Assembly (NCBI GenBank): GCA_016700095.1
Contig: CP065002.1
Coordinates: 240,463 to 304,462 of the forward strand
DNA length: 64,000 nucleotides
Direction of reading: 5' to 3'
Source of the DNA: Candidatus Woesebacteria bacterium
GTDB lineage: Bacteria; Patescibacteriota; Microgenomatia; UBA8517
The position numbers were made by a program, and so were the translations under genes. Positions 1-64,000 of this stretch are shown one piece after another. How positions within the stretch are numbered: the first letter of the stretch is position 1; each line of letters starts with the position of its first letter. The notes beneath the pieces are model-generated. The model ran no database searches and was not told the origin of the DNA. It saw nothing but the letters and a program-made list of their open reading frames with translations.

Positions 1-41
1 TGAGGATCTGTTGGGAATATACTTAGCGGAGGGAAAACAAA

Positions 42-326
42 ATGGCTGATAAGAAAAATTTTTCGACAATTGGAGATTTACTTCAAGGTTACAAATCGTC
101 GGATGACGATAAATATGTGAGTCGTGAATTTCAAAAATACGGCTATGAGTTGGCCAAGGAATTGGGTGATCTAAAAAACAGGTCGCTTTACATAAAAATT
201 GCCAAAGAGAAAAAACGCGTGCATATTGAAAGCGCGAGAAGTTTTATTAAAGACGCGCAAAACGTCAGAAGTAAGCCCAAACTTTTTATGTGGAAACTTC
301 AACAATTATCGCTAAAGAAGAGTTGA
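42..326 (+). CDS. hypothetical small protein; C-terminal residues encoded by first unit of downstream tandem repeat
   Basis: ORF track; no recognisable motif; 3' end overlaps repeat array. Confidence 0.3.
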   Translation: MADKKNFSTIGDLLQGYKSSDDDKYVSREFQKYGYELAKELGDLKNRSLYIKIAKEKKRVHIESARSFIKDAQNVRSKPKLFMWKLQQLSLKKS

Positions 327-648
327 CACACAAACTTTTTATGTGGAAATTGAAACACTTGAAACTAAAGAAGAGTTGACACACAAACTTTGTTTATGTG
401 GAAACTTCAACAATTATCGCTAAAGAAGAGTTGACACACAAACTTTTTATGTGGAAATTGAAACACTTGAAACTAAAGAAGAGTTGACACACAAACTTTG
501 TTTATGTGGAAACTAAAACACTTGAAACTAAAGAAGAGTTGACACACAAACTTTTTATGTGGAAATTGAAACACTTGAAACTAAAGAAGAGTTGACACAC
601 AAACTTTTTATGTGGAAATTGAAACACCTGGAAACCAAAGGTAATGCC
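279..648. repeat. tandem array of about 7 units of 54-57 bp in two alternating variants; each unit contains ttgaca and tgtggaaat
   Basis: direct reading: aaactttttatgtggaaa[ttgaaacacttgaaac or cttcaacaattatcgc]taaagaagagttgacacac repeated head to tail. Confidence 0.9.
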
Positions 649-999
649 TTGTTAAAAGGTTGGTAAATACCTCATGAAGTGCCACGGGTACACTCGTTAT
701 TTCTTCTACCTTTTTTGGTTTTAAGTGTTGTTTGTCCTTGCATGTTGTGTTCAGTTAATTTATTAATAACGTATCTTTGTTTGTTGCCTTAAGATTTGTT
801 GTGATAAATACAGTTGGTTAGTGTTAACACGCTATTTCCCAATTAGTATTGTGCCGTATTGAAGTGTTAGACAAACTTGTTTGGGCAACTTGGGTTTTTT
901 AAATCACCAGGGGATTATCTGGAATTTGTAATTAGATTATTTTGTTTTAATACGCTATATTTACACTACGCAAATTATCTGTTTGTAGTTTTCATCAAC

Positions 1000-1962
1000 A
1001 TGAACCTTAAATCGATAAACAACACTTCAATTGAAGAAATCGGTATCAAAGCATATTCCCTTGTTTACTTGAAAGATATTGGTTTGATGGAAAACAATTT
1101 GTATGTGTCCTCGGTTTTACCCGAAAAAAGCATATTTATTAAACAACTAACTGAAATAGGCTTCAAAGACAAAAAACTAATTTCTGCTCGCACATCGCAT
1201 CCTCAAAAAGATGTCAAACTACCACGCAAACCTTGCGCCACCTTTGATGAGGCGTATGATTTTTACAAAGAGAATCTGGAAGCGGGAATGGTTATCGTCA
1301 TGCATGATTTCTTTAAGGCAAAATTCGGTGGAATAATTTCTTATTCGAAGGGGGAAATTGTTCTTGAAATTTCCGAGAGCGATTGGAATATTGATTATGT
1401 CCTTAACTCGGATATGGCGGTTTTTAGTCACGGTTTTGCTACTTGGTATTTATATAAAGACGTTCGGAAGATAGCTAGCATTGTCGATGGCGTAGAAAAC
1501 TATATTAACATAAATCCCCTTAACGAAAAAATCGCACAACAAATCACAGATGCCTTTACCCCAAAGCTTGCTAAACTCGAAAAAATACTAAGTGGCGATT
1601 TTAATTCTCTCGAGATACTTATAAGCGATAGATTCAAAATATTTCCACTTCAATTAGCCGGAGTTAAAAATATTAAAAATGGAAATTACGAAAATAATAA
1701 TTTACAGAATGATATTTTTGAAATAAAAACACCTCACGATTTAGTAAAATGGGACAAAAAGACACCACTTCTTATTTCGATTCCGGCAACAGTGGACAGA
1801 GCGGATGCCCTAATGGGAGTGATTCAAGAAATTAAAAAATACACACGTCATGCATATATTTCATATGGCATTTTGTCGCATCCTGCGATTTTACTCAGGG
1901 AAGCGGGTATTGCAGTTGAAAGAAAAATGTCAAATTATAAATTGGTTAAAATTACTTACTAA
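1000..1962 (+). CDS. hypothetical protein; C-terminal segment resembles a PEP-utilising-enzyme mobile domain (SH-AILLREAGI)
   Basis: ORF track 877..1962; the first in-frame ATG after nonsense N-terminal residues is at 1000; weak motif similarity only. Confidence 0.4.
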   Translation: MNLKSINNTSIEEIGIKAYSLVYLKDIGLMENNLYVSSVLPEKSIFIKQLTEIGFKDKKLISARTSHPQKDVKLPRKPCATFDEAYDFYKENLEAGMVIVMHDFFKAKFGGIISYSKGEIVLEISESDWNIDYVLNSDMAVFSHGFATWYLYKDVRKIASIVDGVENYININPLNEKIAQQITDAFTPKLAKLEKILSGDFNSLEILISDRFKIFPLQLAGVKNIKNGNYENNNLQNDIFEIKTPHDLVKWDKKTPLLISIPATVDRADALMGVIQEIKKYTRHAYISYGILSHPAILLREAGIAVERKMSNYKLVKITY

Positions 1963-1981
1963 TTCATTGCAATTTGCAATA

Positions 1982-2320
1982 ATGAAAAAAACTCAAGTTA
2001 ACTCAGGCCTTTTCCAAAATATTTATGAAATCGTAAGATGTATTCCAGTTGGATTTGTAGCAACTTACGGGCAAGTTGCTGAGAAAATAGGCACAAAAGA
2101 CGCCAGGAAAGTCGGTTGGGCGCTTTCTGTAAATAGCGATCCTTCTACTCCTTGCCATAGAGTTATTTATAAAGACGGAAGTTTAGCCAAAAACTACGGT
2201 AAATCCTTAACTGGCAAACCGGGGTGGAGAACACACAAAGATAAATTAATAAAGGAGGGAATTACCTTTACCGCAAGCAATCGGGTTGATCTTACAAAAC
2301 ACTTAGTTCGGGTGCTTTGA
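1982..2320 (+). CDS. ogt: methylated-DNA-protein-cysteine methyltransferase family protein (single MGMT/Ogt DNA-binding domain with PCHRV active-site motif)
   Basis: YGQVA helix-turn-helix region and PCHRV motif in translation; start moved to ATG at 1982 (MKKTQVN). Confidence 0.7.
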   Translation: MKKTQVNSGLFQNIYEIVRCIPVGFVATYGQVAEKIGTKDARKVGWALSVNSDPSTPCHRVIYKDGSLAKNYGKSLTGKPGWRTHKDKLIKEGITFTASNRVDLTKHLVRVL

Positions 2321-2352
2321 TATTTGTTTCAAAAACAGTATTATTAATATAA

Positions 2353-2919
2353 ATGAAAAAAGAAATTATTGTCCATATTGTTTTCCTTCTCGCCTTTTTT
2401 CTATTAATCTCGATTTATAAAACCTTCAGCCTCTCTCTTGAAATAGGAAATTCAAATTGGTTTACAGCTGAGTACTTGATTTTTTGGCTTGGGGGCGTTA
2501 TCGGCATGTTGATGGTTTTTAGTGATCACTTTATCTATACTTATTTCTTACGTCCGGACGAACCTTCTTCACAACAAGCAAAGAGTTTAATATCAGAGAG
2601 AAAATATTTACAGGCAGTTGATTTTCTTGTGAAGAGCCACAAGACATTAGATAATTTGGTTTTCCATAACGCTAATTTCCAATCAATCTTTCTTCTTTTT
2701 GGTTTTTTTGTGATTACTTCGACGGCAAGTATACTTGGGCGGGGTATCGTGCTTGGATTTTTGTTACACCTTATTATTGATATGCTACGCGATTTAATTG
2801 AAACTAAATCAACCGACCGATGGTTTACGAAGTTTCCGGTTAGCTTGACTTTCGAGCAGAAACGTTGGTATTTAGGATTGCATATAGCTCTTACATTAAT
2901 TATCGGAATCTTTTTATAA
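2353..2919 (+). CDS. hypothetical polytopic membrane protein (about 4 TM helices, no cysteines)
   Basis: hydrophobic segments in translation. Confidence 0.45.
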   Translation: MKKEIIVHIVFLLAFFLLISIYKTFSLSLEIGNSNWFTAEYLIFWLGGVIGMLMVFSDHFIYTYFLRPDEPSSQQAKSLISERKYLQAVDFLVKSHKTLDNLVFHNANFQSIFLLFGFFVITSTASILGRGIVLGFLLHLIIDMLRDLIETKSTDRWFTKFPVSLTFEQKRWYLGLHIALTLIIGIFL

Positions 2920-2961
2920 ACCACAGTTGCATCTTTGGCTCAAGATTTGTAAACTACCACA

Positions 2962-3678
2962 ATGGATGATTTGACCAAAAAAGAGAAACGAGAACTTGCG
3001 AAAAAAAGCAAGCACGAGGAGAAGGTAAAATCAAAACTGATGGGCAAAATTATAAAACTGGGTCTCGCAGTTTTAGTACTTTCAATAATTAGCTTCTTTG
3101 GTTACAAGGGAATTAAGTGGATTAATACACCAATTGATATTCCAGCTGATGTGACAATGGTTCAGGATGATGAGTGGGTGAAGGGTCCCAAAGAAGCAAG
3201 TGTAACATTGATTGAATATGCTGATTATCAATGTCCGGCATGTGCGGGGTATCACCCGATAGTCAGGCAGTTGGCCAAAGAATTCCCCGATGATTTACGG
3301 GTGGTCTATAGGCATTTTCCGTTAACTACAATCCATGCGAATGCGTTTTCGGCGGCAAAAGCTGCAGAGGCAGCGGGCAAACAAGGTAAATTCTGGGAGA
3401 TGCACGACATGTTGTACGAGCGCCAAAGTCAGTGGTCGGAAGGTAGTGCAAAAGAAAAATTTGTCGAATTTGCCCAAGAACTTGCTCTTGATGTTGATAA
3501 ATTTAAAGAAGATTTAGACAGTAGCCAGACTGAAGAGAGAGTGAGTGTCGGTATTGCATTGGGCAACAAAACCGGTGTAAACGCAACCCCAACCTTTATA
3601 CTAGACGGGGTAATGATAAGGCCGCCTCAAGACATTGAGCAGTTTAGAGCTCTTATTAACCAAAGATTGGGCAATTGA
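2962..3678 (+). CDS. membrane-anchored DsbA-like thioredoxin-fold protein (CPAC active site)
   Basis: N-terminal TM helix, YADYQCPACAGYHP motif, FPL...H pattern of the DsbA family. Confidence 0.7.
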   Translation: MDDLTKKEKRELAKKSKHEEKVKSKLMGKIIKLGLAVLVLSIISFFGYKGIKWINTPIDIPADVTMVQDDEWVKGPKEASVTLIEYADYQCPACAGYHPIVRQLAKEFPDDLRVVYRHFPLTTIHANAFSAAKAAEAAGKQGKFWEMHDMLYERQSQWSEGSAKEKFVEFAQELALDVDKFKEDLDSSQTEERVSVGIALGNKTGVNATPTFILDGVMIRPPQDIEQFRALINQRLGN

Positions 3679-3729
3679 AATATCTGACACTGCAGTGGTT
3701 AAGTTACGCCCGGCAAATTAGGCAAGTTA

Positions 3730-4287
3730 TCAGAGTTTGTTGAAGTTAACTTCTTCAATAGTAGTATTGTTAATAATTGTAAGCACACCCGGTTCGGGAT
3801 AATCGCCGACTTCTTCCACCGTAAAACTATTTGTGGTTACAAGATGTTTTAGAGCGGCAATTACGATTCCGTGAGTAGCGACAAATACTGTTTTGTACTT
3901 TTTTGTTTTCATCTCATTAATAAAATCAATTACCATATTCTTTTTGTCTTCAAAGTATCCGGAATATGGATATTCCGGTTCCAAATTTCTTTCGTCAAGC
4001 ATCTCGTTTAATCTCGGGTCACTTGTAAACTCTACTCCTGTTATGCGTGTTGCGATTGCTACTGTTTCTTGGACTCTGAGAATTTCACTTGCCGCTGCAT
4101 GATCTGGATGAATGACTTTTAAGTAATTAGCCATTCTAATAATTGCAGGAATTGCTTCTGGAAGAATTTCGGTGGTTAATTGTTTATCGCCGTATCCCGC
4201 ATCGTTTTCCTTGCTGGAAAAAGTCTCACCATGTCTTAAGATATAGAAAATCATTTTCGTTTTTGTTATAGTCGCATATGGACACAA
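3730..4287 (-). CDS. histidine phosphatase (phosphoglycerate-mutase-like) family protein
   Basis: ILRHGET (RHG catalytic motif) near N-terminus. Confidence 0.65.
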   Translation of the reverse strand: MCPYATITKTKMIFYILRHGETFSSKENDAGYGDKQLTTEILPEAIPAIIRMANYLKVIHPDHAAASEILRVQETVAIATRITGVEFTSDPRLNEMLDERNLEPEYPYSGYFEDKKNMVIDFINEMKTKKYKTVFVATHGIVIAALKHLVTTNSFTVEEVGDYPEPGVLTIINNTTIEEVNFNKL

Positions 4288-5774
4288 AAAATAAAAAAGT
4301 TAGATTGCTACTTGATTTCTACAAAGAAATTTCACTCCTTGGTAAAATTAATGCGCTTTTAGGTTATGACACCAATGTTAGTTTACCACCGAAAGGCGTT
4401 GAAGGTAGAGCGGAACAAACTGCTCACATAACGAAATTGATATCCGAAAAATGGCTTGACCCAAAGTTTCGAGCATTATTAGATAGTGTCAAAAATGTCA
4501 CTTCGTTGACACCGGAAGAAAAAGCAATTGTGAGAAATTTAACTTGGGCCGGTAAGTATTATTTTCAAGTTCCGCAAAAAACTGTCGTTGAATTTTCTAG
4601 AATTACCTCACATGCATTTTCTGCTTGGCACAAGGCAAGGACAGATAATAATTTTAAATTTTATTTGCCTCACTTGAAAAACATTATTTCTGTCAGCCGG
4701 GAAATAGCCGGACATTTAGGTTACAAAGACAATCCATACGACGCTTTGCTTGACATGTATGAACCCGAACTTACGGTTCAAAAATTTCAAATGGTTGTCG
4801 ACAAATTGCAGCCTGAGTTAACAGGTTTAGTTGAAAAAATAGCAAATTCCGGCAGGAGCAATTTAGCTGAGCCAAAGAGTGACTATGACATAAAAACCCA
4901 AGAAGAACTGGCAAAATTTGTCTTAACCACGATGGGGTACGATTTTGAAGCCGGCAGACAAGATGTTTCGCCACATCCTTTTACGGAAACGCTTGGAACA
5001 CAAGACGTGAGAATTACGAACAGATATAAAAACGATGCGTTTATAGAGCCGATTATGGTGGCGATGCATGAAGGCGGGCATGCCCTTTATGAGCAGGGAG
5101 TAAATCCCAAGTATGAATACACGCCTTTGTCTGGTGGAGTGTCGCTTGGAATTCACGAAAGCCAAAGCAGATTCTGGGAAAATCAAGTAGGGAGAAGCAA
5201 AGAATTTATAAGCTTCCTTACGCCTTTTATCAAATCCCATTTTCCCCAATTAAAAAATATATCAGCCGATGAGCTTTACAAAATATTTAATATTGTTAAA
5301 CCCGGTCAGATAAGAGTGGAAGCAGACGAAGTGACATACAATTTGCACATTTTTCTTCGATTTGAAATTGAAAATGCACTAATAAATGGCAAGCTTAAAC
5401 CGGAGAACTTACCTGAAATTTGGAATTCCAAAATGGAAAAATATTTGGGTGTAACTCCCGATTGCGATGCAAACGGAGTTCTGCAAGATGTTCATTGGGC
5501 TTACGGGAATTTCGGTTATTTTCCGACTTATACTTTGGGAAATTTGTATGCGGCACAGTTTACGGCTACGTTGAGTAAAAAACTGGATGTCAAAAAACTT
5601 TGCGCCAAGGGTGAGCTAACACCCATATTAATCTGGCTTAGACAACATATCCACACATACGGATCACTGTATTTCCCCGAAGAACTATGCAAAAAGGTTA
5701 CCGGTGAGACGCTTGATGTAAATTATTTCGTGACTTATCTTCACGAAAAATACCGGACGTTGTACTCGATTTAA
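4278..5774 (+). CDS. M32 family carboxypeptidase (carboxypeptidase Taq-like)
   Basis: HEGGHALYE zinc motif, HPF, DVHWAYGNFGYFPTYTLGNLYAAQ signature. Confidence 0.85.
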   Translation: MDTKNKKVRLLLDFYKEISLLGKINALLGYDTNVSLPPKGVEGRAEQTAHITKLISEKWLDPKFRALLDSVKNVTSLTPEEKAIVRNLTWAGKYYFQVPQKTVVEFSRITSHAFSAWHKARTDNNFKFYLPHLKNIISVSREIAGHLGYKDNPYDALLDMYEPELTVQKFQMVVDKLQPELTGLVEKIANSGRSNLAEPKSDYDIKTQEELAKFVLTTMGYDFEAGRQDVSPHPFTETLGTQDVRITNRYKNDAFIEPIMVAMHEGGHALYEQGVNPKYEYTPLSGGVSLGIHESQSRFWENQVGRSKEFISFLTPFIKSHFPQLKNISADELYKIFNIVKPGQIRVEADEVTYNLHIFLRFEIENALINGKLKPENLPEIWNSKMEKYLGVTPDCDANGVLQDVHWAYGNFGYFPTYTLGNLYAAQFTATLSKKLDVKKLCAKGELTPILIWLRQHIHTYGSLYFPEELCKKVTGETLDVNYFVTYLHEKYRTLYSI

Positions 5775-6199
5775 ATATTGCGATATTAATTTTTATGAAG
5801 AAAAGGCTCACTATCCGGAGATTATTAAATAATAACTTATTGAAGATTAGATAATATAATTCTAAAACCGTAAGATTAAGGGCAGTTTGCAATATGGCAG
5901 AACGGGAACCGACAATCAACATAATTGCAGAGATTTCCAAAAAAATTGACGTTGCTGTTATGCTTACGGCTTGGGGGGTGCATTGCTTGGAATAATAACT
6001 CCTTCTGTGGCACTTGCTGCGATAGTCTATAGTATTGCTACCTATATTGGAGCCGACGCGATAAAGAAGAAGTAGAAAAGCTCTCATTAAATCCTTATAA
6101 ATCCGTGATTATTGTTTTCCTAATTTCCGGGTGATTCCTATGAATAGTTGTAACAAAGGTTATTTCTAATGGAAGGTAAAACATCATAAACAAGGAAGG

Positions 6200-6550
6200 T
6201 TACTTTTTGTAGACGACTCCAGAGTTTCCGGCACAGTATGATGCCTGCGAGGAATTAGAGGGTAAATAGGGCGGTAGTTGGTTATTTGCATAAGGATCGT
6301 AGCCGGGACGAATAAATGTGGTCTCTGCTTGTACCCATTCACCTTTTGCGAGATTCCCATCAAGATATATTACGGTATCCTCTTTACCTGATATATCAGG
6401 AGTAGATAGTGTTTGACTACTTAAAACTTCAAGATTTGTATGTTGTCCGCCTGCACACCCGTCTTTATCGCCACCACATGCACTCAGTACACCCAAGGTA
6501 AGTGTAGCTAAAAGTGTTAAGCGTTTTTCACTATCTCTCATAAACGGCAA
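6200..6550 (-). CDS. hypothetical lipoprotein-like secreted protein
   Basis: signal-like N-terminus with LSACGG lipobox-like motif. Confidence 0.35.
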   Translation of the reverse strand: MPFMRDSEKRLTLLATLTLGVLSACGGDKDGCAGGQHTNLEVLSSQTLSTPDISGKEDTVIYLDGNLAKGEWVQAETTFIRPGYDPYANNQLPPYLPSNSSQASYCAGNSGVVYKK

Positions 6551-6633
6551 TTATACCAAATACATGGCTTTATTGCCAGAATATCCAACCTATACAAATT
6601 AACCAAAAAAATACGCTATACTCATATTAGGCT

Positions 6634-7281
6634 ATGGTCGAGAATTATTACGTTTGTCCAAATCATCCTGATGTAAAAAAAGAAAATCCGGGAGAATGTC
6701 CTACGTGTGGTATGCTTTTGCAAGATAGAAAAGGGAATGTGATAGGTTTGAAAATTCATAAAAAAGGACGTAAGTTTAAGGAAAGTTCGATTTTATCCAA
6801 ACAGCAACCGCTGGTTGTGATTTTAACCATAGTTTTTCTTACTACCTTTTTGTTTTCCGCACGTGATTATGCTCGGGGTACATTAATTGAAACTAAAGTT
6901 CTTTCCAGTTTGTTAGGGAGTGCGATGTTGGTTTTTGGTAGTTTAAAAATGTTTGACGTGAAGGGTTTCGCACAAGGTTTTTCGAAATATGACTTGATTG
7001 CGCAAAGATATGAAATATACGGATTTTTATATCCATTTTTACAAGTTGTCCTGGCTCTTGCATTTTTACTGGATTTGGCTCTGGTTTCTGTAGGCTTTAC
7101 AACATTTCTGCTTTTCTCAATTAGCACCACGGGAATCCTGGCAAAACTTATGAAGGGGGAGAACGAAGTAGACGTGGGACTTGGAACTTATATACCCGTA
7201 CCACTTAGTTATTTTTCGCTAATTGAAAGTTTGGGAATTTCTGTAATGGCGTGTGTGATACTTGTGCATTTGTGGCTGTAA
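6634..7281 (+). CDS. fusion of N-terminal heavy-metal-binding domain (YVCPNHP...CPTCGM) with MauE/DoxX-family membrane domain
   Basis: CP-H...CPTC motif typical of the HMBD seen on Cu-ATPases and CusB; C-terminal 4-TM region with FG-LK-F...Y-LIA...Y-FLYPFLQVVLALAF pattern of MauE/DoxX. Confidence 0.55.
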   Translation: MVENYYVCPNHPDVKKENPGECPTCGMLLQDRKGNVIGLKIHKKGRKFKESSILSKQQPLVVILTIVFLTTFLFSARDYARGTLIETKVLSSLLGSAMLVFGSLKMFDVKGFAQGFSKYDLIAQRYEIYGFLYPFLQVVLALAFLLDLALVSVGFTTFLLFSISTTGILAKLMKGENEVDVGLGTYIPVPLSYFSLIESLGISVMACVILVHLWL

Positions 7282-7357
7282 ACGATGATAATTGGGAACT
7301 TGTTAAATGATATAGATTTACTTATTGTAACGAACAATTATTAATGTATTATAAATT

Positions 7358-7678
7358 ATGGCAATTTTAGACGTTGTTGACGCCAACTTTGAAGAAAAAG
7401 TTTTGAAATCCGATAAACCAGTTCTTGTTGATTTTTGGGCTCCTTGGTGTGGTCCTTGCCGAATGGCGGAGCCGATACTGGAAGAATTGTCAGAAGAATA
7501 TAAAGACAAAGTTGAATTTTATAAAGTGAATGTCGACGACAACCATGACTACCCGCAAAAGTATGGAGTCATGTCGATTCCCACGACTGTACTTTTTAAA
7601 GGTGGACAAGAAATCGGTAGACAGGTTGGATTTTCCGGTAAAGATGGTTTTGAGCAACTTGTCAAAAAAGCATTGTAA
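7358..7678 (+). CDS. trxA: thioredoxin
   Basis: WCGPC active site, 106 aa. Confidence 0.9.
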   Translation: MAILDVVDANFEEKVLKSDKPVLVDFWAPWCGPCRMAEPILEELSEEYKDKVEFYKVNVDDNHDYPQKYGVMSIPTTVLFKGGQEIGRQVGFSGKDGFEQLVKKAL

Positions 7679-7782
7679 ACCCCAGTGGTAATTTAGCAAT
7701 ACCTGTTTTACTCTTTGTGAAAATAATGTAGAGTTATATTATAAGATTTTAATCTTGTTTCTATTTAAGGAGGTGATAGAAA

Positions 7783-8142
7783 ATGAACGATAACACAAAT
7801 GATCAAAACAGCACACCAAGTGATCCCATGTCACAGGGTATGGGTGGTGTGGCACCCGCAGCGACAGACGATCTGGGTAGAGTAGATAGCCCGACAACCG
7901 TTACTGAAATGGCAACCAGTGAAGAGCCGCCAGTATCCGATGAACCGCAAGTTGCGGCAGAAAGCGGTGAAGATATGGTAAGTGCTACTCAATCAACGAC
8001 CGCACCCGAACCGCTTGCGAATACGCAATCAGACACATTGTCCGATATGCCCGTAGTTGAGCAAGTTGCACCGATGGGCGTAACACACGATGATTCTGAT
8101 ATGGGTGGAGATTCCACTCCTCCCGTAGCATCGGGGATGTGA
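7783..8142 (+). CDS. highly acidic low-complexity protein with extended Shine-Dalgarno (aaggaggtgata)
   Basis: perfect SD 8 nt upstream of ATG; D/E/S/T/P-rich translation. Confidence 0.5.
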   Translation: MNDNTNDQNSTPSDPMSQGMGGVAPAATDDLGRVDSPTTVTEMATSEEPPVSDEPQVAAESGEDMVSATQSTTAPEPLANTQSDTLSDMPVVEQVAPMGVTHDDSDMGGDSTPPVASGM

Positions 8143-8329
8143 TGAAAACTTTGAACCAAGTTGACTGATTACATCAATCGGTCAGCTTGGTTTGTTTTAT
8201 TTACTGTAAATACGCTGTGTTTAATTTCTAAGTTAGTTTAATTAACCGGGCAGGGGATTAAGAATTAGGGTTTTTCTTGATGAAGACTACATAATAAAAT
8301 ATCGATATTAATAAACTCTTTTATTCACT

Positions 8330-9349
8330 ATGACTAATGTATTAACATTTACCAAAACTCCCAATGCGGGCGAACCGTGGGATGTGGCCATTATCGGATC
8401 CGGACCTTCTGCTTTTACTGCGGCAATTTATACTTCCCGAGGAGCTCTTTCGACGCTAATTTTGGGCGGAGATATGTGGGGTGGACAGTTGATGTTAACG
8501 ACTGAAGTCGATAACTTTCCTGCGCACCCTGGAATTATGGGACCGGAGCTGATGACAAAGATGAAAGATCACGCACTGCTTTTTGGTGCAAAAATGATCG
8601 AAAAAAATGTAACCTCTTTCGAAGTTCCATCTATTAACAATAAATATTTTAAACTCACCACAGCGGATGATTTGTATTTGGCTAAAAGCGTGATAATTGC
8701 AACAGGAGCGGATACGAGTTGGCTTGGGGTGCCGGGTGAAGACAAACTGCGAGGAAGAGGTGTATCCTCGTGTGCGCCATGTGATGCCCCGTTTTTTAAA
8801 GACAAAAAAGTTGCGGTTGTTGGTGGCGGTGATAGTGCGATGGAAGAAGCGCTTGTTCTAACCAAGTATGCGTCTGAAGTAGTACTTATCCATAGACGGG
8901 ATAGTTTCCGGGCAAGTGCGGCAATGCAGAAAAGGGTATTTGAAAACAAAAAAATACAAGTTTTATGGGATAGTAGTGTCGCGGAAATATTGGGTGATGA
9001 AAAAGTAACGGGTTTGAAAATAAAAACAACTGCTGGCACCAAGCAGGCGCAAAAGGTTAAAGGGGAAGAAAAACAAGGGTTTGTATATTGGAATATGGAT
9101 ATCGACGGAATTTTTGTTGCAATTGGACATACACCTTCGACAAAAATATTCAAAGATAAAGTAGAACTTGACACCAAAGGTTTCATTGTCAAAAAAAGTG
9201 CAGACGGTTTTAATACCTTAACCAGTCAAAAAGGAGTGTTTGTAGCGGGGGATGTGCACGACTATCATTACAAACAAGCGATAACCGCAGCGGGGTTTGG
9301 GTGTATGGCGGGAATGGATACGGTTAAATACCTTGCAGATCAGAACTAA
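8330..9349 (+). CDS. trxB: thioredoxin-disulfide reductase
   Basis: GSGPSAFTAAIY FAD motif, CAPCD redox centre, second GGGDSAMEEA NADPH motif. Confidence 0.85.
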   Translation: MTNVLTFTKTPNAGEPWDVAIIGSGPSAFTAAIYTSRGALSTLILGGDMWGGQLMLTTEVDNFPAHPGIMGPELMTKMKDHALLFGAKMIEKNVTSFEVPSINNKYFKLTTADDLYLAKSVIIATGADTSWLGVPGEDKLRGRGVSSCAPCDAPFFKDKKVAVVGGGDSAMEEALVLTKYASEVVLIHRRDSFRASAAMQKRVFENKKIQVLWDSSVAEILGDEKVTGLKIKTTAGTKQAQKVKGEEKQGFVYWNMDIDGIFVAIGHTPSTKIFKDKVELDTKGFIVKKSADGFNTLTSQKGVFVAGDVHDYHYKQAITAAGFGCMAGMDTVKYLADQN

Positions 9350-9394
9350 ATACTATATTGACAGATAGTCTTTGGTAGTCCAAAATAGCAAAAT

Positions 9395-10162
9395 ATGGCT
9401 TTTGAAAAGACGAACCAACTTGGTGTTGAGAAGCTTCTTCCTGTATTTGTTGTCATATCCGTTTTTCTTGCTTTTGCCGTAGGAGTTTTGTGGAACAAAG
9501 TTTCCTATTTGGAAAATGGTACACCAACATCAAAAACGGTTACGCCAACAGCTAACGGTGCTGCAGCAGATGCTGTCGCCAATCAACCAAAGAATGGAAA
9601 ACTCACCGAAGATCAGGCGGCAAAACTCACACCGGTAAACGACAAAGATCATGTCCGTGGAAACAAAAACGCAAAAGTATTTTTGGTTGAGTATTCCGAT
9701 TTACAATGTCCTTATTGTTCAAGTTTTCATCCCACAACTACTCAAATTCTTGAGGAATATGGCGACAAAGTAGCGCTTGTTTATCGACATTTTCCGCTTG
9801 ACCAGATTCACCCGCAGGCACGTCCGGCTGCTGTTGCTTCCGAGTGCATAGCTGATTTGGGCGGTCAAGATGCGTACTGGAAATTTTTAGATGCAGTTTT
9901 TGCCGACCAGAAAGGGTCGCTTGCTGATATGTCAAGTATTGCCGTAAAGGCAGGTGTGAGTAAGGTCGCATTCCAAACCTGTATTGATTCGGGAAAATTT
10001 GATAGCGCTGTAGAGGAGGACTACCAGTCGGGACTAACGGTTGGAATTACAGGAACTCCGGGAAGTTTAGTGGTAAACGAAAAAGGTGAAGTATGGTTGG
10101 TTCCCGGTGCTCTACCTTTTGCCCAACTTAAAACAACCATAGACGAAGCATTAGCCTCATAA
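9395..10162 (+). CDS. membrane-anchored DsbA-like thioredoxin-fold protein (CPYC active site)
   Basis: N-terminal TM helix, YSDLQCPYCSSFHP motif. Confidence 0.7.
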   Translation: MAFEKTNQLGVEKLLPVFVVISVFLAFAVGVLWNKVSYLENGTPTSKTVTPTANGAAADAVANQPKNGKLTEDQAAKLTPVNDKDHVRGNKNAKVFLVEYSDLQCPYCSSFHPTTTQILEEYGDKVALVYRHFPLDQIHPQARPAAVASECIADLGGQDAYWKFLDAVFADQKGSLADMSSIAVKAGVSKVAFQTCIDSGKFDSAVEEDYQSGLTVGITGTPGSLVVNEKGEVWLVPGALPFAQLKTTIDEALAS

Positions 10163-10434
10163 AAGAATTGAGTATTCTCGCTTGTTTACATAGCTGGGGG
10201 TTTAGTTTATGAATATATTCTGCTATAATGTCACCCTATGGCAGTTAGCGAACATAGTTGTAGGGATTTTCGAGGCTCAGTTGGTCAAAAACTTCCAAGT
10301 TGTACCGGGTGTGGTTTGAGAGTAATCTACGATACGGAAGGTGGAGCAAGGTTAGACGGAGAGTGTCCGAAATTAAATAAGAAAGAAGAAAATCAGACTC
10401 CGATTATTCCTAGAGATAGAAACCGGGGAAATGG

Positions 10435-10974
10435 CTAAACTCCCTCCAACACTTTATAAGCAACAACCGCCGCACAACCCCAAGTGTTAAATGAGATGTT
10501 TATTCCGTGCATGGGTAGTTCTACAATAATGTCGCACAGTTTTAGGACATCATTCTCAATTCCATAGCTTTCATTGCCGATAACGATAGCAACTGGGAAT
10601 TTGATGTTTTTTGTAGATAGTAGATGGTAGCTTGTAGATTGAGGAGATTGCTCAATTGCGACAATATAGTAGCCTTCCTTTTTTAGTTTTTGAACCGTTT
10701 CTATGGTTGATGCGGTTTTCTCCCATGGAACCCAGCTTTCGGTTCCCACTGCCGCTTTGTGAATACGCGAATTTGGCGGGTATTCCATATCACCTGCTAA
10801 ATACATCTTTTCTGCAGCAACTGCATCCGCCAATCTAAAAAGTGAGCCTGTATTGTAGGTGTCAATGATTCTGTCCAGTACAAAGACTATTGGATTTCTC
10901 GCTACCTTTGACAGATCTTTGTTGGTGGGATTGGAATTTCGCAAATGTTTGGCGTTTAGTTTCACAATAGACAT
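10435..10974 (-). CDS. SpoU/TrmH-family (SPOUT) RNA 2'-O-methyltransferase
   Basis: SPOUT motifs IVIGNESYGI and ELPMHG-INISFN pattern. Confidence 0.7.
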   Translation of the reverse strand: MSIVKLNAKHLRNSNPTNKDLSKVARNPIVFVLDRIIDTYNTGSLFRLADAVAAEKMYLAGDMEYPPNSRIHKAAVGTESWVPWEKTASTIETVQKLKKEGYYIVAIEQSPQSTSYHLLSTKNIKFPVAIVIGNESYGIENDVLKLCDIIVELPMHGINISFNTWGCAAVVAYKVLEGV

Positions 10975-11044
10975 GACGATAATTATATTTTACCAGTGTT
11001 AGGAGTCTTGTGTGAAGCTGTATTCGTGAACGAAAGCGGGAATA

Positions 11045-11248
11045 TTAATACATATCATCGGGATTGTAATCAAAAGTCTGACCTGGTGTAGGCGCTATCG
11101 TACAATCTCGATACCTTTCTACCCTGTAACCGTAAGGGCATTTTTTCACTCTAGGTTTTTCACTTTTAGTGTAGCAGTTTTTGAAAAATGGACATGTATC
11201 GCAATCTTTTGGCGGTAGGATGATTTCAGACGTCATGGCCACAATCAT
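11045..11248 (-). CDS. small Cys-rich hypothetical protein (6 Cys, zinc-ribbon-like)
   Basis: ORF track only; CDTCP...C...KCPYG. Confidence 0.25.
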   Translation of the reverse strand: MIVAMTSEIILPPKDCDTCPFFKNCYTKSEKPRVKKCPYGYRVERYRDCTIAPTPGQTFDYNPDDMY

Positions 11249-11478
11249 ACAACATTATAAGATTATTGCAAAGGTGTAAGGCAACAAGGTAAAAAAGCTG
11301 GTAAGATGAGGTTTGTATTCGTTTAGACTGTTAAATAGAAGCGTCGAAGAAAAATATCCAGCTTGGATTTAGCTGGCCTAAGATGGTAAAATAGCAGAGC
11401 CTTAAATTGCTTTGTAATTTATCAATTTTTAAAGTACAGGCTCTAATTTACAAAGTGAAATACAACTGAAAGTATTAA

Positions 11479-11550
11479 GGCCCTAACACAAAGTGCTACG
11501 GCCGAAAGAAATGAGGCCCTAACACAAAGTGCTACGGCCGAAAGAAATGA
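11479..11550 (+). repeat. 2 x 36-bp tandem units, each beginning with the first 7 nt of the downstream tRNA-Glu
   Basis: ggccctaacacaaagtgctacggccgaaagaaatga twice, immediately followed by ggccctatcg... of the tRNA. Confidence 0.85.
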
Positions 11551-11622
11551 GGCCCTATCGTCTAACGGCTAGGACGGCACTCTTTCAAGGTGCAAATCAG
11601 AGTTCGATTCTCTGTGGGGTCA
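11551..11622 (+). tRNA. tRNA-Glu (anticodon TTC)
   Basis: cloverleaf folded by hand: acceptor ggcccta/tggggtc, anticodon loop cTTTCaa, T-loop ttcgatt; no encoded CCA. Confidence 0.8.
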
Positions 11623-11835
11623 CTAAGATTTTCCCAAAAAATATTGTTCCTTCAAACTAATTTGAACCATATTTTAAAAAGAAGTCGTTTAAGTTCAAAT
11701 TAACTTATATGATATAGCTTCGAGCGAGTGTAAAATGAAACAGCATGATTTTTCTGAGCAATTAACTTGACTGAGAATTGTGTAGCTGGTGCAATGATTG
11801 TGGTGAAAAATATTAAAATAAACAGGTTGCTGTCA

Positions 11836-12372
11836 ATGAAATTAACTACTATTATTTTTGTTGCACTGGTTTTGGTGTGTTTGGGAATAATTACTTGGCG
11901 ACTGCAAGAAAATAGAAATACAAATAAGATTAATTCTTACGAGGAATGTGTTAAGGCAAGCAACGGTCAGGTAAATCTTATGTATCCACCGCAATGTACG
12001 ACAAAAGATGGACGCACTTTCATTGACCCCTCTGCCAAACCACTGAATTCTGTTGGTAATTTGGATGAAAAGATCTCTAAAGACATTGCACAGGGATTGT
12101 TGTTTGCCGATTTTCCCGAAATATCCAAGGGGTTGGCGGGTGGGCCACCTGCACACATGCTGTACTATTTTGAAAATAATGAAGGTTGGCAAGTCGTATA
12201 TACGACGGAAGGGAGTGGAGTAGACCAGATTTTTGAAGCATCGTGTTTCAAGGTTACACACCAGAGAGTCGTTTATCAGACGGGCAATTACAAATATGAG
12301 AATTTGTCGAGTTATATTCTCAAAGACATCGACAATCTGGATACGGAAACCTGTCGAGTTAAGGGTTGGTAA
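11836..12372 (+). CDS. hypothetical secreted/membrane-anchored protein
   Basis: ORF track 11767..12372; likely start at ATG 11836 (MKLTTIIFVALVLV signal/TM). Confidence 0.45.
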   Translation: MKLTTIIFVALVLVCLGIITWRLQENRNTNKINSYEECVKASNGQVNLMYPPQCTTKDGRTFIDPSAKPLNSVGNLDEKISKDIAQGLLFADFPEISKGLAGGPPAHMLYYFENNEGWQVVYTTEGSGVDQIFEASCFKVTHQRVVYQTGNYKYENLSSYILKDIDNLDTETCRVKGW

Positions 12373-12799
12373 GAAAGCGGCGTTTCGTGAAAAACATTTC
12401 ATGCATTAACCAACTGTGTTTATATATAACATATGTTTTTGTTGGCTAATATATTTTCAGCATTACTACTGCGATTACTATTTTTACTTCAATGACTTGG
12501 ATGATACTTGCCTAAAAATACGTGCCTGATGGTGAAAAACTATTGAATGTGATACAAATTAAACAACGGGAGGTTGCCCTCGTTTTAGTTACATGCAAAG
12601 TTGTGTATCTACGGTGGGGTTTACTAACTTGTTATTTATAAAGAAAACAAGCAGGATTTCTTGTGCCCTTTTTGTAAAAATCTTTACCCTCGCATTATTT
12701 CTACGAAGTTATAAGTCTTAATAAAAACTATGTTTATGATGCGCATCACGAGTTTGATACAAATAAATAAAATACCCACTGATTCTTACCCATGTTTTA

Positions 12800-12910
12800 T
12801 TTAAACTTCCCGAAAACCGTGGACTATTTGTCCACGGATGAAGGGAAGCGGTAAACAAACTATTCGAAGAAAACCGAGAGTTCTCAACCCTCGGTTGTTT
12901 ATTCAAACTT
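12800..12910 (+). promoter_or_regulatory. conserved roughly 112-nt structured leader element, copy 1 (second copy at 59901-60013)
   Basis: about 85 percent nucleotide identity between copies, different reading frames/strands of overlapping ORFs, internal hairpins ccgtgga..tccacgg and aaccgag..ctcggtt. Confidence 0.5.
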
Positions 12911-12994
12911 TATGGAAATCACGTATTTTTTAAGTGTTAGCGAAGCAGTGAACTAACTTTCCTTGGAGAATTATGGCATGTATGACGCGGCGGT

Positions 12995-13411
12995 TTGTCG
13001 GAAAATTTATTACAGCCAATTGTTTTATTTTATATAACTTGGCATAATACACATATGCAAAATACTGAAGTTTTGGAGAAATGTTACAAAGACATTGCAC
13101 GAATTATGCTCGAAAAGGTGGAAGAAGGTTGGAACAAAGCCTGGATTGAAGCTGATTATATAATGTCACCCCAAGGTGATGTGGATAGTTTTATCGCAAG
13201 ACAATCAAAGGAAAATGAAAATAAACTGCATGGTTTACGTGTAGATTTTGGTACAAATAGTCCTCTGAAAATTGCCTTAAACAAAATTCACACTATTGTT
13301 ATTGACAACAACGGCAATCGGTGTAAGTGGTTCAAATTTAAGTTAACCCCAGACGGCTCTTTTAATATCAATTTTGACTATGATAATAATCATAGTTTTA
13401 CTGGGAGATAA
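12995..13411 (+). CDS. hypothetical protein (first gene of a two-gene operon downstream of the conserved leader)
   Basis: ORF track; no confident family assignment. Confidence 0.45.
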   Translation: MSENLLQPIVLFYITWHNTHMQNTEVLEKCYKDIARIMLEKVEEGWNKAWIEADYIMSPQGDVDSFIARQSKENENKLHGLRVDFGTNSPLKIALNKIHTIVIDNNGNRCKWFKFKLTPDGSFNINFDYDNNHSFTGR

Positions 13412-13413
13412 TT

Positions 13414-13749
13414 ATGCAAAGAAAAATAGGCAATGGAGGAACATTTTGGGTTTCGAAAAATATAATGACGAATGAAGGGAAGAGCGTATCTTTTTACTAT
13501 GCATGGGAAAGTGCGACACCTGAGGATGCAGAGAATATTGCTCAGAAGTTTCCAAAGTATTTTGTATTGGAAAACGGAACCGACTTGTGGGTTAGGGGTG
13601 AAGCGGATGGAGTAATAACCCTTGACGAATTAAAGGAAGTAATTTCAATGGATCAAGTGGACAGCATGGTATTAATCGATGACGCAACAAGTGAAGTGAT
13701 AGCGGGGGTAAAAGACTGGGCTGATCCGAACGATCTTGAGGACTGTTAG
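13414..13749 (+). CDS. hypothetical acidic protein, start 2 nt after the preceding stop
   Basis: ORF track; translational coupling geometry. Confidence 0.45.
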   Translation: MQRKIGNGGTFWVSKNIMTNEGKSVSFYYAWESATPEDAENIAQKFPKYFVLENGTDLWVRGEADGVITLDELKEVISMDQVDSMVLIDDATSEVIAGVKDWADPNDLEDC

Positions 13750-13750
13750 G

Positions 13751-14104
13751 TTAAACTTCAGAAGGTTGATTAGTTCTTACCAAGCAAAAATAGCTATGCA
13801 GTTTTTTCTTGTAATATTCCGACATGTCTGATGCCATAACTTTCTCGATAAGACTTGTTAATCTTTTTTCAAACGCGTCTTCAACTTCAAAAAAGTGATC
13901 CTGGTTGTCGGTTTTGGGTCTGAAATCCAAAAACACACCATCTTGTCCACGGAGATACCCGATTGTATTTACCAGCGATATTAAAGTTGGCAGATAACGA
14001 GCGATTGTCTCGGGACTAACATCCGTTTTTTCGTATTTTGCCAATTGCTGATCCACCAAGCTTACCAAATCGTCAAATAGTTTTTTGTAAGTATCTTGAT
14101 CCAT
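13751..14104 (-). CDS. hypothetical protein
   Basis: ORF track. Confidence 0.4.
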   Translation of the reverse strand: MDQDTYKKLFDDLVSLVDQQLAKYEKTDVSPETIARYLPTLISLVNTIGYLRGQDGVFLDFRPKTDNQDHFFEVEDAFEKRLTSLIEKVMASDMSEYYKKKLHSYFCLVRTNQPSEV

Positions 14105-14346
14105 GAGATAAGATTACTATCACAAACGAATTATTGCAACACGTTGACGGATGTTCACAATTGCCATTTCATCCATCTTGTAGGTGTGAACAATGATGGT
14201 TCAATAACCGGATTGTTGGTATTAAGCGGAATGACAGATTGGGAAAAAACATCCTATTTCAAAAGCGAAAGCAACAAAAAAATAATGACGCTACAAGAAA
14301 GGTTTTAAATTTGTTCTATTATTTGTATAATACATATCGAGACAAT

Positions 14347-14418
14347 GGGCCCGTAGCTCAGCGGCAGAGCAACAGCCTTTTAAGCTGATGGTCACAGGTT
14401 CGATCCCTGTCGGGCTCA
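14347..14418 (+). tRNA. tRNA-Lys (anticodon TTT)
   Basis: acceptor gggcccg/cgggctc, anticodon loop cTTTTaa, T-loop ttcgatc. Confidence 0.8.
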
Positions 14419-14646
14419 CAACGTAAAAAGATAAAGGAAGCTGACAACACTAATTGCTAATAACACCAGCGGAAGTTGTAATTAAAAAGTGGCACGTTAT
14501 TAAGGCTTTTCGATTGAGATAGTGATTTGGTTCAAACACAGTGACTTTAGTCGCGCAAGTGGTAGGACATTCCGGTGTAAACCGGAACAAGTTATTAAAA
14601 TTGAAAGATATTTAAAGTAAGTATGTTTTTATTGCGGGATCGTCTT

Positions 14647-14974
14647 CCGAGCCTCCGACCTAAAGTCGAGAGCTCGAGAATACGCGACCAACTTGTTGGG
14701 TCGGTATAATAAGGGATGGGGTATTGTTATGTATTAAGTTGTATCAACGGGAGCTACTATGTGGGTTCAACAAGAAACATTTACGATAGATTGGGTAATC
14801 ACAGAAATGGGCAAGTAAAATATACAAAAAACAATAGACCGCTTAAATTAATTTTTGTAAAAGAATTTGCAAGTTACAACTTAGCTTATAAATTTGAAAT
14901 GAAGGTAAAATCTTGGAAGAAAAGATCATCAATAGAAAAGATGATTGGTAAAAGTGATAATGTATGTTTAAAAT
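14647..14974 (+). mobile_element. 328-bp insertion carrying a GIY-YIG nuclease gene, flanked by the duplicated tRNA-Gln 5' fragment tattgcgggatcgtct
   Basis: insert lies between identical 16-nt copies at 14631-14646 and 14975-14990. Confidence 0.35.
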
Positions 14975-15075
14975 ATTGCGGGATCGTCTCTGCGAAGCAC
15001 AGCGATGAAATCGCGCAATTGGTAGGACATTCCGGTGTAAACCGGAACAAGTTATTAAAATTGAAGATTAATTAA
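14716..15075 (+). CDS. small GIY-YIG nuclease family protein (UPF0213/YhbQ-like); annotated C-terminus reads through into the next repeat unit, so the true end is probably earlier
   Basis: GYCYVLSC...YYVGST..L..RL..H pattern of the GIY-YIG domain; TATAAT-like box at 14705. Confidence 0.65.
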   Translation: MGYCYVLSCINGSYYVGSTRNIYDRLGNHRNGQVKYTKNNRPLKLIFVKEFASYNLAYKFEMKVKSWKKRSSIEKMIGKSDNVCLKYCGIVSAKHSDEIAQLVGHSGVNRNKLLKLKIN

Positions 15076-15321
15076 GTAAGTATGTTTTTATTGCGGGATC
15101 GTCTCTGTATAACACAGCGACAAAGTCGCGCAAGTGGTAGGACATTCCGGTGTAAACCGGAACAAGTTATTAAAATTGAAGATTAATTAAGTAAGTATGT
15201 TTTTATTGCGGGATCGTCTCTGTATAACACAGCGACAAAGTCGCGCAAGTGGTAGGACATTCCGGTGTAAACCGGAACAAGTTATTAAAATTGAAGATTA
15301 ATTAAGTAAGTATGTTTTTAT

Positions 15322-15392
15322 TGCGGGATCGTCTAATGGTAGGACAGCGGCCTTTGGAACCGTCAATCTAGGTTCGAATCCTGGTCCCGCAG
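15322..15392 (+). tRNA. tRNA-Gln (anticodon TTG) with U1:A72 pair
   Basis: acceptor tgcggga/tcccgca (U1:A72, typical of bacterial tRNA-Gln), anticodon loop cTTTGga, T-loop ttcgaat. Confidence 0.75.
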
Positions 15393-15445
15393 CATATTGT
15401 AGAGGGTTAGTAATCTGAAGGCTTAAAACAAAATTATTATCCTAA

Positions 15446-16258
15446 CTACAAAGTTCTTCGTACAAATAAATGTCCAGTAGAAGTTGTGAAGAAAATATTA
15501 AGTTTTATTTTTGATTGTTTATAATTATTGGAATAATATTCGCCAGATTTAACAAATTCAGTCTCGTCAAGTTTTGAATTACTTCCAATAGTTTCATAAG
15601 TTACTTTTACTCCAATCTCTTCCGGTAGGGCGATGGAAACCTTACCGCTTACTGTTTCGATTTCAAATGTTTCTTTGGGAATTGAATTTGAAGAAAATGA
15701 AAAATCAGCAGAGCCGAATGTGTTATTAAATTTAAATTTTCTTAAGTTCAGATTGGTGAAAGAACTTTTAACTGATGCTTTACCTGCATAAAAATCTAAA
15801 TCAACAGGTATAGTTTGACGTCCAAACTCAATGCCATATTTTATGGAGTCAGGAGTAGAAAGAGATTCGGGTTCTCCATCATCTCCTAAATTTATTAGTA
15901 GTTTGTCGGTATTAACTTTGTTGTGGACACTCACACCAAAAGGAGATCGAACACTTTTAGTGGAAACAAAATACGTAGATTCGGAAGTATCGGTAATGTC
16001 AACAGATCCTTGCGAAACAGTGATATTATACTGCACTTCCTGTATGTTCTTATAGTCTGATTGTTTAATGAATTGAGATGTGTTGATTGGGCTAAACGTA
16101 CGATTTTCGGATATGACAAACCGTGCAGTATGGAATATGTATAAAATACGTTGTGCTTTGTAATGAATGTTTAAGAAATTTGTTGCGTATGAGTAAGTAA
16201 AAAACGCAACAAGAGAAGTAAGTAGTATTAGCACATACAACTTCTTGTTTTTATCCAT
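15446..16258 (-). CDS. hypothetical membrane-anchored secreted protein
   Basis: N-terminal TM helix. Confidence 0.45.
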   Translation of the reverse strand: MDKNKKLYVLILLTSLVAFFTYSYATNFLNIHYKAQRILYIFHTARFVISENRTFSPINTSQFIKQSDYKNIQEVQYNITVSQGSVDITDTSESTYFVSTKSVRSPFGVSVHNKVNTDKLLINLGDDGEPESLSTPDSIKYGIEFGRQTIPVDLDFYAGKASVKSSFTNLNLRKFKFNNTFGSADFSFSSNSIPKETFEIETVSGKVSIALPEEIGVKVTYETIGSNSKLDETEFVKSGEYYSNNYKQSKIKLNIFFTTSTGHLFVRRTL

Positions 16259-16511
16259 AAATTATTATCTCACGATATCACGACATTGTCATGATTATGG
16301 CTTTTCATTCTCACTAAGTCTTAAATTACTGATTCCAATCAGTAGAAATAGTTTGAATCCTCAGTGAAAGATGGATTTTTCTATCTTTGGTTGGCAGAAG
16401 TTATCACTAATTTATTCAAACTTTACTAAATCTAAGTGCTACTGGTGTGGCATCAGCGTTGCAGTGATTAACTTTTCCTTAGAAAACCATGACCTATCAG
16501 TGTATGGTTAA

Positions 16512-17618
16512 TTACTCCAAAGTATCCAAGACTTGACTAAGGGTAGTAGGATTTGCGAACTCTATTTGGACCGCTATTCGTTTGCCAATTAAAAAGTCAC
16601 GGTCTTTTAATATCTGATCATCCTCTCGCTCTCCGAGTTGACGATCGGAAAGTAGCGACAAGTCTGCCCTTGGATAAGCTCTTCCTATTCTTTGTAAAAA
16701 TGTTTCGAAATCTGAATTTCGGTGTAGCATTGCAAGCTGCTTTAAATCTAGTGGTGGCTCTTGGCCATTACTGGTCTTTGATTCTTCTTCGTATCTAACA
16801 TCCTCGGCAACTCTAGAAAGCATGCGCACTCTTTCGGCGTAACGGCTTGTGCTCATAATATTTGTTGCAGCATTTTTCAATTCTGGATCATCAAGCGTTT
16901 CATTAATTGCCATACGTGCAATCAAATCCGTCCATGCTTCATCGAAAAGATTGTAACCCATATTGTTTACGGAGTAGACTCTACCGCCAACATATTTTTG
17001 CCATGGCTCTTTTACTTCGGATTCTGTTTCAGATTGATGAATGAAATAATCAACCCCCGATTTCAATATTTCGCCACGGGTGTTTATTGTTGCCAAACAA
17101 TGTGTCCATTCATGAAATAAATTGTAAACCAAACCGACTGCCGTATATCTAGTTGATGTTTTCATGTCTTTTTCCATATCAACTAAATTAATATGTGCAG
17201 TATTTGGGATATCGGGATTATCTGCTCCGAGTGCCTTACCCCAAGGTAAATTATTTCTGTCGGGAGAATAATCAGGATATCCGCTATTTCTCACTCCTTG
17301 GATAAATTCGTCTTCGTTGTTATAAACACTTGTAATACTAACGAGATGTTCTTTATCGACGTCAATTCCGGTCAATTCAGTATATAATTTTGCACTTAAA
17401 TTTACTAAAGCATCAATTTCAGACTTTTCCAACTCGGTTAGTTTTTTACCCCCAGTCTCACGAATTATATCTTGAAGACGATCGGCGTCACGTTTTTCGA
17501 AATTCTGTATAGCTTCAGGTAATAAATGCCCTGCAGCTGCACTAACTAACGCAGCACTACCAAGTTTAATTAAATCCCGTCGTGACACCAATGTGCCTTC
17601 AGTCATTGCGAAAGTCAT
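16512..17618 (-). CDS. hypothetical secreted protein with twin-arginine-like signal (SRRDLIKLGSAAL) and HEWTH (HExxH-like) motif
   Basis: motifs read in translation. Confidence 0.5.
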   Translation of the reverse strand: MTFAMTEGTLVSRRDLIKLGSAALVSAAAGHLLPEAIQNFEKRDADRLQDIIRETGGKKLTELEKSEIDALVNLSAKLYTELTGIDVDKEHLVSITSVYNNEDEFIQGVRNSGYPDYSPDRNNLPWGKALGADNPDIPNTAHINLVDMEKDMKTSTRYTAVGLVYNLFHEWTHCLATINTRGEILKSGVDYFIHQSETESEVKEPWQKYVGGRVYSVNNMGYNLFDEAWTDLIARMAINETLDDPELKNAATNIMSTSRYAERVRMLSRVAEDVRYEEESKTSNGQEPPLDLKQLAMLHRNSDFETFLQRIGRAYPRADLSLLSDRQLGEREDDQILKDRDFLIGKRIAVQIEFANPTTLSQVLDTLE

Positions 17619-17740
17619 TTTATCATAAATGCATACAAAACAGTTTTCTGATATTAATTTCGTCTATTCTGAAAAATACATCACTAAATCAATAACAGCA
17701 AAAAGAGAAAAACATTTTAAATGTTATAATTGGCGTTAAG

Positions 17741-18370
17741 ATGACTATTCGGGAAAAAGTTAGGGGGATTAAACATTTACAAAATAAATATTTTATTTGT
17801 GTTTTGGAGTATCCGAAAGATATCAAAAATATTGCCTCAGCTATTAGAAATATTTCTGCGTTTGGTGTTGAAAAACTGTATGTTATTGGGGGTGCAAAAA
17901 TAGTCCGGGATTTTGAGTCGGCGCGAAAGAACGAACGCTTGAAAAATCTCAGTGCCGGAGCTAGCAAGTGGGTGTTTGTTAAACATTTTAATACAACAGC
18001 AGAGTGTCTTAATCATCTGAAAAAGAATCTGTATACCATTGCCGTCACGTCGTCTCACCAAAAGGGCAAGACAAATATAAATTTGTATGAGGAGACATTT
18101 ACCAATAAACGTCTCTCGGTGTGGTTTGGTAATGAATCTAAAGGAGTTTCCGAAGAAGCCGTCAATGCGGCAGACATGTGTATTCAAATCCCGATGGGTG
18201 GAATTGTAGAAAGTTTAAATTTAGGTACTAGTACGGGAATTATTCTAAGTTATATAAGTTATCAAAGATTAAAGTATGTATATTCTCACGGCAAGGCTCG
18301 GTTCAAATCCAAAGGTCTTGGTAAACTCAAAATGCGTTCATGGGAAGATTTTATTAACCCGCATCGATAG
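17741..18370 (+). CDS. SpoU/TrmH-family (SPOUT) RNA methyltransferase
   Basis: WFGNESKGVS and IPMGGIVESLNL motifs. Confidence 0.65.
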   Translation: MTIREKVRGIKHLQNKYFICVLEYPKDIKNIASAIRNISAFGVEKLYVIGGAKIVRDFESARKNERLKNLSAGASKWVFVKHFNTTAECLNHLKKNLYTIAVTSSHQKGKTNINLYEETFTNKRLSVWFGNESKGVSEEAVNAADMCIQIPMGGIVESLNLGTSTGIILSYISYQRLKYVYSHGKARFKSKGLGKLKMRSWEDFINPHR

Positions 18371-18487
18371 CTGATTAATACATTAGACCCAACCACTCCC
18401 AAGATTTTTTTCGTCGTTACTTACTTTGCGTCTAACTATTTATGAGTTACGACAAGACAAACGGGGAGTATGTAGCAATCAAATACT

Positions 18488-19135
18488 TCACTTCAAATCA
18501 CTAAAGTCCCTTAACTCTTTCCATGTATCACGCATCTTTTTAGGATTTTTTGTTTTGGCGAACTTGTCATACTGGGAATGAGCATGATCAATTCTTCGGT
18601 AATATTTAATCGGACACCAATATCTTTCTGTTCTGCCACCTATTTCCGAGCTATAACGGATCAGATTGTTGATATAACTACAATAAATACAGTTAATTTT
18701 TTCCCATGGGTTTAACCACGAAAGCAGTACTCTATCGTATACAAAGTAGTCTTTGTTTTTCACCAGGGGTATGCCATACAAGCGGAAACATACCTGGTGA
18801 TAGATCTCAATGCATGCATGCCAGACCAACGCCGGAATTATCATGCTATAAATAAATGGCGCACTAACGAAGTATTTCCAATTCACGGGAATTTGAACCT
18901 GGCGGCCCTTGCGCCTCCATAGTTTTATGGGATTTTCTGGTACTTTAATTCTTTTGATAAGTTCGTTTCTCGCCGACAGCGCATTTATATGTTCGTCAAA
19001 ATAAAGTCTGGTTTTATGACCAATTTTTTTTAGATTGGCATGATTGAAATACGCTTTTAATTCTTTGCTATTAATATTACTAACTGTTTTGGTCAATCTA
19101 CTCATGAAGCATATTCTAATACAATTGATAAACAA
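18488..19135 (-). CDS. hypothetical protein
   Basis: ORF track. Confidence 0.4.
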   Translation of the reverse strand: MFINCIRICFMSRLTKTVSNINSKELKAYFNHANLKKIGHKTRLYFDEHINALSARNELIKRIKVPENPIKLWRRKGRQVQIPVNWKYFVSAPFIYSMIIPALVWHACIEIYHQVCFRLYGIPLVKNKDYFVYDRVLLSWLNPWEKINCIYCSYINNLIRYSSEIGGRTERYWCPIKYYRRIDHAHSQYDKFAKTKNPKKMRDTWKELRDFSDLK

Positions 19136-19180
19136 AAGCTCTAACCATATGGAAGTTAGTAAATCTGATAAACTGAATGT

Positions 19181-19558
19181 ATGAGTCAGAAATTCATAAT
19201 GATTGTCGTTTCCTTTACGTTGCTTCTTGGTGTGACTTTGGTTTATTTCAACTTTATCGGAGGTGATATTGTAAATCCCTTAAAGGTTGACAATCTCTAT
19301 CAATCAAATATTGCTACAAAAGTTACACCCGATGCGGTTAAGGGTACATTTGTAAGATTTGAAAATGACTATTTAATTTATTTGGATTTAGGTAAAGAAG
19401 AAAAAATATTAACGCAAATAAACACAATCTATATTGACGGTTCCATGGAAATTACTAAAGCCGAATTAACAAAAGGGGACATATTAATTATCCGAACCGA
19501 CAAAACGGTGGAAGGTGAACTAACGGCAACCGTAGTGACAAGGTACACCAGGCGCTAA
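19181..19558 (+). CDS. hypothetical secreted protein
   Basis: N-terminal TM/signal. Confidence 0.4.
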   Translation: MSQKFIMIVVSFTLLLGVTLVYFNFIGGDIVNPLKVDNLYQSNIATKVTPDAVKGTFVRFENDYLIYLDLGKEEKILTQINTIYIDGSMEITKAELTKGDILIIRTDKTVEGELTATVVTRYTRR

Positions 19559-19656
19559 ATTTTATAACGCAACACTGTCGATTCCTGCAAAACACCCCGA
19601 AGATACAAAAGCTAATTTATATGCATATGAAATAGCAATTAAGCTACACTTAACAC

Positions 19657-19938
19657 ATGACAATTGCCAAGAATCTTAGGGGAATATTTACAAACAAGAA
19701 AGGTGAAATAATAATCGGGCAGTGGCCAAACACACCCCTTATACTTGCTATCGGTAGTTACTTAATTAAATATCTGCCCTTTAGCATTGCAGGACAGTTT
19801 TCATTCTGGGGAGTTTTAATATCGCTTACGTATTGGTCTTACCTTGAAATATTTTATGGTGATAATACATTTAGACGTATCCTTGGAGTTGTGGTCTTGG
19901 TTAGTCAATTGATAAAAGTCTTCAACATTCTTTTCTGA
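19657..19938 (+). CDS. hypothetical small membrane protein
   Basis: ORF track. Confidence 0.35.
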   Translation: MTIAKNLRGIFTNKKGEIIIGQWPNTPLILAIGSYLIKYLPFSIAGQFSFWGVLISLTYWSYLEIFYGDNTFRRILGVVVLVSQLIKVFNILF

Positions 19939-20222
19939 TACAGGAAAGAATTTTCAAAACTTGATTAGCTGGTGATAAACAATAATTTGTTCAGAATTAG
20001 ATTAACTAAGTAAAAGAAATACAGTGAGAACAAATAAAAGTTGCTACAAGCTTTTAAATTTAAACACCGTAAATAAAAAAGGGTCGCAGATTAAACTTTT
20101 ACCAATTTTCTGCTATAATACATAAGTCCTCGATTAAGTGTCGGGATGTTAATTGAAACTTCCAAAAACATTTTTTTCAACTAATTTTTGGTCACTCTAA
20201 AATTGTTTTTGGCTAAAAAAAT

Positions 20223-22040
20223 ATGAATACAAAAATAATAAATGTAGCTGTAATTGCGCACGTTGACCATGGAAAGACGACTTTGGTGGATGCACTTTTG
20301 AAACAAACTCATGTCTTTCGGGAGAATCAAAGCGAAATGCAAGATACGCAAATAATGGATAGTAACGATTTGGAAAAAGAGCGGGGAATTACAATCTTAG
20401 CCAAAAACTGTTCCATTAGCTACAAAGACACAAAGATTAATATCATTGATACGCCGGGACACGCTGATTTTTCGGGTGAAGTAGAGCGAACTCTTGGTAT
20501 GGCAAATGGAGCATTGCTAATCGTTGATGCCCAGGAGGGGCCGATGCCGCAAACAAAAGTGGTATTAAAACGCGCCTTAGAAATGAATTTGAAAATAATC
20601 GTCTGCATAAACAAAATTGACAAAAAACATGCAAATCCAAAAGAAACTTTGGCAAAGATAGAATCGTTGTTTTTGGATCTTGCGACAAACGAAGAGGCTC
20701 TTGATTTTCCCGTTGTTTATACAATTGGGAAATTGGGAACGGCTTATTTGGAAGTACCCGTGAACTACGAAGACAAAGCAGATATCTTTCCGCTACTTGA
20801 TACCATATTAAATACTGTACCGCCATCAAATGTGAGAGACGGAGTGTTTAAAATGCCGGTTTCTTCGATTGACTTTGAAAGTCATTTGGGAAAAATCTCA
20901 ATTGGCAGGATCTATCAAGGGCAGATCAAAGCTAAAGATAAAGTAATTGTCACAAATGATATCAATAAAATTTGGACCGTCGACAAAGTATTCGTATACG
21001 AAGGATTGACAAGAAAAGAAGTTAATGAAGCACCTTGCGGAGAAATCGTTGCTCTGTCGGGGATAGGCCAAGTTGCAATTGGTGACACTTTATCGGATCC
21101 CACTGACATTACGTCGCTTCCTGCAGTTACGATTGGTGAACCAACACTTGCAATTACCATGGGACCAAATACGTCGCCGTTTGCAGGAAGAGAAGGAAAG
21201 TTCACGACAGGTAGACAAATTGAAGAAAGACTTGTCAAAGAACTTGAAAGTAATTTGAGTCTTAGAGTAACAAAGCTCGCAAATGGTAAATTTGCAGTTT
21301 CCGGCAGAGGTGAACTTCACTTATCGATTCTTCTGGAAACCATGCGTAGAGAAGGATTTGAAATGGAGGTAAGCAAGCCTGAGGTGATAATCAAAGAGGT
21401 TGATGGGCAAAAGCAAGAACCTGTTGAGGAAGTATCGATAATCGTACAAAACGAATATGTAGGAGCTGTGTCGGAAGAATTAGGTAGACGCTTGGCGACA
21501 TTAATCAGAATGGAGCCAAATGCAAATGGTGAAATGTTTTTTCTTTACAGCGCACCGACTAGAGTATTGATTGGTTTAAGGAGCGTTTTAACAACTGCAT
21601 CAAAAGGCACATTAGTGTATAGCTCTGTAATAGAAGGCTTCAAACCCTTGGGTAGGCCATTACCCAAACTGCGAAGGGGAGCGCTAATCGCAAGCCAAGA
21701 TGGTGAGACTTTGTCGTATGGATTGGAAAATGCTCAGCAAAGAGGAATTCTGTTTGTAGGATCGGGAGTAAAAATTTACGAAGGCATGATTGTTGGTATA
21801 AACAGCAAAAACGAAGACGTCATGGTGAATGCCTGTAAAGGAAAAAAGTTAACAAACATGAGAAGTAAATCCTCAGATGGTGTTATTCAGTTAACCCCTG
21901 CAACAGTATTGTCGCTTGAACAATCTCTTGATTTTCTCGAAGACGATGAGCTTTTGGAAATTACACCTTTGTCCCTTCGTTTGCGAAAAAAATTCCTGAC
22001 GGATATTGAGAGAAGGCGGCATCAGAGAAAAGCAAACTAG
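20223..22040 (+). CDS. typA: translational GTPase TypA/BipA
   Basis: AHVDHGKTTLVDALL G1 motif, DTPGHADF G3, NKIDK G4, EF-G-like domain architecture, 605 aa. Confidence 0.9.
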   Translation: MNTKIINVAVIAHVDHGKTTLVDALLKQTHVFRENQSEMQDTQIMDSNDLEKERGITILAKNCSISYKDTKINIIDTPGHADFSGEVERTLGMANGALLIVDAQEGPMPQTKVVLKRALEMNLKIIVCINKIDKKHANPKETLAKIESLFLDLATNEEALDFPVVYTIGKLGTAYLEVPVNYEDKADIFPLLDTILNTVPPSNVRDGVFKMPVSSIDFESHLGKISIGRIYQGQIKAKDKVIVTNDINKIWTVDKVFVYEGLTRKEVNEAPCGEIVALSGIGQVAIGDTLSDPTDITSLPAVTIGEPTLAITMGPNTSPFAGREGKFTTGRQIEERLVKELESNLSLRVTKLANGKFAVSGRGELHLSILLETMRREGFEMEVSKPEVIIKEVDGQKQEPVEEVSIIVQNEYVGAVSEELGRRLATLIRMEPNANGEMFFLYSAPTRVLIGLRSVLTTASKGTLVYSSVIEGFKPLGRPLPKLRRGALIASQDGETLSYGLENAQQRGILFVGSGVKIYEGMIVGINSKNEDVMVNACKGKKLTNMRSKSSDGVIQLTPATVLSLEQSLDFLEDDELLEITPLSLRLRKKFLTDIERRRHQRKAN

Positions 22041-22239
22041 CCAGAATTTCTCTTTTAATGGTGTGAATATATCTCCGGTGTTGATCTAAGTGATTCGACG
22101 TTTACTTTCAGATAACCAATAAAGAGTGCGGCAAAAAATGACAATAGATGTTAAACCGCTAGATTAGTTGCTTTAATTCAGTGTCTGACCCCGAACATAT
22201 TTCAAACAAAAAACTTTATTTTGTATTACAATAAGAATT

Positions 22240-22848
22240 ATGTCAGAAAATAGTGATGTCCCAATACCCGAACCTGCTCCTAAATATAAATATTCATATG
22301 CCTTTGGCGGTGATGAAGAGGCGGAGCGTGTTACCGATTTGTTCCCCCCTGGGAAATTAGTTGATACCAGACTAATCGACTCATTGGTGGGTGCGATTGA
22401 GCAACAATTCCCCGAAGATAAAAGGAGGCATACAATAGCTCAATACATAATTTCGATGGCTACTCAAGGTGTAGATGTAGCAGGAGGTGCAGAAAATGTG
22501 GCATACGCCATATCTCCAAAAGATATGGTGTCAGCTTCGGAACCTCCAACGAGAGAACAAAAGGGCATTCTTCAAAGATTATTTCAAAGAAGAGAAAAAC
22601 AAGGCAAAGAAAGCTCACCACCGAATTATGCTTCCTTAGATGAAGTTAAGGGCAATGGATTTGTATATGCACTTGCAGGTGTTTCCGCTTCACTAGAGGG
22701 AGAGGAAAGAGGTGGGTTTGTTAATATATTATCTGATCAATTAAGAGAGCATATAGGCAATGCAGGTGGTGAAGACAAAGTGCGTTTACAGGGTATTCAT
22801 GAGGAGATTACAACTGCAATCTTGCACGGCAAATCGCGTTGGGAATAA
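22240..22848 (+). CDS. hypothetical protein
   Basis: ORF track. Confidence 0.4.
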   Translation: MSENSDVPIPEPAPKYKYSYAFGGDEEAERVTDLFPPGKLVDTRLIDSLVGAIEQQFPEDKRRHTIAQYIISMATQGVDVAGGAENVAYAISPKDMVSASEPPTREQKGILQRLFQRREKQGKESSPPNYASLDEVKGNGFVYALAGVSASLEGEERGGFVNILSDQLREHIGNAGGEDKVRLQGIHEEITTAILHGKSRWE

Positions 22849-23643
22849 TAGTCCACAAAGGTTTTTGCTTCGATAACAGACAAGTGGTCACGACTAAGAT
22901 ATTTCAGATTGTGGTGGGGACGAAGAATGACAGGAAAATTTACAAATCACATAGGTAGTTGCTTTTCAGATAGAAAAGATGCAAAATTGCGCTATGACGG
23001 GTATTATTGAGCGTATATTAGGTACAAAGGCGCCTATTGTGGTTAAGAAACCTGACCCCAATAGATTAGTAGAATGCAAAATACCCTCCCAGCCTGACTC
23101 CTTGGGTGGTCCTGCAAACCAGTCTGCTGCGGAGTGTCCACATGTTTTTGTGAACGAGCATGGTAGACGCTTATGTACAACAAATAACCTAGGTTGCCCA
23201 AGAGTAAAAACAAATTAAGATTAATATTTTCACTATTGAATAACACTTTTCTCTATTGAAAATAGAAACGTACCGTATTTAACTCCTTGTTCATTATTAA
23301 CAAATCTATTGACTTTAGAAATTATGTATAGTGAAATAGACGGGTATGACTGTTGATAACATAGTGGAAAGACCCTGTATCGTTGCGGGACAGGCGGATT
23401 GTGGGGGATCTGTGGATCACCAGACAGCTAGCACGTGCTCCTACAGACGGGGATCAGGACCGATCGGTCCAGGAAGGATATATACATGTTCAGTATATCC
23501 TCCAAGAAAAGATTGCCTTATGGAATTAATGCGTGTAGGGGAAAAAACAGATTAATACTCTCGCTTTTTTGCCCCAGTGCTTAGCTTTAAAGGACAGACC
23601 TTTAAAGGTTACCCAACTTCTTACTTGCTAAACAAAGCTTACC

Positions 23644-24357
23644 TTGTATACAATCAATATCGCTATGGAAATACTTGAAACAGTAATTAGCTTTATTCTT
23701 CACATCGACAAACATTTGGCTGAAATCATTTCAAATTATGGCGCTCTGACATATGGAATACTATTCGTAATTATCTTTATTGAAACTGGCCTTGTGGTAA
23801 CACCTTTTTTACCGGGGGATAGTCTTTTGTTTGCCGCAGGTGCCTTTGCCGCACTGGGAACCCTAAATATTTGGTTACTGCTTCTTTTGCTGATTGTTGC
23901 TGCTGTTTTAGGAGATACGGCAAATTATTGGATCGGACATATCTTTGGTGACCGGATTCTCAAAAATCCAAGAATTCCCATTAATCCCGAACATGTTGAA
24001 AAGACGGAAAACTTTTTTGAGAAACATGGCGGCAAAACTATTATCTTAGCCCGGTTTGTGCCGATTGTCAGAACTTTTGCGCCGTTTGTGGCGGGAATAG
24101 GCAAAATGCATTACGGTAGATTTCTCTCATATAATGTCGTCGGTGGAATTACGTGGATCGTTTTATTTCTTTTTGCCGGCTACTTTTTCGGCAATATTCC
24201 GGCAGTTCAACACAATTTTACACTTGTAATTGTGGCTATTATTTTGCTTTCGGTTTTACCGATGGTTTATCACGCCGTCAAAGAAAAATTAACTAAGTCA
24301 CACATTAGAGACACACGTCTAGATTCCAAGGATACCAAAAAGAAAAAGACAATATAA
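23644..24357 (+). CDS. DedA-family membrane protein
   Basis: FIETGLVVTPFLPGDSLLFAAG signature. Confidence 0.75.
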   Translation: MYTINIAMEILETVISFILHIDKHLAEIISNYGALTYGILFVIIFIETGLVVTPFLPGDSLLFAAGAFAALGTLNIWLLLLLLIVAAVLGDTANYWIGHIFGDRILKNPRIPINPEHVEKTENFFEKHGGKTIILARFVPIVRTFAPFVAGIGKMHYGRFLSYNVVGGITWIVLFLFAGYFFGNIPAVQHNFTLVIVAIILLSVLPMVYHAVKEKLTKSHIRDTRLDSKDTKKKKTI

Positions 24358-24398
24358 ACAATATATTGCACCCCACAAATAAGTGATATAATTTTTAT

Positions 24399-24989
24399 AT
24401 GAAGATTTTCCTCGCCTTGCTTTTTATATTTTTTCCTCTTATTGCTCCGTTATCCGTAAATGCTCAAGCTGTGGGAGATTGTAAATGCTCAAAAGTTGTT
24501 GATGCAATTGAAAATGCCAAAAAGTACGAGTACATATTTTCCGGTTCGGTAGAAAAAATAATTGAATCGGGCAGTGAGCATGTCGTCAGTTTTAAACTTA
24601 TAAAAAGCTATAAAGGATATTTAAATGAGAGTTTTAATGTATATACCTCAAATGAAGAAGCTAAATGTGGTTACAAATTTGTCAAAGGTCGGGAGTATTT
24701 TGTTTTCGCGTCCCTGGATGGCCAGGGGAGAATTGTTACCGGGAAATGTTCGCAAAACGAGTTCCTGGAAGAAGCAGGAGATGATGTTGCTGCAATTGCC
24801 GGTCGAAAAATTGCTTCAGAAACTAAAGACAAATTTACCAAAACCGCTTCGAATTCGATGGGTCCGCTTAGTGAAACAACGCCGGCAATGACAGTCGTTG
24901 TTCTATCGGCTGCTGCTGTTTTGATTCTTGGAGTCGGAGTTGGTATGACTGGAGTCCCCAATGAGCGCAAAAAGAAAAAATCCGATTAA
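24399..24989 (+). CDS. hypothetical secreted protein with C-terminal TM anchor and KKKK tail
   Basis: signal peptide, C-terminal hydrophobic stretch. Confidence 0.45.
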   Translation: MKIFLALLFIFFPLIAPLSVNAQAVGDCKCSKVVDAIENAKKYEYIFSGSVEKIIESGSEHVVSFKLIKSYKGYLNESFNVYTSNEEAKCGYKFVKGREYFVFASLDGQGRIVTGKCSQNEFLEEAGDDVAAIAGRKIASETKDKFTKTASNSMGPLSETTPAMTVVVLSAAAVLILGVGVGMTGVPNERKKKKSD

Positions 24990-25255
24990 AATACTTCCTT
25001 TGTTATATCAGTAAGTAACCCCACCCAAATATTAAAATAGTCAATCTTAGTAAAGTTTGCAACACTTTGCATGCATCGTAATTTTCGCCCAAACATTTAT
25101 TTTCTCTTTTTGACAATTCCACGCGATTTAGTGTTTGGATGGAGAATACGCTCCTCGCCGAAGGCGTAGAAAAGTTATTACGGACTTTGGATCGTAGAGA
25201 ATTGCTGCATGAAACAAATCAAAAATTGAATGTGAAAATTTAAGTATGTGGCGGA

Positions 25256-25894
25256 TTATTTAAGTGTCGGAATATTTGGAGCTTCAGAATTTTTTAAACC
25301 AACGTTAATCATGTATGCCTGACCCGGAAAGAGTTGGAAGTTGTTGTCACTGGGGGTGGTGCAGAAATGATAATCCCATCTTCCATTCTCGAATTGAGAG
25401 ATGGAGTCTACCTTCAGATTATTTGTGGTGTGTAAGTCACAGAGCGTGTTGGCATAAACACTATCGACAATAGTCTGCGAAACACCGGCGAGGTTTAGAC
25501 CTGGGGTTAGTTGATAGGGTGAACCAGCGATAACACCTGCCAGTGACCAAGTTGTGTCTGATGCACTTTTAAGCATATATCCGTGATTGGGTAGTATGTC
25601 GAAGTTTGCTGTGTTTTCTTTGCAATCATAGTATTCCCATGTGTTAGCTGTGATTGTGGCAATTTTTTCACTTTCGGTAACCATTGTACAAATATCGCGA
25701 GCCGTGAAACTTGTCGTAAGCGGAATTGCAAAACTATTCCATCCTTTTTCAAATTGATAAAAAAGACTCGAATCCGGCCCTTTGTTTTCACTTGCCTTTG
25801 AAGCAACCTTAACGTTAGTTGAGATTACAGTAGTTGTTGTAACAAGTGCCGCTGAAGCCACGATAAGAGAAAAAAATTTATTACTTAACGTCAT
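25256..25894 (-). CDS. hypothetical secreted protein, paralog of the adjacent upstream gene
   Basis: shared WN-(F/V)A(I/L)PL core with 25895..26563. Confidence 0.5.
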   Translation of the reverse strand: MTLSNKFFSLIVASAALVTTTTVISTNVKVASKASENKGPDSSLFYQFEKGWNSFAIPLTTSFTARDICTMVTESEKIATITANTWEYYDCKENTANFDILPNHGYMLKSASDTTWSLAGVIAGSPYQLTPGLNLAGVSQTIVDSVYANTLCDLHTTNNLKVDSISQFENGRWDYHFCTTPSDNNFQLFPGQAYMINVGLKNSEAPNIPTLK

Positions 25895-26563
25895 TTATTG
25901 GGTGGGTAGATTTAATTTGCGATTGGTCTTAGCCGGTTTATCCATTTCCTTCAATTGTATGAGGTAGCCGACTCCATAATTCAGCTTAAAATTATTTACG
26001 CTAGGTAAACTGCAGATGTGTGTATCCCAACCATTGTTTTTCATCTGGTAAATTTCAACTGCCTCCAATTTCTTGCGTGGTGTAAATTTTTTGCACACTT
26101 CGTCTGCGAATAAATCCTTCTTTTCATTTTGCACAAAATTAAACATATAAAACCCGGCTCCTGCCAAATCAAAGTTCACAGGAACCTTTGCTCCTTTAAT
26201 TTCCCAATCTCGAGCCTCGGACATGTAAAAAAGATAGCCCAAGTTGGGAATTATTTTGGCATTTTCGATTTCGGGAAATCTGCAGTTGTAAGCAAGATAG
26301 GGGTTTTCGTTGCCATTTTGCCATTTGTAAACGGCAGTGACTTGCAACTGGCTGCATACATCAGAATAAGTTAATCCGGTTTCAAGGGGCAGAGCAACGG
26401 TGTTCCATCCCTTAATTAAATTGTAAACCAAAGTACTTTTACGATTTGCTTTAGCCTGAGCAAACTTAGTATCGATACTTGTCTGAGTTATTATTAAAGT
26501 AAGAGTAACAAGCAATGCTGCTAGGGGAACAATAATCGAGAAAAATTGCTTAGAACCTTTCAT
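25895..26563 (-). CDS. hypothetical secreted protein, paralog of 25256..25894
   Basis: tandem paralog, abutting stop/start. Confidence 0.5.
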   Translation of the reverse strand: MKGSKQFFSIIVPLAALLVTLTLIITQTSIDTKFAQAKANRKSTLVYNLIKGWNTVALPLETGLTYSDVCSQLQVTAVYKWQNGNENPYLAYNCRFPEIENAKIIPNLGYLFYMSEARDWEIKGAKVPVNFDLAGAGFYMFNFVQNEKKDLFADEVCKKFTPRKKLEAVEIYQMKNNGWDTHICSLPSVNNFKLNYGVGYLIQLKEMDKPAKTNRKLNLPTQ

Positions 26564-27019
26564 ACATTCATTATATTTACTATTTTTTGATTAAGTCAAG
26601 CAACTAATCACTTGGGCTTTTATTACTTAACTTTATTTGTTATAATTGCAGTGCGCAATTAATTTTGCATTTAGTATGAGTTAATAGTCAATCAGATGGA
26701 TCTTGGTTTTTCACCAAGATAGATAAACCGCCATCTGGGCGGTTTTCGCATTTTTTAGGCTTTAGCTTACTAGGTACTCTGTACTTTAAAAATTGAAGAT
26801 TAATTAATTTTTTGACCTCACGGGATTTCCATTATTTTTTTGGAATCGCCCATGGGGGCCGAGCAGGAACGTGTTCGGTATTCAAAAAATGACTGGAAAT
26901 GTGTAAGACGAAAATTTTGTTTGTTTTTACACAAGCAGGGTTTCAAATCGTCACAATTTGAGGGTTTGATCCTGGCCCAGGACAAATGCTGGCGGCGTGC
27001 TTTGGTATGCAAGTGGATC

Positions 27020-27455
27020 GGGCGCAGCCCGCAACACCCAGCTAACAACAATCAACAAACAACTTTGATAGAATAAATTAATGAGTTTCAGATTTCTGAA
27101 ATTTAAAGTTTACCAGGATGCAAAAACACTGCATTCAGAAGTTGTTATTATATCGAGAAAATTCCCAAAAGATTTCTATTATCTCAAAGATCAGTTAAGA
27201 AGATGCTCTCTTTCAGTTGTCTTAAATATTGCTGAAGGTTCGGCTAAGACTTCCGACAAAGATTTTAATAGATATATCGAAAATTCACTGGGGTCTGCAA
27301 ATGAGGCAGCTTCTGCATTAGATGTTGCTTACTCCGAAAAAATAATAGAAATACATGATTATCACACTTTGTTAAAGTTAACAGAGGAAATTGTAAATCA
27401 ATTAGGTGGTTTTTCTAAAAAGTTGAAAGTTGGTGGTTGAGTGTTGTGGGTTACG
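27020..27455 (+). other. 16S intervening sequence forming a long hairpin (gcgcagcccgcaacac / gtgttgtgggttacgc) with a protein gene in the loop
   Basis: interrupts conserved 16S sequence between gcaagtggatcgg and gctagacgcgaacggctgagtaacacg. Confidence 0.6.
27081..27440 (+). CDS. four-helix-bundle protein of the rRNA intervening-sequence family (23S rRNA IVS protein-like)
   Basis: 119 aa; LHSEVVIISRKFPKDFYYLKDQLRRCSLSVVLNIAEGSAK pattern characteristic of IVS-encoded 4HB proteins; located inside the 16S IVS. Confidence 0.7.
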   Translation: MSFRFLKFKVYQDAKTLHSEVVIISRKFPKDFYYLKDQLRRCSLSVVLNIAEGSAKTSDKDFNRYIENSLGSANEAASALDVAYSEKIIEIHDYHTLLKLTEEIVNQLGGFSKKLKVGG

Positions 27456-27583
27456 CTAGACGCGAACGGCTGAGTAACACGTAGGAATCTACCTCTTGGC
27501 GGGGAATAGCCATGGGAAACCATGGTTAATACCGCATAAGATCTTCGGATGAAAGGATGTAACTATCCACCGAGAGAGGAGCC

Positions 27584-27626
<43 letters not shown>

Positions 27627-28149
27627 TACAACGGGTAGGGGACGTGAGAGCGTGTACCCCCAGAATGGTACTGAGATACGGACCATACACCTACGGGTGG
27701 CGCAACCAGGAATCGTGCGCAATGGGCGAAAGCCTGACGCCGCGACGCCGCGTGAAGGATTAAGGCCTATGGGTTGTAAACTTCTTTTACTTAAGTGGAG
27801 ACACTTTTGGGAATAAGCACCGGCTAACTTCGTGCCAGCAGCAGCGGTAATACGAAGGGTGCAAGCATTGTCCGGATTTATTGGGCGTAAAGCGTTCCGT
27901 AGGCGCATTGGAAAGTCACATTTCAAAGACCGGGGCTCAACCTCGGAAAGGGATGTGATACTACCTTTGTTGAAATATGTAGGGGCTACTGGAACTTAAC
28001 ATGTAGGAGTGAAATCCGTTGATATGTTAAGGAACACCGAGGGCGTAGGCAGGTAGCTGGACATTATTTGACGCTGATGGACGAAAGCCAGGGTAGCGAA
28101 AGGGATTAGAGACCCCTGTAGTCCTGGCCGTAAACGATGCTCGCTAGGG

Positions 28150-28290
28150 ATGTGGTCTACAAAGCATGTATGCTTTAAGAAACAGCCAACAATTAACAAA
28201 CAACTAACAACGAATTTAAGTTGGTAGTTGAGAGTTGAGGGTTGGGTGTTGTCTACAAAATGTATACATATTTTGTAGACTGCGTTCCGT
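28150..28290 (+). other. second 16S expansion/intervening hairpin (gtctacaaa...tttgtagac) with aacaattaacaaacaac motif
   Basis: replaces the short helix between ccgtaaacgatg and gctaacgcgttaagc. Confidence 0.5.
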
Positions 28291-28338
28291 AAGCTAACGC
28301 GTTAAGCGAGCCGCCTGGGGAGTACGAGCGCAAGCTTA

Positions 28339-28370
<32 letters not shown>

Positions 28371-29375
28371 CCAGTGGAGCATGTGGTTTAATTCGAGACG
28401 AACCGAAGAACCTTACCTGGACTTGACATCCCGACGACCGTTCTAGAGATAGAATTTTCACTATGTGACGTCGGTGACAGGTGCTGCATGGCTATCGTCA
28501 GCTCGTGCCGTAGGGTGTTCCCTTCAGTGGGGTAACGAGCGCAACCCTTGCCGTATGTTAAATTGTTCATACGGGACTGGTCGCCTTTGGCGACAGGAAG
28601 CGGGGACGATGTTAAGTCAGCATGGCCCTTATGTCCAGGGCTACACACATGCTACAATGGAGCCGACAGAGGGTTGCCAAAGAGCAATCTGGAGCTAATC
28701 CCAAAAACGGCTTCTCAGTTGGGATTGAGGGCTGCAATTCGCCCTCATGAACGCGGAATTGGTAGTAATCGCAAATCAGCTAAGTTGCGGTGAATACGTT
28801 CTCGGGTCTTGTACACACCGCCCGTCAAGTCAGAGGAGTTGGGGGCACCCGAACACCGAGAGTCTCGGTGGAAGGTGAAATCAGCAACTAGGATTAAGTC
28901 GTAACAAGGTATCCGTTCTGGAAGGAGCGGATGGATCACCTCCTTTCATGGAGTTGAGGTACGAAAAGTACAATAACACCCAAGTTTTCAGTCAGCGGTT
29001 TCTTTGTCTTTTTTAAGTTTACTTAAGGAAGAATAAAAACCGAGTCCGTATGTAACAACGATAAAGTACCGCTTCCAGTCATTTTTTGAGTGAGAGTATT
29101 AATCTTCAATTTTAAAAGTTTACTTCTAACAGTTTCGGATTTATTTTCGTAAAATCTTTAACCGTAGACTGATACAACCGACTTTAGTTGGTAGAGGATG
29201 TCATTTCGAACCTTATTCCCTTTACTGTAAATTCGTGAGTTAATTACATCAAGCATAGCTTAAATGCTTGACGATATATAAACCAAATGATTAAATGAGT
29301 TATGCCAAAGAGTAGAATAGTCCGCAGTGTATCTTGTGTAAGACTTCCCAACTAGATTTTATTTAATTTATTAAT

Positions 29376-29687
29376 ATGGCACTTACTAAATCAGATTTTA
29401 AAGAAATGAGAAAGGTTGTATCTGAAAGTGTGACCGATATAGTTGTCGATGCATCTCAATTAATTCTTAGTGGTATCCAAAAGATGTTTGATGTGCGGGA
29501 TATTAGATTTGATGTTCATGATAAAAAACTGGATAAATTAACTAAAGATATCCAAAGTATTAAACTAGATACGAGGTTTATAAAAGATGATATTGCAGGT
29601 ATAAATGGTGAGCTTGGACTCAAAGCATCTAAAAAAGATATAATCAAACTTACCCAAAAGGTTGAAAATTATCATCCCTCGAATTAG
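29376..29687 (+). CDS. hypothetical coiled-coil protein, paralog of 37066..37314
   Basis: shared M-LTK-D...R-V termini and ...HPS C-terminus. Confidence 0.4.
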   Translation: MALTKSDFKEMRKVVSESVTDIVVDASQLILSGIQKMFDVRDIRFDVHDKKLDKLTKDIQSIKLDTRFIKDDIAGINGELGLKASKKDIIKLTQKVENYHPSN

Positions 29688-29951
29688 ATTGATATTTATA
29701 ATTCATCCCACTAAAAAACCCGCCGTGAAGCGGGTTAAACTTTTCTCAAATACAAAAGCGTATGGAGGGTAGGTGTGCAAAGAGGTGCTTTGCTGTGTCT
29801 ATTCTTCGTAAGAAGAAAAGGGTACAGCCAGGCATTCTTTGTAAAAGTGCTTTAGAGGTTGTGTAGAAAACCTAACCCTCCACACGTTTTTGTACTTAGC
29901 TATTATAGCATCACTTAAAAATAATTCACGGGTATTTTTCAGGATAACAGA

Positions 29952-31226
29952 TTGATATCACCTCGTACAAAATACATTTTTGAAATCTCAATAGTATGGG
30001 GTAAAATACCTACCATGTGTCGAGAAAGAAACTTGGTGGAAAAAAAGACTAGAGTAAACGGAATTGATGTGCATGGATCAGAAAATCCACTAAATCAGCC
30101 GGAAATAAATGCTTTAGTGGAACAAGTAAATCAGAATCCTGTTTTACACCCAAACATCCTAAAAGCAACACATTTTGCATGGCAAGGTGATACTGATACT
30201 GTACCGCAAATCGTTGGGTATGAGCTAGGGTGGAGAGGGCATTTGCAATTTGTTGATGCACATTACCAGGCACTGTCCCAAATTGTCGGTAAAAGTATAA
30301 AAGGAGTCGATGTTGAATTGACCCGTATGGTCGTTAACGAGAATGAATCGGTAGGTCCCGCATCATACCACTTGGGATATTTAGTTTCGGGTTTCAAAGA
30401 TTCCGCTGGTACTGATGGAAATTGGCACCCATCACCATATAACCCTACAGTGTCAGCCTATTACAATCACGCGCATAAAATTGACTATGGTGAAGTGCAT
30501 GAAATGGGTCACAGAGTGCTGCACCTGCCAGATACTTATTCCATTGATACTGTACTTTCTCCTACCGGAAATGACATACTGGCGAATGTACCACAGCCAT
30601 GGCTTACATATATGACTCACAAAAGAAACGATAGAGGTCCTGATTTGATGAATGGAGGTTTGTATATGGGGGAAGCAAGTTATCGCCTTGATCCATACGC
30701 CACATGGTTACTTCAAAGGCGTTTTGTACAGGGTTGGCAGCATGATTTGGCACGAGCAATCCCAGAAGGCGCGTGGAACTTTCCTCATGAGGTACCAAAT
30801 GAAACTACACTCGAAGCAAAGGGTTGGGAAGGAGCCAGCTTGACAATTTTTAGAACCGATGGCACAGAAATGGAAAAACATCTTGCGGAAGAACCGGTAT
30901 TTTCCGGGCAATTTAATCAAGATGGCAAAATTACCATAGGAGATCCGTTTGAGGGTGTCGACAATAGTGACGGTTTTGTGCCGAATTATCGATCATTGCT
31001 ACTTCTTAAAGCCACAAGACCGGATGGAACCATTGGTGTTCGTTATATGGATATTGGTGATTTTAATATGGCTACGGGTTTAAAAGGGGAGCACTCAAGC
31101 CGTGCGGAAATGCGATTGATTGGTGGCTTTGCGGATGTTTCAGATCCGAATGTCACACCGGAGAATTTCAATTGGACGATATTACGTAATCCGATAGATG
31201 TTTATATGCCAATAGTTGCAAAGTAA
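29952..31226 (+). CDS. hypothetical protein with HEMGH (HExxH) zinc-peptidase-like motif
   Basis: motif only; GC content higher than surrounding genome. Confidence 0.45.
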   Translation: MISPRTKYIFEISIVWGKIPTMCRERNLVEKKTRVNGIDVHGSENPLNQPEINALVEQVNQNPVLHPNILKATHFAWQGDTDTVPQIVGYELGWRGHLQFVDAHYQALSQIVGKSIKGVDVELTRMVVNENESVGPASYHLGYLVSGFKDSAGTDGNWHPSPYNPTVSAYYNHAHKIDYGEVHEMGHRVLHLPDTYSIDTVLSPTGNDILANVPQPWLTYMTHKRNDRGPDLMNGGLYMGEASYRLDPYATWLLQRRFVQGWQHDLARAIPEGAWNFPHEVPNETTLEAKGWEGASLTIFRTDGTEMEKHLAEEPVFSGQFNQDGKITIGDPFEGVDNSDGFVPNYRSLLLLKATRPDGTIGVRYMDIGDFNMATGLKGEHSSRAEMRLIGGFADVSDPNVTPENFNWTILRNPIDVYMPIVAK

Positions 31227-31273
31227 GATTTCTATCAATTCGAGAGGTCCACGGACTATTGGGCACTTACTAA

Positions 31274-33436
31274 TTATTTGGAATTAATTACAAGTGTGTT
31301 TTGAGGATTAAGTAAACCTTTATTGTCATATGCAGTCCTATGCATTCCCACCGACTCCCAGATGTTTTTACCGCGAACTCGACGATATGTGTTATTCATT
31401 ACCTTAACCTTAGCGGGGTCTAGGAAATCTTCTGTTTTGTAAATCTTACCCGTTACCAAGTTTACTTCTTGCACAAGTGCGTCGAATGGTTTGTTTATCG
31501 CTTCTGCGCTGTCCCGTAAACCAAATTCGTTGTGTTTAGTACCATTTACCTCAAATACGTAGGTGTTTCCTCCAACGCCATTTTCTTTTTTATACTTTTG
31601 TTGCACCAGCTCCATAAACGCGCGTAAATTTCCAGACGTAATTTCGCGCATCAGCTTTTCAGGAGAATTGATGCCAACCTCAGCCAAGTAACCAGAGTTG
31701 TAAAGTTCAGCCAAAACATGTTGGTATTGCATTCGTTGAAACCTTTCTTCTGTGATTAATTCGGCACTTGGATTATTCAAACCGGATTTTAAAGCGATGT
31801 TGTCAAATGCAACTATTCCACCGTCCTTCACCACCATAATTGTTGTGCCATCACTTCCTTTTCGTAAGTTCCTCATGTACTCGTCTGAACCATCTCCTTT
31901 TATAACATCAGGCGTTTTATTCTGACCTCCAGTTATCCTTGAGGCATTTTCTAGAAATGCCCCATGTTGTGCATCTGATTGATAAAACATGCCGGCACGC
32001 GTAGTGCTGCTTAAAACTGAGAAACGTCCATTGATATTTGCCCCGTATCTTGAATTATCTGAATTATTTATAATGAATGCTGCCTCAAGCTCGTATCCTG
32101 GATCGATTTCCTTGTTTGCAAAACCATACGTATCTACTGTGGGTTCTTTGACTAAAACAGTTTGGATAACCAACTTTTTTGTTCTGTTTGAACTATTGAG
32201 ATCGTGCGTAGTGGCAAAGAAAAGGTGGTTGCCAGTTTCAGGTACATCAACACCGAGATCATCTAGATCAATATTATTTGTATCAACCGCACCAACCACC
32301 CCACGCATTGCACTTTCAAGATCTCTTGTTTCATAGACTTTTGCATCAACAAATCTGACTTTTTCTTCTACGACTATGCCATTTTGTATTTGCTGAACCT
32401 TAAACTCCATGTCATTAAGCGTGTTCATATTACCGCCTCTTTGGACAAAAACTTCCTCAAAGAAATAAAAGGGTAAAATATCAGTAGTTACTAAACCTGC
32501 GATACTTGTTTGCTGGCCTGAATGGGCAAGTAGAAAATTCGTATTCTTTCTATCGGTTGTTACAACACCTGTTAAATCGGGATGTTGATTATAACTATCA
32601 AATCTTTCGATTTGTTCGTGATCATCAGTTGCTATTCCACCAGATTGTAAGTTAAGACGCATGGAAACTTCACCAGTTTCTGAATTTATGGATGAATAGC
32701 GGGGATCTAAGTGTTTTTCTACCCACCCGGGTGTTTTATAAGTAGCTTCCAATATTTCTTTGGGGAAAACGATAGTAACATCTTCTTCCAGAGATATTTG
32801 TCCAATTCTTTTGTTGGGATTGGTTAACTTCTCCACATACTCTGGAGTGCTAGTTGGCTCTGGTTCATTTGCTGGAGTGCTAGTTGGCTCTGGTTCATTT
32901 GCTGGAGTGCTAGTTGGCTCTGGCTCATCAGTGGAGGTTGCAGTAGGTGTTGATTTATCGATTCCAGCTCCCGAACCGCTTCCTGAAACATGTGAATCGC
33001 GGTTATCGGGTCTATTTATATTTTGCTTTTGTGTATCCCCAAAGATTGCCCTTTTACCTTTTTTTATTTTATCATCAGCTGAGTTTACAATAATACTAGC
33101 TCCCACAAGTCCGGCAATTTTCAAAACATCACGCCTTGTTAACGCAAGTGGTCTATCGGATTGATAATTTTCATTTCGCTTACCTTTTTCGTCTTCTGAA
33201 ATATCAACTGTTACCTCACGTTTGGTGTAGGGAGATTTGTTTATTACAAGTTTATTATTTGGTTCTTCAGGTTTTTCTGCCATAGGAATTAACACCTCGC
33301 GTTGGGTGTATGGTGATAAATTAAGAAAACGTGTTTCATGTTCGCTCATATTAGTATAGCGTAAATAATTTATATGGAGATTTTGAAAGAAAGCAGATTG
33401 CCTAATTACTAACTGCAACCTGCTAACTACCATCAC
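31274..33436 (-). CDS. large secreted hypothetical protein with twin-arginine-like signal (TRRDVLKIAGLVGA) and PTSTPANEPE tandem repeats
   Basis: 36-bp perfect DNA repeats at about 32820-32930; N-terminal duplicated SPYT-REV motif. Confidence 0.55.
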   Translation of the reverse strand: MMVVSRLQLVIRQSAFFQNLHINYLRYTNMSEHETRFLNLSPYTQREVLIPMAEKPEEPNNKLVINKSPYTKREVTVDISEDEKGKRNENYQSDRPLALTRRDVLKIAGLVGASIIVNSADDKIKKGKRAIFGDTQKQNINRPDNRDSHVSGSGSGAGIDKSTPTATSTDEPEPTSTPANEPEPTSTPANEPEPTSTPEYVEKLTNPNKRIGQISLEEDVTIVFPKEILEATYKTPGWVEKHLDPRYSSINSETGEVSMRLNLQSGGIATDDHEQIERFDSYNQHPDLTGVVTTDRKNTNFLLAHSGQQTSIAGLVTTDILPFYFFEEVFVQRGGNMNTLNDMEFKVQQIQNGIVVEEKVRFVDAKVYETRDLESAMRGVVGAVDTNNIDLDDLGVDVPETGNHLFFATTHDLNSSNRTKKLVIQTVLVKEPTVDTYGFANKEIDPGYELEAAFIINNSDNSRYGANINGRFSVLSSTTRAGMFYQSDAQHGAFLENASRITGGQNKTPDVIKGDGSDEYMRNLRKGSDGTTIMVVKDGGIVAFDNIALKSGLNNPSAELITEERFQRMQYQHVLAELYNSGYLAEVGINSPEKLMREITSGNLRAFMELVQQKYKKENGVGGNTYVFEVNGTKHNEFGLRDSAEAINKPFDALVQEVNLVTGKIYKTEDFLDPAKVKVMNNTYRRVRGKNIWESVGMHRTAYDNKGLLNPQNTLVINSK

Positions 33437-33708
33437 CTATCTGCTAATTTCTAGTAATTATTCCCATCCAAGAAGTGAGTGTAAGAGCAGTACTCGTCTT
33501 TTTTGGCAACTAATTGCCAAAAGAGCCAAGTCCTGTTTGCCGGGCCCCACCCGGCACGCTTTAGAGGTTATTTTCTTACACCCACATCTTGAGCGGGAAG
33601 TATCTTTACTTGTGCAGGGTTGGACCCTGCAGACCAATTTTCATTTCCTCAAATAATTCACTTAAGAGATCAAAGTTGGTTAGTTTCCTGGATATAGAGA
33701 AAGGAATA

Positions 33709-33933
33709 CTAGAGGAGTTTTGCGAGTTCTTTGGTTGATATCCCAGCTTGTTTAAGAATCGCTCTTAATGTGCCTTGAGGAATCGGTTTCGCATGTACTG
33801 CTACTTGTGTCCATCTTCCGTCAGGATGTTTTAATCTTATGTGAGATCCTTTGCCGCCGACCTCCACAAAACCCAATTTAATTAATATTTTTATTAATCT
33901 CTTTGGTTTTATATTACGAGGTAGTTTGGGCAT
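33709..33933 (-). CDS. hicA: HicA-family mRNA interferase toxin
   Basis: 74 aa; KxxKRLIKILIKLGFVEV...GKGSHIRLKHP pattern of YcfA/HicA. Confidence 0.75.
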   Translation of the reverse strand: MPKLPRNIKPKRLIKILIKLGFVEVGGKGSHIRLKHPDGRWTQVAVHAKPIPQGTLRAILKQAGISTKELAKLL

Positions 33934-33959
33934 TTATTGACCAGATTATTAAGTTTTAC

Positions 33960-34235
33960 TTATGCGAAGGCGGCTTTGTATTTGGAAGGAATTTTCACCT
34001 TGGCAGAAGTAACTATTTGCTCTTCCACATTATCTATCGGTATTTCTTTTCCTTCTTTACCAAGTGTTTCAATTGCCAACTCTATTCCATCTTTTATGCT
34101 TTGCATAACTTCCTCAATACTATCTCCATAATCAGCTATACCCAAAGTGGGGCAATATGCATTGTAAACCTTATTGCCGTCAGGGTATTTTTCTGGTTCT
34201 ATGATAACTCTATAGTTAAGTACGCTCTTTTGCAT
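33960..34235 (-). CDS. hicB: HicB-family antitoxin (UPF0150-like)
   Basis: YRVIIEPE...GNKVYNAYCPTLG...GDSIEEVMQSIKDGIE pattern; adjacent to hicA. Confidence 0.6.
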   Translation of the reverse strand: MQKSVLNYRVIIEPEKYPDGNKVYNAYCPTLGIADYGDSIEEVMQSIKDGIELAIETLGKEGKEIPIDNVEEQIVTSAKVKIPSKYKAAFA

Positions 34236-35369
34236 ACTTAGGATTATATCATAGAGAATATATTAATTTTTTAACGTGCGATATCTTAAAAACAGCTCCC
34301 GTAATGGGATTAGAAATTAGGTAATTACCTAGTGCCTAGTTCCCATCTACCAACTACCATCTACTATCTACTAATTAGTTCCCATCTACTAACTACAAAC
34401 TACTATCTACTAATTTATAAACCAATTTTCAATTCTCAAACCATTTGCTTAAGAACTCAAAGTTGGTTTGCGCTGTCAATTTGTTGTGTCGTTCTCGAGT
34501 AAGTAGGGGGTCCGGCTTTCGCCGGTCTTCTTTTGCTAGCCGCGTGGCTAGCTACTCGGGAGCGACTGTCAATCGACAGCGCTTAAATAGTTAATCAAGT
34601 GTGTCCCACTTGCGTAATTGCTTAAAATTACGAAGTGAAAAATATCACTTATTAACTATCCCAAGGATAGGATCTTAAAAGATTCAAATAAGGTTACCCT
34701 TACTTAAAAAAATTAAAAATCTTTTCCCTTTCGAATCGGGTCTTAAGTTGTTCCGAAGAACAAGTGACTTAAGTTCCAATTCTTTTGGAGTTGAGATTAA
34801 AAAGTTTGGAGTTTAGGCGAACCTAAATCCTGATTTTCAATTCCCAATTCCGGGTGGTTTTCTAGTCGCCTAAGGCAACAGTCCTCAATAGTGAGAGGTT
34901 TTTCAAAAACCGGTTTTGTTGTTTTTTGTCCTAATGGACCCAGATTTGAACCTTAGTTCAAATTAACAACACTGGTTTCTTCTAGATTCTCTAAAGTGAG
35001 AAACAATTGCTTGTAGTAAGCAACTTTCGAAGAAGGGTAATTAAAAGATTGGTATTTTTTGTAATCGAGATTTCTCTCAACTACCAATACTTTTCTTTCA
35101 ACTACCGTTGATCCCTATCCTGAGACTGATTTATCTCAAGCTTTTAGCAGTGTTTTTCTCAATGCCGTCCGGCATAAGTTGAGAAAAAATAGGGTAGTGA
35201 ATGACAAATATCCGCGTTAGCACGATTAGCTAACCTCGCGTCCAACTAAGCTAGGCTTAGTTTACTGGTCTTTCCAGAAGGCAATAGCCTTAAGAATTAA
35301 CACCCAGAGGGAACGGACAACCTTACGGTCCAACTGTCTCACGACGTGAGACCGTAAGGATTTAAATAC

Positions 35370-36743
35370 CTAGTCTTCTCGGCCGCGCCATGCGCCAAAG
35401 GCCATCCCCAAGAGGATGGCTATGGGCGCGAGTGCGCACAACCATATAAGACTTGGCCCACTGCCGCCGGTCGAGGCACTTTTTAGGGTGCCAGGGGTGG
35501 AAACCAAAGGCGGCCGGCTGGGGGTGATGCTGACGGCGGGGGTGGGAGTGAGTTTGGTATCAGCGCATTGAGCGATGAAAACTACAGCGGGGTTACCCAC
35601 TTTTCCCGAGAATCGGTTGTTTTCGCTCTCAAAAAGAGGCGATAAAAACCAATTTTGAGGGAAGCTGTCACCTCCGCGGAACGCCTGCCCCTGACCAAGG
35701 GTTGACGTAACATTTGTTACAATCACACCCTCAGGGGGCAATTCCCATGTTCCCATGTATCCACTGCCGTCGGCCGTGTGCGGAAAGCCACCGAAATAGC
35801 TTCCAACGCCGATGGTTACGGTCATGGTTTCACCATGACCAGGCGTATATGACCCGTCAGGCCACTCACAGAAGTGATACCCTCTCAGGTACCCCTTAAT
35901 GATTCCCGGCGTGGGGCTGGGGGTGTTGGTGACCCACGGCGTTGCCGTTGTCGTCGGTGTTGGTGTAACCGTGCCAGGGGTGGGGGTGAAGGGCGATGTC
36001 GGTGTTGGCGTCACGGTCAATGTCGGTGTGAACGTTGGCGTCACGGTCAATGTCGGTGTGAACGTTGGCGTCACGGTCAATGTCGGTGTGAACGTTGGCG
36101 TCACGGTCAATGTCGGTGTGAACGTTGGCGTCACGGTCAATGTCGGTGTGAACGTTGGCGTCACGGTCAATGTCGGTGTGAACGTTGGCGTCACGGTCAA
36201 TGTCGGTGTGAACGTTGGCGTCACGGTCAATGTCGGTGTGAACGTTGGCGTCACGGTCAATGTCGGTGTGAACGTTGGTGTCCATGTGGGCGTGGGTTCG
36301 GGACAGTTTCCCTGAACTACTACTTGAACGCTTCCACCTGGGTTGGGAGATGTATCCACGTGATTAAATTCACAATGGACTTCTCCGCCCGGAGGTATTT
36401 GAAATCCAAAACTGTTTTGGTATGGGTCAACTGTTCCCAATAAACCCTCAAAACCGTTCGAGCAGGAGTAAGTTATTAACTCCCATTCGTCTGGTCCCGA
36501 CCATACGCTCTGTGTATTTACGTTTACCTCCATTGTTGATGTGTTGCTATCATTGACGATTGTGACATCGTCCGTGACTTGTTCACACCAATAACTGGGT
36601 GTTGTGTGCTCTGAGCACAGTATTGCACTTATCCAGTAGTAGTTTTGGGCTTGGATATTTGTGGCACTGCCACCTAACAACATTGTTGAAAACAATAGGA
36701 TCCCGAAGATCCATTTCGTGATTTTCGCTGTCTGTTTAGACAT
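35370..36743 (-). CDS. GC-rich secreted surface protein with 9-10 perfect TPTFTPTLTV repeats and C-terminal hydrophobic anchor plus RGRED tail
   Basis: signal peptide, 30-bp perfect DNA repeats, C-terminal TM. Confidence 0.6.
   Translation of the reverse strand: MSKQTAKITKWIFGILLFSTMLLGGSATNIQAQNYYWISAILCSEHTTPSYWCEQVTDDVTIVNDSNTSTMEVNVNTQSVWSGPDEWELITYSCSNGFEGLLGTVDPYQNSFGFQIPPGGEVHCEFNHVDTSPNPGGSVQVVVQGNCPEPTPTWTPTFTPTLTVTPTFTPTLTVTPTFTPTLTVTPTFTPTLTVTPTFTPTLTVTPTFTPTLTVTPTFTPTLTVTPTFTPTLTVTPTFTPTLTVTPTPTSPFTPTPGTVTPTPTTTATPWVTNTPSPTPGIIKGYLRGYHFCEWPDGSYTPGHGETMTVTIGVGSYFGGFPHTADGSGYMGTWELPPEGVIVTNVTSTLGQGQAFRGGDSFPQNWFLSPLFESENNRFSGKVGNPAVVFIAQCADTKLTPTPAVSITPSRPPLVSTPGTLKSASTGGSGPSLIWLCALAPIAILLGMAFGAWRGRED
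35995..36290. repeat. about 10 perfect tandem copies of a 30-bp unit (gtcaatgtcggtgtgaacgttggcgtcacg) inside the surface-protein gene
   Basis: direct reading. Confidence 0.9.
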
Positions 36744-37065
36744 GTTTAACCTCCGTTAAATGTTGCGAAATAAGAAAGAACTACTTCACTTACTTTTCCA
36801 AGCTCTTTACAAGCTAGGCGAGGGGAAGATCAAAACCCTCGGTGATTTCCGTTCACCCAGTCCCTTTAAGGACTCGAAGTAAAATTACTTTAGCTGGTGC
36901 ACTTATCATTCTCTTGATTAGTAAAGTATCAGACGCGTTTTTACGCTGACACATCAAGAGGCTTGGGCTGAGACCCAAACTTACAAACCAACTGTCCCTA
37001 TATTGAGGGAAATATGCAGTCAAGCGTTTGCTTGACGGTTAACTTTTCAAGTGTTTAAATGAACT

Positions 37066-37314
37066 ATGTCACTTACTAAAAAAGATTTAGATCTAATAAG
37101 ACAAGTTATTGACGATTCGATGAGAGATACGAATAATCCTCTCAAACTTGAACTTAAAGCCGATATACTTGATTTCAAACTTGAAATCTTGAAAGAAATC
37201 AAAGCACTTCGTGAAGAAGTGGCGGTGACAATTTCATATCGGGACATGATTGCTAAAAACGAGGAAGATATAAAGAAACTAATCAATATCCATCCTTCAT
37301 TTTCGCACACCTAA
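37066..37314 (+). CDS. hypothetical coiled-coil protein, paralog of 29376..29687
   Basis: see 29376. Confidence 0.4.
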   Translation: MSLTKKDLDLIRQVIDDSMRDTNNPLKLELKADILDFKLEILKEIKALREEVAVTISYRDMIAKNEEDIKKLINIHPSFSHT

Positions 37315-37570
37315 AATTTTGCATATTTCCCCCAATAAGGGTAAGTAGTAACTTTCTTAAGTTACACCCTTTTGCCTTAACCCTCGATTTATTAATCGGG
37401 GTTTGCCGTATGTCCATCCACAACTAATGCAATTTGGATAAATCCAATAAAGGATTTGTCCTCCTACGCAATGAGCTACGGAAGGACTGCACTCCGATTA
37501 TTATCGGAGTTTGCCATTCACTAAGTTTTTAAAGAGCTAGCGGTAACTTGTACCTTTCTCTATTAGTAAT

Positions 37571-37624
37571 CTGTAATTGGCAGCTCGCGTTGGTTAAATT
37601 TAACTTTGGCCAACTGCCACTTAC
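37571..37624 (+). repeat. exact 54-bp direct repeat, copy 1 (ctgtaattggcagctcgcgttggttaaatttaactttggccaactgccacttac)
   Basis: identical copy at 38151-38204. Confidence 0.9.
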
Positions 37625-37802
37625 TGATTACTAATGTCAGGAATTAGGCACTAGGTAGTTAGATAATTACCTAATTCCTAAACTGATCCAGTATCCTATA
37701 TTGCGTACCTGCACAAATGTCGTTTGAGCGTTAGTTGTCTGCCAGTTATGTGACCTTCTGACGCAACAAACAACAAACAACAAACAACAATCAACTGTCA
37801 AC

Positions 37803-37935
37803 TTGTAACAAGTAACCTGTAACAAATAGTAAATAACCTGTAACAAGTAACTAGTAACAAGTAACTAGTAACAAGTAACTAGTAACAAATAACTAGTAAC
37901 AAATAACCTGTAACAAATAACCTGTAACCATTAAC
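37803..37935. repeat. about 9 tandem 14-bp units (taacaagtaactag / taacaaataacctg) preceded by an aacaaac microsatellite
   Basis: direct reading. Confidence 0.85.
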
Positions 37936-38150
37936 CGATAACTGGTAACTTGTTACCATTAATTATTAGTTTTTCGAACCTTATGAGTTTCGGTGATACA
38001 CCCATCAAGACTGTTGTCATGCACGCTTCCTTGTCATTCCCGCGGAAGCGGGAATCCAGCCTAGATCCCATAGATCCCCGATCAGGTCGGGGATGACAAA
38101 ATATGAAACTTGTGTACCCGATACTTTTTTACTTTTGCACTTTTAGCACC

Positions 38151-38204
38151 CTGTAATTGGCAGCTCGCGTTGGTTAAATTTAACTTTGGCCAACTGCCAC
38201 TTAC
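38151..38204 (+). repeat. exact 54-bp direct repeat, copy 2
   Basis: identical to 37571-37624. Confidence 0.9.
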
Positions 38205-38974
38205 AGACGGCTAATATCCTAACAAGATATCGAATATCGAATATCGAATATCTAACACCTGCTATAGACATATGCTACTTGCTTTTCAATTACCCCAAAT
38301 GTCTTTTGGTTGCCAATTGCTCGACAAATAGGTGACAGACGGGCTCTATCGGGCTTTTATTGCCTTTGTTTGATTTGCATACCCAGCTTACGGCTAAGTA
38401 TCAAATTCAATTTCTTGGCTTCTTGGCAGACAGGTCAGTCGAACTCACAAGTCGTGTTTCAACCAATCTGCCTGCCCAAAAGCCAAGGCTGTAGTTAGTG
38501 ATATTTTTCGACCTTCAAACGCAAAAAACCACACCTTAGAGTGTGGTTAAACTATATGCAAACTATTAAAGCCAAACCCGAGTACCTACCCGCAGTTTAA
38601 GCAGTATTCTCCCTTTAGCTTTTTTTCCTTCTAATAAATAAAAAGTATTAAGGCTTAAAAAGCTTATAAAGGAGTAAAAAAATAGTTTGCACAAGATCTG
38701 CCGTTTGACAAGATCAATTAATTTCCTCTAAAGCTACCTAGATTTCTCTAAGTGTTGGCAGTCTATCAAAGAGAGTGATAATTGTCAAGAGGGGAAATAA
38801 AGTAGCAAGTAGCAAGTAGCAAGTAGGTGGTAGATGGGTAGGAATTGAGTAAATACTAATTCCTAAACTCTAATTTCCTAAAAACAACCCCGGGGGTTGG
38901 AATAGCCTCAATCTAACCCCCGGGGTTGGAATTTGAAAACTTGGAAACTAATTCATTGCCTCTGTGAGGTATGG

Positions 38975-41959
38975 CTATTTTCCAATTTTTGCAAGCTCGG
39001 CTTTGAGGATGGATAGCTTATCTGCGTCGTTTTTCATTTTTTCCTTAATTTTTTTGTTTTCTGCTTCCTGGTCAAACGCCGGTCTTACCGGTGGATACTG
39101 TGGCGGATATTGATTCGTTGGGTAGAAGGGTGCGTTGGGATACTGTGTTGGTGGATAATTTGTATTTGGATAGTTCTGCGGTTCCATCAACGGATTTTGT
39201 TCTTGAGGCGGGTAATACTGAGGATTAGGATTGTTTGTATTTTTCACGGCTTTATTTTCACTCCTAAACTGAGGCTGTTTTGGCCTGGCGTGGTGACCGG
39301 CTTTCGGATTCGAGTATGATTTTGCTTGAGGTTTGGGAAGGGTGGAATTTGGACTTTGGACAACATTTTGTCCAGAATCGTAGAGCTGTTGTTTTTGAGT
39401 GTTTGGATTTTTATTAAATGGTTTGTTATTTTCTTTTAGCCACGGAAACTGGGGAACATCACTTGCTGCCTGGGCGTTGGGGTTGGGATGTGATTTAGTG
39501 TGTTTCGGCCTTCCTTCTTTCACTTCAGGACTTTTTTCACTCAATATATCTTTTTCACCTTGCACCAAAGGAATGGCGTGGCTTGTTTGTTGGGGAACAG
39601 CAATAGGTGCCGGAATAATTCTATTTGCCAAATCATTAAATTGGCTTGGTTCGGGAGCGGTGTTATTTACTGCCTGACCCGGATTGAGTATTGGGAGTGT
39701 TTCACCCATAGTTGCATTTTGAATTGGTATTGATCCAAGTGGCATGCCGGAAGGGATGATTTCTTGTGAGTCGACATCATAAGTTTCGTTTTCTGAAACT
39801 TCTGCCAACGACGGTTCTTTTGCCGATCGCGACCATCTTTCGCGGCTGACTTTGATAACCTTTTCTCGATTGCTGTTTATACTTTCCGGAAGTGAAAGCG
39901 TGGTTGCCAAAAATGGACGGGTCGAGTGCGCATCGATCATGAGTTTTATCGCAATTTGATAATTTGCCAAATTAACCATATCGTTTTCGCTAAATACCTC
40001 GGCAAATTCTTTATTAAATACCCTCGCGTCATCAGCTCCTACGGAAAAAGAAATCATCGTACCCGCATTTCCCAAAATTGCCTTTTGAACAGTATCGGGA
40101 ATTTGAGCCATATACTGATTTGCAAGAAGTAGGGCTAAGCCGTATTTGCGCGCTTCAGACAAAATTTTCACAAAGCTGTCTGTTGCGAAATTCTGAAACT
40201 CGTCAACATACAGGTAAAAAGGAACTCGATCTTCTTTGGGTGTGTCGACTCGGTGCATAGCCGCGAGTTGGAATTTCGTAATTAGCATTGCACCAAGAAG
40301 CGAAGCGTTGTCTTCACCAAGTCTACCTTGCGACAAATTCACCAAGAGTATTTTTTTCTGATTCATAATGTCATCAATCGAGATTGAACTTTTGGGTGTG
40401 CCGATTATTCGCCGTATCATTGGTGAAGTCACGAACTGTCCAACTTTGTTTTGGATTGGTGCTATAGCTTCTTTCTGTAATTTCTCAGGCATTGCATCAA
40501 ATTCGTCTTGCCAGAAATGAACCAAGGCTTCGTCTTTAAGTTTAGATACGACACGGTTTCTGTACGACTGGTTAGCTAAAATTCTCAAAACATCAGCCAG
40601 TGTGGAATTGGGAATTTCTGTCAGCGTGAGGAAAGAGTTTCTTAAAATGTATTCCATCCGTGCGGACCAGACATTTGACCAGACTTTAGTAAAAATGCTC
40701 ATAAGGCCTGCTACAACAAGTTCGGCTTCTTCGCGGTTGGTTACCTCTAATGGATTAAGAATGATCGGGTATTCTTTATCTGCCGGATTAAAGTAAATAG
40801 TGTCGTTGATCCTGGAGCTTGGAATGTAGTTTAATAAGTCCTCGCATAAATCTCCGTGAGGATCGATAACGGCGATACCGCGATCTTTCTTCAAATCATC
40901 GACACCCATGTTTGCTATCATTGTCGATTTACCGGTTCCGGTTTTTCCTACCACCCAGACATGCCTGAGGCGATCTTTGTCTTTGATGCCAAAAACTGTG
41001 TCTTTGTTTTGATAACGTGTTTTTGCAAAGAAATTTATCCTTGATTTTTCGGCAGGGGACTTGTCGGTTGCAATCGGTAAGTTTTGCGGAGGTTCAGTGA
41101 GAACCGAATTTCCCCAAGCAATTGTCGGAGTTTTTATCAAAGAGCTGGGAAGATGCCAAAGCGTTGCGATTTCCTGAATATTTAATATATGTTTGTCAGC
41201 AACCCTTCTTTCTTTAAGATATTCGATTTCTTCGGCAAGTTTTCCCTTTTTGGGAATCTTGACTACGAAGGCGTTACCGTCGGCTCGGGTATAAATTTCA
41301 AAAGTATTAATCAGATCTCCAAGTGTTTCTTCACTTGGTGCAAGAATTCTCAGAGAAGTTTTGAAGCCGGGATAAGATATTTTTTCTTTGATTATTGAAG
41401 CATCAGGTCTGGGTTTATATGTACCGTCCTCGTTTTTGGTGCCAAACTCAGCGTATTTCTGACCGTTTGCTTGCCAATTGCTGTTGACGGTTTCAAGAGC
41501 GATCTGAAACATTATAAAATCATCGGCAGGAGCTTTCGACAAAACACTCAAAATTGACGACATCGGATCGACATCTTTGAACGACGGATATACTGTTAGT
41601 GGGTAATAATCACCTTGTTTAAGTTTGAAATATGCCACTACATAATTTGTAAGGTCGACATGAGAGATGGGATCGTTAACCTTATCAATGGTTGTAAGGG
41701 GATAGCTGGAGTGGATCTGAGTTTCGATAAAAGGAATAAGGTTGATGTCGCAAGTTAGCTGAAAATGAACTTGCCCGGCAAAGTGAATAATTTCAAGCGC
41801 AAGAGGTTGGGTATTTGTAGTCGATTTCAGAAAACCAAAAAGTGACCCCCCTGAACCCGGATTGATTTGGGTAAGTGCCGTCAAAAAAGTTTGCGCCGCC
41901 TCTGGAGTAACTTCAGTGTTACGGGGAACTTTGAGTAAAAGTGTGGTTAAGTTGGACAT
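38975..41959 (-). CDS. P-loop ATPase of the VirB4/VirD4/TraD/HerA (type IV secretion-like) superfamily with a roughly 300-aa Q/N/P/Y-rich disordered C-terminal tail
   Basis: Walker A VVGKTGTGKST, Walker B LYVDEFQNF, ARKYGLALLLANQYMAQI...AILGNAGTMISF motif typical of T4SS ATPases/coupling proteins; no N-terminal TM helices. Confidence 0.6.
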   Translation of the reverse strand: MSNLTTLLLKVPRNTEVTPEAAQTFLTALTQINPGSGGSLFGFLKSTTNTQPLALEIIHFAGQVHFQLTCDINLIPFIETQIHSSYPLTTIDKVNDPISHVDLTNYVVAYFKLKQGDYYPLTVYPSFKDVDPMSSILSVLSKAPADDFIMFQIALETVNSNWQANGQKYAEFGTKNEDGTYKPRPDASIIKEKISYPGFKTSLRILAPSEETLGDLINTFEIYTRADGNAFVVKIPKKGKLAEEIEYLKERRVADKHILNIQEIATLWHLPSSLIKTPTIAWGNSVLTEPPQNLPIATDKSPAEKSRINFFAKTRYQNKDTVFGIKDKDRLRHVWVVGKTGTGKSTMIANMGVDDLKKDRGIAVIDPHGDLCEDLLNYIPSSRINDTIYFNPADKEYPIILNPLEVTNREEAELVVAGLMSIFTKVWSNVWSARMEYILRNSFLTLTEIPNSTLADVLRILANQSYRNRVVSKLKDEALVHFWQDEFDAMPEKLQKEAIAPIQNKVGQFVTSPMIRRIIGTPKSSISIDDIMNQKKILLVNLSQGRLGEDNASLLGAMLITKFQLAAMHRVDTPKEDRVPFYLYVDEFQNFATDSFVKILSEARKYGLALLLANQYMAQIPDTVQKAILGNAGTMISFSVGADDARVFNKEFAEVFSENDMVNLANYQIAIKLMIDAHSTRPFLATTLSLPESINSNREKVIKVSRERWSRSAKEPSLAEVSENETYDVDSQEIIPSGMPLGSIPIQNATMGETLPILNPGQAVNNTAPEPSQFNDLANRIIPAPIAVPQQTSHAIPLVQGEKDILSEKSPEVKEGRPKHTKSHPNPNAQAASDVPQFPWLKENNKPFNKNPNTQKQQLYDSGQNVVQSPNSTLPKPQAKSYSNPKAGHHARPKQPQFRSENKAVKNTNNPNPQYYPPQEQNPLMEPQNYPNTNYPPTQYPNAPFYPTNQYPPQYPPVRPAFDQEAENKKIKEKMKNDADKLSILKAELAKIGK

Positions 41960-42129
41960 GGTATTTATAGTATAACAGGAGAAGAAAGGTGTGATAAATA
42001 TAGATAATAGAAAACGTTTTCAAATATTTTAGGTAAAGCTATACGGGCTATACAGGGTCCAGCCCTGGAAGGGCTGGACCCTGTAATATCCATTTGTGTT
42101 ATAATAGCCACGCAAAGGAGGTGATATTA

Positions 42130-42288
42130 ATGAGAGAATCTGGAGATCCACTAACACCATTACAGACACAAGACGAGTTTGAAAGTACACACAAACCGGA
42201 AGTTTCAGGCACTGCTTCTGATGAACCAGAAACAGAAAATACACAGACACCTGTACCTGCTAGTGACAACACAGCACAACAAAGCTAA
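42130..42288 (+). CDS. small highly acidic S/T/P/E-rich protein with extended SD (aaggaggtgata)
   Basis: ATG 8 nt after perfect anti-SD complement; divergent from the ATPase gene. Confidence 0.4.
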   Translation: MRESGDPLTPLQTQDEFESTHKPEVSGTASDEPETENTQTPVPASDNTAQQS

Positions 42289-42485
42289 ACCGTAGCTATT
42301 TACGAAATTTCGTATTTATAGGTGTTTAGGGTTGGATTGGGGATGCATTCATAAAATACTCGAGTAAAGACACTGAGGGGATTGTTATTGTGTATTAAGA
42401 AATTATTATTTATTAAAAGTAGCTTTAACTTTATGACTATGCACGAGGTAATTATTTATAGATTAAGATTAAGGAGGTGATATAT

Positions 42486-42698
42486 ATGAAAGATAGAATA
42501 CAAAGAGTAGTGGATATTGAAACAGGAAAGCTGCAGGCAAATTCAAGAAAACCTGGAGGAAAAAAAGATCGAAAAATTGCAATAAAGGCCGCGGAGCTGA
42601 TGTTAGAAAATCCTGATATGACTCCAGAAATAGCACTTAACAAACTTGATCCTGAAAGTGCAAGGCTTTTGGGTGAACTTAGGGAGAAGGAAATTTAA
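42486..42698 (+). CDS. small basic/acidic hypothetical protein with the same extended SD
   Basis: aaggaggtgatatat-ATG. Confidence 0.4.
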   Translation: MKDRIQRVVDIETGKLQANSRKPGGKKDRKIAIKAAELMLENPDMTPEIALNKLDPESARLLGELREKEI

Positions 42699-42955
42699 AA
42701 GGGTTTATATGACTAATAGAATTTTATTGATGGTTGTAGTTTGACCAATTATTTTTTGTCTACTCCTAAAGATTAAACTCCCTCGTTATTGGGAGCCGCG
42801 CATAGTAATTTGTATTTAGAAGTAGATTGCGATAGGGAAACTGACGATGAGAAAGTTGAGTTTCTTATTTCAGCTATAAATATAATCACAAATCTCAACT
42901 AATATTTACGCACTAAGTTTCTGAATCAGAAATCTTAACTCTAAATATATATTAG

Positions 42956-43029
42956 TGGGCGCGCATGGACTCGAACCATGGACCTCCAAATTATCAGTTT
43001 GGCGCTCTAACCAACTGAGCTACGCGCCC
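42956..43029 (-). tRNA. tRNA-Ile (anticodon GAT), inverted relative to the rRNA genes
   Basis: reverse complement gives gggcgcgtagctcagttggttagagcgccaaacTGATaatttgg...ggttcgagtccatgcgcgccca. Confidence 0.8.
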
Positions 43030-43432
43030 TCGTCAGAGCAAGTTCCGCTTTCCGCCAAGCAAACTTGGCTTATCGCTCCACTTGTCTTCCTCTTCACTTT
43101 TACAGTTGTAAAAGTGGAAAAATGTGTTGCTTCACTTTTTGCAAACCACATATCGTTTATTGCAAAGCGTTACGTAATTTCTCCTTATCAATTTTGTACA
43201 AAAAAATTGGGAAAGATATTATTCCGCTTACTACTATGTAAACGCTTTTTTTAATACAAAACCCAAAACCAGATTCAAATAAACGAAAATCAATTTTGAG
43301 TTTATCGATACATAATTTATCATATATATGGGATTTAAACAATTGTTTAGTGGCGAAGAAATATAAACTTCAAAAATATAAATTTCACGCGCATTGACGG
43401 GAAATAGTTGACCCGTTTGGTATAATTAATAT

Positions 43433-43663
43433 GTGGGTATAATTAAAAAACTGTTTGGCGGAGATGATGAGACTTATGTTGTGCATGGAACTCCAGACGG
43501 AACGATGACTGATGTTGAACCAAATGATATCATACTAAAGGGTAAGGAGATACGTGAATATCATGAAAGATCAGGGAAACACCCTGAGCATTGTGGTGCC
43601 GAAATTGCGGCGGATATTGTTAGTCGAAGACCACGTGTGTTTAATACAAAAGAAAGAAATTAA
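43433..43663 (+). CDS. hypothetical small protein
   Basis: ORF track. Confidence 0.3.
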   Translation: MGIIKKLFGGDDETYVVHGTPDGTMTDVEPNDIILKGKEIREYHERSGKHPEHCGAEIAADIVSRRPRVFNTKERN

Positions 43664-43906
43664 TTACCTTATCCTCGTTGACTTCAATTTAAATAAGCCT
43701 TATAATAGCTTCTAGCTTTTGAGTCGGAATAAACAGTTGGGATGAATAGTCCCGACTTTCGAACTAATAAGTTTGAATTCGTTCAATCATCAGCCAGCTT
43801 ACGCTAGCTAGATTCTTGAACTAATATAAATGATAAGCCTATTTGTAACAAATAAATTTAGAGCGCTTATTTTGCGCTTCTAGACAGGGCTTATATTTAG
43901 TTATTT

Positions 43907-43931
43907 ACCGGCTTTTAAGCCGGTTTTTTTG
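43907..43931 (+). terminator. rho-independent terminator-like hairpin (accggctt ttaa gccggt) followed by a T7 run
   Basis: direct reading. Confidence 0.5.
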
Positions 43932-44084
43932 TTTCTAGTATAAATACTAGATATAATTCGCACATTAAATTTTACTTGCCCTACATTCATCTAAAATTCG
44001 AAAAACGAATTTATAAGAGGAAGAACAATGGAGCGTTGAAAGCAAGCTTTCTGCCTGCTTAATTTAGTGGACTCGTTCCGACGC

Positions 44085-44308
44085 GGGCCGTTAGCTCAGT
44101 TGGATAAGCAAAGCTTGGCCACTTGATCTAACCACCTTACGGGTTGTTAGCTCAGTTGGATAAGCAAAGCTTGGCCACTTGATCTAACCACCTTACGGGT
44201 TGTTAGCTCAGTTGGATAAGCAAAGCTTGGCCACTTGATCTAACCACCTTACGGGCCGTTAGCTCAGTTGGATAAGCAAAGCTTGGCCACTTGATCTAAT
44301 CGCCTTAC
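44085..44308 (+). repeat. 4 x 56-bp tandem units, each starting with tRNA-Ala nt 1-19 (gggccgttagctcagttgg) followed by ataagcaaagcttggccacttgatctaaccaccttac
   Basis: unit starts 44085, 44141, 44197, 44253; tRNA starts 44309. Confidence 0.9.
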
Positions 44309-44385
44309 GGGCCGTTAGCTCAGTTGGCTAGAGCGCTACATTTGCAATGTAGAGGTCGTGGGTTCGAATCCCACACGGTCCACCA
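44309..44385 (+). tRNA. tRNA-Ala (anticodon TGC) with G3:U70 and encoded CCA
   Basis: acceptor gggccgt/acggtcc, anticodon loop tTTGCaa, T-loop ttcgaat, CCA present. Confidence 0.85.
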
Positions 44386-45034
44386 ATGAGTACATTGATG
44401 AACCATGTGGTTTTCGAGGAATGCAACCAAGTAGGGAAAGTGCATGGCGAATCCCACACGGTCCACTCATTAGGAATTGGGAATTAAGTAGTTAGTAGTT
44501 AGTAGATGGTAGATTGGTAATAGAAATTTGGATTTTTAACATTAGTATTTAGTTTTAAGTTTCAAGTACCAACAATTAAGAATTGCGGAATACTTGACAC
44601 TAAATACTTATTAGTAGGTAATAACAACGCAGAAAAATTTTGTTGTGAGTTGTGAGAACCGGTTAGACTTAACCAGTTTTACAGAACACACCAACAGATT
44701 TGTACTTTAACAACTAAGAGAATGAAGTCACTTTAAGTGTACTTCATGGAAAAGGCCGTGAACCATCATTTATTTGATGATTCACAACACAAAAGCAATT
44801 TTGCAAAGCATGATGCTTTGCATTGAGAAAAATCCCGTACTTGATACGGGATGAAACGCTAAGTTTAAGTTTACTTAACGCAGACAGTGGATGCCTTGGT
44901 CTAGATTACCGAAGAAGGACGTGCAAGACTGCGAAAAGCGTCGGTGAGTTGTCAAGAAACATTACAGCCGGCGATGTCCGAATGGGGAAACCCGCACTGC
45001 TTCACCGCAGTGAACTCGTGCTCCAAGGGGCACT

Positions 45035-45141
45035 CTAAACAGGTAACAATTAACTACCAACTAGAATTAGTAATTGACTTTTAACTATAAGTTAACAGTT
45101 GAAAACTCATTGGTGTGTTGATTGTTGTTTGTTTGGAGTGC
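45035..45141 (+). other. 23S intervening hairpin 1 (helix 9/10 region)
   Basis: extra sequence between ggggcactc and ggagtgcc relative to conserved 23S; aacaattaac...gttgattgttg arms. Confidence 0.5.
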
Positions 45142-45254
45142 CTATTAAGGCGCGTAGAGGGAACCGCCCGAACTGAAACATCTAAGTAGGGCGAGGAAGA
45201 GAAATCAACGAGATTGCCTAAGTAGCGGCGAGCGAAACGGCAAGAGCCCAAAGG

Positions 45255-45355
45255 TGTGCGTAGCACACAACAGTTAACAATTAACATTCAACTACCAACT
45301 TTAAATTAAAGTGTTGGCAATTGATTGTTGTAAGTTGAAAGTTGTGTGCTATGCG
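45255..45355 (+). other. 23S intervening hairpin 2
   Basis: cacaacagttaacaattaac ... gttgtaagttgaaagttgtgtg arms. Confidence 0.45.
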
Positions 45356-45652
45356 CACCGGTTGTGGGACCGCAACGTGGTAGTTTTTTTGATAGCAGAA
45401 TGACATGGAATAGTCAGCCATAGAACGTGATAGACGTGTATGCGAAATCAAAAGGACGCCTAGCGGTATCCCGAGTACGACGATGCATCTACATCGTCGG
45501 AATCTGGGGGAACCATCCTCCAAGGCTAAATATGATCTAGAACCGATAGTGGACAAGTACCGTGAGGGAAAGGTGAAAAGAAGGGCGGAACGCCCAGTGA
45601 AATAGAACCTGAAACTGTTTGCGAACAATCCGATAGAGCCAGTGCATAGCAC

Positions 45653-45742
45653 TGAACTATTAACTTCCAACACACAACAATTGACATTTGGTTAATTGTT
45701 GGGAGCTTGTATAGAAGCGTGTTGATTTGTTGATGGTTCCGC
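45653..45742 (+). other. 23S intervening hairpin 3 (helix 25 region, a classical IVS site)
   Basis: aacacacaacaattgac ... gcgtgttgatttgttgatgg arms. Confidence 0.5.
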
Positions 45743-46369
45743 GCTGTGCGCGGGTAATATCGTGCCTATTGAAGAATGAGCCAGTGAGTTTTCGTGTTTT
45801 TTAAGTTTAAGCCGTAATTACGGCGAAGGCGTAGGGAAACCAAGTGTGATAAGCGCGAATAAAAAAACGCGGAAGACCCGAAACCAGGTGAGCTATCCAT
45901 GAGCAGGGTGAAGCCCATAGAAATATGGTGTGGAAGCCCGAACTCGTATCAGATGCAATTGATTGGGATGACTTGTGGATAGGGGTAATATGCTAATCGT
46001 ACCTGGAGATAGCTGGTTCTCCCCGAAAGGTGTTTAGGCACCGTGGCATCGAAAAACTACAGGGTGGTAGAGCTACTGAATGGGATAATGAGGGTAATCT
46101 GAGTTATCTCAACCAAACTCCGAATAACTTGTAGTATGCGTTGCTAGACAGCCACACGGGGCTAAGCTCGTGTGACAAAAGGGAAACAACCCGGACTCTC
46201 GGCTAAGGTCTCTAATGTATCTTAAGTTTTTAAGGAAGTTTTTTATCATAGACAGCTAGGAGGTTGGCTTAGAAGCAGCCATCCTTTAAAGAAAGCGTAA
46301 CAGCTCACTAGTCGATGATAAGAAGCGCCGAAGATGTATCGAGGATTAAAGATACTACCGAAGCTAGAG

Positions 46370-46462
46370 GTGTCGTGCTTTGCACGCAACAACCAACAAA
46401 AACAGCCAACAGTCAACAATTAAGTTGGAAATTGGAAGTTGATTGCTGCGTGCAGAGTGCGG
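46370..46462 (+). other. 23S intervening hairpin 4 (helix 45 region, a classical IVS site)
   Basis: gcacgcaacaaccaacaaaaacagccaac ... ggaagttgattgctgcgtgc arms. Confidence 0.5.
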
Positions 46463-48293
46463 CGCGGTAGGGGAGCGTTCCAAGGGCTTTGAAGGTGTGC
46501 TGTAAGGCATGCTGGAGCGCTTGGAAGTGAGAATGCTGGCATAAGTAGCTTACAAGCTAGGTGAGAATCCTAGCCGCCGAATGTCCAAGGTTTCCGTCGC
46601 GAGGATCGTCCCCGACGGGTTAGTCGGCTCCTAAGGCGAGGCCATAAAGGCGTAGTCGATGGACAACTAGTTAATATTCTAGTACTTTTCTTGTGTTGTT
46701 TGACCTGGGGATCAACTGGATTGGAGGACCGAAGCCGGTTCGCGAAGTCCGGTGCAAGCTGTAAGGTAGTTCATATTGGAAAATCCGTATGAATGATTAA
46801 TCGAGCAGTTATGCAGAGTCTGGTGAGAGCCGGACGATTTTGAATAATTCAATCTACCAGAAACAATTCGCAGTTAGACACAAGGAGAGCTGTACCGCAA
46901 ACCAACACAGGTGGACTGGTCGAGAAGACTAAGGCGAGCGAGAGAAGGGGGCTCAAGGAACTCGGCAAAAAAACTACCCGTAACTTCGGGAGATGGGTTG
47001 CCCCAATTCTATTTTATTATTGGGGTCGCAGCGAAAGTTTGTTAATCGACTGTTTACCAAAAACACAGGTCCGTGCAAACTCGTAAGAGGACGTATACGG
47101 GCTGACGCCTGCCCAGTGCCGGTAAGTTAAACGGCGGGGTGCCCCGAGCTTGTCTCGGGATGCTCCAAAGCGAAGCTCCGGTAAACGGCAGCAGTAACTA
47201 TAACTGTTCTACGGTAGCGAAATTCCTTGTCGTGTAAGTTACGACCCGCACGAAAGGCGTAACGAGTTAACAACTGTCTCGAGCCTCTACTCGGCGAAAT
47301 TGCGATGGCTGTGAAGACGCGGCCTACTTCCACCAGGACAAGAAGACCCCGTGGAGCTTTACTATAGCTTGACATTGATATGTGCATTTTAATTGTCTAG
47401 TGTAGGAGGGAGTTCCGACCTTGTGTCGGAACAACAATGTAACACCTCTCTTTGAAGTGTGGCATATCTTACTTACGTCGCCTGGAAACGGCGACAGGGA
47501 CAGTGTTAGGTGGGTAGTTTGTCTGGGGCGGATCCCTGCCAAAGTGTAACGCAGGGGTACAAAGGTTAGCTTGGCACGGATGGACATCGTGCTGTAAGTA
47601 TAAAGGCATAAGCTAGCTTGACTGCGACAGTGACGGCTGGAGCAGGTGCGAAAGCAGGTCTTAGTGATCCTCCGATCCACCATGGGTGTGGACGGAGCTT
47701 ATCGGATAAAAGCTACCCCGGGGATAACAGAGTGGTCGCACCCGAGCGTCCTTAGCGACGGTGCGGTTCGCTACCTCGATGTCGGCTCAAGGTATCCTGG
47801 GGCTGGAGAAGGTCCCAAGGGTTGGTCTGTTCGCCCATTAAAACCTTACGCGAGCTGGGTTCAAACCGTCGTAAGACAGGTTGGACTGTATCCGGTGGGA
47901 GCGTTAGAATCTTGAGGAGAGCTCACCTCAGTACGAGAGGACCAGGTGGGGGGAATCCCTAGTGTGCCGGTTGTGGCGTCAGCTGCAAAGCCGGGTAGCT
48001 ACATTCCTTGTTGGATAACCGCTGAAAGCATCTTAAGTGGGAAGCCCACTCCAAGATGAGGATTCTTTTAGACTCCTGGTAGAACACCAGGTAAACGACA
48101 GGCAGTGGAAGCCCCGTGAGGGGTTAAGCTAACCTGAAGCGAATCAGTCGAAAAACTTAAACTAACGTTTCTCTCAGTGTAAAGCATTGGGCTTTACACA
48201 ACAAATATAGGGTCTTTAGAAAGATATTTGGAAGCCATTTCCATGAGTACACTTAAAGTCACTTCATCTCTTAGTAATTTTTCAGGATAATGT

Positions 48294-48408
48294 CCTGGTA
48301 ATTGGTGCGTCGTCGTACCACCTGATCCATTCCGAACTCAGAAGTGAAAGGCGACAGCGCGGACGATAGTTGTGGGGCAACCCACCGCGAAAATACGTCA
48401 TTGCCAGG
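48294..48408 (+). rRNA. rrf: 5S rRNA
   Basis: cctggtaattggtgcg...ccgaactcagaagtgaaa...ttgccagg; flanked by processing stem caggata/tatcctg. Confidence 0.8.
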
Positions 48409-48529
48409 ACAGTATCCTGAAAAAGTTAAAGTCAACATAAAACAAATATTGTTTAATTACATGAATAACGCTAAAATATTTAAAATGAAAGGTGGTCAAG
48501 GAAGACTTGGCTAAATCGCGTTAGGCGCG

Positions 48530-49675
48530 ATGGACTATACATTGGCAGGACAAACTAAAACTTCAAAAACTAAAAGTGTGAATTCAGCAAAAAGTGGCGG
48601 TAGTTTGACTATGGACGATTTGCTTAAGTCGTTTAGCGACAAGGTTCATGGGTACAAACGAGGAGACCGCGTTGAGGGTATTGTCACAGGTATATCTTCT
48701 AAACAAGTAACGGTCGACATTGGTGGAAAAAGTGAAGCAATGGTGGCCGAAAAAGCATATATTGAGGCCAAGGATTTTATAAGAAAGTTGAAAGTAGGCG
48801 ATAAGGTAACTGCAAACGTAATTATTCCTGAAACTTACGACGGCGTCACCATTCTTTCTTTTCGTCATACAGCCCAAAACGCATCTTGGAATCTGCTTGA
48901 AAGTGCAATGAAAAATGATACACCGATTAATGTAACGGGAAGAAATGTTAATCAGTCTGGAGTAATGGTCGACATTGAGGGACTAACCGGTTTTGTCCCC
49001 ATATCGCAATTGGGAAGGGAAGCGGCGAAAAATCCACAAGGCCTTATTAATGCCCAGTTTAAAGTTTTACCAATCGACATAGATCGGGAAATGAACAAAA
49101 TTGTCTTGTCCGAGAAAGCGGTTTCCGATGCCGAGGAAATTAAGCAAATCAGAAAAGCTATCGAGACAATAAAAATAGGTGAAATCTATGACGGTACCGT
49201 GTCGGCGATAACCAATTTCGGATGTTTTGTAACTATTCAAAAAGAACTTTCCAAAAAAGAAGTCATAAGCGTTGACGGTCTGGTACATATTTCCGAACTT
49301 TCTTGGGATAAGGTATCAAGTGCAAGTGAGATTGTTGATGAAGGTGATAAAGTCAAAGTCAAAATAATTGGCAAAGACCACAATAAACTATCCTTCTCCA
49401 CAAAACAGGTCGACAAGGATCCGTGGGAAAAAGTGGCACAAAAATACCAGAAGGATGCGAAAGTTAAAGGAACAGCTACAAAGATTACGGATTATGGCGT
49501 GTTTGTTCAACTTGAAGAAGGCGTCGAAGGATTGGTACATATGACCAAAATTCCACCCGGCAAAAAATACGAGAAGGGAGATCCCGTTAGTGTGTATGTC
49601 GAAGAAGTGGATCTGGACAATCGAAAAATCTCTTTGGGACTAGTTCTTACCGCAAAGCCGGTAGGGTATAGGTAA
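48530..49675 (+). CDS. rpsA: 30S ribosomal protein S1 (short form with about 4 S1 domains)
   Basis: repeated S1-domain motifs GDRVEGIVTG, GEIYDGTVSAITNFGCFV, GLVHISELSWDKV; true start may be the internal ATG (MDDLLKSF). Confidence 0.75.
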   Translation: MDYTLAGQTKTSKTKSVNSAKSGGSLTMDDLLKSFSDKVHGYKRGDRVEGIVTGISSKQVTVDIGGKSEAMVAEKAYIEAKDFIRKLKVGDKVTANVIIPETYDGVTILSFRHTAQNASWNLLESAMKNDTPINVTGRNVNQSGVMVDIEGLTGFVPISQLGREAAKNPQGLINAQFKVLPIDIDREMNKIVLSEKAVSDAEEIKQIRKAIETIKIGEIYDGTVSAITNFGCFVTIQKELSKKEVISVDGLVHISELSWDKVSSASEIVDEGDKVKVKIIGKDHNKLSFSTKQVDKDPWEKVAQKYQKDAKVKGTATKITDYGVFVQLEEGVEGLVHMTKIPPGKKYEKGDPVSVYVEEVDLDNRKISLGLVLTAKPVGYR

Positions 49676-50400
49676 ACCAGACTTGTCTTCTCTTTAAAGA
49701 TAATTCCTCCAGTAACCTTGGTATATAAAGATCAGGAATTACCCAAATACATACATCTACATTAGAGTTAAATGGGAAATGTTACTCCATGCGAGTGGAC
49801 TGAAAAACTAACAAGAAAGTACTCATTAATACGTAAATATGTAGCAATGTCTTAACTTGTTGTGGTATATAAATATTTATTATTTGGGACAAATATTCCT
49901 TGCGAAAATAAGCGGGGAAAAAATATTGCAATCTAATTCACAGCAACTAAGTTGTTTGTTCTTCGCTATCGCGTAGACCTAGGGTTTCGTCATGTATTAT
50001 GGATATATTAGGCATACCGGGTTGAGTAGATTGTTGGCGTCCACTTGTAGGTGTTAAATCAATCAATGAACCATGACCTTGAGAACCTCCATTAGCTTTA
50101 AACCATTCTTCCATTTGTTCACGGGTAAGTGGTTTCACTGCCTCTTTTTTAGACATGTGAGGATTCTATCATATTTCATAAACATACCAAAGTAGTAAAT
50201 CTTAGGGTGTTATAAGTTTTAGTATTGTGTACGTTTGATTGAATTAAGAAAAGCTAGCAGTCAAAGTTTATATAATATCTTTTCCGAAATATAAATTTCT
50301 AGCTGCCAATCACAACTGGGTTGAGTCGGAGTTTGAACACCTGATGATTTGAGAAGTGTATGAAACAAGACTTGAAAAAAGGTGATTTTGTGACGAAGAG

Positions 50401-51222
50401 TTGCTGAATTGGAGTTTCTTGACTATAGTTCAACTGTATATGGATGATGAAGAAATAGTACAAGTGTTCGTGCAACAAGAAAGACCATTTAGAGCTGAAG
50501 AAATTAATTGGGAAAAAGGTGTTTTTATCCCAGCTGGAGAAGAAGGGCGTAAACCCGTGAAGATTTTGCCGAAACCCCATTATATCAAGATAAGCCATGG
50601 TTTTAGAGTATGGGACTTCAAAGACACTGGGTTTAATAACCCTCGAACTCCTGATAATTATTATGCAATATATATGTTTGGAGTTTTTAATGACGAAACA
50701 TCCAATAAACCAGATCAGATTAGGTTTTTACGATTTCCAGTTGTAAATGATGATAGTGATGTTTCCGGTGTTGATCAAAAAATATTTGAAGAGTTAAGTC
50801 AACAAACAGGTGAGGAAGAATCACAATTGCGTCGGTCTGCAAAGCCTCGAGATATTCAGGCAATTGTTCGCAATACTGCTCATAGAATTCACAGATCATT
50901 GCGTTGGATTATGGATCCTAGAACTAATATGCAAACAAATGGAATCAATGGAGATTGTTTGAGGGATGATCCCAACAAATCCGCAACAATTTATTCGGGG
51001 TGGAAAGATGGTAAAGATTTGTTTCAGCCAAACACTAATTTTGTGGCAATAGCCAGAGCACCGGGTGGTGCTGATTGGTATGTTGATATTAGCTGTCATG
51101 ATGAAATAGGAAACCGTGAAACAACAGGATATATGATTTCACCTCCATTACCAGACGATTTAAGTGGTTTGTCGGAAGAAGATAAACGATTGATTAACGG
51201 CTTAATAAGCGCGAATAAATAA
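50401..51222 (+). CDS. hypothetical protein
   Basis: ORF track; likely start at an internal ATG. Confidence 0.4.
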   Translation: MLNWSFLTIVQLYMDDEEIVQVFVQQERPFRAEEINWEKGVFIPAGEEGRKPVKILPKPHYIKISHGFRVWDFKDTGFNNPRTPDNYYAIYMFGVFNDETSNKPDQIRFLRFPVVNDDSDVSGVDQKIFEELSQQTGEEESQLRRSAKPRDIQAIVRNTAHRIHRSLRWIMDPRTNMQTNGINGDCLRDDPNKSATIYSGWKDGKDLFQPNTNFVAIARAPGGADWYVDISCHDEIGNRETTGYMISPPLPDDLSGLSEEDKRLINGLISANK

Positions 51223-51506
51223 TACTATTTAAATTAATTCTTCGATCTTAAATTATTCCACCTTACATAAACATACGGATTTATACGTTAAGATCATATG
51301 TATTATAAAAGGAGAATAAAATATCACAACTTAAAAGGTCGTCAGATAGTGTATTCAAACATCGCGAAAAGTATGCGCTTGAAAGCGTAGCTCATGCAAA
51401 GTAGCTTATACTTTATAGAAAAATCTTTTAACAAATTACAGCTTTTTTTGACTGTGGTTGTTTATTTGCTTGACTATTTAAATAGCTATAGTGATACTTA
51501 CAACTA

Positions 51507-52832
51507 ATGAAAATTAAAAAATCAGTTTATATTTGCCAGACATGTGGATTTGAATCGCTTGGATGGTTGGGTAAATGCACAGAGTGTGGAAGTTGGGGGA
51601 GTTTAGTAGAGACTGTTGTTTCTCGCAATTCCGGAGGAAAAAACCAAAATTCAAAAATCACTAAAAGCAACATTGTTAACTTGTCGAATGTAGAGACCAA
51701 AAGCTCTACACGAATATCAACCAAAATAAGCGAACTTGATAGGGTATTAGGGGGTGGAATCGTCCCCGGCCAGGTAATATTAATTGCAGGTGAACCAGGG
51801 ATAGGAAAGTCTACAATACTAATGCAATTGTCCGAAACATTGGGAAATATATTGTATGTATCGGGAGAGGAATCTGCTCATCAAATAGCTTTGCGCGGCA
51901 AAAGATTGGGGGTCAAAAATACAAACGACATATTGATACTGGAGGACACCGATATCGATGCAATTATAGATAATGTAATGGAAATAATTGACGCTAAGAG
52001 AAATTTATCCGCGGTTATAATCGATTCCATACAAACAATGCAAACATCCGATTTGTCGGGTATGGCAGGTGCCGCAGGACAGGTTAGAGAGTGTACTTAT
52101 AGATTGGTGCGTTTGGCGAAATCTACAAGTGTGCCTGTAATTATCGTTGGGCATGTAACCAAACAAGGATCGGTAGCCGGACCGGCACTACTCATGCATT
52201 TGGTTGACACAGTATTATGGTTTGAAGGAAGCCGTGATTTATCATTTCGTTTACTTAGGGCTCGAAAAAATAGATTTGGAGCAACCGATGAAGTTGGAAT
52301 TTTTACCATGGAAGACAAGGGTTTAATTTCGGTTGATGACACTTCACATTTGTTTCTCACAGAACTAGATAAAATGATTGCAGGAAGCGCAGTGACCTCC
52401 GTAATGGAAGGAACACGGCCATTGTTGGTGGAAATACAGTCACTAGTAATTCCCACAAAGATGGCATTTCCAAAAAGAGTTGCACAAGGAATTGATGCAA
52501 AAAGACTAGAGCTACTTCTTGCAGTATTGCAACGAAGAGCACAAGTTCCGGTTAATGATTTTGATGTTTTTGTGAATGTTGTCGGGGGAATAAAAGTCAA
52601 GGAAACCGGTGCGGACCTTGCGATCTGTTTGTCTGTAGCTTCAGCGTATTACGACAAACCGATTCCCAAAAAACTTGTATCAATCGGTGAAGTCGGACTT
52701 CTCGGTGAAGTAAGAAAAGTTACCTCCGAGGATAGGCGTATAAAAGAAACGAAAAGATTAGGATACAAACAAATTGTGACACACACCGATTTTGGTTATC
52801 TAAAAGACGCAGTAAAAAAAATTGTAAAGTAA
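51507..52832 (+). CDS. radA: DNA repair protein RadA/Sms
   Basis: N-terminal C4 zinc finger (CQTCGF...CTECGSWGS), Walker A GEPGIGKST, Lon-like C-terminal domain. Confidence 0.9.
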   Translation: MKIKKSVYICQTCGFESLGWLGKCTECGSWGSLVETVVSRNSGGKNQNSKITKSNIVNLSNVETKSSTRISTKISELDRVLGGGIVPGQVILIAGEPGIGKSTILMQLSETLGNILYVSGEESAHQIALRGKRLGVKNTNDILILEDTDIDAIIDNVMEIIDAKRNLSAVIIDSIQTMQTSDLSGMAGAAGQVRECTYRLVRLAKSTSVPVIIVGHVTKQGSVAGPALLMHLVDTVLWFEGSRDLSFRLLRARKNRFGATDEVGIFTMEDKGLISVDDTSHLFLTELDKMIAGSAVTSVMEGTRPLLVEIQSLVIPTKMAFPKRVAQGIDAKRLELLLAVLQRRAQVPVNDFDVFVNVVGGIKVKETGADLAICLSVASAYYDKPIPKKLVSIGEVGLLGEVRKVTSEDRRIKETKRLGYKQIVTHTDFGYLKDAVKKIVK

Positions 52833-53694
52833 CTCTCAGGCTAAAAAAATTGCAATTTCTGCAATACCGTGAGGCCGAAAACTTCTTATTTTAAATTTAA
52901 GGTACCTTGCTTAGTTTTTGCCATCTATTTATATTCTGACTTATGTTTTATTAATCTTATCGTGTGGAATCACCGAAAAAAATTAAGGATAGAGTCGGTC
53001 GATGATAGTAATCGAAAGTAATTTAGGAAATTGTGACGAGATGGGAATAGATTACAAAACCAAGAGCGATTGCGAACATGTATATCAATTGATATTACTT
53101 GCGGGCACGGCGTTCATGTAAATATAACCATAATTTTAGCTTCAACCCGTCTTTGCCAATAATTAAGCGGTAATTGGGCATACTATCCTTTGGAGAATAG
53201 TGTGTAAAATCTTTAGTGGTTTCGATTACGGGAAGTAATTTTTTACAAACTTATCCCAAAGTTATCCACAATAATTTATCGACCCAGAAAGAATACGAAT
53301 GTATGCTACGAAATAACATAGATTGTATTATGGGTATAGTATAATATTAGACGCACTATCATTATAGGCTTTGACAAAGTTGACAGCGTGTGTTAGAGTA
53401 TTTTCATAGCTCTTTTAAGCGTTTTTGGAAGTAGCGTAAGTTATTGCGAGGCTTAGAAAATGAAAAAGAGCATCGCTATCGTTGGGATATTGCTAACAAT
53501 TAAAACTGTAAGCAACCTTTCCACGTATAGTAATGCCCTTATTCATAAATTTGTCTTGAGAACAGGCTAGCTCCAAGACAAATCATAGTCAGATTAATCA
53601 ATAAGTTAGGTCGCTGTCAAGAGGATTTTTGATTATTAAGGCTAAATTGAGCAAAAAAGAGAAATATTAATCGCGCAAGTTGTCGCTTGTGGGG

Positions 53695-53895
53695 ACGGGT
53701 GGTATGTAGGGCAGGCGTACTACCCGTTCCTAGAGGTGAAAACAAGCGCGATTTTTTGTGTTTAGATTAGGTCAACTTGCAGTTGACACGGGTGGCATGT
53801 ATGAATCTTTCAGATTCATATCATTTCGGTTTACCTCATGTTAGGGCAGGCGTACTACCCGTTCCTAGAGGTGAAAACATGCGCGATTTTTTGTG
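53695..53895 (+). ncRNA. two tandem copies of a stem-loop element (acgggtgg..loop tagggcaggcg..tactacccgt) each followed by gcgcgattttttgtg; the second copy has an extra perfect hairpin inserted in its loop
   Basis: direct reading; lies in a 1.5-kb gene-free gap. Confidence 0.35.
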
Positions 53896-54334
53896 ACTCA
53901 ACCCAACTGGCGATCCAAGCCGAGTATGTATTTTCTCCTTTTGTACTTCCACACATTTATCGCATGGATGGAGAATAGTCTTACAGCCGAAGGCGGAAAA
54001 GTAATCTTAGATTTGAGTCTGAAGTAATATTAGATTTTGTCTCATATGCGTTTTCATTAGTTCGTTGGGTTATTGGCAAGCAATCTGATATTAACTATTG
54101 CAGTGCTATGTAAGTAGTTCCGATATGCCTAATCCATAAGAAATGGTAATGTATCAAACATTAACTTCGAACGTACTTTCTAACCTTGGTCATTTAATTT
54201 TGTAAATCATAATTGATGTTGGTGGATACAAGAAAACGGAAGTATCACCAAGAACCAACAAATACCAGAAGCTTATAGTACATAGTTGGAGTGTTTGACT
54301 TGCCAATAGTATTATCTTATAATATGGACGTCAA

Positions 54335-55255
54335 TTGGTAATGATATCTATGTTTTATAAAAATGCAATACTTCTTGCAGTAACCGCACTAACTCTAACT
54401 GCGCTTCCCATGTCAACGGTATTTGCGACAAACACACAAGTTCCAAGTTTTCCCTCATGTCCGATAGGAAATACCGGTGATTGGGTGCATTCGGATCATG
54501 GTTTTCATCATATTCCGGGTCAGGAAGCTACGATTGAAGGAAGTGATGACGTTTACCAGCTTGAAAATTCCAATTTTATCCAATGCCTTTGCGCAATCGA
54601 CGATTCAAAATCAACACAAACAATCTGGTGGAATATTACAAATTCAGATCTTAGTGATCAAGAAATTCAAAATTACCTGAGTGATGGTTGGTACTTGGAA
54701 AACGGTGGCTCGTGGAATCTAATCCAAGGAAATACATATCTTGCCAAGAATTCGAGTCGTTTATGTGCCGAGCCAACACCGACAATTACACCAGTTCCAA
54801 CGATCACGCTAACACCAACGCCCGGAAAAGAATTAGCAAGATGTACAGGCATCGAAGCAAATCCCAGAGAAGGAACCGCGGCGCTGTATGTTAAATTTGC
54901 CGGAGCAGGAATAGATTATCAAGGCCAAATCAAAGAATATCATTGGGATTTTGGTGACAACTCCAACAATCAACCCGAAAGAATAAATACTAAAAATCCT
55001 GAAGCAATTCATATCTACAACAATAAAGGAACTTACAAAGCTAAGCTTCAAGTGATGGATAGTCGTGGAGTATGGCATGGTGGAAATAGTGAATGTGAAT
55101 TGGAAGTAGTCGTGAAAGAAGAACCGACTCCGCAAGTAGCAGGTGCCGCCACAGAGCTTCCAAGTACTGGTTTCTCAGCCCCTAACGTTATTGTTGCTGG
55201 TCTTGGATTGACCGCACTTGGTGCAATCATTAAAAGACGCTTCAAATTGATTTAA
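54335..55255 (+). CDS. LPXTG-anchored surface protein with PKD-like domain
   Basis: signal peptide; WDFGDNSN...Y...GTYKAKLQV PKD-like pattern; C-terminal LPSTG + hydrophobic helix + KRRFK tail. Confidence 0.7.
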   Translation: MVMISMFYKNAILLAVTALTLTALPMSTVFATNTQVPSFPSCPIGNTGDWVHSDHGFHHIPGQEATIEGSDDVYQLENSNFIQCLCAIDDSKSTQTIWWNITNSDLSDQEIQNYLSDGWYLENGGSWNLIQGNTYLAKNSSRLCAEPTPTITPVPTITLTPTPGKELARCTGIEANPREGTAALYVKFAGAGIDYQGQIKEYHWDFGDNSNNQPERINTKNPEAIHIYNNKGTYKAKLQVMDSRGVWHGGNSECELEVVVKEEPTPQVAGAATELPSTGFSAPNVIVAGLGLTALGAIIKRRFKLI

Positions 55256-55297
55256 TAAAACGAAGGCACGTATTTTAGTTAAGCAGATTGTAAATAT

Positions 55298-56041
55298 ATG
55301 GGAACAATGTATCCTCACAAGATTATCTATGACGCAGACACTCACGTAATTCACAGCGAAGTATCTTTACATGCGGGAAAATTTGCGCGATTCATGTACA
55401 ATTTTTTGCGTGGAGCGGGAATTGGCTTGATTATCTTTGTTGTCTTGTCTTTTGTTGTCAGTATCGAACCGATAATCAGAGAAGAAATAGTTTATTACAT
55501 TAAAAATACGAGTGAGAATAATTCTCTCCAAGAAACACACTTAACAAATTTACCAATTGTTGAACAGACAATTGCTGTGCAAAACGAGGCTAAGTCATAC
55601 GGGGTAGATCCGCATTTTTCCATTGTTATTCCCAAAATTGACGCGAGGGCAAATATCATACCAAACGTAAGTGCGGTTAATGCCCCGGAATACTCCCAAG
55701 CGCTCCAAAAGGGAATTGCACATGCCGCGGGAACATATTTCCCGGGTCAGGGAAAAAATATCTATCTTTTTTCGCACTCTACCGATTTCGAATATAATGT
55801 GGCCAGATATAATGCGGTATTTTACCTTTTGAGAAAACTGGAACGAGGCGATAGAATTATTGTTTATTTTTCCGATGAGCGCTTTATTTATGAAGTGCAA
55901 GATAAATTTATTGTTAACGCAGTTGACACAAAGTGGCTTACGGAAGAAACCGAAACGGAAACATTGTATTTACAAACGTGTGATCCGCCGGGAACTACTT
56001 GGAAGAGACTGATTGTGAAGGCAGTGCCTGTTGAAAGTTAA
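55298..56041 (+). CDS. sortase family transpeptidase
   Basis: N-terminal TM, conserved His region (LFSHS) and TLYLQTCD catalytic-Cys motif; directly downstream of the LPXTG substrate. Confidence 0.7.
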   Translation: MGTMYPHKIIYDADTHVIHSEVSLHAGKFARFMYNFLRGAGIGLIIFVVLSFVVSIEPIIREEIVYYIKNTSENNSLQETHLTNLPIVEQTIAVQNEAKSYGVDPHFSIVIPKIDARANIIPNVSAVNAPEYSQALQKGIAHAAGTYFPGQGKNIYLFSHSTDFEYNVARYNAVFYLLRKLERGDRIIVYFSDERFIYEVQDKFIVNAVDTKWLTEETETETLYLQTCDPPGTTWKRLIVKAVPVES

Positions 56042-56133
56042 ATTTATAATTGTATGGCAAGATCCCAGCATTAAGCTCATGGGATCAATTTATTATCACT
56101 TCTTAATATCACTTCAACTTCAGAATCGTGATT

Positions 56134-56751
56134 TTATCCTCTTGTGAAATTACGATTGCGGAGAGCTTGGTTAATTTGTCGATTTTTGACTCCTGTTTCT
56201 TCATTTGTAATACATCTTAATTCTTCCGCAGTCGGTTTACCGAGGAATTTGTCGGGTTCTTGTTGTAATAACTTTCGTGTTGCAGGTTTGCCATTTACGA
56301 TACAAATTCGGTCTTTGGGATGAAGTACCGTACCACTTGGTCCAAAATTAAAATCACCTGCGTGAAGTGGTATTGCTTTTTCGTAGTTACCAGAACGATC
56401 TACTGCCTCATATAAAACAGCGGTTTTAAGAGTTGGATCTGCTGTTATTCGTCTTAAAGCAGCTAAAGCACCTTCGCCATCTCTTACATATGTGCATTCA
56501 TAATCTCCTTGGTGTTGTTGTGGGATAGGTTGTTCACTTGCAGGTGTTGCAATGCTGGGTAAGGTCTGACTGCCTTCAGGATTGTATTCGGGGTTGGTAG
56601 TAGGGTAGGGATTTTCTTGTGTTAACAATTGTCTATTCACGTTGTTTTGATGTGTCAAATAGCCGGCACCGACGGAAAGACCAACTACGCTAAGACCGCC
56701 AACGACCCGTGGTACCCATTTTCTGGTTTCTTGAGCTATTCCCATATACAA
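56134..56751 (-). CDS. hypothetical membrane-anchored protein
   Basis: N-terminal TM helix. Confidence 0.4.
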   Translation of the reverse strand: MYMGIAQETRKWVPRVVGGLSVVGLSVGAGYLTHQNNVNRQLLTQENPYPTTNPEYNPEGSQTLPSIATPASEQPIPQQHQGDYECTYVRDGEGALAALRRITADPTLKTAVLYEAVDRSGNYEKAIPLHAGDFNFGPSGTVLHPKDRICIVNGKPATRKLLQQEPDKFLGKPTAEELRCITNEETGVKNRQINQALRNRNFTRG

Positions 56752-57077
56752 AAGGCAGCACTTCTATAAAGTAACGCAATTATACACCTAAATGCCATAT
56801 TGTTTCAAAAATATGGGAAATATTTACTAGTAGGGACAATTGATAGTGGAGTAGATTTGCCGTTTGGAAAGGTATGATGACACGAGTTATTCTCAGAGTT
56901 AGCTAATCTTACATTGAGTACATTGTGGTAGCTTTTGCATTTGACAAACACCCAGAGTATCTCATACAATACAAATGCACCTGATTACTTCCGGTGATTT
57001 TAGAGATTTTATCTCCCAAACTAATATATACATGTTGGTTATTTGAATATCAAACCAAGCTGCTTAATTAATATATA

Positions 57078-58430
57078 ATGGCTACAAAAGCAAAGGATGA
57101 GGACTTAACAAGCGCCAAAAGCGCGGTAGATTTTATTGGAAAACCCGAAGGAAACGACAAAGTGGTTGAAAAAATTGAAGCACCAAAAAATACGGGTGAA
57201 TTAACTAAGGGAGAAGTTGAAATTACTGTAACCGAGAAACCGTCTCTTGTTGTTGATGAACGTGTGATACCTGATTCAAATTTACCCACAGAACACGTTG
57301 ATGGTATTTTGGATATTGCCAATGAAGGATCTGGACTTTTGCGGCCCAAACTTGCTCCAAGCGATCAAGACATTTATATATCAAGTAGTCAAATTCGTAG
57401 ATTTAACTTACGCGTTGGTGATAAAGTTGGCGGGCAAGCCAGGCGTCCGAAAGAAAATGAGCGTTATTGGGGTCTTTTGAAAGTCGAAACCGTAAATGGA
57501 ATAGAGATTGACAAACAAGGTGATAGACCTGATTTTGAAGATATGACCGCTATTTATCCTGATGCCGGATTTGAGTTGGCAACAGGCGAAGAACCAATGA
57601 CAACACGTATGATTGACCTGATTTCACCGATCGGCTTTGGTCAACGAGCTTTAGTTGTTTCTCCACCAAAGGCAGGAAAAACGTGGCTAATTAAAGATAT
57701 TATCTCCGGAATTGCAGCTAATTATCCCGAGGGAAAGGCTACTAAAACCAAAAAGAGTGTTCATATCATGGCTGTGTTAATAGGCGAAAGACCGGAAGAA
57801 GTTACAGATTTAACCAGGCACATCGAGAAAGTTACGAATGGCTTAGGTGAAGTGGCTTCTTCGAATTTCGATGAGGCACCTAGAAATCAAACACGGGTCG
57901 GTGAGCTTGCCTTAGAGCGCGCTAAAAGACTTGTTGAGATAGGACATGATGTGGTTATCGTTCTTGATAGTATTACGAGAATGGCAAGAGCTTATAATTT
58001 AGCGCTACCGACATCGGGTAGAACGCTAACGGGAGGATTTGATCCGGTTGCACTTTTCCCCGCAAAGAAATTTTTTGGGGCAGCAAGAAAGATTGAAAAC
58101 GCAGGGTCGTTGACAATTATCGGAACCTGTCTGGTTGATACGGGAAGCAGAATGGATGACCTTATTTACGAGGAATTTAAAGGTACTGGGAATATGGAAC
58201 TTCATCTTACCCGCAAGCTTGCAGAGAAGAGAGTTTTTCCGGCAATTGATGTAACCAGGTCGGGGACTAGGCAGGAAGAACTACTTTACGGAAATAATTT
58301 GCAAAAAGTACACACTCTTCGTCGAATGCTAGAGATGATGCATGACGATGAAAGAACCGAGACTCTACTTGACCGTTTGAGACATACAAAAACAAATCAG
58401 GAATTTCTTGACTCCTTAAAAACAGTATAA
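57078..58430 (+). CDS. rho: transcription termination factor Rho
   Basis: Walker A PPKAGKT, LIGERPEEVTD signature, RVFPAIDV..SGTR motif. Confidence 0.9.
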   Translation: MATKAKDEDLTSAKSAVDFIGKPEGNDKVVEKIEAPKNTGELTKGEVEITVTEKPSLVVDERVIPDSNLPTEHVDGILDIANEGSGLLRPKLAPSDQDIYISSSQIRRFNLRVGDKVGGQARRPKENERYWGLLKVETVNGIEIDKQGDRPDFEDMTAIYPDAGFELATGEEPMTTRMIDLISPIGFGQRALVVSPPKAGKTWLIKDIISGIAANYPEGKATKTKKSVHIMAVLIGERPEEVTDLTRHIEKVTNGLGEVASSNFDEAPRNQTRVGELALERAKRLVEIGHDVVIVLDSITRMARAYNLALPTSGRTLTGGFDPVALFPAKKFFGAARKIENAGSLTIIGTCLVDTGSRMDDLIYEEFKGTGNMELHLTRKLAEKRVFPAIDVTRSGTRQEELLYGNNLQKVHTLRRMLEMMHDDERTETLLDRLRHTKTNQEFLDSLKTV

Positions 58431-58896
58431 GAAACATTAATTATTGGCTTTTTAATATAGCGTTCTGATTAATTATTGCTCATCGATTCATACCACAACA
58501 AATATCGATAAAGAGTTAAAGATTATAATAGGAATTTTTTGAGTTTGTTTGGAAGAATTAATAATTAAAATTATATCTATCATTTTAAGGTGCATCACAC
58601 CGAATTAATCCTGCTTCAATAAATTTGTGATTATAGAGAAATGGATTTAGTCCGAATAACAATCTCACATGGTCGTACACTTAATGGTATCTCCTCCCTC
58701 GAATTACATCTCGTCTGAGTATGTCGGATAATAGATGTTTTACGAGTTAAAATTTAAGAGACTTATAAAATAAGAAGCGGTAAAACTGATACTAAGTCGG
58801 CTTAAAATGGATTCTGCCCATAAAGGTCAATAACTGAGACTGCAGAATAAAATTAAGCATAAATCGGAATCGCTAAAATAGGGATACCATATGTTT

Positions 58897-59685
58897 TTAT
58901 GGGTTATTTGGGGGTGGGTATTGACAGGATCCTTCATTCATGTTTATACGTGCATAAAGATATGGAGCAGTAAAACTTGATCTTTGTCCTGAATAAATTA
59001 CACCTGCAGTATCTGTATAACAGCTATATACCCAATAGCTTTGACCGATTTCAATATTGTCAATGAAAGAGTAATAACCAACACCATCCGATATGGTTGT
59101 GCTAATAATATTATTGCTGGAATTCAGTAATGTTACATGAGCATTTGAGCGAGGTATGTAATCCTGAGAAAGAAAGTATCTCACAGTTCCAGCAATAAGT
59201 GGCGCCTCTGGTGTAAGTGTTGGTGTCGGTTCTCCTGGTGGTGAAGTCGGAATTCCACTGGGCCAAACAGGATCGGTAGGTTCAGGTCCTGGGGGAACAG
59301 TTGGTCTAGGCCCCCCAGGATTACCGGGCGATCCTCCCCAATCCTTGCAAAGTGATGACCCTGAGAATTGTATATTGAATTCTGATATTTCAAATGAAGT
59401 AAAACCAATCCCCAATATACATCCAACCAAATTTACAATGAAAAATATGCTTAAAATTACGGTCATTCCTGCAATGCCTTGAGCGATTTTCTTTTTAGCT
59501 TGCTCAATTTGATTTACATTGCCACCCGAGGATATCCAAGATATCGCGCCGGTTATTATCATGAAAACAAGAATAATTACACCGGCAAGTATCACTAGTC
59601 CGACAAAAGATTTGAAAATTGAGCTGAAATAATCAGTGCCATTCATGCTGGCGAGTTCGGGAGTAAAGACTGGATTATTTATCAT
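58897..59685 (-). CDS. TrbC/VirB2-like pilin-domain protein with Pro-rich linker and Cys-containing C-terminal domain
   Basis: two hydrophobic helices around SSGGN...AKKKIAQGIAGMTVILSIFFIV, pattern common in CPR T4SS-type pilins. Confidence 0.4.
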   Translation of the reverse strand: MINNPVFTPELASMNGTDYFSSIFKSFVGLVILAGVIILVFMIITGAISWISSGGNVNQIEQAKKKIAQGIAGMTVILSIFFIVNLVGCILGIGFTSFEISEFNIQFSGSSLCKDWGGSPGNPGGPRPTVPPGPEPTDPVWPSGIPTSPPGEPTPTLTPEAPLIAGTVRYFLSQDYIPRSNAHVTLLNSSNNIISTTISDGVGYYSFIDNIEIGQSYWVYSCYTDTAGVIYSGQRSSFTAPYLYARINMNEGSCQYPPPNNP

Positions 59686-59900
59686 ATCGGTTAAATAGTA
59701 TTATATACACAAAATAAGTTGGATTGGAATACCATTAATTCCAGATTAATCTTAAAAACCGTGAGCGTAAGCTTGTGTGGTGAATAGAACAATTTTAATC
59801 TTGTAAAAACGTAAATCCTTAAGTGCCCGTATGGAGATTGTGAGGTGTTTATTGCTTCTTTACGTAACGACCTTCAAGTGGCAAGCTCATGAGAGATTTA

Positions 59901-60013
59901 TTTAAACTTTCCGAAAGCCGTGGACTATATTATTGCACGAATGAAGGGAAGCCGTAAACAAACTCTTCGAAGAGAACCGAGGGTTCTCAATCCTGGGTTT
60001 TCTATTCAGACTT
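59901..60013 (+). promoter_or_regulatory. conserved roughly 112-nt structured leader element, copy 2 (upstream of LysM-M23 peptidase)
   Basis: see 12800-12910. Confidence 0.5.
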
Positions 60014-60182
60014 CGCGAAAACCATGTACCAGTAAGCGTGGCTCAAGCACAGAAGCGAAAATACTCTTTTCAAATAATCTGTTAGTAAACCAAGATCTTT
60101 TAGATTGTGGATGTTTGTTAACGAGGTAATTTAAACTATGCAACATTGACCGTAAAGGCTTCACGGGTTAATATACCATTGC

Positions 60183-61322
60183 ATGAGAAAAAAGCGCTAT
60201 TTGTTTGTGTTTAGTGTATTAAATATAAGCAAGAAAAACTTGATTATCCTTGGACGTGATCTAAGAGAGTTCTCAGTTGAATTTTCCCAATTTTTAATCA
60301 AGCATGTAAATTTGTCATTTATCAAATTTGAATCGGTTAAGGGAATATTTGTAGCTGTGCTATATAAAAAACGAGGCAAACATACACGTGCCTTTATGCA
60401 CTCGGGGATGGCATCACTTGCTATGGTTGGCATTATGATTGCACCTGTTATCGCTGAAGAGTTCCCCGGTACAAGTGTAGATCCTTGGGGCATTCCTACG
60501 GCTTCGACTATTCTATCTGCAACGAGCCAAGACCCGGCAACGGGAACTCTTGTATCCGATAAAGTACGCGACGGAATAATCGATTATAGCGTTCAGGATG
60601 GCGATACTGTAAGTAGCGTTGCGAATAAGTTTGGTATAGATATAAATACGATATTATGGCAAAACGATTTAACTTCAAAAAGTACAATAAAACCAGGACA
60701 AACATTGCAAATTCTTCCTGTTTCCGGAGTTTCTCATAAGGTCATAAAAGGTGACACGATCTATTCGATTGCCAAAAAATACGATGCAGATGCTCAGCCG
60801 ATTGTTAATTTTCCCTTTAATACATTTACAAATGACGAAACTTTCGAGCTTGCAATCGGTCAAATAATAATTGTTCCTGAGGGTATTAGGAAATCCTCAG
60901 GAGTTCCGGCAATTCCTAGAATTCGCCAACTCACACCTGATGCCGGAACGGTTGTTGCGTCTGGGCGATTTGTGTGGCCCGCTTCAGGATCGATTACTCA
61001 GAATTTCGCTTGGTATCATAAGGGTTTGGATATAGCCAATAGAGCAGCTCCAAATATATTGGCTGCAGACGCTGGAGTCGTAGTTGTAGCCGGATGGCCG
61101 GATTCATATGGATATGGTAACCGAGTTGTTGTTGACCATCAAAATGGATATAAAACTCTCTATGCGCATCTGTCGCAAATTTTTGTGCAAGTTGGACAAA
61201 GGGTAAACACAGGTGATGCAGTCGGGAGAATGGGGAGTACGGGAAGATCAACAGGAACACATCTGCATTTCGAAGTGATACAAAGTGGCGTTCAAATAAA
61301 TCCCTTGAACGTACTTCGCTAG
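60183..61322 (+). CDS. LysM-domain M23 family metallopeptidase (cell-wall hydrolase)
   Basis: two LysM motifs (GDTVSSVANKFGI, GDTIYSIAKKY) and M23 motifs HKGLDIA, GYGNRVVVDH, GSTGRSTGTHLHFEV; true start probably the internal ATG near 60399. Confidence 0.8.
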   Translation: MRKKRYLFVFSVLNISKKNLIILGRDLREFSVEFSQFLIKHVNLSFIKFESVKGIFVAVLYKKRGKHTRAFMHSGMASLAMVGIMIAPVIAEEFPGTSVDPWGIPTASTILSATSQDPATGTLVSDKVRDGIIDYSVQDGDTVSSVANKFGIDINTILWQNDLTSKSTIKPGQTLQILPVSGVSHKVIKGDTIYSIAKKYDADAQPIVNFPFNTFTNDETFELAIGQIIIVPEGIRKSSGVPAIPRIRQLTPDAGTVVASGRFVWPASGSITQNFAWYHKGLDIANRAAPNILAADAGVVVVAGWPDSYGYGNRVVVDHQNGYKTLYAHLSQIFVQVGQRVNTGDAVGRMGSTGRSTGTHLHFEVIQSGVQINPLNVLR

Positions 61323-61575
61323 ATGATGTTTAAGTATTCATATTAATTTAAAGGCAAACCACGTGATTTAGTTGATCGCAACTAATTAAAATGAACCATA
61401 GAAACGAGATTTTGAAATTCTAAGACCGTTGGGTCGAGGATGGTTTATAATTGTTCCAGAAAGCCTAAGAGCGATAAGCTTGTTAGGTGAATTGAACATT
61501 TCAAATCTTGTTAAAGGGACAAGCCTTGACAGTCCCGACTAAAAGGTCGTGAGTAGTTTATAATACAAAATACAA

Positions 61576-61648
61576 GGGCCGTTAGCTCAGTTGGTAGAGC
61601 GTACGCTTCGCATGCGTAAGATCACCGGTTCGATTCCGGTACGGTCCA
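61576..61648 (+). tRNA. tRNA-Ala (anticodon CGC) with G3:U70
   Basis: acceptor gggccgt/acggtcc, anticodon loop tTCGCat, T-loop ttcgatt. Confidence 0.75.
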
Positions 61649-61870
61649 CACCTTGACTTAGCAGTTGTTTTATACGAAACTGCGAATAGATATTCTTTGC
61701 AAATTACTGCCTCAAAGAAATTCGAAAGAGTGTAAGTTTATCATTTTTAAATCATACCGCCTTAGCGTTGATACGAGAAAAAGTTATATGTCAAGAAATC
61801 TTTAACAAAGTATGAAATGACAAGATTCCTCGCACAATAACTTGCGGGATATACTCTGCCCATATTTATT

Positions 61871-62098
61871 ATGTTGTATTGGGCGATGTTTACAGCAGGT
61901 TATATTATTGGAGCATTTTTTGTTCTATATTTATTTCTGCGGAAAGAAAAAACCGAAAGTATTGATTTGAAGCTTCACGGTAATAATAAATCAGACAATG
62001 CATGGAAAATGCACGCAAAACTTGTACGAATAAATACTTATACACATAGAACTAAAGATAGGGCAGAGGATTACTATTCTGTTAGTACTTTGGATTAA
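61871..62098 (+). CDS. hypothetical small membrane protein
   Basis: ORF track. Confidence 0.3.
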   Translation: MLYWAMFTAGYIIGAFFVLYLFLRKEKTESIDLKLHGNNKSDNAWKMHAKLVRINTYTHRTKDRAEDYYSVSTLD

Positions 62099-62372
62099 CA
62101 GTAATTAGATAAGCTTCATTATAAATATCTTTCAAATTTATCACTTTTTATTTAGCCACTTAAGCGACAAGCTTGTGAGATGAAGAAATTTACGACGCAG
62201 TCTCAAAAGAACGAGGTAAGCTAGAAGACGTTCGCTTATGGGTGATTTTGATCACGGTTATCTTGAATACATATAATTTCCACCTCCTCACGTTTAATCG
62301 TGGATTATTAGATTTATTAAATTAAGCAACCGCAACTTGCAAAAGGTCGGCTAATTGTTAACAATTAGCCCA

Positions 62373-64000
62373 ATGTACTTTCCACAAACATCCCTCCTTC
62401 CGGCAACAATAACTATTGCCAATTTTGTTAAATCACATGGACTTGAAGCATTTGGTATGTGGTACAAAAATTGGTATTTAGGTGTTCCTTTTAGAAATAT
62501 TGCCGATCCATTATTGCCCATAATTACTGTTGGCATACAAAAACTGATATCTTACTTTACTATAAGTGATATTACGATATATATAATCATATTAGCATAT
62601 ATCGGATCAATAATAGGGTGGGTGATGTTTACTTACTATATTTCAAAAAACAAACTGCTACCAGTTTTGGTTTTTCTATTCCTTGTATTATTACCTTGGC
62701 GGATTTTTTCTACTATTTATTTCATGGATGGGGCAAGTAGTGTTGCAAAAAGTTTTATCCCCTTGGTGTTTTTAAGCGTTTGGTTTGCATTATCAAAAAA
62801 GGGAATGCAACATATCGTGTTTTCACTTATTTCCTTGATTACAATACTTCTTATTAGTACTTCTATAATCCCGGGATTGTTAGTTGGTTTAATATCTCTG
62901 TCGGCAGTGAGCGCTTATAAAAAGGGTAAATTGGTAAATTTGAAGACCAACATTGTTTTCGTAGTGAAACTCTTGATTGTTTCGCTTGTGATTGTAACGT
63001 TGTGGTATAAGCCCTTGTATTGGATAACTTTATTGTCAAATCCTTCTTTGGGTGGTAATTCTTTCGTTAAAGTAATTGCAGGGATATTTAGTTTAACAAA
63101 ATCCATATTACCCGCAACACTTGCGGTATTTATGGTTCATCATGCGAAACGAGTAAGAAACCGCCTAACTATCTTTTTTCTAATTTGGATAGCTGCGTTT
63201 TCGATACTTTTTTCCTATAGATTTTTCGCAGATTATGATTTCTGGCAAGATTGGTCAGGGTGGATTTATGAAATTGAAATAGGCATAGCGGGTCTTTGTG
63301 CAATTATTCTCAATTCGATAATTACAGATATTAGGAAAGGAGGACGCATAAGTGGTATCGGGAAAATAGTACTAACAGTAGTTTTGCTTGCCTTGATACC
63401 ATATGCACTTGTCTGGAGGTTTAATAGTGCGTTGGCGTCGGGTTTGTCATCCAAACAGGGGTTAAATATAAACAACTTTTCAAAAGAATTAAACACACAG
63501 ATACCAAGCAGAGTCTTTGTGTCGGGGACAAACACCTTCGTCCTAAACACCCTAATTGACATGGAGCAGGTAAGAGGGGGCAAAGATCAAGCTGCTACTC
63601 ATCCTTACTGGAATCATGCAGCATATCAATTAAGAGAAGGTAGTGATCCCGAATTGTCGAGATTGTGGCTTCAGGCACTGGGTGTAAGTTTTGTGATTGT
63701 AAATACGGGTGAGTCTGATGATTTTTACAAAGATTTTAAGTATTTACATAAGTGGGAAAAAATTGGCAATCTGGTAAGAGAAGGAAACGGAGATAAATTG
63801 TATTTTATCAAAGATGCCGACATCGCTTGGTCGATAAATCCCCAAAAAACAATTAAGCCTGAGAGAGATAATTACGAAATTGCTCTGAGAGAGTATCTCT
63901 TGCAGAGGATTGAGCCGCTTGTGGTTACCGATTTGGATAATGGATATGCGATTCAAGTTCACACCGGCACTAAAGCAGTACAACTTGCGGTAAGTTATAA
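62373..64000 (+). CDS. large polytopic membrane protein, possibly GT-C-like glycosyltransferase/YfhO-like (partial, continues beyond window)
   Basis: ORF open from ATG 62373 to window end with no in-frame stop (hand-translated); more than 10 hydrophobic segments; not in the ORF track because no stop within the window. Confidence 0.55.
   Translation, partial: MYFPQTSLLPATITIANFVKSHGLEAFGMWYKNWYLGVPFRNIADPLLPIITVGIQKLISYFTISDITIYIIILAYIGSIIGWVMFTYYISKNKLLPVLVFLFLVLLPWRIFSTIYFMDGASSVAKSFIPLVFLSVWFALSKKGMQHIVFSLISLITILLISTSIIPGLLVGLISLSAVSAYKKGKLVNLKTNIVFVVKLLIVSLVIVTLWYKPLYWITLLSNPSLGGNSFVKVIAGIFSLTKSILPATLAVFMVHHAKRVRNRLTIFFLIWIAAFSILFSYRFFADYDFWQDWSGWIYEIEIGIAGLCAIILNSIITDIRKGGRISGIGKIVLTVVLLALIPYALVWRFNSALASGLSSKQGLNINNFSKELNTQIPSRVFVSGTNTFVLNTLIDMEQVRGGKDQAATHPYWNHAAYQLREGSDPELSRLWLQALGVSFVIVNTGESDDFYKDFKYLHKWEKIGNLVREGNGDKLYFIKDADIAWSINPQKTIKPERDNYEIALREYLLQRIEPLVVTDLDNGYAIQVHTGTKAVQLAVSY

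Follow-up and report, generated by a model that had tools for sequence, protein, structure and literature searches.

To our knowledge, tRNA genes, the classic targets of mobile DNA, are occupied either at their 3′ ends by elements that carry integrases or by introns. Two further kinds of described repeat resemble the locus examined here. REP/BIME elements are short imperfect intergenic hairpins, often in tandem, whose structure is more conserved than their loop sequence; they are dispersed genome-wide and are unrelated to the neighbouring gene. ToxI-type type III antitoxins consist of tandem 36-nt structured repeats. The phage GIY-YIG endonuclease SegB cleaves within tRNA genes and so drives a tandem amplification that depends on recombination (PMC13096335). 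Partial tRNA genes have known sources in integrative elements and CRISPR spacers (PMC9897764), the integrative elements leaving them at att sites (Williams 2002, as cited in PMC9897764). [quoted passage not shown]

In the window (the whole 64,000-nt stretch of DNA that was analysed), the genes for tRNA-Glu, tRNA-Gln and one tRNA-Ala are each directly preceded by tandem units that begin with the first bases of that same tRNA (Table 1). The likeness to SegB, which is encoded in the tRNA clusters of T-even phages, lies in a GIY-YIG nuclease gene among tRNA genes and in the tandem amplification of segments with tRNA sequence, at unstable copy number. However, SegB is free-standing, has a DNA-binding domain, lies between genes and multiplies complete tRNA genes along with its own, whereas the window encodes a catalytic domain of ~90 aa alone, presumed to cleave, in an ORF fused to a tRNA; only 7–20 nt of the tRNA 5′ end are repeated, and the units are hairpins. 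Remnants of att sites are likewise direct repeats of part of a tRNA gene beside a retained intact gene, but they are usually 3′ parts, lie kilobases from the intact gene and have an integrase between, whereas the tandem repeats of the window copy the 5′ end, at a spacing of 36–115 nt. We rejected an att-site remnant for the Glu units, which are a 5′ fragment at 36-nt spacing with no integrase seen among the ORFs listed at 9500–16500, only some of which were Pfam-scanned. The inserted element of the archaeal model also leaves a 5′ tRNA fragment upstream of an intact or reconstituted gene, but it is a recombinase element in archaea and lacks tandem hairpin units.

The units share with REP/BIME elements their short, imperfect, intergenic and tandem hairpins and a structure more conserved than the loop, but they were found only before the cognate tRNA and start with its first bases. 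With ToxI they share tandem 36-nt structured repeats; the window array nevertheless has no adjoining toxin gene or terminator, and its units are tRNA-derived and abut the tRNA. A type III toxin–antitoxin system (ToxIN-like) was rejected because the tRNA follows the array, no terminator was found and the neighbouring ORFs that were scanned are without Pfam match, and a CRISPR array because the Glu units stand head to tail with no unique spacers. The window ORF and its tRNA-fused homologs belong to the UPF0213/COG2827 family of small GIY-YIG proteins (PDB 1ZG2, 1YWL), which have no DNA-binding domain and no demonstrated site-specific activity. Our literature search turned up no paper that links UPF0213 to tRNA or assigns it a function, and a search on GIY-YIG/UPF0213 and tRNA genes in bacteria and CPR found no description of tRNA-fused cassettes or of tandem tRNA-5′-fragment leader hairpins.

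Table 1. Positions of the tRNA-linked repeat units, the nuclease cassette and associated features in the window.
Feature	Position	Strand	Basis or remark
Candidate −10 box TAAAAT	11387..11392	+	Read from sequence, weak candidate; upstream of entire Glu leader
Third, degenerate Glu unit GGCTCTAATTTACAAAGTGAAATACAACTGAAAGTATTAA	11439..11478	+	Complement arm lost
Glu unit 1	11479..11514	+	Hairpin 11479–11503 (GGCC.TA.CAC/GTG.TA.GGCC) plus 11-nt spacer GAAAGAAATGA
Glu unit 2	11515..11550	+	Identical to Glu unit 1
tRNA-Glu(UUC)	11551..11623	+	nt 1–7, GGCCCTA, are the start of each Glu unit
tRNA-Lys(UUU), no array	14347..14419	+	Middle gene of ancestral Glu-Lys-Gln cluster
Diverged partial Gln unit	14535..14632	+	Read from sequence; upstream of nuclease cassette
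Orphan tRNA-Gln nt 1–13 copy (TGCGGGATCGTCT)	14633..14645	+	Left junction of cassette
Two-hairpin cassette 5′ UTR, 70 nt	14646..14715	+	TCCGAG...TCGAGAATAC...GGTCGGTATAAT; no Rfam match
GIY-YIG (UPF0213-type) ORF	14716..15075	+	Pfam PF01541, E = 9.5e-17; PDB 1ZG2, 1YWL
Three 115-nt Gln units	14977..15321	+	Share tRNA-Gln nt 1–13
tRNA-Gln(UUG)	15322..15393	+	tRNA search
Four 56-nt Ala units	44085..44308	+	tRNA-Ala nt 1–19, apical AAGCAAAGCTT hairpin, imperfect fragment complement
tRNA-Ala(UGC)	44309..44385	+	Upstream of 23S rRNA
Copy of last 19 nt of tRNA-Ala body (CGAATCCCACACGGTCCAC)	44448..44466	+	63 nt downstream of gene

The initial annotation described two head-to-tail 36-bp units that open with the first 7 nt of tRNA-Glu and are followed immediately by the tRNA, which begins ggcccta. 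Both statements are exact: two identical units, each GGCCCTAACACAAAGTGCTACGGCCGAAAGAAATGA, fill 11479–11550, and tRNA-Glu(ttc) starts at the next nucleotide (ARAGORN and Rfam; 56.4 bits). TRF reports 11478–11557 with a period of 36, 2.2 copies and 100% matches, and the 25-nt core of the unit has a single locus in the window at ≤3 mismatches, with 0 expected from shuffles. The coordinates held for these exact units, but the start of the array did not. A degenerate third unit matches the 36-nt unit at 28/36 positions (z = 6.3 vs shuffles; about seventh among the high-scoring sites that do not overlap, over ~128,000 start positions on both strands), so the array begins 40 nt upstream of 11479. 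A fourth unit at 11398–11438 was unsupported and was discarded.

A −10-like hexamer that resembles TAAAAT or TAGAAT lies 8–17 nt before the first unit in most other tRNA-Glu loci. The TAAAAT upstream of the window array is spaced in a way that fits poorly, and the promoter scan called no site there. The same scan called no promoter-like site within the Glu or Ala units; multiplication of a promoter by tandem duplication was rejected because no sigma-70-like site (−35/−10) lies inside them and because the −10 boxes of other loci stand ahead of the first unit. For the Glu units, Rfam gave no match except tRNA, even at E up to 5. No terminator was found after the array and no ORF within it; the nearest nuclease gene is 3.1 kb distant. 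Immediately downstream, tRNA-Glu and tRNA-Lys are separated by 2.7 kb (11624–14346), vs 1–4 nt in a related locus, L090. The tRNA cluster appears to have received an insertion here; two ORFs of this interval were scanned and had no Pfam match.

Folding shows each Glu unit to be an imperfect hairpin, in which GGCCCTA pairs with TAcGGCC, followed by an 11-nt purine-rich spacer and then directly by the next unit or tRNA-Glu (−9.5 kcal/mol, z = −2.6, structure ((((.((.(((...))).)).))))). In other metagenomic contigs, tRNA-Glu is likewise immediately preceded by homologous units, single or in tandem, and the spacers follow the pattern GARnGnARnGA over 11 nt (GAAAGAAATGA in the window; GAGTGAAGCGA, GAACGTAGTGA and GAATGCAGTGA elsewhere). 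One such locus, L090, was reached by synteny of the TrmH neighbour protein, independently of any DNA pattern. The nearest relatives of this protein are ~70–75% identical (best non-self match, 75%), and the tRNA-Glu leader of L090 holds two units of like design, GGCCCTA..gtgctatGGCCgagtgaagcga running straight into a second GGCCCTA, at the head of a compact tRNA-Glu/Lys/Gln cluster. In a further relative group (L087/L088/L089) the 17-nt leader is preceded by a plain TAAAAT promoter and holds no unit, so the hairpin module is not universal.

A gapped pattern scan of metagenomes yielded tRNA-Glu leaders with 1–3 units: three in L132, two plus one in L155, two in L108 and one each in L139, L126 and L153. 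The copied fragment is 8–14 nt long in eight loci (L102, L103, L104, L110, L116, L120, L136 and L152). The pattern required a downstream GGCC, which biases its matches towards the outer GGCC:GGCC stem; the extended pairing (ATCGT/ACGAT, ATCGCG/CGCGAT) was not imposed by it. Most of the 66 matches were coding sequence or chance and were set aside, as were the match in L148, which resembles a eukaryotic satellite repeat, and the L095 group of high-GC leaders, where the hairpin was unconvincing. The filler had at first been regarded as locus-specific. This view does not survive the comparison, since the Glu filler is conserved before tRNA-Glu in L090 and in the six loci just counted (L132, L155, L108, L139, L126 and L153).

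In 428 kb searched, a covariance model of the 7-nt type (R1), whose units open with GGCCCYA and pair it with a downstream TAnGGCC, matched only tRNA-Glu leaders and revealed a new third unit in L132, whose outer pair is preserved by a double change (AGCC..GGCT). The window units score only 24.2 bits (E = 0.017) because the inner stem of their hairpin is reduced to 3 bp. The unit alignment was fitted to R1, so its pairing figures lean towards structure: standard pairs make up 86.4% of pair cells, vs 74.3 ± 2.0 in shuffles and 29–45% with slid partners, and both-sided (compensatory) change occurs at 8 of the 13 pairs. G-U and A-C cells are balanced (7 vs 8), and wobble asymmetry thus does not separate an RNA-level from a DNA-level hairpin. 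Since the decayed third unit of the window is without a hairpin, any selection on the hairpin must be weak or limited to the proximal units. In L155, two units of the 7-nt type are followed by one of a 13-nt type with similar loops, and these neighbours tie the boundary of the Glu units (nt 7/8) to that of the nuclease cassettes described below (nt 13/14).

The initial annotation also recognized arrays of the same architecture at three of the six window tRNAs, which our analysis bears out: 2 × 36 nt at Glu, 3 × 115 nt at Gln and 4 × 56 nt at Ala, with no upstream array in the window at tRNA-Lys, tRNA-Ile or tRNA-Ala(cgc). Its description of the unit as a tRNA 5′ fragment plus filler was right about the fragment and incomplete about the filler, which in all three arrays contains an imperfect reverse complement of that fragment and so makes each unit a hairpin. 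Glu, Gln and Ala units thus share one fold rule: tRNA 5′ fragment, apical loop, imperfect complement and spacer. The Gln unit comprises tRNA nt 1–13, a hairpin, TGGTAGGACA (a copy of the D-loop), a second hairpin and an AT-rich tail, and its nt 1–12 pair with ...GAC..GUC.CGCA (z = −3.6). The second and third units do not differ, and unit 1 matches them at 107/115 positions; in the diverged partial unit the hairpin is preserved by compensatory changes (gtgac/gtcgc vs gcgac/gtcgc). The Ala unit folds over its whole length: nt 1–19 pair with the 3′ portion of the filler, and AAGC-AAA-GCTT forms the tip (z = −2.4).

In the window Ala units, the D-loop fragment is followed by a 14-mer, AGCAAAGCTTGGCC (44107–44288). 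Among 157 loci compared, this 14-mer occurs elsewhere only in L007, a Microgenomatus MAG, where it is found twice within one tRNA-Gln 5′-fragment unit (10282–10318). Its presence in both Ala and Gln units indicates that the fillers are neither random nor, as had been supposed for Ala too, locus-specific. A 3′ remnant similar to the one downstream of the window tRNA-Ala follows the tRNA-Ala of L071, and the two copies point to partial duplications at both ends of tRNA genes.

It had been asked from the outset whether a 7-nt match upstream of a tRNA might be common by chance. Across 57 tRNAs from loci that were not selected for the pattern, a tRNA prefix of at least 7 nt recurs within 250 nt upstream of 12 and downstream of none (0/57), where a random 7-mer would be expected in ~1.5% of such stretches and in ~0.3% within 40 nt. 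Three of the four largest non-coding arrays of the window sit exactly on tRNA 5′ ends.

The only GIY-YIG gene in the window, which the initial annotation missed, sits between the diverged partial Gln unit and the Gln array. It is without its usual stop, normally supplied by tRNA nt 13–15, and runs 28 codons into the first Gln unit. All 11 of the closest GIY-YIG homologs examined are fused to tRNA genes, either tRNA-Gln (L001, L002, L007–L010 and L012) or tRNA-Glu (L011, L013 and L015; L011 is from another Woesebacteria MAG). The MAGs that carry these homologs are labelled Woykebacteria, Curtissbacteria, Microgenomatus, Woesebacteria, Patescibacteria, Omnitrophota, Gammaproteobacteria and Pseudomonadales, and one homolog comes from an unbinned metagenome contig. 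In seven loci the ORF abuts the tRNA: its end (...YCGIV or ...GPIV) is encoded by tRNA nt 1–13 and its stop is the tRNA's own TAA or TAG. Distant members of the family (35–45% identity; Actinomycetota, Bacteroidota and Chloroflexota) are not adjacent to tRNAs.

The fused gene has a recurrent left side. In at least 8 of the 11 homologs, the cassette is preceded by a copy of the first 12–13 nt of the tRNA (7 nt in L013); in five loci an exact 12–13-nt copy lies 345–370 nt upstream, at the usual spacing from a −10 box. The two-hairpin 5′ UTR is an architecture common to 11 loci, with covarying stems, and ends in a copy of the D-loop (TAATGGT); in L011 it pairs the tRNA fragment with a downstream complement (z = −2.2). 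The junction after tRNA nt 12–13 is present at the window Gln locus, where the boundary of the array is the insertion point of the cassette. The Glu units end at nt 7, and only the L013 cassette has a 7-nt orphan fragment. GIY-YIG genes lie within the Glu-Lys-Gln cluster also in L103, L104/L150 and L155, and the compactness of this cluster in L090 indicates that the window nuclease gene shares an ancestral locus with the Glu array.

Four comparison loci carry further features at such genes. In L015 the whole cassette is present in tandem, and a run of N (10287–10385) falls exactly inside the duplication; it is either a database mask or a repeat that the assembler was unable to resolve. A large serine recombinase gene (L001, 10469–11797; Woykebacteria) lies directly downstream of the cassette-bearing tRNA-Gln. 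In L044 (9683–10275) and L048 (9895–10750), one a MAG labelled deltaproteobacterial and one an SR1 MAG, GIY-YIG genes are flanked by pseudo-tRNA units of tRNA-Asp, tRNA-Leu and tRNA-Met; these units have a tight loop of 3–6 nt where the anticodon loop would be.

We interpret the arrays as partial duplications of tRNA 5′ ends embedded in the leader, which break repair at tRNA genes targeted by a nuclease would have both created and multiplied and which their hairpins would keep harmless, and give this reading a probability of about one half. The 36-nt unit would be a copy of a conserved tRNA-Glu leader hairpin module, composed of the acceptor strand (nt 1–7), its imperfect complement and a spacer. 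In a first step, a tRNA gene would be broken near its 5′ end and repair would regenerate an intact gene downstream of an orphan 5′ fragment; only repair products with an intact gene would survive, which would place orphan 5′ fragments upstream. The breaks would probably be made by small UPF0213-type GIY-YIG nucleases encoded inside tRNA-Gln and tRNA-Glu genes, with cassette sites at nt 13/14 and in one case nt 7/8, and would recur near helix ends in the 5′ part of the Glu and Gln (and Ala) tRNA genes. SegB serves as the precedent for such cuts and the amplification that follows. In a third step, unequal recombination or slippage would change the number of units, and such change is what we see as two identical copies beside a decayed upstream copy at the Glu array. 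The array would be transcribed within the pre-tRNA leader and removed by RNase P, in line with the lack of promoter calls inside the units and the −10-like box ahead of the first unit in most loci. An acceptor-strand copy left unpaired in the leader could, during folding, compete with the genuine 5′ end; the complement arm may have been retained because it locks the orphan copy in a local hairpin and prevents mispairing with the real tRNA.

The repeats, the conserved and covarying hairpin, its restriction to tRNA-Glu leaders, the common fold rule and the fusion of nuclease and tRNA genes are observed; we infer that the nuclease is the cause, that the units are transcribed and processed, and that the hairpin insulates. 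The Glu units are linked to the nuclease by architecture and not by sequence, and against the link stand the lack of a nuclease gene at the Glu array itself, the difference between the Glu boundary at nt 7/8 and the usual cassette boundary at nt 13/14, and the lack of a DNA-binding domain in UPF0213 proteins. The body of the window cassette has no significant similarity to the Gln unit filler, local alignment of cassette ends with Gln unit fillers, in the window and in L002, did no better than shuffles, and between cassette UTRs and the 13-nt-type Glu units the resemblance is at the level of motifs only (AGTGC.ACGAT). We set aside the view of the units as internally deleted cassettes, to which their resemblance is architectural only. 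Overall, we rate the arrays as mobile-element or nuclease-associated partial tRNA duplication, of which the Glu array is the smallest and most decayed example in the window.

A bolder version of this reading, which we hold only tentatively, makes the arrays the non-autonomous members, devoid of an ORF, of a class of selfish elements that has yet to be described and that homes into tRNA genes. The autonomous form would be the cassette of ~335 nt: a two-hairpin UTR, a 90-aa GIY-YIG ORF and a replacement for tRNA nt 1–13, which would encode the last residues of the ORF and bring the tRNA's TAA or TAG as its stop. Such a cassette would land at tRNA helix ends (nt 7/8 or 13/14), use the tRNA promoter and rebuild the gene. 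Repeated invasion and decay would pile up hairpin units in pre-tRNA leaders, where they might be co-opted for tRNA maturation.

The conservation of the hairpin, with compensatory changes across lineages, could also be the mark of a functional cis-acting element in the leader. The complement would have two possible partners, the upstream copy and the 5′ end of the tRNA itself, and its choice would switch or time RNase P processing or the output of tRNA-Glu, which the duplications would only tune. The constant spacer length of 11 nt and its purine pattern agree with such a role, as does the retention of at least two diverged units in several lineages (L090, L132 and L108); in a fold of two units, the fragment of the second unit is taken up by the complement of the first, which makes the alternative pairings energetically accessible. 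We nevertheless consider this explanation unlikely: the L087/L088/L089 group has no unit in its 17-nt leader behind a plain promoter, the distal window unit has decayed, the window hairpin is short of most of its inner stem and weak against the model, and no ligand or partner is apparent.

Ordinary slippage or unequal crossing-over would dispense with the nuclease altogether. Acting in a leader that had inherited GGCCCTA or its complement, it would make the overlap with the tRNA end no more than a sign of where neutral duplications are tolerated. The Glu copies are 100% identical and flanked by a direct repeat of 7–8 nt, as slippage predicts, and a duplication across a gene end always keeps one intact copy. 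The window offers parallels in the partial 3′ duplicate after tRNA-Ala and in another tandem array at an ORF 3′ end (278–640), in which a 53-nt unit repeated 6.8 times starts inside the end of the ORF (...KPKLFMWKL...) and each unit repeats the last codons, a tandem duplication across the gene end. Slippage accounts for how one copy became two; it does not account for the recurrence at tRNA 5′ ends, the conservation across genomes or the coincidence with the cassette junction. The position of three of the four largest non-coding arrays, the Glu unit found in other genomes, fragment boundaries that fall at tRNA helix ends (nt 7/8 and 13/14), the Gln array boundary at the insertion point of the cassette and a filler motif common to different tRNAs in different genera all speak against it, and as the sole origin of the arrays we find it doubtful.

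It is improbable that the units are processed into trans-acting small RNAs, be it a type III antitoxin, a decoy for a tRNA enzyme or a regulator resembling a tRNA fragment. The repeats are tandem and structured, their length of 36 nt equals that of ToxI and they mimic the acceptor stem, but no toxin gene adjoins the array, the downstream ORFs that were scanned are without Pfam match, neither a terminator after the array nor an Rfam match was found, and the units always lie directly before the cognate tRNA. An assembly artefact, conceivable in a metagenome-assembled genome, is the least credible source of the duplicated Glu unit: assemblers tend to collapse repeats and not to create them, the 72-nt repeat is below sequencing read length, and independent assemblies from other samples have the same architecture.

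If break repair at nuclease-targeted genes is indeed the origin of the arrays, this would be a different way of occupying a tRNA gene, by a tiny nuclease gene that sits in the 5′ part and carries its own replacement 5′ end. The cassette would borrow the promoter and the stop codon of the tRNA and leave behind hairpin 'scars' that multiply in the leader. Confirmation would give a function to the widespread and uncharacterised UPF0213 proteins, would account for odd tRNA-like fragments that confuse annotation in CPR genomes, and would provide a cellular counterpart to the SegB-driven amplification of phage tRNA loci. The leader hairpins could, in addition, add a layer of control over tRNA maturation in bacteria with single-copy tRNA genes.

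The remaining observations concern the window at large. A 30-nt unit is repeated 9.3 times at 36004–36282 with 99% identity; its period is a multiple of three, and the array may therefore be coding. The window has a GC content of 39%, and its rRNA genes are unlinked, the 16S gene (27394–28946) lying 16 kb from the 23S gene. The latter (44863–48164) is 3302 nt long vs a model of 2925 positions, and thus holds ~380 nt of extra sequence, as has been reported for CPR rRNA genes (PMC11270868).

Follow-up and report, generated by a model that had tools for sequence, protein, structure and literature searches.

A hairpin-associated GIY-YIG nuclease cassette at the 5′ ends of tRNA genes in Candidatus Woesebacteria: a probable small selfish element

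SegB, a free-standing GIY-YIG homing endonuclease encoded in the tRNA gene cluster of phages T4 and T6, recognises tRNA-gene sequence (PMC2330249) and promotes the inheritance of itself together with neighbouring tRNA DNA. It also drives recombination-dependent tandem amplification, and there the 5′ end of the tRNA shares microhomology with the 3′ end of segB (PMC13096335). SegB has a separate DNA-binding part, a target in the TΨC region and no isotype preference. The Ssn proteins (clade cd10448) are single-domain GIY-YIG site-specific nucleases with NTS/SRM hairpin repeats, which cut ssDNA only, at a site a few nt 5′ of the hairpin: their describers note that the arrangement NTS-ssnA-NTS resembles an insertion sequence, and the main text of their paper mentions neither tRNA nor CPR/Patescibacteria (Chenal et al. 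2025, PMC11893778).

Tyrosine-integrase islands and prophages invade a tRNA gene, restore it from a copy carried by the element and leave a fragment duplicated; both duplicate the 3′ part of the tRNA, need an integrase and are kilobases long. REP/BIME-RAYT and IS200/IS605 systems employ HUH tyrosine transposases, which form covalent intermediates. Group I introns have been reported in the tRNA genes of Patescibacteria, usually in the anticodon loop (PMC13011429).

The locus described here lies in a window (the whole stretch of DNA that was analysed, 64,000 nucleotides) of a Candidatus Woesebacteria (CPR) genome. The 12-mer TGCGGGATCGTC, which is nt 1-12 of tRNA-Gln, occurs five times in the window (at 14633, 14977, 15092, 15207 and 15322) and has no other copy there; for five copies the chance expectation is far below one. 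TRF resolves 14974-15334 into 3.1 copies with a period of 115 bp (96% matches), and a second repeat search gave the same register. Together with the 12-mer positions these bear out the periodicity, with tRNA-Gln 5′ starts, that a sequence-only reading of this DNA had reported. Short-read contigs obtained independently for the same organism break within the repeat region, as a true repeat would predict. That reading counted four units, of which three are full units (U1 to U3); the copy at 14633 is the left repeat of a cassette, and one further, older unit (U0) precedes it.

Table 1. Positions of the features discussed, numbered from the first nucleotide of the window.
Feature	Position	Strand	Description	Support
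tRNA-Glu array	11478..11550	+	two 36-nt units, each starting with tRNA-Glu nt 1-7 (AGGCCCTA)	TRF 36 nt × 2.2, 100%
U0	14518..14632	+	older unit with decayed copy of the tRNA 5′ fragment	global alignment to U2
X-left	14633..14645	+	direct repeat of tRNA-Gln nt 1-13 (TGCGGGATCGTCT), left cassette border	
SE	14646..14707	+	dyad-symmetric two-hairpin element at D-loop position 13/14	predicted fold
SE hairpin D1	14646-14679		TCCGAGC...GCTCGAGA	
SE hairpin D2	14680-14707		ATACGCGACC...GGGTCGGTAT	
TATAAT box	14705..14710	+	SE end (GGTA) plus D-loop remnant TAAT; putative promoter	5 nt before ATG
GIY-YIG nuclease ORF	14716..15075	+	119 aa	Pfam PF01541, E 9.5e-17
GATAAT box	14956..14961	+	putative −10-like box, 15 nt before X	promoter scan TAGAAA-17-GATAAT
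U1	14977..15091	+	ORF-less 115-bp unit (X + 28-nt hairpin insert + D-loop remnant + hairpin + tail)	fold z-score −3.2
U2	15092..15206	+	115-bp unit: X 15092-15104, insert 15105-15132, D-loop remnant 15133-15144, hairpin 15145-15162, tail 15163-15206	fold z-score −3.6
U3	15207..15321	+	115-bp unit	identical to U2 (115/115)
tRNA-Gln (UUG)	15322..15393	+	functional tRNA	ARAGORN; Rfam tRNA 56.4 bits
tRNA-Ala array	44084..44308	+	four 56-nt units, each starting with tRNA-Ala(UGC) nt 1-19	TRF 56 nt × 4.4, 96%
tRNA-Ala 3′ fragment	44449..44466	+	duplicated fragment GAATCCCACACGGTCCAC	starts 64 nt past tRNA

Each full unit consists of X (tRNA nt 1-13), a 28-nt insert, a D-loop remnant AGTGGTAGGACA (tRNA nt 14-25 read AATGGTAGGACA), a hairpin TTCCGGTGTAAACCGGAA and a 44-nt AT-rich tail. 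U1 differs from U2 and U3 at eight positions, all within the insert that follows nt 13, and these include a compensatory change (CGAT/ATCG vs CGAC/GTCG). U0, which contains a repeat-family copy at 14549-14615, retains an intact D-loop remnant, hairpin and AT-rich tail. The units had been taken for pseudo-tRNAs, a description that does not hold: neither ARAGORN nor the Rfam tRNA model matched them, the latter even at E <= 10, and all that they contain of the tRNA is nt 1-13 and nt 14-25, set 28 nt apart. An Rfam scan of the whole window at gathering thresholds and a permissive scan of 14400-15450 returned only the true tRNA at the locus; matches to the IS605-orfB model, at 12 bits against a threshold of 94, are chance. 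A resemblance of the unit tail to the 3′ end of the nuclease ORF seemed plausible by eye and was dropped (p = 0.7).

As a secondary observation, each unit contains an inverted copy of X that could allow it to fold back. Single tests of this are weak (p 0.003-0.47), and a Fisher combination of six independent tests, our own calculation, gives ~1e-4.

The first X borders an insert of 328 bp (14646-14973) that carries the GIY-YIG gene and its TATAAT box and is flanked on both sides by the 16-mer TATTGCGGGATCGTCT, as had been noticed from the letters alone; the whole cassette spans ~344 bp (14633-14976). The X of U1 doubles as its right repeat. Cassette and unit inserts share one junction, between tRNA nt 13 and 14. 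In the related locus L002 the layout unit-cassette-unit-tRNA recurs with a nuclease protein only 64% identical, and a left repeat of 12-13 nt homologous to X-left is present in 11 related Gln/Glu loci. The flanking repeat had been interpreted as a target duplication. The repeat stands, but it is more likely a built-in homology arm or a regenerated gene end than a transposase-style duplication, because its length tracks the tRNA and because the stop codon of the ORF is completed by tRNA nt 13-15. The locus also departs from the integrase islands: between 13751 and 16258 there is no integrase-sized ORF (the domain scan covered the GIY-YIG ORF), the direct repeat is the 5′ rather than the 3′ end of the tRNA, and the cassette supplies a 5′ part and a putative promoter in ~0.35 kb. 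A group I intron was considered and rejected: the Rfam scans matched no intron model, and a complete, uninterrupted tRNA follows the cassette.

A conserved non-coding part of the cassette is the two-hairpin element, SE, whose second hairpin is an inverted copy of the first; in one relative (L022) the core is a perfect palindrome. The same fold is predicted in 22 copies, and RNAalifold gives 21 pairs, 11 with compensatory changes. Paired cells amount to 98.6%, as against 82.9% in shuffled alignments and 31-45% in slid controls, and compensatory cells number 79 as against 25 in shuffles; for neither measure did any of 500 shuffles reach the observed value. G·U pairs are rare (8 of 415 cells). 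SE is followed by TAAT in 18 of the 22 copies and by TAATGG in 13. The second hairpin stops 8 nt short of the start codon in the window; in relatives this gap is about 3-20 nt.

The nuclease is a member of the GIY-YIG superfamily by its domain and its conserved Tyr, Tyr, Arg and Glu: Y14, Y15, R25, H29 and E61 are invariant across the aligned family proteins. An identical NCBI protein is annotated in Candidatus Woesebacteria. The catalytic domain occupies aa 1-70 of the window ORF; in this clade the protein ends ~15-20 residues beyond the domain in a conserved C-terminus of its own, KSWKKR…PDNI..KY followed by CG[IV]V, these last four residues being encoded by the tRNA. No other domain was found in Pfam, NCBIfam or PADLOC, and PHROGs gave one weak match of unknown function. 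The gene is under purifying selection (dN/dS 0.07-0.34).

In the standard Gln/Glu cassette the ORF is 91 aa long, takes its last codons from tRNA nt 1-12 and terminates at a codon formed by nt 13-15; of 19 Gln/Glu loci, 13 have a stop codon whose final base is tRNA nt 15. The window ORF has no stop of its own: where TAA is usual it has TCT, and it reads on into U1, so that its 119 aa compare with 88-92 aa in most relatives (the part equivalent to 91 aa ends at 14988). This copy has lost its stop codon and may be in decay. Length outliers among the relatives reflect differing start calls and decayed copies. The putative −10-like GATAAT falls within the conserved C-terminal codons ..DN.. (PDNI in most relatives, SDNV here), and in 12 related loci it lies 9-21 nt, mostly 15 nt, before tRNA +1.

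The association between nuclease and tRNA 5′ end, proposed from the window, extends well beyond it. Of the 23 loci in other genomes and in metagenomes that could be assessed, 22 have a family member with a tRNA gene 0-130 nt downstream on the same strand: tRNA-Gln in 16, tRNA-Glu in three and tRNA-Ala in three. The match to the tRNA 5′ end is reproduced in these copies with each genome's own tRNA sequence, an outcome with which the sequence-only reading withstands the refuting check that it had set itself; the left repeat, 345-370 nt before the tRNA, is nt 1-13 of the resident or of a foreign tRNA.

Gln, Glu and Ala are also the three identities that bear 5′-fragment arrays in the window, which upholds the claim that such arrays recur there at tRNA-Glu and tRNA-Ala. 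The Glu array immediately precedes tRNA-Glu (11551) and the Ala array precedes tRNA-Ala-UGC (44309). The Glu units contain a CAC-AAA-GTG hairpin and an imperfect inverted X copy (fold z-score −3.7); the Ala units continue after nt 19 with TAAGCAAAGCTTGGCC and likewise an imperfect inverted X copy. Both the 36- and the 56-nt units are almost all hairpin, and fold z-scores for units of the window arrays range from −2.4 to −3.7. No nuclease gene adjoins either array, whose tie to the element rests on tRNA identity and on shared motifs such as AAGCAAAGCTTGG, common to the window Ala units and the Gln unit of one relative (L009). Fragments of the tRNA 3′ end similar to that downstream of tRNA-Ala follow the tRNA in six relatives (L021, L023, L027-L029, L033). 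By eye there is a TGGTAAAAT box near 11384, followed by older, decayed Glu copies that appear to begin near 11397 and near 11438.

Several features of the related loci point to movement. Cassettes that are 81-92% identical in DNA sit in 1.5-kb flanks without any blastn match to one another. In L022 and L025 there are 5′ fragments whose acceptor stem differs from that of the resident tRNA, and in L011 and L023 X-left (TGCGGGA) fits a 3′ fragment lying downstream (…TCCCGCAGC) rather than the working tRNA (TGCCGGA). L028 is a deletion derivative. The relative at L017 is bounded by inverted repeats and adjoins rpmE, not a tRNA, and at L018 and L021 the element interrupts an old tRNA-Ala in its anticodon loop and brings a replacement tRNA with it. 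Synonymous divergence between the most similar cassettes is 0.24-0.34; transfers of the cassette are therefore not recent, and long-term vertical inheritance with loss of synteny may be an alternative account of their distribution. Synteny searches found no empty site, that is, the same locus without a cassette: the neighbour protein in the window had no relatives in them, the loci that hold homologues of the L002 neighbour (75-87% identity) contain no tRNA-Gln, and the contigs of closer relatives end before the tRNA.

Together the above analyses lead us to favour the view that the locus is probably a small selfish element, built around a single-domain GIY-YIG nuclease and specialised on tRNA 5′ ends, together with gene-less derivatives. 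The autonomous part would be the ~344-bp cassette, comprising the left copy of tRNA nt 1-13, SE, a D-loop remnant that completes TATAAT, and the ORF. In the standard arrangement the second copy of nt 1-13, where the ORF ends, is the start of the working tRNA, and the C-terminal codons containing GATAAT would provide its −10 box. The cassette would thereby split the start of a tRNA gene and rebuild it from its own copy, so that the host would retain a working tRNA.

We infer the specificity of the nuclease, the break site, the repair route and any function of the units along the following lines. The nuclease, probably recognising the hairpins or the D-loop region, would break tRNA-gene DNA, and repair would copy the cassette into the break, guided by homology over 13 nt at its left side and over the tRNA body at its right: in effect, homing without an intron. 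As a GIY-YIG hydrolase has no means of rejoining DNA, this would depend on host repair. The working tRNA has intact nt 1-25, so a model in which the enzyme cuts the uninterrupted tRNA would have it cut the occupied allele as well. The 115-bp units would be ORF-less, hairpin-bearing relatives with a short insert at the same 13/14 site, the second unit hairpin resembling the type associated with the nuclease. They may have multiplied beside the tRNA when the 13-16-nt repeats recombined unequally, a process that the nuclease possibly stimulates, as SegB does in phage. A nuclease-driven origin of the units, as first suggested, finds experimental precedent in SegB (PMC13096335), with cutting and copying themselves as the conjectural steps. 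Against the element stands the protein itself, which at 91 aa lacks the kind of DNA-binding domain that gives classical GIY-YIG homing enzymes their specificity.

Likeness to SegB extends to the GIY-YIG domain and to a gene adjoining tRNA genes. Unlike SegB, with its N-terminal GIY-YIG and C-terminal DNA-binding domains, the protein here has 91 aa in a single domain and is chromosomal in CPR bacteria; most junctions fall in the D-loop, the ORF extends into the tRNA, from which it takes its stop codon, and the cassette contains a conserved two-hairpin element. A phage origin was rejected: the SE pattern and relatives of the protein were both absent from the viral contigs searched, and PADLOC gave no match. 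As in REP/BIME-RAYT and IS200/IS605 systems, inverted pairs of short hairpins accompany a small nuclease gene, and ORF-less copies outnumber ORF-bearing ones. The minimal single-domain build is that of the UPF0213 / YhbQ-YazA proteins (bacterial Slx1-like), which supply the best matches among solved structures (BH0048, E 4.3e-13; EF2693, E 6.1e-10); the UPF0213 matches examined have no repeat of a tRNA 5′ end, unlike the cassette.

The element as a whole may, we suggest tentatively, represent a previously undescribed class of CPR/Patescibacteria mobile element: a hairpin-associated GIY-YIG cassette that resides in tRNA 5′ ends, uses the tRNA as homology arms, donates a promoter and 5′ end, borrows its last codons and stop, and gives rise to ORF-less derivatives, X-hairpin units and MITE-like copies of SE, which accumulate in 5′-fragment arrays. 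We found no description of this architecture in the literature.

A domesticated host nuclease of the Ssn type is an unlikely alternative to the selfish element. SE and the unit hairpins would be its binding sites, nothing would be mobile, the gene would do no more than share a transcript with a highly expressed tRNA, and the arrays would serve the host, for example by controlling the tRNA operon or DNA that enters the cell. A stand-alone GIY-YIG domain of ~90-95 aa (the family proteins, typically 88-92 aa, fall in with the single-domain build of ~90-100 aa of Ssn), purifying selection and a gene accompanied by conserved, covarying hairpins are all as this account would have them. The flanks of the hairpins also look similar (CGTC…TTCC…GGAAT.C): SE hairpin 1 with tRNA nt 9-13 (CGTC-TTCCGAKC…GMTCG(A)GAA-T) resembles the NTS CGTCATTCCCGCG…GCGGGAATC of Ssn (PMC11893778), as does the unit hairpin (GACA-TTCCGG…CCGGAA-C), and by eye the two share the flanks CGTC/GACA…TTCC…GGAA…C. 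Hairpins of canonical type occur upstream in L026, one of them confirmed by a relaxed hairpin scan.

Compared with those of Ssn, however, the hairpins here are longer, come as inverted pairs and are joined directly to the 5′ end of a tRNA. Neither SE nor the units match the SRM pattern as published. The nearest solved or annotated relatives are of UPF0213/YazA type: a tblastn search of a collection that includes N. gonorrhoeae chromosomes gave no Neisseria match at E ≤ 1e-3, the best matches being YazA-like, B. subtilis yazA being among them and the matches in this plasmid collection falling to YazA-like or housekeeping-looking genes. Further points against a resident host gene are that the cassettes sit in flanks that are unrelated, that tRNA fragments of foreign origin and derivatives with deletions occur, and that at other sites there are relatives with inverted repeats at their borders.

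The SRM pattern has one match in the window, at 38070, to which the relaxed hairpin scan adds a partner at 38033. The resulting near-canonical NTS pair (38033-38097) lies 23 kb from the cassette. Its presence in the window suits a domesticated Ssn-type nuclease; that it is the sole canonical pair found in 64 kb does not.

It is improbable that the element acts at the level of RNA, with SE as a structured 5′ UTR, regulator or processing signal of the nuclease mRNA and the units as structured leaders or small RNAs that are co-transcribed with the precursor of the tRNA. By cleaving at tRNA +1, RNase P would then strip the nuclease mRNA of its stop codon and limit expression. The covariation of SE fits RNA equally well; the short distance from its second hairpin to the start codon, the stop codon within the tRNA, the fold z-scores of the units and the position of the Glu units, by eye between the TGGTAAAAT promoter-like box and the tRNA, are in keeping with such a role. 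No Rfam family matches, however, G·U pairs are scarce, and the dyad symmetry of SE, with its palindromic core in L022, points to DNA recognition on both strands. An RNA role would explain expression rather than spread and is compatible with the selfish element.

A similarly low probability attaches to tandem duplication of a promoter or leader by replication slippage, independent of the nuclease and with the cassette as a later insertion into one unit: the identity of U2 and U3, the exact period, the AT-rich tails and the precedent of E. coli, where 178-bp repeats, each closing on a 3′ fragment of tRNA-Tyr, lie downstream of the tyrT operon, agree with it, but all three window arrays start exactly at tRNA +1 and at the three identities of the nuclease family, L002 repeats the layout, unit insert and cassette share the 13/14 junction, the Ala units share a motif with the Gln unit of L009, the tails contain no sigma-70 promoter at the scan threshold, and the 36- and 56-nt units, almost wholly hairpin, are too short for one, which also weakens the tandem-promoter function once proposed for the units.

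The small selfish GIY-YIG element would explain a recurrent oddity of CPR genomes, namely tRNA genes that follow arrays of their own 5′ fragments, with small GIY-YIG genes adjoining, and it would provide a rule for annotation: the nuclease ORF ends inside the tRNA. It would show how compactly a selfish gene can lodge in an essential gene and leave it functional: the element would supply the promoter and first 13 nt and borrow a stop codon. Minimal GIY-YIG proteins, widespread and of largely unknown function, would be tied to a covariation-supported DNA motif and to a target that can be tested in vitro. The finding would extend to the cellular genomes of a major uncultured radiation what has been found in phages, where a tRNA-directed GIY-YIG nuclease leads to tandem amplification. 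Should the nuclease prove Ssn-like, it would be the first hairpin nuclease of its kind linked both to a defined target in the genome and to its own propagation.

In this window of a Candidatus Woesebacteria (CPR/Patescibacteria) genome, the tRNA-Gln gene is preceded by four extra copies of its first 12 nt, and no further copies occur elsewhere in the 64 kb. TRF returns a period of 115 bp (3.1 copies, 96%), so that both the periodicity and the tRNA 5′-fragment copies (the 12-mer occurs at five sites) recognized in the sequence-only reading are borne out. Each unit consists, in order, of tRNA nt 1–13 (hereafter X), a 28-nt insert, a D-loop remnant AGTGGTAGGACA (compare tRNA-Gln nt 14–25, AATGGTAGGACA), the hairpin TTCCGGTGTAAACCGGAA and a 44-nt AT-rich tail. 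The two units nearest the tRNA (U2 and U3) show no differences; U1 differs from U2 at eight positions, every one inside the insert. These differences are confined to 27 nt (14993–15019 versus 15108–15134), the remaining 88 nt being the same. The insert behaves as an exchangeable or hypervariable module; among the differences is a compensatory pair (CGAT-GAA-ATCG in U1, CGAC-AAA-GTCG in U2). The most diverged copy lies farthest from the tRNA, and identical copies adjoin it. Short-read contigs from the same organism stop within the repeats, as expected of a genuine repeat.

Positions of features in the window
Feature	Position	Strand	Basis or detail
Older unit, X decayed	14518–14632		alignment to U2
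X, left copy	14633–14645		opens the cassette (14633–14976)
Two-hairpin element (SE)	14646–14707		
TATAAT	14705–14710		
GIY-YIG ORF	14716–15075		
Unit U1	14977–15091		opens with X
Unit U2	15092–15206		opens with X
Unit U3	15207–15321		opens with X
tRNA-Gln(UUG)	15322–15393	+	tRNA gene calling (ARAGORN, Rfam)
tRNA-Glu	11551		two 36-nt units upstream
tRNA-Ala-UGC	44309		four 56-nt units upstream
Copy of tRNA-Ala 3′ end	44449–44466		18 nt; begins 64 nt past the tRNA
NTS/Ssn-type hairpin pair	38033–38097	+ and −	inverted orientation; GTCATTCCCGCGGAAGCGGGAATCCAG on +, GTCATCCCCGACCTGATCGGGGATC on −
rRNA genes and tRNA-Ile	27394–28946, 42955–43029, 44863–48164		rRNA genes unlinked; 16S and 23S 16 kb apart
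Tandem repeat	278–640		53/108-nt units × 6.8
Tandem repeat	36004–36282		30-nt unit × 9.3, 99% identity

The arrangement recurs, as had been suggested, at tRNA-Glu and tRNA-Ala-UGC, where each upstream unit opens with the tRNA's own 5′ end; no such arrays precede tRNA-Lys, tRNA-Ile or tRNA-Ala-CGC in the window. By eye, divergence in the Glu array is again greatest far from the tRNA, with identical copies nearest. Fragments comparable to the 3′ copy that follows tRNA-Ala are found after tRNA-Gln in four related loci (L027, L028, L029 and L033), often behind a conserved stretch of ∼100 nt (…GGATGAGAAGTTTAC…). The tRNA-Ile gene lies on the opposite strand from the rRNA genes. The 23S match is 3302 nt long against a 2925-nt model, implying ∼380 nt of inserted sequence; 23S insertions are common in CPR.

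The cassette carries a GIY-YIG ORF (Pfam E 9.5e-17) whose product is identical to an NCBI protein. Related loci came from three sources: protein homologues read within their contigs, all of them directly upstream of tRNA-Gln; species-representative genomes scanned by protein alignment (14 loci); and metagenomes scanned with a DNA pattern of the cassette's non-coding part (11 loci). After exclusion of redundant entries and of two loci truncated at contig ends, 23 loci were counted, and 22 of them have a tRNA 0–130 nt further down the same strand (Gln 16, Glu 3, Ala 3): exactly the three identities with arrays in the window. A left copy of tRNA nt 1–13 stands 345–370 nt before the tRNA, so that the match to the tRNA 5′ end is reproduced in related Gln and Glu loci.

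Of the 19 Gln/Glu loci, 13 have an ORF that runs into the tRNA as far as nt 15: its last four codons are tRNA nt 1–12 (Gln, …CG[IV]V; Glu, …GPIV or …APIV) and its stop, TAA or TAG, is nt 13–15. The window cassette is followed by U1, which has TCT in place of the tRNA's TAA, rather than by the tRNA, and the frame therefore reads through to 119 aa; close homologues are 64–70% identical, and most homologues have 88–91 aa. A conserved C-terminal …PDNI… is encoded by …GATAAT…, 9–21 nt (mostly 15 nt) ahead of the tRNA +1, and from its sequence GATAAT could plausibly serve the tRNA as a −10 box. Purifying selection acts on the protein (dN/dS 0.07–0.34). It belongs to a large family (1,911 representatives at E ≤ 1e-10) and within it to a small, tight clade (five representatives at E ≤ 1e-30). 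Named relatives among those sampled are Patescibacteria, some MAG loci being labelled “Gammaproteobacteria” or “Omnitrophota” (labels as given); viral contigs yielded no relatives.

SE, a conserved element of 60–90 nt, occupies the space from the left repeat to the ORF. It begins exactly after tRNA nt 13, and neither SE nor the rest of the cassette matches an Rfam family. Hairpin 1 follows the plan TCCGAnn-[inner hairpin]-nnTCG(A)GA; hairpin 2, which is hairpin 1 inverted, follows AT(A/G)C-n-CGAYn-[loop]-nRTCG-G(T/C)AT. Folded singly, the 22 copies reach the predicted structure except that of L022, a Glu locus, where the centre is a perfect palindrome (ATCGAGCATGCTCGAT) and the core folds otherwise; here SE sits within a 5′ tRNA-Glu fragment that runs on as CCTAGGACA. 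For 20 distinct copies RNAalifold predicts 21 base pairs, of which 11 show compensatory changes. Paired cells reach 98.6% versus 82.9% in shuffles (0/500 as high) and compensatory cells 79 versus 25 (0/500), while slid controls are 31–45% paired; AATAC, for example, always occurs with GGTAT, and AATGC with GGCAT. Since the TAAT(GGTAG) directly after SE agrees with the tRNA D-loop from nt 13 onward, the apparent TATAAT box is formed where the SE end meets the D-loop.

Several observations point to mobility. Cassettes at five loci (L001, L011, L030, L031 and L033) share 81–92% DNA identity, and their 1.5-kb flanks show no detectable similarity on either side. In L022 and L025 the acceptor stems of the cassette-side 5′ fragments differ from the resident tRNA. 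In L011 and L023 the pairing partner of the left fragment (TGCGGGA) is a 3′ fragment further downstream (…TCCCGCAGC), not the working tRNA in between (TGCCGGA…TCCGGCA); an older tRNA was therefore split and replaced. One copy (L028) is an internal-deletion derivative and another (L026) has an insertion within its ORF. A more distant Ala-associated branch (∼40% identity) has the inverted repeats GTCCCGAT…ATCGGGAC at its borders: in L018 and L021 the element interrupts an old tRNA-Ala at the anticodon loop and brings a full replacement tRNA, L019 is a 72-nt ORF-less copy in the D-loop of a tRNA-Ala fragment, and in L017 the element adjoins rpmE, without a tRNA. A synteny search of related loci recovered no empty allele.

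Several neighbouring features were also recorded. The ABC-transporter operon of the relative L002 occurs at four loci (L038–L041; permease 75–87% identical) with no tRNA-Gln nearby; the block of tRNA-Gln and cassette thus does not keep a fixed place on the chromosome. In L001 the tRNA-Gln that bears the cassette is immediately followed (3469–5063) by genes for a large serine recombinase (Resolvase/Recombinase/Zn_ribbon) and an HTH protein, which may be a separate integrated element on the same tRNA. By eye, L025 has a second, different GIY-YIG-like frame (…YVLYSYIILSSKGTYFYFGYTDDLANRLKQHNEGKVPST…) ∼40 nt past tRNA-Gln, oriented ∼3450–3560.

What, then, are the units? A tandem-promoter system is unlikely, because a promoter scan detected no sigma-70-like promoter in the tails and the Glu and Ala units could not accommodate one. 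Nor does their description as pseudo-tRNAs hold: they are hit neither by ARAGORN nor by the Rfam tRNA model with its E cut-off relaxed to 10. They are strongly structured (fold z-scores −2.4 to −3.7). Further on in each unit stands an imperfect inverted repeat of X, with which X tends to pair (single tests p 0.003–0.47; ∼1e-4 by our own Fisher combination of six independent tests) and, by eye, every filler holds a small C-AAA-G or C-GAA-G hairpin (Gln CGACAAAGTCG, Glu CACAAAGTG, Ala AAGCAAAGCTT). Units of different tRNAs in different genomes share a motif, AAGCAAAGCTTGG(CC), behind the D-loop GG(T)A (window Ala units, 44106–44286; L009 Gln unit, 2781–2816), of which L026 has the version AAGCAAAGCTTCC at ∼2517. 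Units and cassette have the same left junction, the insertion falling precisely after nt 13, and the units keep the D-loop remnant. L002 repeats the order unit–cassette–unit–tRNA with a nuclease only 64% identical and a different tRNA acceptor stem. In our reading the units are either derivatives of the element that bear hairpins and no ORF, or footprints of its activity; they would have multiplied via unequal recombination between X repeats.

By analogy, the closest functional precedent is SegB of phage T4/T6, a GIY-YIG homing endonuclease encoded among clustered tRNA genes, which recognises the tRNA TΨC motif (PMC2330249). SegB has recently been shown to drive tandem amplification of tRNA-Tyr and segB, a process that is nuclease- and recombination-dependent and involves microhomology of the tRNA 5′ end with the segB 3′ end (PMC13096335). 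SegB is, however, a two-domain phage protein, whereas the window nuclease is single-domain. Ssn proteins are single-domain GIY-YIG proteins of ∼94 aa that bind NTS/SRM hairpins in ssDNA and cut a few nucleotides upstream of these repeats, which often flank ssn genes (PMC11893778). SE hairpin 1 together with tRNA nt 9–13, and the unit hairpin after GGACA, resemble the NTS in their flanks. Against membership of the Ssn family, SE does not fit the SRM pattern as published, the nearest solved-structure relatives of the nuclease are UPF0213 proteins, and a tblastn search of Neisseria (plasmid collection) gave no match to it. The cassette may therefore work like an Ssn system, with Ssn membership a candidate assignment. 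The window also contains a single near-canonical NTS-type pair, of which GTCATTCCCGCGGAAGCGGGAATCCAG departs from the published NTS consensus at one of the 27 nt compared; the surrounding ∼1.6 kb (37315–38974) holds heptamer repeats and no ORF of at least 60 aa save one 62-aa TTG ORF. Recent work on Patescibacteria tRNA introns concerns group I introns at position 35/36, and our literature searches returned no account of bacterial tRNA genes with a GIY-YIG cassette inside their 5′ ends, nor of arrays of 5′ fragments like these.

The pattern is genuine and is reproduced from genome to genome. On balance we favour, with some reserve, the view that the locus holds a selfish cassette with a single-domain GIY-YIG nuclease, specialised for the 5′ ends of tRNAs, together with its ORF-less derivatives; the detailed mechanism, for which we infer nuclease activity, specificity, strand and break site, is offered more tentatively. 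The cassette joins features of SegB-type tRNA-associated homing and of Ssn-type hairpin nucleases; its gene overlap is unusually intimate. As to how the working tRNA escapes cutting, the hairpins may be needed for recognition, in which case the enzyme would act on its own element instead of on naive targets.

Follow-up and report, generated by a model that had tools for sequence, protein, structure and literature searches.

The 16S and 23S rRNA genes of this Candidatus Woesebacteria genome are separated by 15,916 nt, and this separation is very probably an inherited layout of the rRNA locus in a clade of Candidatus Woesebacteria (class Microgenomatia, Patescibacteria) rather than the product of a recent invasion. 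In the window (the whole stretch of 64,000 nt that was analysed), the 16S rRNA gene ends at 28946 and the 23S rRNA gene starts at 44863, which bears out the 16-kb spacer of the original prediction. Its placement of the tRNA genes was also borne out by ARAGORN and Rfam: tRNA-Ile(GAT) (42955-43029, − strand; Rfam 76 bits) is inverted relative to the rRNA genes, and tRNA-Ala(TGC) lies at 44309-44385 (+). The locus is real and typical for its lineage.

Organization and conservation of the rRNA locus

The 16S rRNA gene occupies 26961-28946 (+), including an intervening sequence of about 430 nt (27025-27455). The Rfam match covers 27394-28946, and its first ~70 model positions were poorly aligned. 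The true 5′ end (TTTGAGGGTTTGATCCTGGCCCAG) is at about 26961, not 27394, and it could be aligned to the start of 16S in the relative L006. An ORF of 119 aa within the intervening sequence (27081-27440, +) matched 23S_rRNA_IVP in Pfam (PF05635, E = 2e-25, 89.5 bits, cutoff 33.8). Insertions in rRNA genes of CPR taxa have been noted (Brown et al. 2015, cited in the available part of bioRxiv 10.1101/705046). At the other end of the locus, the 23S rRNA gene (44863-48164, +; 3,302 nt) matched the full Rfam model with 2353 bits; it has three expansions, all of them ORF-less. It is followed by the 5S rRNA gene (48294-48409, +), which is bracketed by 48278-48302/48400-48424, and by two synteny anchors identified using Pfam, the genes for an S1-domain protein (48530-49675, +) and RadA (51507-52832, +). 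These two genes are likewise found 3′ of 5S in L005-L009, L013, L015, and L018.

The spacer gene at 38975-41959 (−) encodes a VirD4/TrwB-like ATPase of the FtsK-HerA superfamily (994 aa), with DUF8128 and TrwB_AAD_bind domains (Pfam). The protein has a 100% identical NCBI entry from a Candidatus Woesebacteria bacterium. More than 3,300 homologues were found, many named Woesebacteria or Patescibacteria, and the identity is about 65% over 710 aa across many Woesebacteria. The core is highly conserved with an invariant Walker A motif (GKTGTGKST), and the C-terminal ~280 aa form a P/N/Q-rich tail. Against the conjugative VirD4/TraD families of NCBIfam, the protein scored 45.7 bits, far under the cutoff of 250. 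In addition, Pfam matched no other T4SS family, either in the interval or in those flanking genes that were scanned. A previous study counted 5,713 VirD4-like homologues across 2,918 genomes of Patescibacteria; of these homologues, a minority of just 148 were near virB4, and its authors left room for exaptation to other roles (PMC12102498).

We compared the loci L006, L007, L008/9, L010-L016, L018-L020, L023, L040, L050, and L090 from JGI, ENA, NCBI, and Logan assemblies. Where the flanks permitted, the gene order was 16S, ATPase (opposite strand), tRNA-Ile, tRNA-Ala, 23S, 5S, S1, and RadA. The ATPase lies between 16S and tRNA-Ile/tRNA-Ala/23S in 12 of 12 distinct loci with at least 60% ATPase identity (ten at 60-69% and the two closest, L090 and L092, at 74%), the expected rRNA or tRNA neighbours being present where the flank suffices; L092 has a flank of only 1.3-2.1 kb, with no rRNA or tRNA gene within it. 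Four more distant loci have the same placement, and most loci at 48-56% identity keep the order. L017 and L057, whose ATPases are about 51-52% identical, have no rRNA genes nearby, and in none of 57 loci below 48% identity does an rRNA gene or tRNA-Ile lie close by. In the available part of PMC8172020, one published genome of Woesebacteria is listed as "operonic", with a spacer of 1,660 bp. Together with L017 and L057, this genome indicates that the arrangement marks a sub-clade and not all Woesebacteria.

The original prediction had listed a T4SS-type ATPase in the interval that it read as a mobile island or nested insertions. A TrwB/VirD4-type ATPase is present, but its same position in relatives makes it a conserved resident; it is a core gene of the lineage. 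The finding named beforehand as telling against an island, namely relatives in which unlinked rRNA genes enclose the same genes as an ancestral state, was obtained for the core of the interval, and the island reading fails there. Since relatives share this core, the operon did not undergo a recent invasion; its split is old, and the ATPase is not cargo. What does vary is the distance from the ATPase stop codon to 16S, which was 94-95, 207, 219, 270, and 285 nt and up to 5.1-10 kb across relatives. Compact relatives have the ATPase as their sole spacer gene, 95-285 nt from 16S; in others, as here, 5-10 kb of lineage-specific DNA separates the two genes. A deeper branch (L016, L018, and L020) is compact. 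However, the ATPase tree was built quickly by neighbour joining and carries no support values; the polarity with the compact state as ancestral is therefore tentative, as is the number of tRNA-Ile inversions.

Variable content of the spacer

In this genome, the lineage-specific DNA from the 16S 3′ stem to the ATPase stop codon spans 10 kb; in relatives, the length of this region ranges from 95 nt to 10 kb. Matches to the relatives' loci were limited to the ATPase, S1, and RadA, and the other spacer content is variable. Nearest to 16S is a gene for a small protein of the MxLTKxDLxxIRxV family (29376-29687, +; 103 aa), which was also called on the independent contig L093 and was matched by a profile of the relatives' spacer proteins (E = 7e-8). 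A two-way terminator-like hairpin was found 3′ of it by a terminator scan (29717-29736). Its paralogue at 37066-37314 (+; 82 aa) shares 50% identity with a spacer protein of L019 (85 aa) that has the same relative orientation. This family is common to the spacers of a sub-clade (L007, L008, L013, L019, and L090).

The next two genes had been merged in the original prediction as Tat-signal HExxH proteins. The ORF at 29952-31226 (+; 424 aa, 403 aa as annotated) has HEMGH at residue 183 and lacks the RR motif. This ORFan has native GC3 (0.33) and no Pfam family, and its only database match was itself (NCBI IPM62_01470, Candidatus Woesebacteria). The ORF at 31274-33436 (−; 720 aa, 691 as annotated) lacks HExxH and has RRDVLK some 100 residues downstream of its N-terminus. 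It includes a hydrophobic stretch, a TSTPANEPEP linker, and a 30-nt tandem repeat (×2.9), with GC3 of 0.31, and it belongs to a rare family: homologues at E ≤ 1e-3 comprised only 26 cluster representatives, confined to the C-terminal ~250 aa, and its only Pfam match was a sub-threshold, low-complexity one. Meanwhile, a toxin-antitoxin pair (33709-34235, −; Pfam) consists of hicA (33709-33933) and a hicB-like gene (33960-34235). The toxin of the predicted hicAB is clear (HicA_toxin, E = 3e-20), but HicB_lk_antitox was matched only below threshold (19.2 bits, cutoff 27). No counterpart of the pair was found in the relatives' spacers.

The ORF at 35370-36743 (−) encodes a 457-aa ORFan surface protein with a signal peptide, a (TPTFTPTLTV)×9 linker, and a C-terminal hydrophobic anchor followed by RGRED; the gene contains a 30-nt tandem repeat (×9.3). 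It had no homologues after repeat removal and is absent from the exact-match index. Its GC is enriched as predicted, but the figure of about 60% is reached only at peaks (0.59), the mean being 0.53, with GC3 of 0.57. Furthermore, GC and GC3 profiling contradicted the claim that the spacer is filled with DNA of foreign composition: this ORF is the only compositionally foreign gene, and the remaining spacer genes (GC3 0.22-0.39) are similar to the flanking genes (0.26-0.40). Its codon usage suggests that it may have been acquired from a donor with higher GC.

The three predicted gaps longer than 1 kb were recovered as stretches without an ORF of at least 90 codons, and several repeat families were confirmed in the interval. 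The gap at 34263-35369 contains heptamer/39-nt repeats (34337-34415) and no Rfam family. The gene-poor stretch at 36756-38974, in which the second MxLTKxDL gene lies, contains 84-nt hairpins (37555-37638 and 38135-38218) and heptamer arrays (37764-37936). The third gap (43255-44862) includes the tRNA-Ala region. Here, a 56-nt tandem repeat (44084-44327, +; ×4.4, TRF 96% matches, score 446) was found; the 5′-most 19 nt of tRNA-Ala open each of its units, the last of which merges into the real gene. This repeat is absent from 11 relatives. In addition, the 3′ 19 nt of tRNA-Ala are repeated at 44448-44473. A small ORF of 76 aa (43433-43663, +), a promoter-like site (43678-43706), and a terminator-like hairpin (43907-43924) lie between the two tRNA genes. 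On the other side of tRNA-Ile, two small ORFs (42130-42288, 52 aa, and 42486-42698, 70 aa; both +) each lie behind AAGGAGGTGATAT (repeat pair D16). They had no family match and were also called as genes on the independent contig L001. The inversion of tRNA-Ile recurs in two other lineages (L005/L006 and L011), and it was not seen in 11 others. The closest relative, L090, is among these 11, and the inversion is thus young.

Transcription, processing, and origin of the arrangement

The flanking stems quoted in the original prediction exist. The outer helix of 16S pairs 26783-26804 (+), about 155 nt upstream of the true 5′ end, with 29098-29119, and the helix bracketing 23S pairs 44722-44743 (+) with 48246-48267; each is 22 nt long and 95% complementary. 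An inner 16S helix, read from the sequence, has its 5′ arm (CAAAAAATGACTGGAAA) at 26883-26899 (+) and its partner at 29072-29089, so that both 3′ arms lie within 29072-29119 (+). Its ATGACTGG/CCAGTCAT box is also present in L006, L011, and L019, with compensatory variants. However, canonical linked operons carry their own flanking rRNA stems too, and thus such stems do not indicate independent processing of 16S and 23S. The claim itself is reasonable, and the better evidence comes from opposite-strand genes, which total about 7.5 kb of the spacer, and from terminators. Two-way hairpin and T-run terminators lie directly 3′ of the 16S 3′ stem in L006, L018, L023, and L050; in the window, no clean terminator was found 3′ of this stem before 29717-29736. 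A TG-n-TAAAAT-like element is located 10-27 nt upstream of tRNA-Ile in L007, L010, L013, L016, and L018. The number of promoter-like sites in the interval (47) was not above that in shuffled controls (39 ± 6).

In the explanation that we favour, a chromosomal VirD4-like ATPase gene became placed between 16S and tRNA-Ile, on the opposite strand, in an ancestral genome of the clade, a step shown by synteny. The operon would thereby have been split into one unit with a promoter, leader, 16S, and terminator, and another with a promoter, tRNA-Ile, tRNA-Ala, 23S, and 5S; this model of two transcription units rests on gene orientation and consensus motifs. 16S and the ATPase gene converge, and therefore their junction holds no promoters. 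Since then, this junction has probably been a permissive site at which lineage-specific DNA accumulates and turns over, including surface or secreted proteins with Thr/Pro linkers, the small coiled-coil family, toxin-antitoxin pairs, and repeat-rich non-coding DNA. The tRNA-Ile inversion, insertion of about 1 kb on each side of this gene, and the 56-nt array copying the 5′ end of tRNA-Ala are further lineage-specific changes. As in other bacteria, the flanks of 16S and of 23S would form helices through which each rRNA is excised from its own precursor. Given separate precursors, equal amounts of the two rRNAs would therefore probably be set by two promoters, not by co-transcription.

The original prediction favoured a mobile island or nested insertions. 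Nested insertions fit the variable part only, in which the 10-kb region is lineage-specific and carries a toxin-antitoxin pair and one gene with foreign codon usage. It is very unlikely that an island, whether an integrative conjugative element, a mobilisable one, or a prophage, recently entered a canonical spacer with the ATPase, hicAB, and secreted proteins. The ATPase is of the VirD4/TraG type and matches phrog_5156 (E = 2e-74), but it lies at the same place in all close relatives with about 65-74% identity, which is the pattern of an orthologue, and 2.9 million viral contigs yielded only four matches to it, distant and partial. Besides the hicA toxin, one gene has foreign GC3, but all other spacer genes are native. 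A search of the spacer ORFs with Pfam, NCBIfam, PHROGs, and PADLOC revealed no integrase, transposase, relaxase, or VirB4, and blastn against 50,697 phage and 72,556 plasmid records gave no similarity. The tRNA-Ala 3′ end and its att-like copy, 83 nt downstream, enclose only 57 nt. A direct repeat (19/21 nt, at 29012 and 44864) is by our estimate near chance level in a 22-kb comparison, and as an att site it would put the 23S 5′ stem within the element. No convincing att site was found in the spacer. An island is largely refuted.

That 16S and 23S come from separate loci mis-joined across a repeat is hardly credible. rRNA genes are classic break and mis-join points in metagenome assemblies, and same-sample Logan contigs do break within tRNA-Ile and within 23S. 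However, independent contigs of the same sample (SRR11674018) bridge the 16S-spacer junction (L093, 28798, inside 16S, to 32871, 100%) and the ATPase-tRNA-Ile junction (L001, 38175-43013, 99.96%). The same order over both junctions was found in more than 12 independently assembled relatives from other samples, which also share the downstream 5S-S1-RadA synteny. Functional maintenance of the split site has a somewhat better chance, though still a small one, and it extends the inherited-layout explanation without replacing it. The conserved flanks (16S; ATPase/23S) could let incoming DNA exchange surface-protein genes as a recombination cassette, or an ATPase beside rRNA promoters could have its expression tied to ribosome synthesis. 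The variable region always lies between two very conserved sequences and holds ORFans as well as proteins, secreted or anchored, whose Thr/Pro linkers evolve fast, and the ATPase-rRNA linkage is kept down to about 50% amino-acid identity. Yet no strain-level swap was seen in L005 versus L006 or L008 versus L009, whose differences are limited to indels in repeat number and a small number of substitutions. Moreover, small, rarely rearranged genomes keep synteny without any need for selection, and the linkage was lost in L017 and L057.

Comparison with known systems

The 430-nt insertion in 16S resembles rRNA intervening sequences with 23S_rRNA_IVP (four-helix-bundle) ORFs in carrying a PF05635 ORF. 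It differs in shifting the true 16S start, and it is unrelated to the 16S-23S gap. The spacer shares with tRNA-targeting genomic islands its variable DNA beside tRNA and rRNA genes, a toxin-antitoxin pair, one gene of foreign composition, and a partial duplication of the tRNA-Ala 3′ end. However, it lacks an integrase and bracketing att repeats, its codon usage is mostly native, and relatives carry its "signature" ATPase as a syntenic orthologue.

The ATPase shares the TrwB_AAD_bind, DUF87, and TraG-D_C domains and the Walker A motif with VirD4/TrwB-type coupling proteins. It differs from them in scoring far below the NCBIfam conjugative cutoffs, in its N-terminal DUF8128 and, in this genome, its P/N/Q-rich tail, and in its fixed chromosomal position inside the rRNA locus. 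In having no visible T4SS association, it is similar to most of the orphan T4CP homologues of Patescibacteria (PMC12102498).

The closest likeness in arrangement is to the unlinked rRNA genes of CPR/Patescibacteria (Lui et al.), which form a cluster in the available part of bioRxiv 10.1101/705046: more than 2 kb between 16S and 23S-5S on one strand, opposite-strand protein genes in between, and a clade-specific pattern. According to the part of PMC8172020 available, 16S and 23S are unlinked in 27 of 34 circularised CPR genomes, with distances of 2,872 to 8,985 bp in Microgenomatia. This range (2.9-9 kb) matches the compact and expanded relatives, whereas the 15.9 kb found here exceeds those circular Microgenomatia genomes and every relative sampled. 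The intervening gene is unnamed in the available parts of these papers; here it is a conserved VirD4-like ATPase gene, 3′ of which lies a variable region.

The split rRNA locus

The 16S rRNA gene of the window ends at 28946, and the 23S and 5S genes follow at 44863-48164 and 48294-48409 (all on the plus strand by Rfam). The original prediction that 16S and 23S stand apart was borne out, and the distance from 28946 to 44863 is 15,916 nt, far above the 1.5-2 kb limit for unlinked genes. By ARAGORN and Rfam, tRNA-Ala(TGC) lies at 44309-44385 on the plus strand, and tRNA-Ile(GAT), as predicted, runs against the rRNA genes on the minus strand (42955-43029). In addition, four minus-strand loci, namely a 994-aa VirD4/TrwB-like ATPase (38975-41959), a 720-aa ORF (31274-33436), hicBA (33709-34235) and a 457-aa ORF (35370-36743), sum to ~7.5 kb of the spacer. 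Since these protein genes are on the opposite strand, a single promoter would not be expected to serve both 16S and 23S. The locus thus qualifies, by its distance, its opposite-strand genes and its sharing within the clade, as an unlinked (split) rRNA arrangement (Brewer 2020; Lui 2021 type D).

We also checked whether the 16S-23S join could be an assembly chimera. Independent Logan contigs of the same sample (SRR11674018) match 28798-32871, from the 3′ end of 16S into the spacer, at 100%, and further matches cover 38175-43013, from the ATPase to tRNA-Ile, and 47779-52145. Because these contigs match the junctions and the same order is found in more than 12 other assemblies, it is very unlikely that the join is chimeric. 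Meanwhile, the spacer does contain the three predicted stretches of more than 1 kb without any ORF of at least 90 codons, and a permissive Rfam search of the spacer returned nothing credible for these gaps. Genetic code table 11 fits. An alternative code was considered as the source of the gaps and was rejected, as TGA, TAG and TAA all terminate long ORFs.

Gene order in relatives and the origin of the spacer

To compare synteny, loci around ATPase orthologues (L-numbered here) were fetched by exact look-up and then by a metagenome scan with alignment, and their rRNA and tRNA genes were annotated by Rfam, ARAGORN and blastn. Twelve distinct loci carry an ATPase at least 60% identical to that of the window (10 at 60-69%, plus L090 and L092 at 74%), and they come from JGI, ENA, NCBI and Logan assemblies of unrelated samples. 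Wherever the flank suffices, the gene order is 16S, ATPase on the opposite strand, tRNA-Ile, tRNA-Ala, 23S, 5S, S1 and RadA. Four remoter loci, whose ATPase is 48-55% identical, keep it too. By locus, the order is that of L006-L016, L018-L020, L023, L040, L050 and L090. No rRNA or tRNA gene was seen in L092 within its mere 1.3-2.1 kb of flank, and once ATPase identity falls below 48%, neither an rRNA gene nor tRNA-Ile is close by in any of 57 loci. Two further searches added little: a scan of GTDB species genomes with the 5S-adjacent S1 protein gave only two distant, irrelevant loci, and exact look-ups of the window proteins gave only short Logan contigs of one sample, which were useful for the assembly, not for synteny.

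The original prediction saw an invasion of the operon spacer and named an ancestral arrangement in relatives as the observation that would speak against it. For the core of the interval, the shared order in the relatives is exactly that observation. The split of 16S from 23S is ancestral; the feature is real, its position was given correctly, and it is nothing unusual for the lineage. What differs among loci is the distance between ATPase and 16S. The ATPase stop lies 94-285 nt from the 16S 3′ end in L016, L018, L020, L015, L023 and L050, where the ATPase is the sole spacer gene, and the distance reaches 5.1-9.2 kb in L008, L019, L006, L007 and L013 and 10.0 kb in the window. Only two parts are lineage-specific additions: the 10 kb next to 16S and the surroundings of tRNA-Ile.

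Two further observations concern the layout outside this pattern. In L055, L017 and L057, which represent remoter lineages, the ATPase no longer adjoins the rRNA genes, and in L055 RadA is directly beside the ATPase, as though the tRNA-23S-5S-S1 block had been removed or relocated. In L019, 6.4 kb (3265-9650 of that locus) is inserted between tRNA-Ala and tRNA-Ile. Thus, the spacer between the tRNA genes can expand too, besides the 16S-ATPase junction.

The spacer had also been read as a mobile island filled with foreign-composition DNA. An empty site would be expected of such an island; in close relatives none was found, as the ATPase is at the site in all of them and only the 16S-proximal part varies. 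No integrase, recombinase, transposase, relaxase or VirB4 was detected in any spacer ORF (Pfam, NCBIfam, PHROGs, PADLOC), and 29120-37100 had no blastn match in phage or plasmid collections. The only candidate for bracketing direct repeats (att) was a 21-nt repeat at 29012/44864 (19/21 matches), which would delimit an element of 15.85 kb. It was rejected: the match is about chance level, and on the right side the repeat coincides with the start of 23S, beyond the 5′ arm of the 23S-bracketing helix. The 3′ copies of tRNA-Ala are just 83 nt apart. Furthermore, GC3 is 0.22-0.39 for the spacer genes and 0.26-0.40 for the flanks, with the single exception of 35370-36743 (0.57), so that atypical composition is confined to one of ~12 spacer genes. 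The locus fails as an integrative element on recombinase, att, empty site and composition alike. The excepted gene, the 457-aa ORFan, is the sole gene that looks imported and is a credible recent acquisition; its Thr/Pro linker codons end in G/C, whereas those of the native 720-aa protein end in A/T.

The content of the region between 16S and ATPase turns over quickly. When the window's spacer proteins were compared with the relatives' loci by tblastn, only the ATPase, S1 and RadA matched. The 424-aa HExxH protein (29952-31226, plus strand) has itself (IPM62_01470) as its sole match among 5.8 billion proteins, and the 457-aa protein gave no homologue in an exact look-up or in a homologue search with repeats removed. 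Only the C-terminal domain of the 720-aa protein is common to ~25 cluster representatives. The relatives share another secreted protein of ~715 aa with a Thr/Pro linker. Similar-sized spacer proteins of L008 and L090 were considered as counterparts of the 720-aa protein and were discarded, because those two are mutually homologous (E 3e-26) and unrelated to the window's. Meanwhile, the "Tat-signal HExxH proteins" of the original prediction turned out to be two proteins merged: the 424-aa one has HEMGH and no RR, and the 720-aa one has RRDVLK ~100 residues in and no HExxH.

Some of the content recurs. A family with the N-terminus MxLTKxDLxxIRxV occurs twice in the window (29376-29687 and 37066-37314) and also in the spacers of L007, L008, L013, L019 and L090, and thus part of the variable region is itself old within the sub-clade. 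Toxin-antitoxin pairs are recurrent as well: the window has hicBA, and in L092 AbiEii/DUF6922 lies immediately upstream of the ATPase. The predicted hicAB stands for HicA (PF07927, E 3e-20, 72.5 bits against a cutoff of 27), and its partner, an adjacent 91-aa HicB-like ORF, stays below threshold (PF15919, 19.2 bits against 27). The most fitting description of the variable region is that of a long-lived zone in which surface-protein and addiction-module genes turn over fast.

The constant member of the spacer is the ATPase. Like the 424-aa HExxH protein, it is identical to an NCBI protein of a Candidatus Woesebacteria bacterium. Its homologues number more than 3,300, many of them ~65% identical over the first 710 residues and named Woesebacteria or Patescibacteria. 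The core is strongly conserved, and the Walker A motif GKTGTGKST is invariant in 18 orthologues. Pfam supports the predicted T4SS-type assignment as far as a TrwB/VirD4 nucleotide-binding domain (PF10412, 47.7 bits against a cutoff of 20.5); as a sign of a mobile element the assignment does not hold, since relatives have the gene at the same site. The curated thresholds for conjugative T4CPs are not reached (best NCBIfam model NF045973, 45.7 bits against 250, others lower), TrwB of the PDB matches only at E 2e-3, and the 16-kb interval and the scanned flanking genes contain no relaxase or VirB4 mating-pair genes. The protein also matches the PHROG family phrog_5156 (function unknown, E 2e-74), and the 2.9 million contigs of IMG/VR gave just four distant partial homologues. 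The protein ends in a low-complexity tail of 280 aa that is rich in Pro, Asn and Gln (residues ~716-994; 38975-39815). The majority of orthologues, at 710-750 aa, are without it; in the closest ones (975-1,229 aa), tails are present that vary in length and are only weakly similar.

Transcription, tRNA genes and repeats

The predicted complementary flanks were recovered: 26783-26804/29098-29119 bracket 16S and 44722-44743/48246-48267 bracket 23S, and 5S is bracketed likewise (48278-48302/48400-48424). The bracketing helices have been conserved, and their inner ATGACTGG/CCAGTCAT box shows compensatory changes. Such helices occur in ordinary linked operons too, for example as RNase III sites in E. 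coli rrn transcripts, and thus they are uninformative about linkage. Stems and terminators were read by eye from the sequences, as RNAduplex on whole 300-nt flanks against shuffles was swamped by full-length duplexes. In L006, L018, L023 and L050, the 16S 3′ stem is directly followed by a hairpin that is flanked by A- and T-runs and faces the converging ATPase, and a TG-n-TAAAAT-like box is found 10-27 nt upstream of tRNA-Ile in L007, L010, L013, L016 and L018. From these signals we infer that 16S would be its own transcription unit and that tRNA-(Ile)-Ala-23S-5S would be a second one, starting in the ATPase-tRNA intergenic region. A sigma-70 promoter scan of the window showed no enrichment over shuffles, and therefore no promoter is claimed for the window. 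In addition, upstream of the 16S 5′ stem (26638-26745), a TGTTATAAT box precedes a strong hairpin with a T-run (26725-26745). The same promoter-hairpin-stem order occurs in L006, L011, L016, L018 and L023, and the leader hairpin could be an attenuator or antitermination element.

In the window, L005/L006 and L011, the tRNA-Ile gene shares the strand of the ATPase, an inverted orientation. It is co-oriented with 23S in L007-L010, L012-L016, L018, L019 and the closest relative L090. Since the inverted loci do not cluster on a quick neighbour-joining tree of the ATPase (no support values) and L090 is not inverted, the flip is young in the window and probably recurrent. In the window, ~1 kb has been added on each side of tRNA-Ile, with two small ORFs preceded by perfect Shine-Dalgarno sequences on one side and a 76-aa ORF and a 56-nt tandem array on the other. 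The array (44084-44327, 4.4 copies, 96% matches) was not found in 11 relatives and contains no recognisable promoter. Every unit opens with the 5′-most 19 nt of tRNA-Ala. The array runs into the real tRNA-Ala, the last 19 nt of which are recopied 83 nt downstream (44448-44473), and the leader ahead of the first unit resembles that of the inverted tRNA-Ile.

The rRNA genes themselves carry extra sequence. The 16S gene starts at ~26961, and the Rfam start at 27394 is an artefact, because a 430-nt intervening sequence (27025-27455) interrupts the gene near its 5′ end. It carries a 119-aa ORF (27081-27440) of the 23S_rRNA_IVP family (PF05635, E 2e-25), a family that also occurs as a free gene in the 16S-ATPase variable region of L007. 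Rfam thus misplaces the 16S start where such an ORF-bearing sequence is present. The 23S gene (3,302 nt) has three ORF-less expansions of ~85-116 nt at ~45025-45150, ~45262-45352 and ~45643-45744, which are long hairpins of 7-nt-periodic AACnnnn/GTTnnnn repeats. Like sequence is found in the stem of the 16S insertion (27018-27065), inside 16S (28175-28252) and in a spacer gap (37757-37804).

Heptanucleotide or 14-nt tandem repeats are also present at 34337-34415, 37764-37936, 38227-38252, 38800-38826 and 44486-44531, and in the spacers of L007, L008, L013, L014, L019 and L090. As these 7-nt-periodic repeats are common in non-coding DNA of both window and relatives, they are a habit of the lineage, not a property of the interval. 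An 84-nt hairpin flanks the heptamer array in two copies (37555-37638 and 38135-38218). The core of 42 nt is identical in both; the outer stems are not, yet they stay paired, and the fold z-scores are -4.2 to -7.5. No further copy was found in the window, the 93 fetched loci or IMG/VR, and Rfam gave no match. In addition, two adjacent GC-rich palindromes at 38030-38100, TTCCCGCGGAAGCGGGAA and ATCCCCGATCAGGTCGGGGAT, are conspicuous within the AT-rich gap and look like small REP-type hairpins.

Significance and comparison with known systems

Both unlinked rRNA genes and orphan VirD4-like ATPases are already known. A 2025 survey counted 5,713 VirD4-like homologues in 2,918 Patescibacteria genomes, mostly orphan and few near virB4, and left open their exaptation to other functions (PMC12102498). 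Within the texts returned by full-text literature searches, there is no account of the ATPase as a conserved wedge in the Woesebacteria spacer or of variable DNA accumulating 3′ of it. The new point is thus modest: throughout a Woesebacteria clade, one particular orphan VirD4-like ATPase has kept its place between 16S and tRNA-Ile, beside a region whose content turns over and whose length runs from ~100 nt to 10 kb. In scans of CPR genomes, a wide 16S-23S gap filled with genes is to be taken as normal for the lineage, and a "T4SS ATPase" in it is no sign of a mobile element. The wedge is a convenient synteny marker for the clade, and the variable region is a defined place for studying gene gain and loss in reduced genomes. 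The locus is also a natural case for asking how the amounts of 16S and 23S would be kept in balance by separate promoters.

It is conceivable, and in our opinion improbable, that the 16S/ATPase junction is a maintained "cassette" locus of Woesebacteria; the related idea that the ATPase is kept by expression tied to rRNA transcription is of the same low standing. The rRNA gene on one side and the ATPase/23S block on the other, both near-invariant, would then act as homology arms, between which taken-up DNA would replace surface-protein and toxin-antitoxin genes. If so, the split rRNA operon would be a hotspot of cell-surface diversification in these host-dependent bacteria.

Compared with an integrative element or genomic island, the window spacer is without integrase, att ends and an overall host-divergent composition. 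The ATPase shares its domain and Walker A motif with conjugative T4CPs (VirD4/TraD/TraG), whereas it differs from them in having neither a curated family score nor relaxase/VirB4 neighbours. The locus is closest to the known split rRNA arrangements. In the preprint of Brewer et al. (bioRxiv 10.1101/705046), Patescibacteria are listed among the clades with conserved unlinked rRNA genes. Lui et al. (PMC8172020) report that 16S and 23S are unlinked in 27 of 34 circularised CPR genomes and define exactly such a category, with both genes on the same strand, more than 2 kb apart, and opposite-strand genes between them. Their Microgenomatia distances (2,872, 8,467, 8,974 and 8,985 bp) are the range of compact and expanded states that we found in the relatives.

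Follow-up and report, generated by a model that had tools for sequence, protein, structure and literature searches.

Tandem repeats with a 7-nt unit are over-represented in bacteria; some of them are heterogeneous, certain positions being conserved, and have pairs in inverted orientation (PMC4692102, PMC4679880). Their function is unknown, slippage has been proposed as their cause, and their length varies between relatives (PMC4692102, PMC4679880). Such long simple sequence repeats (LSSR) include the STRR of heterocystous cyanobacteria, the GGGAATC and GGGGAYT repeats of Xanthomonas and Nostoc, and the TAACTGA repeat found in Beggiatoaceae, Cyanobacteria and Bacteroidetes (PMC4692102, PMC4679880). 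Eight phyla have GTAG-tagged REPs, which are known from Cyanobacteria, Planctomycetes, Verrucomicrobia, Chloroflexi and Proteobacteria; most of their dimers have GTAG on the outside, and some copies are intragenic (PMC3733652). GTAG-tagged REPs and their REPIN dimers are linked to RAYT transposases (Di Nocera et al. 2013, PMC3733652; Bertels and Rainey 2011, PMC3116915). Here we describe CTAC/GTAG repeats in a Candidatus Woesebacteria genome, and we assign them to the heptanucleotide tandem-repeat or GTAG-tagged palindromic-repeat kind. They are probably short hairpin-plus-heptad repeats of a widespread bacterial non-coding type and not the ends of cassettes, growing by slippage and possibly working as recognition units.

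We analysed a 64-kb stretch of this genome (the window). The protein P0001, from a Woesebacteria contig of 1.27 Mb, is 100% identical to the ATPase encoded here. The rRNA operon order 16S ... ATPase-tRNA-Ile-tRNA-Ala-23S-5S-S1 is kept in the relatives L121 and L123/L124, and because these relatives have the same layout we regard the split 16S / ATPase-tRNA-Ile / tRNA-Ala-23S arrangement as ancestral. Gene content differs among the relatives only in the stretch bounded by the 3' ends of the 16S and ATPase genes, and within this variable stretch the window has no genes in common with L121 or L123/L124. Six hairpin insertions interrupt the rRNA genes of the window; they sit at helix tips, are absent from the rRNA of the relatives, and have arms made of CAAC/GTTG heptads, the C-rich arm on the left and the G-rich arm on the right. 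In the window, CAACAGT is confined to the arms of these insertions.

The window contains 13 period-7 arrays with a conserved 4-nt core, compared with 0.06 in block shuffles, and no such array was present at periods 5, 6, 8, 9 or 11, which for periods 6 and 8 holds with the same cores. The unit is 7 nt long and reads YAWCTAC on one strand and GTAGWTR on the other, with conservation limited to the 4-nt core CTAC/GTAG. The pattern ATCTACNNNCTACNNNCTACNNNCTAC, with 0 matches in 100 shuffles, was found at 34345-34371(+), 34384-34410(+), 38809-38835(-), 44488-44514(-) and 10613-10639(-). A first-pass annotation had reported a dispersed repeat family in this region; its CTAC/GTAG component is thus real and far from random, and the orientations it gave (C-rich on the plus strand at 34.3 kb, G-rich on the plus strand at 38.8 and 44.5 kb) are correct. 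Its TAGGAATT-rich component occurs 7 times where 3.8 copies are expected, a count reached in 9 of 100 shuffles, and is not significant on its own, and the 14-mer ctaattcctaaact said to be shared by two copies is exact at 37671 and 38856 but again not significant alone. The canonical STRR units CCCCAGT, TTGGTCA and CAACAGT are not the units of the CTAC family in the window. TRF also detected the tandem period of 7, with AAGTAGC x3.9 at 100% identity in copy D and AGTAGTT x2.7 in copy E, and a neighbouring array at 37757-37975 has periods of 7, 14 and 28.

Five CTAC arrays are present in the 64 kb, four of them intergenic (spread over 3 gaps) and one intragenic. Regarding the intergenic arrays, 8 of 8 lie within the 16S-23S gap, whose 7.1 kb of non-coding DNA make up 35% of the non-coding DNA of the window, and none was found in the other 13.1 kb. 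Uniform scatter, the pattern that the annotation had set against its own reading, is therefore not seen within the window. This concentration in the rRNA-operon gap is not predicted by a generic non-coding filler and counts against the explanation that we favour. So does the occurrence in the window of arrays of both polarities relative to the neighbouring genes.

Features of the CTAC/GTAG repeats, in window positions
Feature	Position	Strand	Sequence or content
CTAC x4 array in TrmH/SpoU methyltransferase gene	10613..10637	-	sense TCT ACA AGC TAC CAT CTA CTA TCT ACA = STSYHLLST
Copy A, degenerate heptad run	33402..33457	+	CTAATTA CTAACTG CAACCTG CTAACTA CCATCAC CTATCTG CTAATTT CTAGTAA
Copy B, hairpin part	34301..34350		GTAATGGGATTAGAAATTAGGTAAT / ATTACCTAGTGCCTAGTTCCCATCTAC; fold z = -3.5
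Copy B, heptad part	34345..34416	+	two arrays of 4 CTAC heptads: 34347-34371, 34386-34410
Copy C, hairpin only	37636..37687		AGGAATTAGGCACTAGGTAG...ATTACCTAATTCCT; folds z = -2.5 and -2.9
Copy D	38800..38885		G arm + junction GTAGATGGG + hairpin TAGGAATTGAGTAAATACTAATTCCTA + degenerate C arm
Copy E, G/T/A-only heptad run	44470..44536	+ (rRNA sense strand)	TTAGGAA TTGGGAA TTAAGTAG TTAGTAG TTAGTAG ATGGTAG ATTGGTA ATAGAAA TTTGGAT

From the five copies originally listed, those at 34301-34416, 38800-38885 and 44470-44536 are strong, while 33401-33465 is a degenerate CTA run and 37625-37690 only a related hairpin. Copy B combines both parts of the repeat: a short 5' G-rich arm stands opposite a 3' C-rich arm (4 G in 90 nt) that continues into the heptads, and each of its arrays is preceded by TTCCCATCTAC, forming a 39-nt unit in tandem x2 with 92% identity. 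Measured from the hicB start (34235, minus strand), its hairpin ends ~66 nt and its arrays ~110 nt upstream. The candidate HicB gave a weak, sub-threshold match to a HicB-like antitoxin domain, with no DNA-binding domain detected. Copy D has a long G arm at 38800-38835 (AAGTAGC repeats followed by AGTAGGT GGTAGAT), the junction at 38830-38838 and a short degenerate C arm at 38856-38876 (CTAATTC CTAAACT CTAATTT), and folds with z = -6.6, terminator included; it is flanked by the ATPase terminator (38885-38935) and by a promoter-like site (38788-38760, minus strand). In both B and D an AT-rich short hairpin of the GGAATTAGG...CCTAATTCC type is joined to the array via GTAGATGGG / CCCATCTAC, and GTAG(ATGGG) stands immediately 5' of the stem-loop, but GTAG is reiterated there. 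The two copies have this composite architecture in common in inverted orientation (~73% over 63 columns).

Copy C, in which the heptad array is absent, has its stem and its tail CTAATTCCTAAACT in common with copy D and adjoins an 84-nt palindromic repeat at 37555-37638. Its segment 37640-37677 is an inverted homologue of the copy B hairpin (34313-34343), with two identical blocks, 13 and 11 bases long, on either side of an 8-nt indel, a two-block match for which we estimate a chance expectation of ~1e-4 per window. The arm order in copies B, C and D is the same, G-rich 5' and C-rich 3'. Copy A is flanked by the hicA stop (33709) and by what is probably the start of the 720-aa gene; 6 of its 8 heptads begin with CTA, and its plus strand is G-poor (A18 C16 G4 T18), with no CTAC array and no significant fold. 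Copy E, which immediately follows the tRNA-Ala 3' duplicate, is 67 nt long without a single C; it has no C arm and no significant fold (z = -0.2). We regard A and E as one-armed, decayed arrays, and the 'family' as a set of small hairpin-plus-heptad repeats rather than a single element with fixed ends. The proposal that copies sit at the ends of gene blocks holds insofar as they are intergenic, and in no further sense.

Among the relatives, arrays have been gained, lost and flipped. In the tRNA-Ala-23S spacer, where copy E lies, L121 carries a heptad hairpin of opposite polarity, and L124 and L245 have none there. At orthologous intergenic sites the relatives do not keep the arrays, and those with the same 16S...ATPase-tRNA-Ile-tRNA-Ala-23S order show no such repeats at the borders of the variable stretch. 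The array at 10613-10637, outside the spacer and overlooked in the first-pass annotation, is different: it lies inside the TrmH/SpoU gene and did not arise by insertion, and several Woesebacteria lineages retain a CTAC x4 array in this RNA-methyltransferase gene. In four other lineages, 13 of 16 CTAC cores are kept despite synonymous and amino-acid changes, where by our own estimates codon usage would give ~2 and inheritance with drift ~5; a fifth lineage keeps 2 of 4. This retention is a hint, drawn from sequence comparison, that the motif may be recognised by something.

The motif is not restricted to this host. A GTDB scan gave at least 120 loci, in Bacteroidota, Acidobacteriota, Gemmatimonadota, Verrucomicrobiota, Planctomycetota, Cyanobacteria, Chloroflexota and CPR, and the matches to CCCATCTACYAMCTACNNNCTAC in metagenomes, which are a lower bound, compare with ~7 expected by chance in our own estimate. 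The junction GTAGATGGG-hairpin-CCCATCTAC plus heptads was found in many phyla, and among the matches listed the G arm precedes the C arm in all 24 cases of one set and in 48 of the 49 of another (72 vs 1). The 23-mer CCCATCTACCAACTACCATCTAC forms a hairpin arm both in a 38%-GC Woesebacteria genome and in metagenome contigs of 63-68% GC. Single metagenome samples contain many copies with conserved arms and variable loops. Where foreign hairpins are well formed, their stem consists of paired GTAG units; a T tract is present in only ~20% of foreign hairpins, so a terminator role is not general. Similarity scores were 29 for B-D and 30 for B-E, while B against CTAC arrays from foreign phyla gave a mean of 23.8 and a 95th percentile of 33; as a match to D, B surpasses 95% of the foreign arrays. 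Judged by these scores, the copies in the window do not appear clearly more alike than the CTAC arrays of other phyla.

Perfect tandem copies point to in-place growth by slippage or tandem duplication. The arrays lie in the gaps between transcription units of a hypervariable island located between the 16S gene and the conserved ATPase-tRNA-Ile-tRNA-Ala-23S block. According to the explanation that we consider probable, the variability of the island would be independent of the repeats, which would not bound cassettes. More tentatively, each heptad may be a recognition unit for a putative nucleic-acid-binding factor. In that case the hairpin, together with a tail free of G or of C, would serve as punctuation between transcription units, and not as a recombination site, possibly as a transcript-end structure, an insulator or a binding platform.

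One could argue that (YAWCTAC)n is not slippage debris at all, but a selected recognition motif for a factor common to many non-proteobacterial phyla. The arms containing CCCATCTACCAACTACCATCTAC across the GC range, the near-absolute arm order and the CTAC x4 array held in TrmH all fit this reading, which we nonetheless hold to be a doubtful, if real, possibility. If true, the motif would serve in this organism as a tag on the region of the rRNA operon and on a gene for RNA modification; co-regulation and transcript processing are examples of what such a tag could do.

Clustered protein-binding sites, the third option of the first-pass annotation, gain some support from conservation of the 4-nt core alone at a strict 7-nt spacing and from the TrmH cores kept in four other lineages. 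Another proposal is that the heptads would form operator- or centromere-like arrays bound by a candidate dimeric DNA-binding protein, for regulating adjacent promoters or for loading a partition or condensation system. The strict 7-bp spacing with a conserved core and free spacers lends it some support, as do the strong orientation rule in other genomes, the position of copy B upstream of hicBA and that of copy D, which ends 12 nt upstream of a TTGACA-17-TAGACT site. The cores conserved inside the TrmH coding sequence also agree with it; conservation inside coding sequence is known for parS-type sites. However, no RHH, ParA or ParB gene was found in the spacer, no cognate protein was found, and the candidate HicB has only its sub-threshold antitoxin match. 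Neither the lack of conservation at orthologous intergenic sites, nor promoter-like sites that are no commoner in the region than in shuffles, nor the presence of the motif in phyla with very different regulators favours the proposal, and by this analysis we judge it unlikely.

Movement as REPIN-like DNA, with GTAG-tagged hairpins mobilized single-stranded by a RAYT and the heptads as reiterated GTAG tags, would account for the GTAG immediately 5' of the stem-loop in B and D and for the many copies with conserved arms and variable loops in single metagenome samples. The G arm lying nearly always upstream of the C arm would correspond to the 'GTAG termini outside' form that predominates among GTAG REP dimers (PMC3733652). 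Against it, a regex search, which is a weak test, gave no Y1/RAYT signature (Y..NP[VLI][RK]AG[LMI]) for the window or for 1.7 Mb of flanking loci, the well-formed foreign hairpins pair GTAG in the stem instead of leaving an unpaired tag, and heptad reiteration is not described for REPs in the literature. We consider this origin quite improbable.

The first-pass annotation had also suggested that the copies behave as cassette boundaries or as terminal repeats of nested insertions, so that B with D or E would be the ends of units moved or captured by a recombinase. Copies B and D are indeed inverted copies of one composite, with the hairpin outside and CCCAT plus heptads inside, at the edge of the variable stretch D lies just beyond the conserved ATPase terminator, and the 16S-to-ATPase-3'-end stretch carries completely different genes in the relatives. 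Segments between copies, however, have a GC content of 0.38-0.40, which is the background; the sole exception is the 457-aa gene between B and C (0.533), where the anomaly stops at the gene's own ends and the flanks in the same segment are at background. Target duplications were not seen, including at 34301 and 38885, and in the spacer ORFs no integrase, transposase, relaxase or partition domain was found, nor a Y1/RAYT motif by the weak regex search. Besides, arm lengths are grossly unequal, the B-D and B-E similarity falls within the range of B against foreign arrays, and L121 and L124 lack such repeats at the ATPase border. We consider this suggestion unsupported and very improbable.

Two named classes of element were also considered and rejected. 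For the terminal inverted repeats of a transposon or MITE, B-D similarity lies in the foreign range, with no duplication seen and no transposase domain found. For an integron cassette array, no integrase was found, the CTAC copies are without RYYYAAC...GTTRRRY attC cores, and the genes between copies lie on both strands.

Finally, long-range pairing of the 34.3 kb C arm with the 38.8 or 44.5 kb G arms in a pre-rRNA-length transcript, looping out the island in the manner of intervening-sequence stems in rRNA genes, is scarcely credible: the arms are 74-81% complementary and the six rRNA hairpin insertions have heptad arms in the same C-left/G-right order, but any two CTAC/GTAG arrays give such complementarity, the intervening genes are antisense to the rRNA with terminators in between, and relatives with the same split operon lack these arrays.

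Among the known systems, the omega repressor of pSM19035 (inc18 plasmids) binds WATCACW heptads in direct and inverted orientation. The repeats described here resemble its operators and centromere in their contiguous 7-bp units, in their direct and inverted arrangement with an orientation preference, and in their position upstream of promoters, and differ in sequence, in being chromosomal and spread over many phyla, and in that no RHH or ParA domain was found in the spacer ORFs. Intervening sequences in rRNA are hairpin insertions at helix tips, some of them with a PF05635 protein gene. The six rRNA insertions of the window are likewise heptad-armed, but they have another core and the opposite arm order (C-rich 5'). 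Their place is inside rRNA helices, and no copy of the CTAC family falls within an rRNA gene.

GTAG REPs carry GTAG at one end of a 6-13 bp stem-loop. The likeness to GTAG REPs and REPINs extends to GTAG adjoining a stem-loop, the predominance of inverted pairs with GTAG outermost, spacers that vary between conserved arms, and copies that are intergenic and occasionally intragenic. In contrast, GTAG is here reiterated every 7 nt and is part of the stem in well-formed copies, the stems are AT-rich, and the regex search, weak as it is, found no RAYT in the window or the 1.7 Mb loci. With respect to LSSR/STRR repeats, the differences are the CTAC/GTAG core, the CPR host (1.27-Mb contig), the concentration in the rRNA-operon gap, short arrays of 4-9 units linked to a hairpin via a fixed junction, and G runs too short for quadruplexes. 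LSSR/STRR arrays stand at many intergenic sites, and here 4 of the 5 CTAC arrays are intergenic. The features in common are short tandem 7-nt arrays with conserved and free positions and inverted pairs, some arrays just upstream of start codons or intragenic, and the GGAATT/GGGAATT units of the window, which resemble the GGGAATC type.

Heptad repeats, with a 7-nt unit built around a core such as CTAC or its complement GTAG, are a real component of this window. Counting arrays of three or more units with the cores CTAC, CAAC, TAAC, CTAA and their complements, we found 13 with a period of 7, compared with 0.06 in block shuffles, and none in the window with the same cores at periods 5, 6, 8, 9 or 11. 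A single pattern, ATCTACNNNCTACNNNCTACNNNCTAC, fits all five CTAC/GTAG arrays exactly and was never matched in the shuffles. The first-pass annotation had described five repeat copies, here A to E. B, D and E do contain heptad arrays far above the shuffles, while A is a degenerate CTA-heptad run and C a hairpin without an array. The claim that copies occur in both orientations holds, being C-rich on the plus strand at 34.3 kb and G-rich on the plus strand at 38.8 and 44.5 kb, as does that of a sequence common to the copies at 37625 and 38800, since an exact 14-mer in C is also found at 38856. Regarding TAGGAATT, which had been taken as a component of the family, 7 copies against 3.8 expected show no enrichment of this motif alone.

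Folding revealed hairpins in B, C and D, with a G-rich 5' arm and a C-rich 3' arm. In copy B the G arm is short (GTAATGGGATTAG...), whereas the C arm is long and runs on as two CCCAT-led CTAC arrays, which are a 39-nt tandem duplication. Copy D mirrors B: its long G arm (AAGTAGC x3.9 onward) leads through the junction GTAGATGGG into a hairpin of the type TAGGAATT...AATTCCTA, and its CTAA arm is short and decayed. The window contains three exact copies of the junction sequence, always within B and D. Copy C is homologous, in inverted orientation, to 34313-34343, where blocks of 13 and 11 matching bases flank an indel of 8 nt. Copy E is a 67-nt C-free run on the rRNA sense strand with neither a partner arm nor a significant fold, and the G-poor copy A is unstructured. 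Besides, an 84-nt direct repeat (87% identical, each copy itself palindromic) brackets C together with a 220-nt CAAC/TAAC heptad array. Directly after D we also observed a site resembling a strong promoter (TTGACA-17-TAGACT, with TG upstream) and, about 220 nt downstream of it, a terminator-like hairpin. This segment has no Rfam match and may be a small RNA.

Positions of the features discussed in the text
Feature	Position	Strand or orientation	Remarks
53-nt tandem unit	278-640		x6.8; outside the spacer
TrmH/SpoU gene	10435-10974	minus	
CTAC/GTAG array	10613-10637		4-5 units; inside TrmH/SpoU gene
36-nt tandem unit	11478-11557		x2.2; immediately before tRNA-Glu, outside the spacer
115-nt tandem unit	14974-15334		x3.1; extends into tRNA-Gln, outside the spacer
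16S gene	~26960-28946		Rfam alignment begins at 27394
rRNA hairpin insertions	27021-27457, 28152-28280, 45000-45145, 45253-45359, 45640-45752, 46373-46463		16S and 23S
PF05635 protein gene	27081-27440		in first rRNA insertion
16S-23S gap	28947-44862		ORFs of 103, 424, 720 aa; hicA/hicB; 457-aa ORF; 82-aa ORF; 994-aa TrwB/TraG/HerA-type ATPase; tRNA-Ile (-); tRNA-Ala
M(S/A)LTK.D small ORFs	29376-29687, 37066-37314		
Copy A	33402-33457		
Copy B	34301-34416		
CTAC arrays	34347-34371, 34386-34410	C-rich on +	4-5 units
457-aa ORF	35370-36743		
84-nt direct repeat	37555-37638, 38135-38218		
Copy C	37636-37687		
CAAC/TAAC heptad array	37757-37975		
Candidate small RNA	38788-38527	minus	
Copy D	38800-38885		
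GTAG arrays	38802-38833, 44488-44512	G-rich on +	4-5 units
56-nt unit	44084-44327		
tRNA-Ala 3' duplicate	44448-44467		
Copy E	44470-44536		
23S gene	44863-48164		
5S gene	48294-48409		

All eight intergenic arrays are confined to the 16S-23S gap, whose non-coding DNA amounts to 7.1 kb; the remaining 13.1 kb of non-coding sequence in the window has none. This concentration may reflect the relaxed constraint of the island, or some property of the rRNA neighbourhood. The rRNA genes themselves carry six more heptad-armed hairpins with another core (CAAC/GTTG), in which CAAC heptads make the 5' arm and GTTG heptads the 3' arm, an arm order opposite to that of the GTAG...CTAC class. When folded, they alternate between helices of 4-5 bp and internal loops of 2-3 nt (fold z from -6 to -9). 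The first, 437 nt long, encodes a PF05635 '23S rRNA intervening sequence protein' and splits the 5' part of the 16S gene, which is why the Rfam alignment begins so late. Among related rRNA loci, L124 has none of the six insertions, and L245 shows the same kind of hairpin at partly different sites.

One could argue, as the first-pass annotation did, that the copies are cassette boundaries or terminal repeats of nested insertions. However, the repeats probably do not delimit cassettes. The segments between copies lie at the background GC of 0.38-0.40 rather than forming units of distinct composition, and the sole anomaly, the 457-aa gene (0.533), ends at its own borders and not at repeats. In the suggested search for a cognate recombinase or partition protein, none of the spacer ORFs matched a domain of an integrase, a transposase, a relaxase or a partition protein (Pfam, PHROGs, NCBIfam), and a pattern search gave no Y1 motif. 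The alignment scores of B with D (29) and E (30) fall inside the range that B reaches with 305 CTAC arrays of foreign genomes (mean 23.8, 95th percentile 33). Taken from the side of D and E, B is an above-average match. Finally, CTAC arrays are missing at the ATPase border in both relatives with this gene order (L121 and L123/L124). A heptad hairpin of opposite polarity to E lies in the same tRNA-Ala-23S spacer of L121, and none in that of L124 or L245. From these comparisons of sequence we conclude that the copies are probably members of one loose family rather than paired termini.

As the cassette-end reading fails, the interruption of about 16 kb between 16S and 23S should not be taken for nested insertions with these repeats at their borders. 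In L121 and L123/L124, which were identified via the ATPase, the genes follow one another as in the window: 16S, variable genes, ATPase, tRNA-Ile, tRNA-Ala, 23S, 5S and S1. The split operon is therefore ancestral, with no recent nest of insertions. Variation is confined to the stretch from the 16S 3' end to the ATPase 3' end, where the window and these relatives have zero genes in common. The ATPase is 100% identical to a Candidatus Woesebacteria bacterium protein. This identity and the protein-coding insertion in the 16S gene led us to reject a cyanobacterial origin, which the heptamers had suggested. Separation of 16S and 23S by the conserved ATPase(-)/tRNA-Ile(-) block plus a stretch hypervariable in gene content was seen in three relatives. 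In a fourth, L245, the operon is linked (16S-tRNA-tRNA-23S), and a LAGLIDADG gene sits at the 16S 3' end.

Other features of the gap were recorded. Immediately upstream of tRNA-Ala there are 4.4 tandem copies of a 56-nt unit that includes the first 19 nt of this gene, and the last ~18 nt of the tRNA are duplicated ~65 nt downstream. The 3' duplicate is also kept in L121 (about 700-790, minus strand), where it co-varies with the tRNA sequence of that locus, suggesting that a structure or a processing signal is being maintained. The 457-aa ORF (GC 0.533 in a background of 0.38) contains 9.3 copies of a 30-nt unit that are 99% identical, has no match in Pfam or NCBIfam, and was probably acquired. 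Small ORFs beginning M(S/A)LTK.D...(I/M)R are found twice in the window's variable stretch and again in that of L121 (6850-7125), with no significant BLASTP similarity past the N-terminus.

The array inside the TrmH/SpoU gene (CTAC x4) encodes STSYHLLST, and its counterpart in L246, another TrmH-bearing lineage, lies at 10332-10356. Homologues are equal in length at this point and the alignment shows no insertion, so the array is not an inserted element. A chance match was rejected as well, as the nucleotide comparison shows that CTAC cores are retained: in four other lineages (63-78% nucleotide identity), 4, 4, 3 and 2 of the four cores are kept. Against these 13 of 16, we would expect about 2 if codon usage alone were at work and about 5 under inheritance with drift, both our own estimates, and codon usage gives 1e-4 for CTAC x4 arising from this peptide. 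Cores persist where Ser (TCT) is replaced by Ala (GCT) or Thr (ACT), and His by Lys or Glu; it is the free heptad positions that differ among lineages. Outside the array, the window and L246 use the same codon in only 2 of 7 conserved Ser and 1 of 10 conserved Leu, and four TrmH genes have identical codons in 9 of 96 identical-amino-acid columns. Core retention is significant, though not absolute, and hints at selection on the CTAC core.

We then scanned other genomes, one per species, for the 4-unit pattern (at least 120 loci). The matches listed represent Bacteroidota, Acidobacteriota (with more than one locus per genome in Pyrinomonadaceae), Gemmatimonadota, Verrucomicrobiota, Planctomycetota, Cyanobacteria, Chloroflexota and a number of CPR groups; Proteobacteria and Firmicutes contribute few. 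In all 24 of these matches that have a GTAG array next to the CTAC array, the GTAG array is on the 5' side (24 vs 0). In metagenomes, the matches listed for the junction-plus-heptads pattern CCCATCTACYAMCTACNNNCTAC go well beyond the ~7 that we estimate by chance, and GTAGATGGG lies upstream in 48 and downstream in 1 of the metagenome matches listed, with loops of 5-139 nt between. The exact 23-mer of 34343-34365 occurs at least 22 times among the metagenome matches listed and, where inspected, sits on 63-68%-GC contigs, typically forming one arm of a long hairpin whose loop varies. Single samples (Ga0315912 and others) hold many copies of one long hairpin on high-GC contigs, GTAGATGGTAGTTGGTAGATGGGGAATGGGGAAA - variable loop - TTTCCCCAWYCCCCATCTACCAACTACCATCTAC, often bracketed by AAAAGAC and GTCTTTT, which resembles a two-way terminator and has no Rfam match.

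Rfam, at gathering or E-value thresholds, returned no family for 33300-39000 or for 12 foreign loci. As to function, it is possible that the arrays are multimeric recognition sites, close to the clustered protein-binding sites proposed at first; the 82- and 103-aa ORFs, considered as DNA-binding candidates, gave no informative family or PDB match. A 5'-UTR element was rejected: downstream ORF starts on the CTAC strand of foreign arrays are only mildly in excess (49 vs 36), and no array of the window adjoins a start codon. Intrinsic termination as a general role was discarded with just 17 of 87 foreign hairpins followed by at least 6 T in the next 12 nt, and phage origin with the specific motif in 0 viral contigs and the general one in 39.

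Two bodies of literature bear on these elements. A literature search with the motif strings returned primers only. Of the long simple repeats in bacteria, heptanucleotide ones show the strongest over-representation, with heterogeneous arrays showing conserved positions and inverted pairs in Xanthomonas and Nostoc, and TAACTGA arrays in Beggiatoaceae, Cyanobacteria and Bacteroidetes; slippage is their proposed cause and their function is not known (PMC4692102, PMC4679880). The arrays of the window likewise point to growth in place by slippage. GTAG-tagged palindromic repeats (REPs) form a superfamily across 8 phyla, mostly with GTAG outermost in dimers, with some members intragenic, and RAYT transposases are presumed to mobilise them; heptad reiteration is not mentioned in that study (PMC3733652). 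The strict cross-phylum arm order and the nucleotide-level retention of CTAC in a conserved gene make the purpose of bacterial heptamers more testable, as they supply a defined oligonucleotide bait and a defined target for synonymous recoding. The window repeats, which combine features of tandem heptamers and GTAG-tagged REPs, are a variant of these heptanucleotide and hairpin repeats that joins two separate literatures and extends the phenomenon to a reduced CPR genome.
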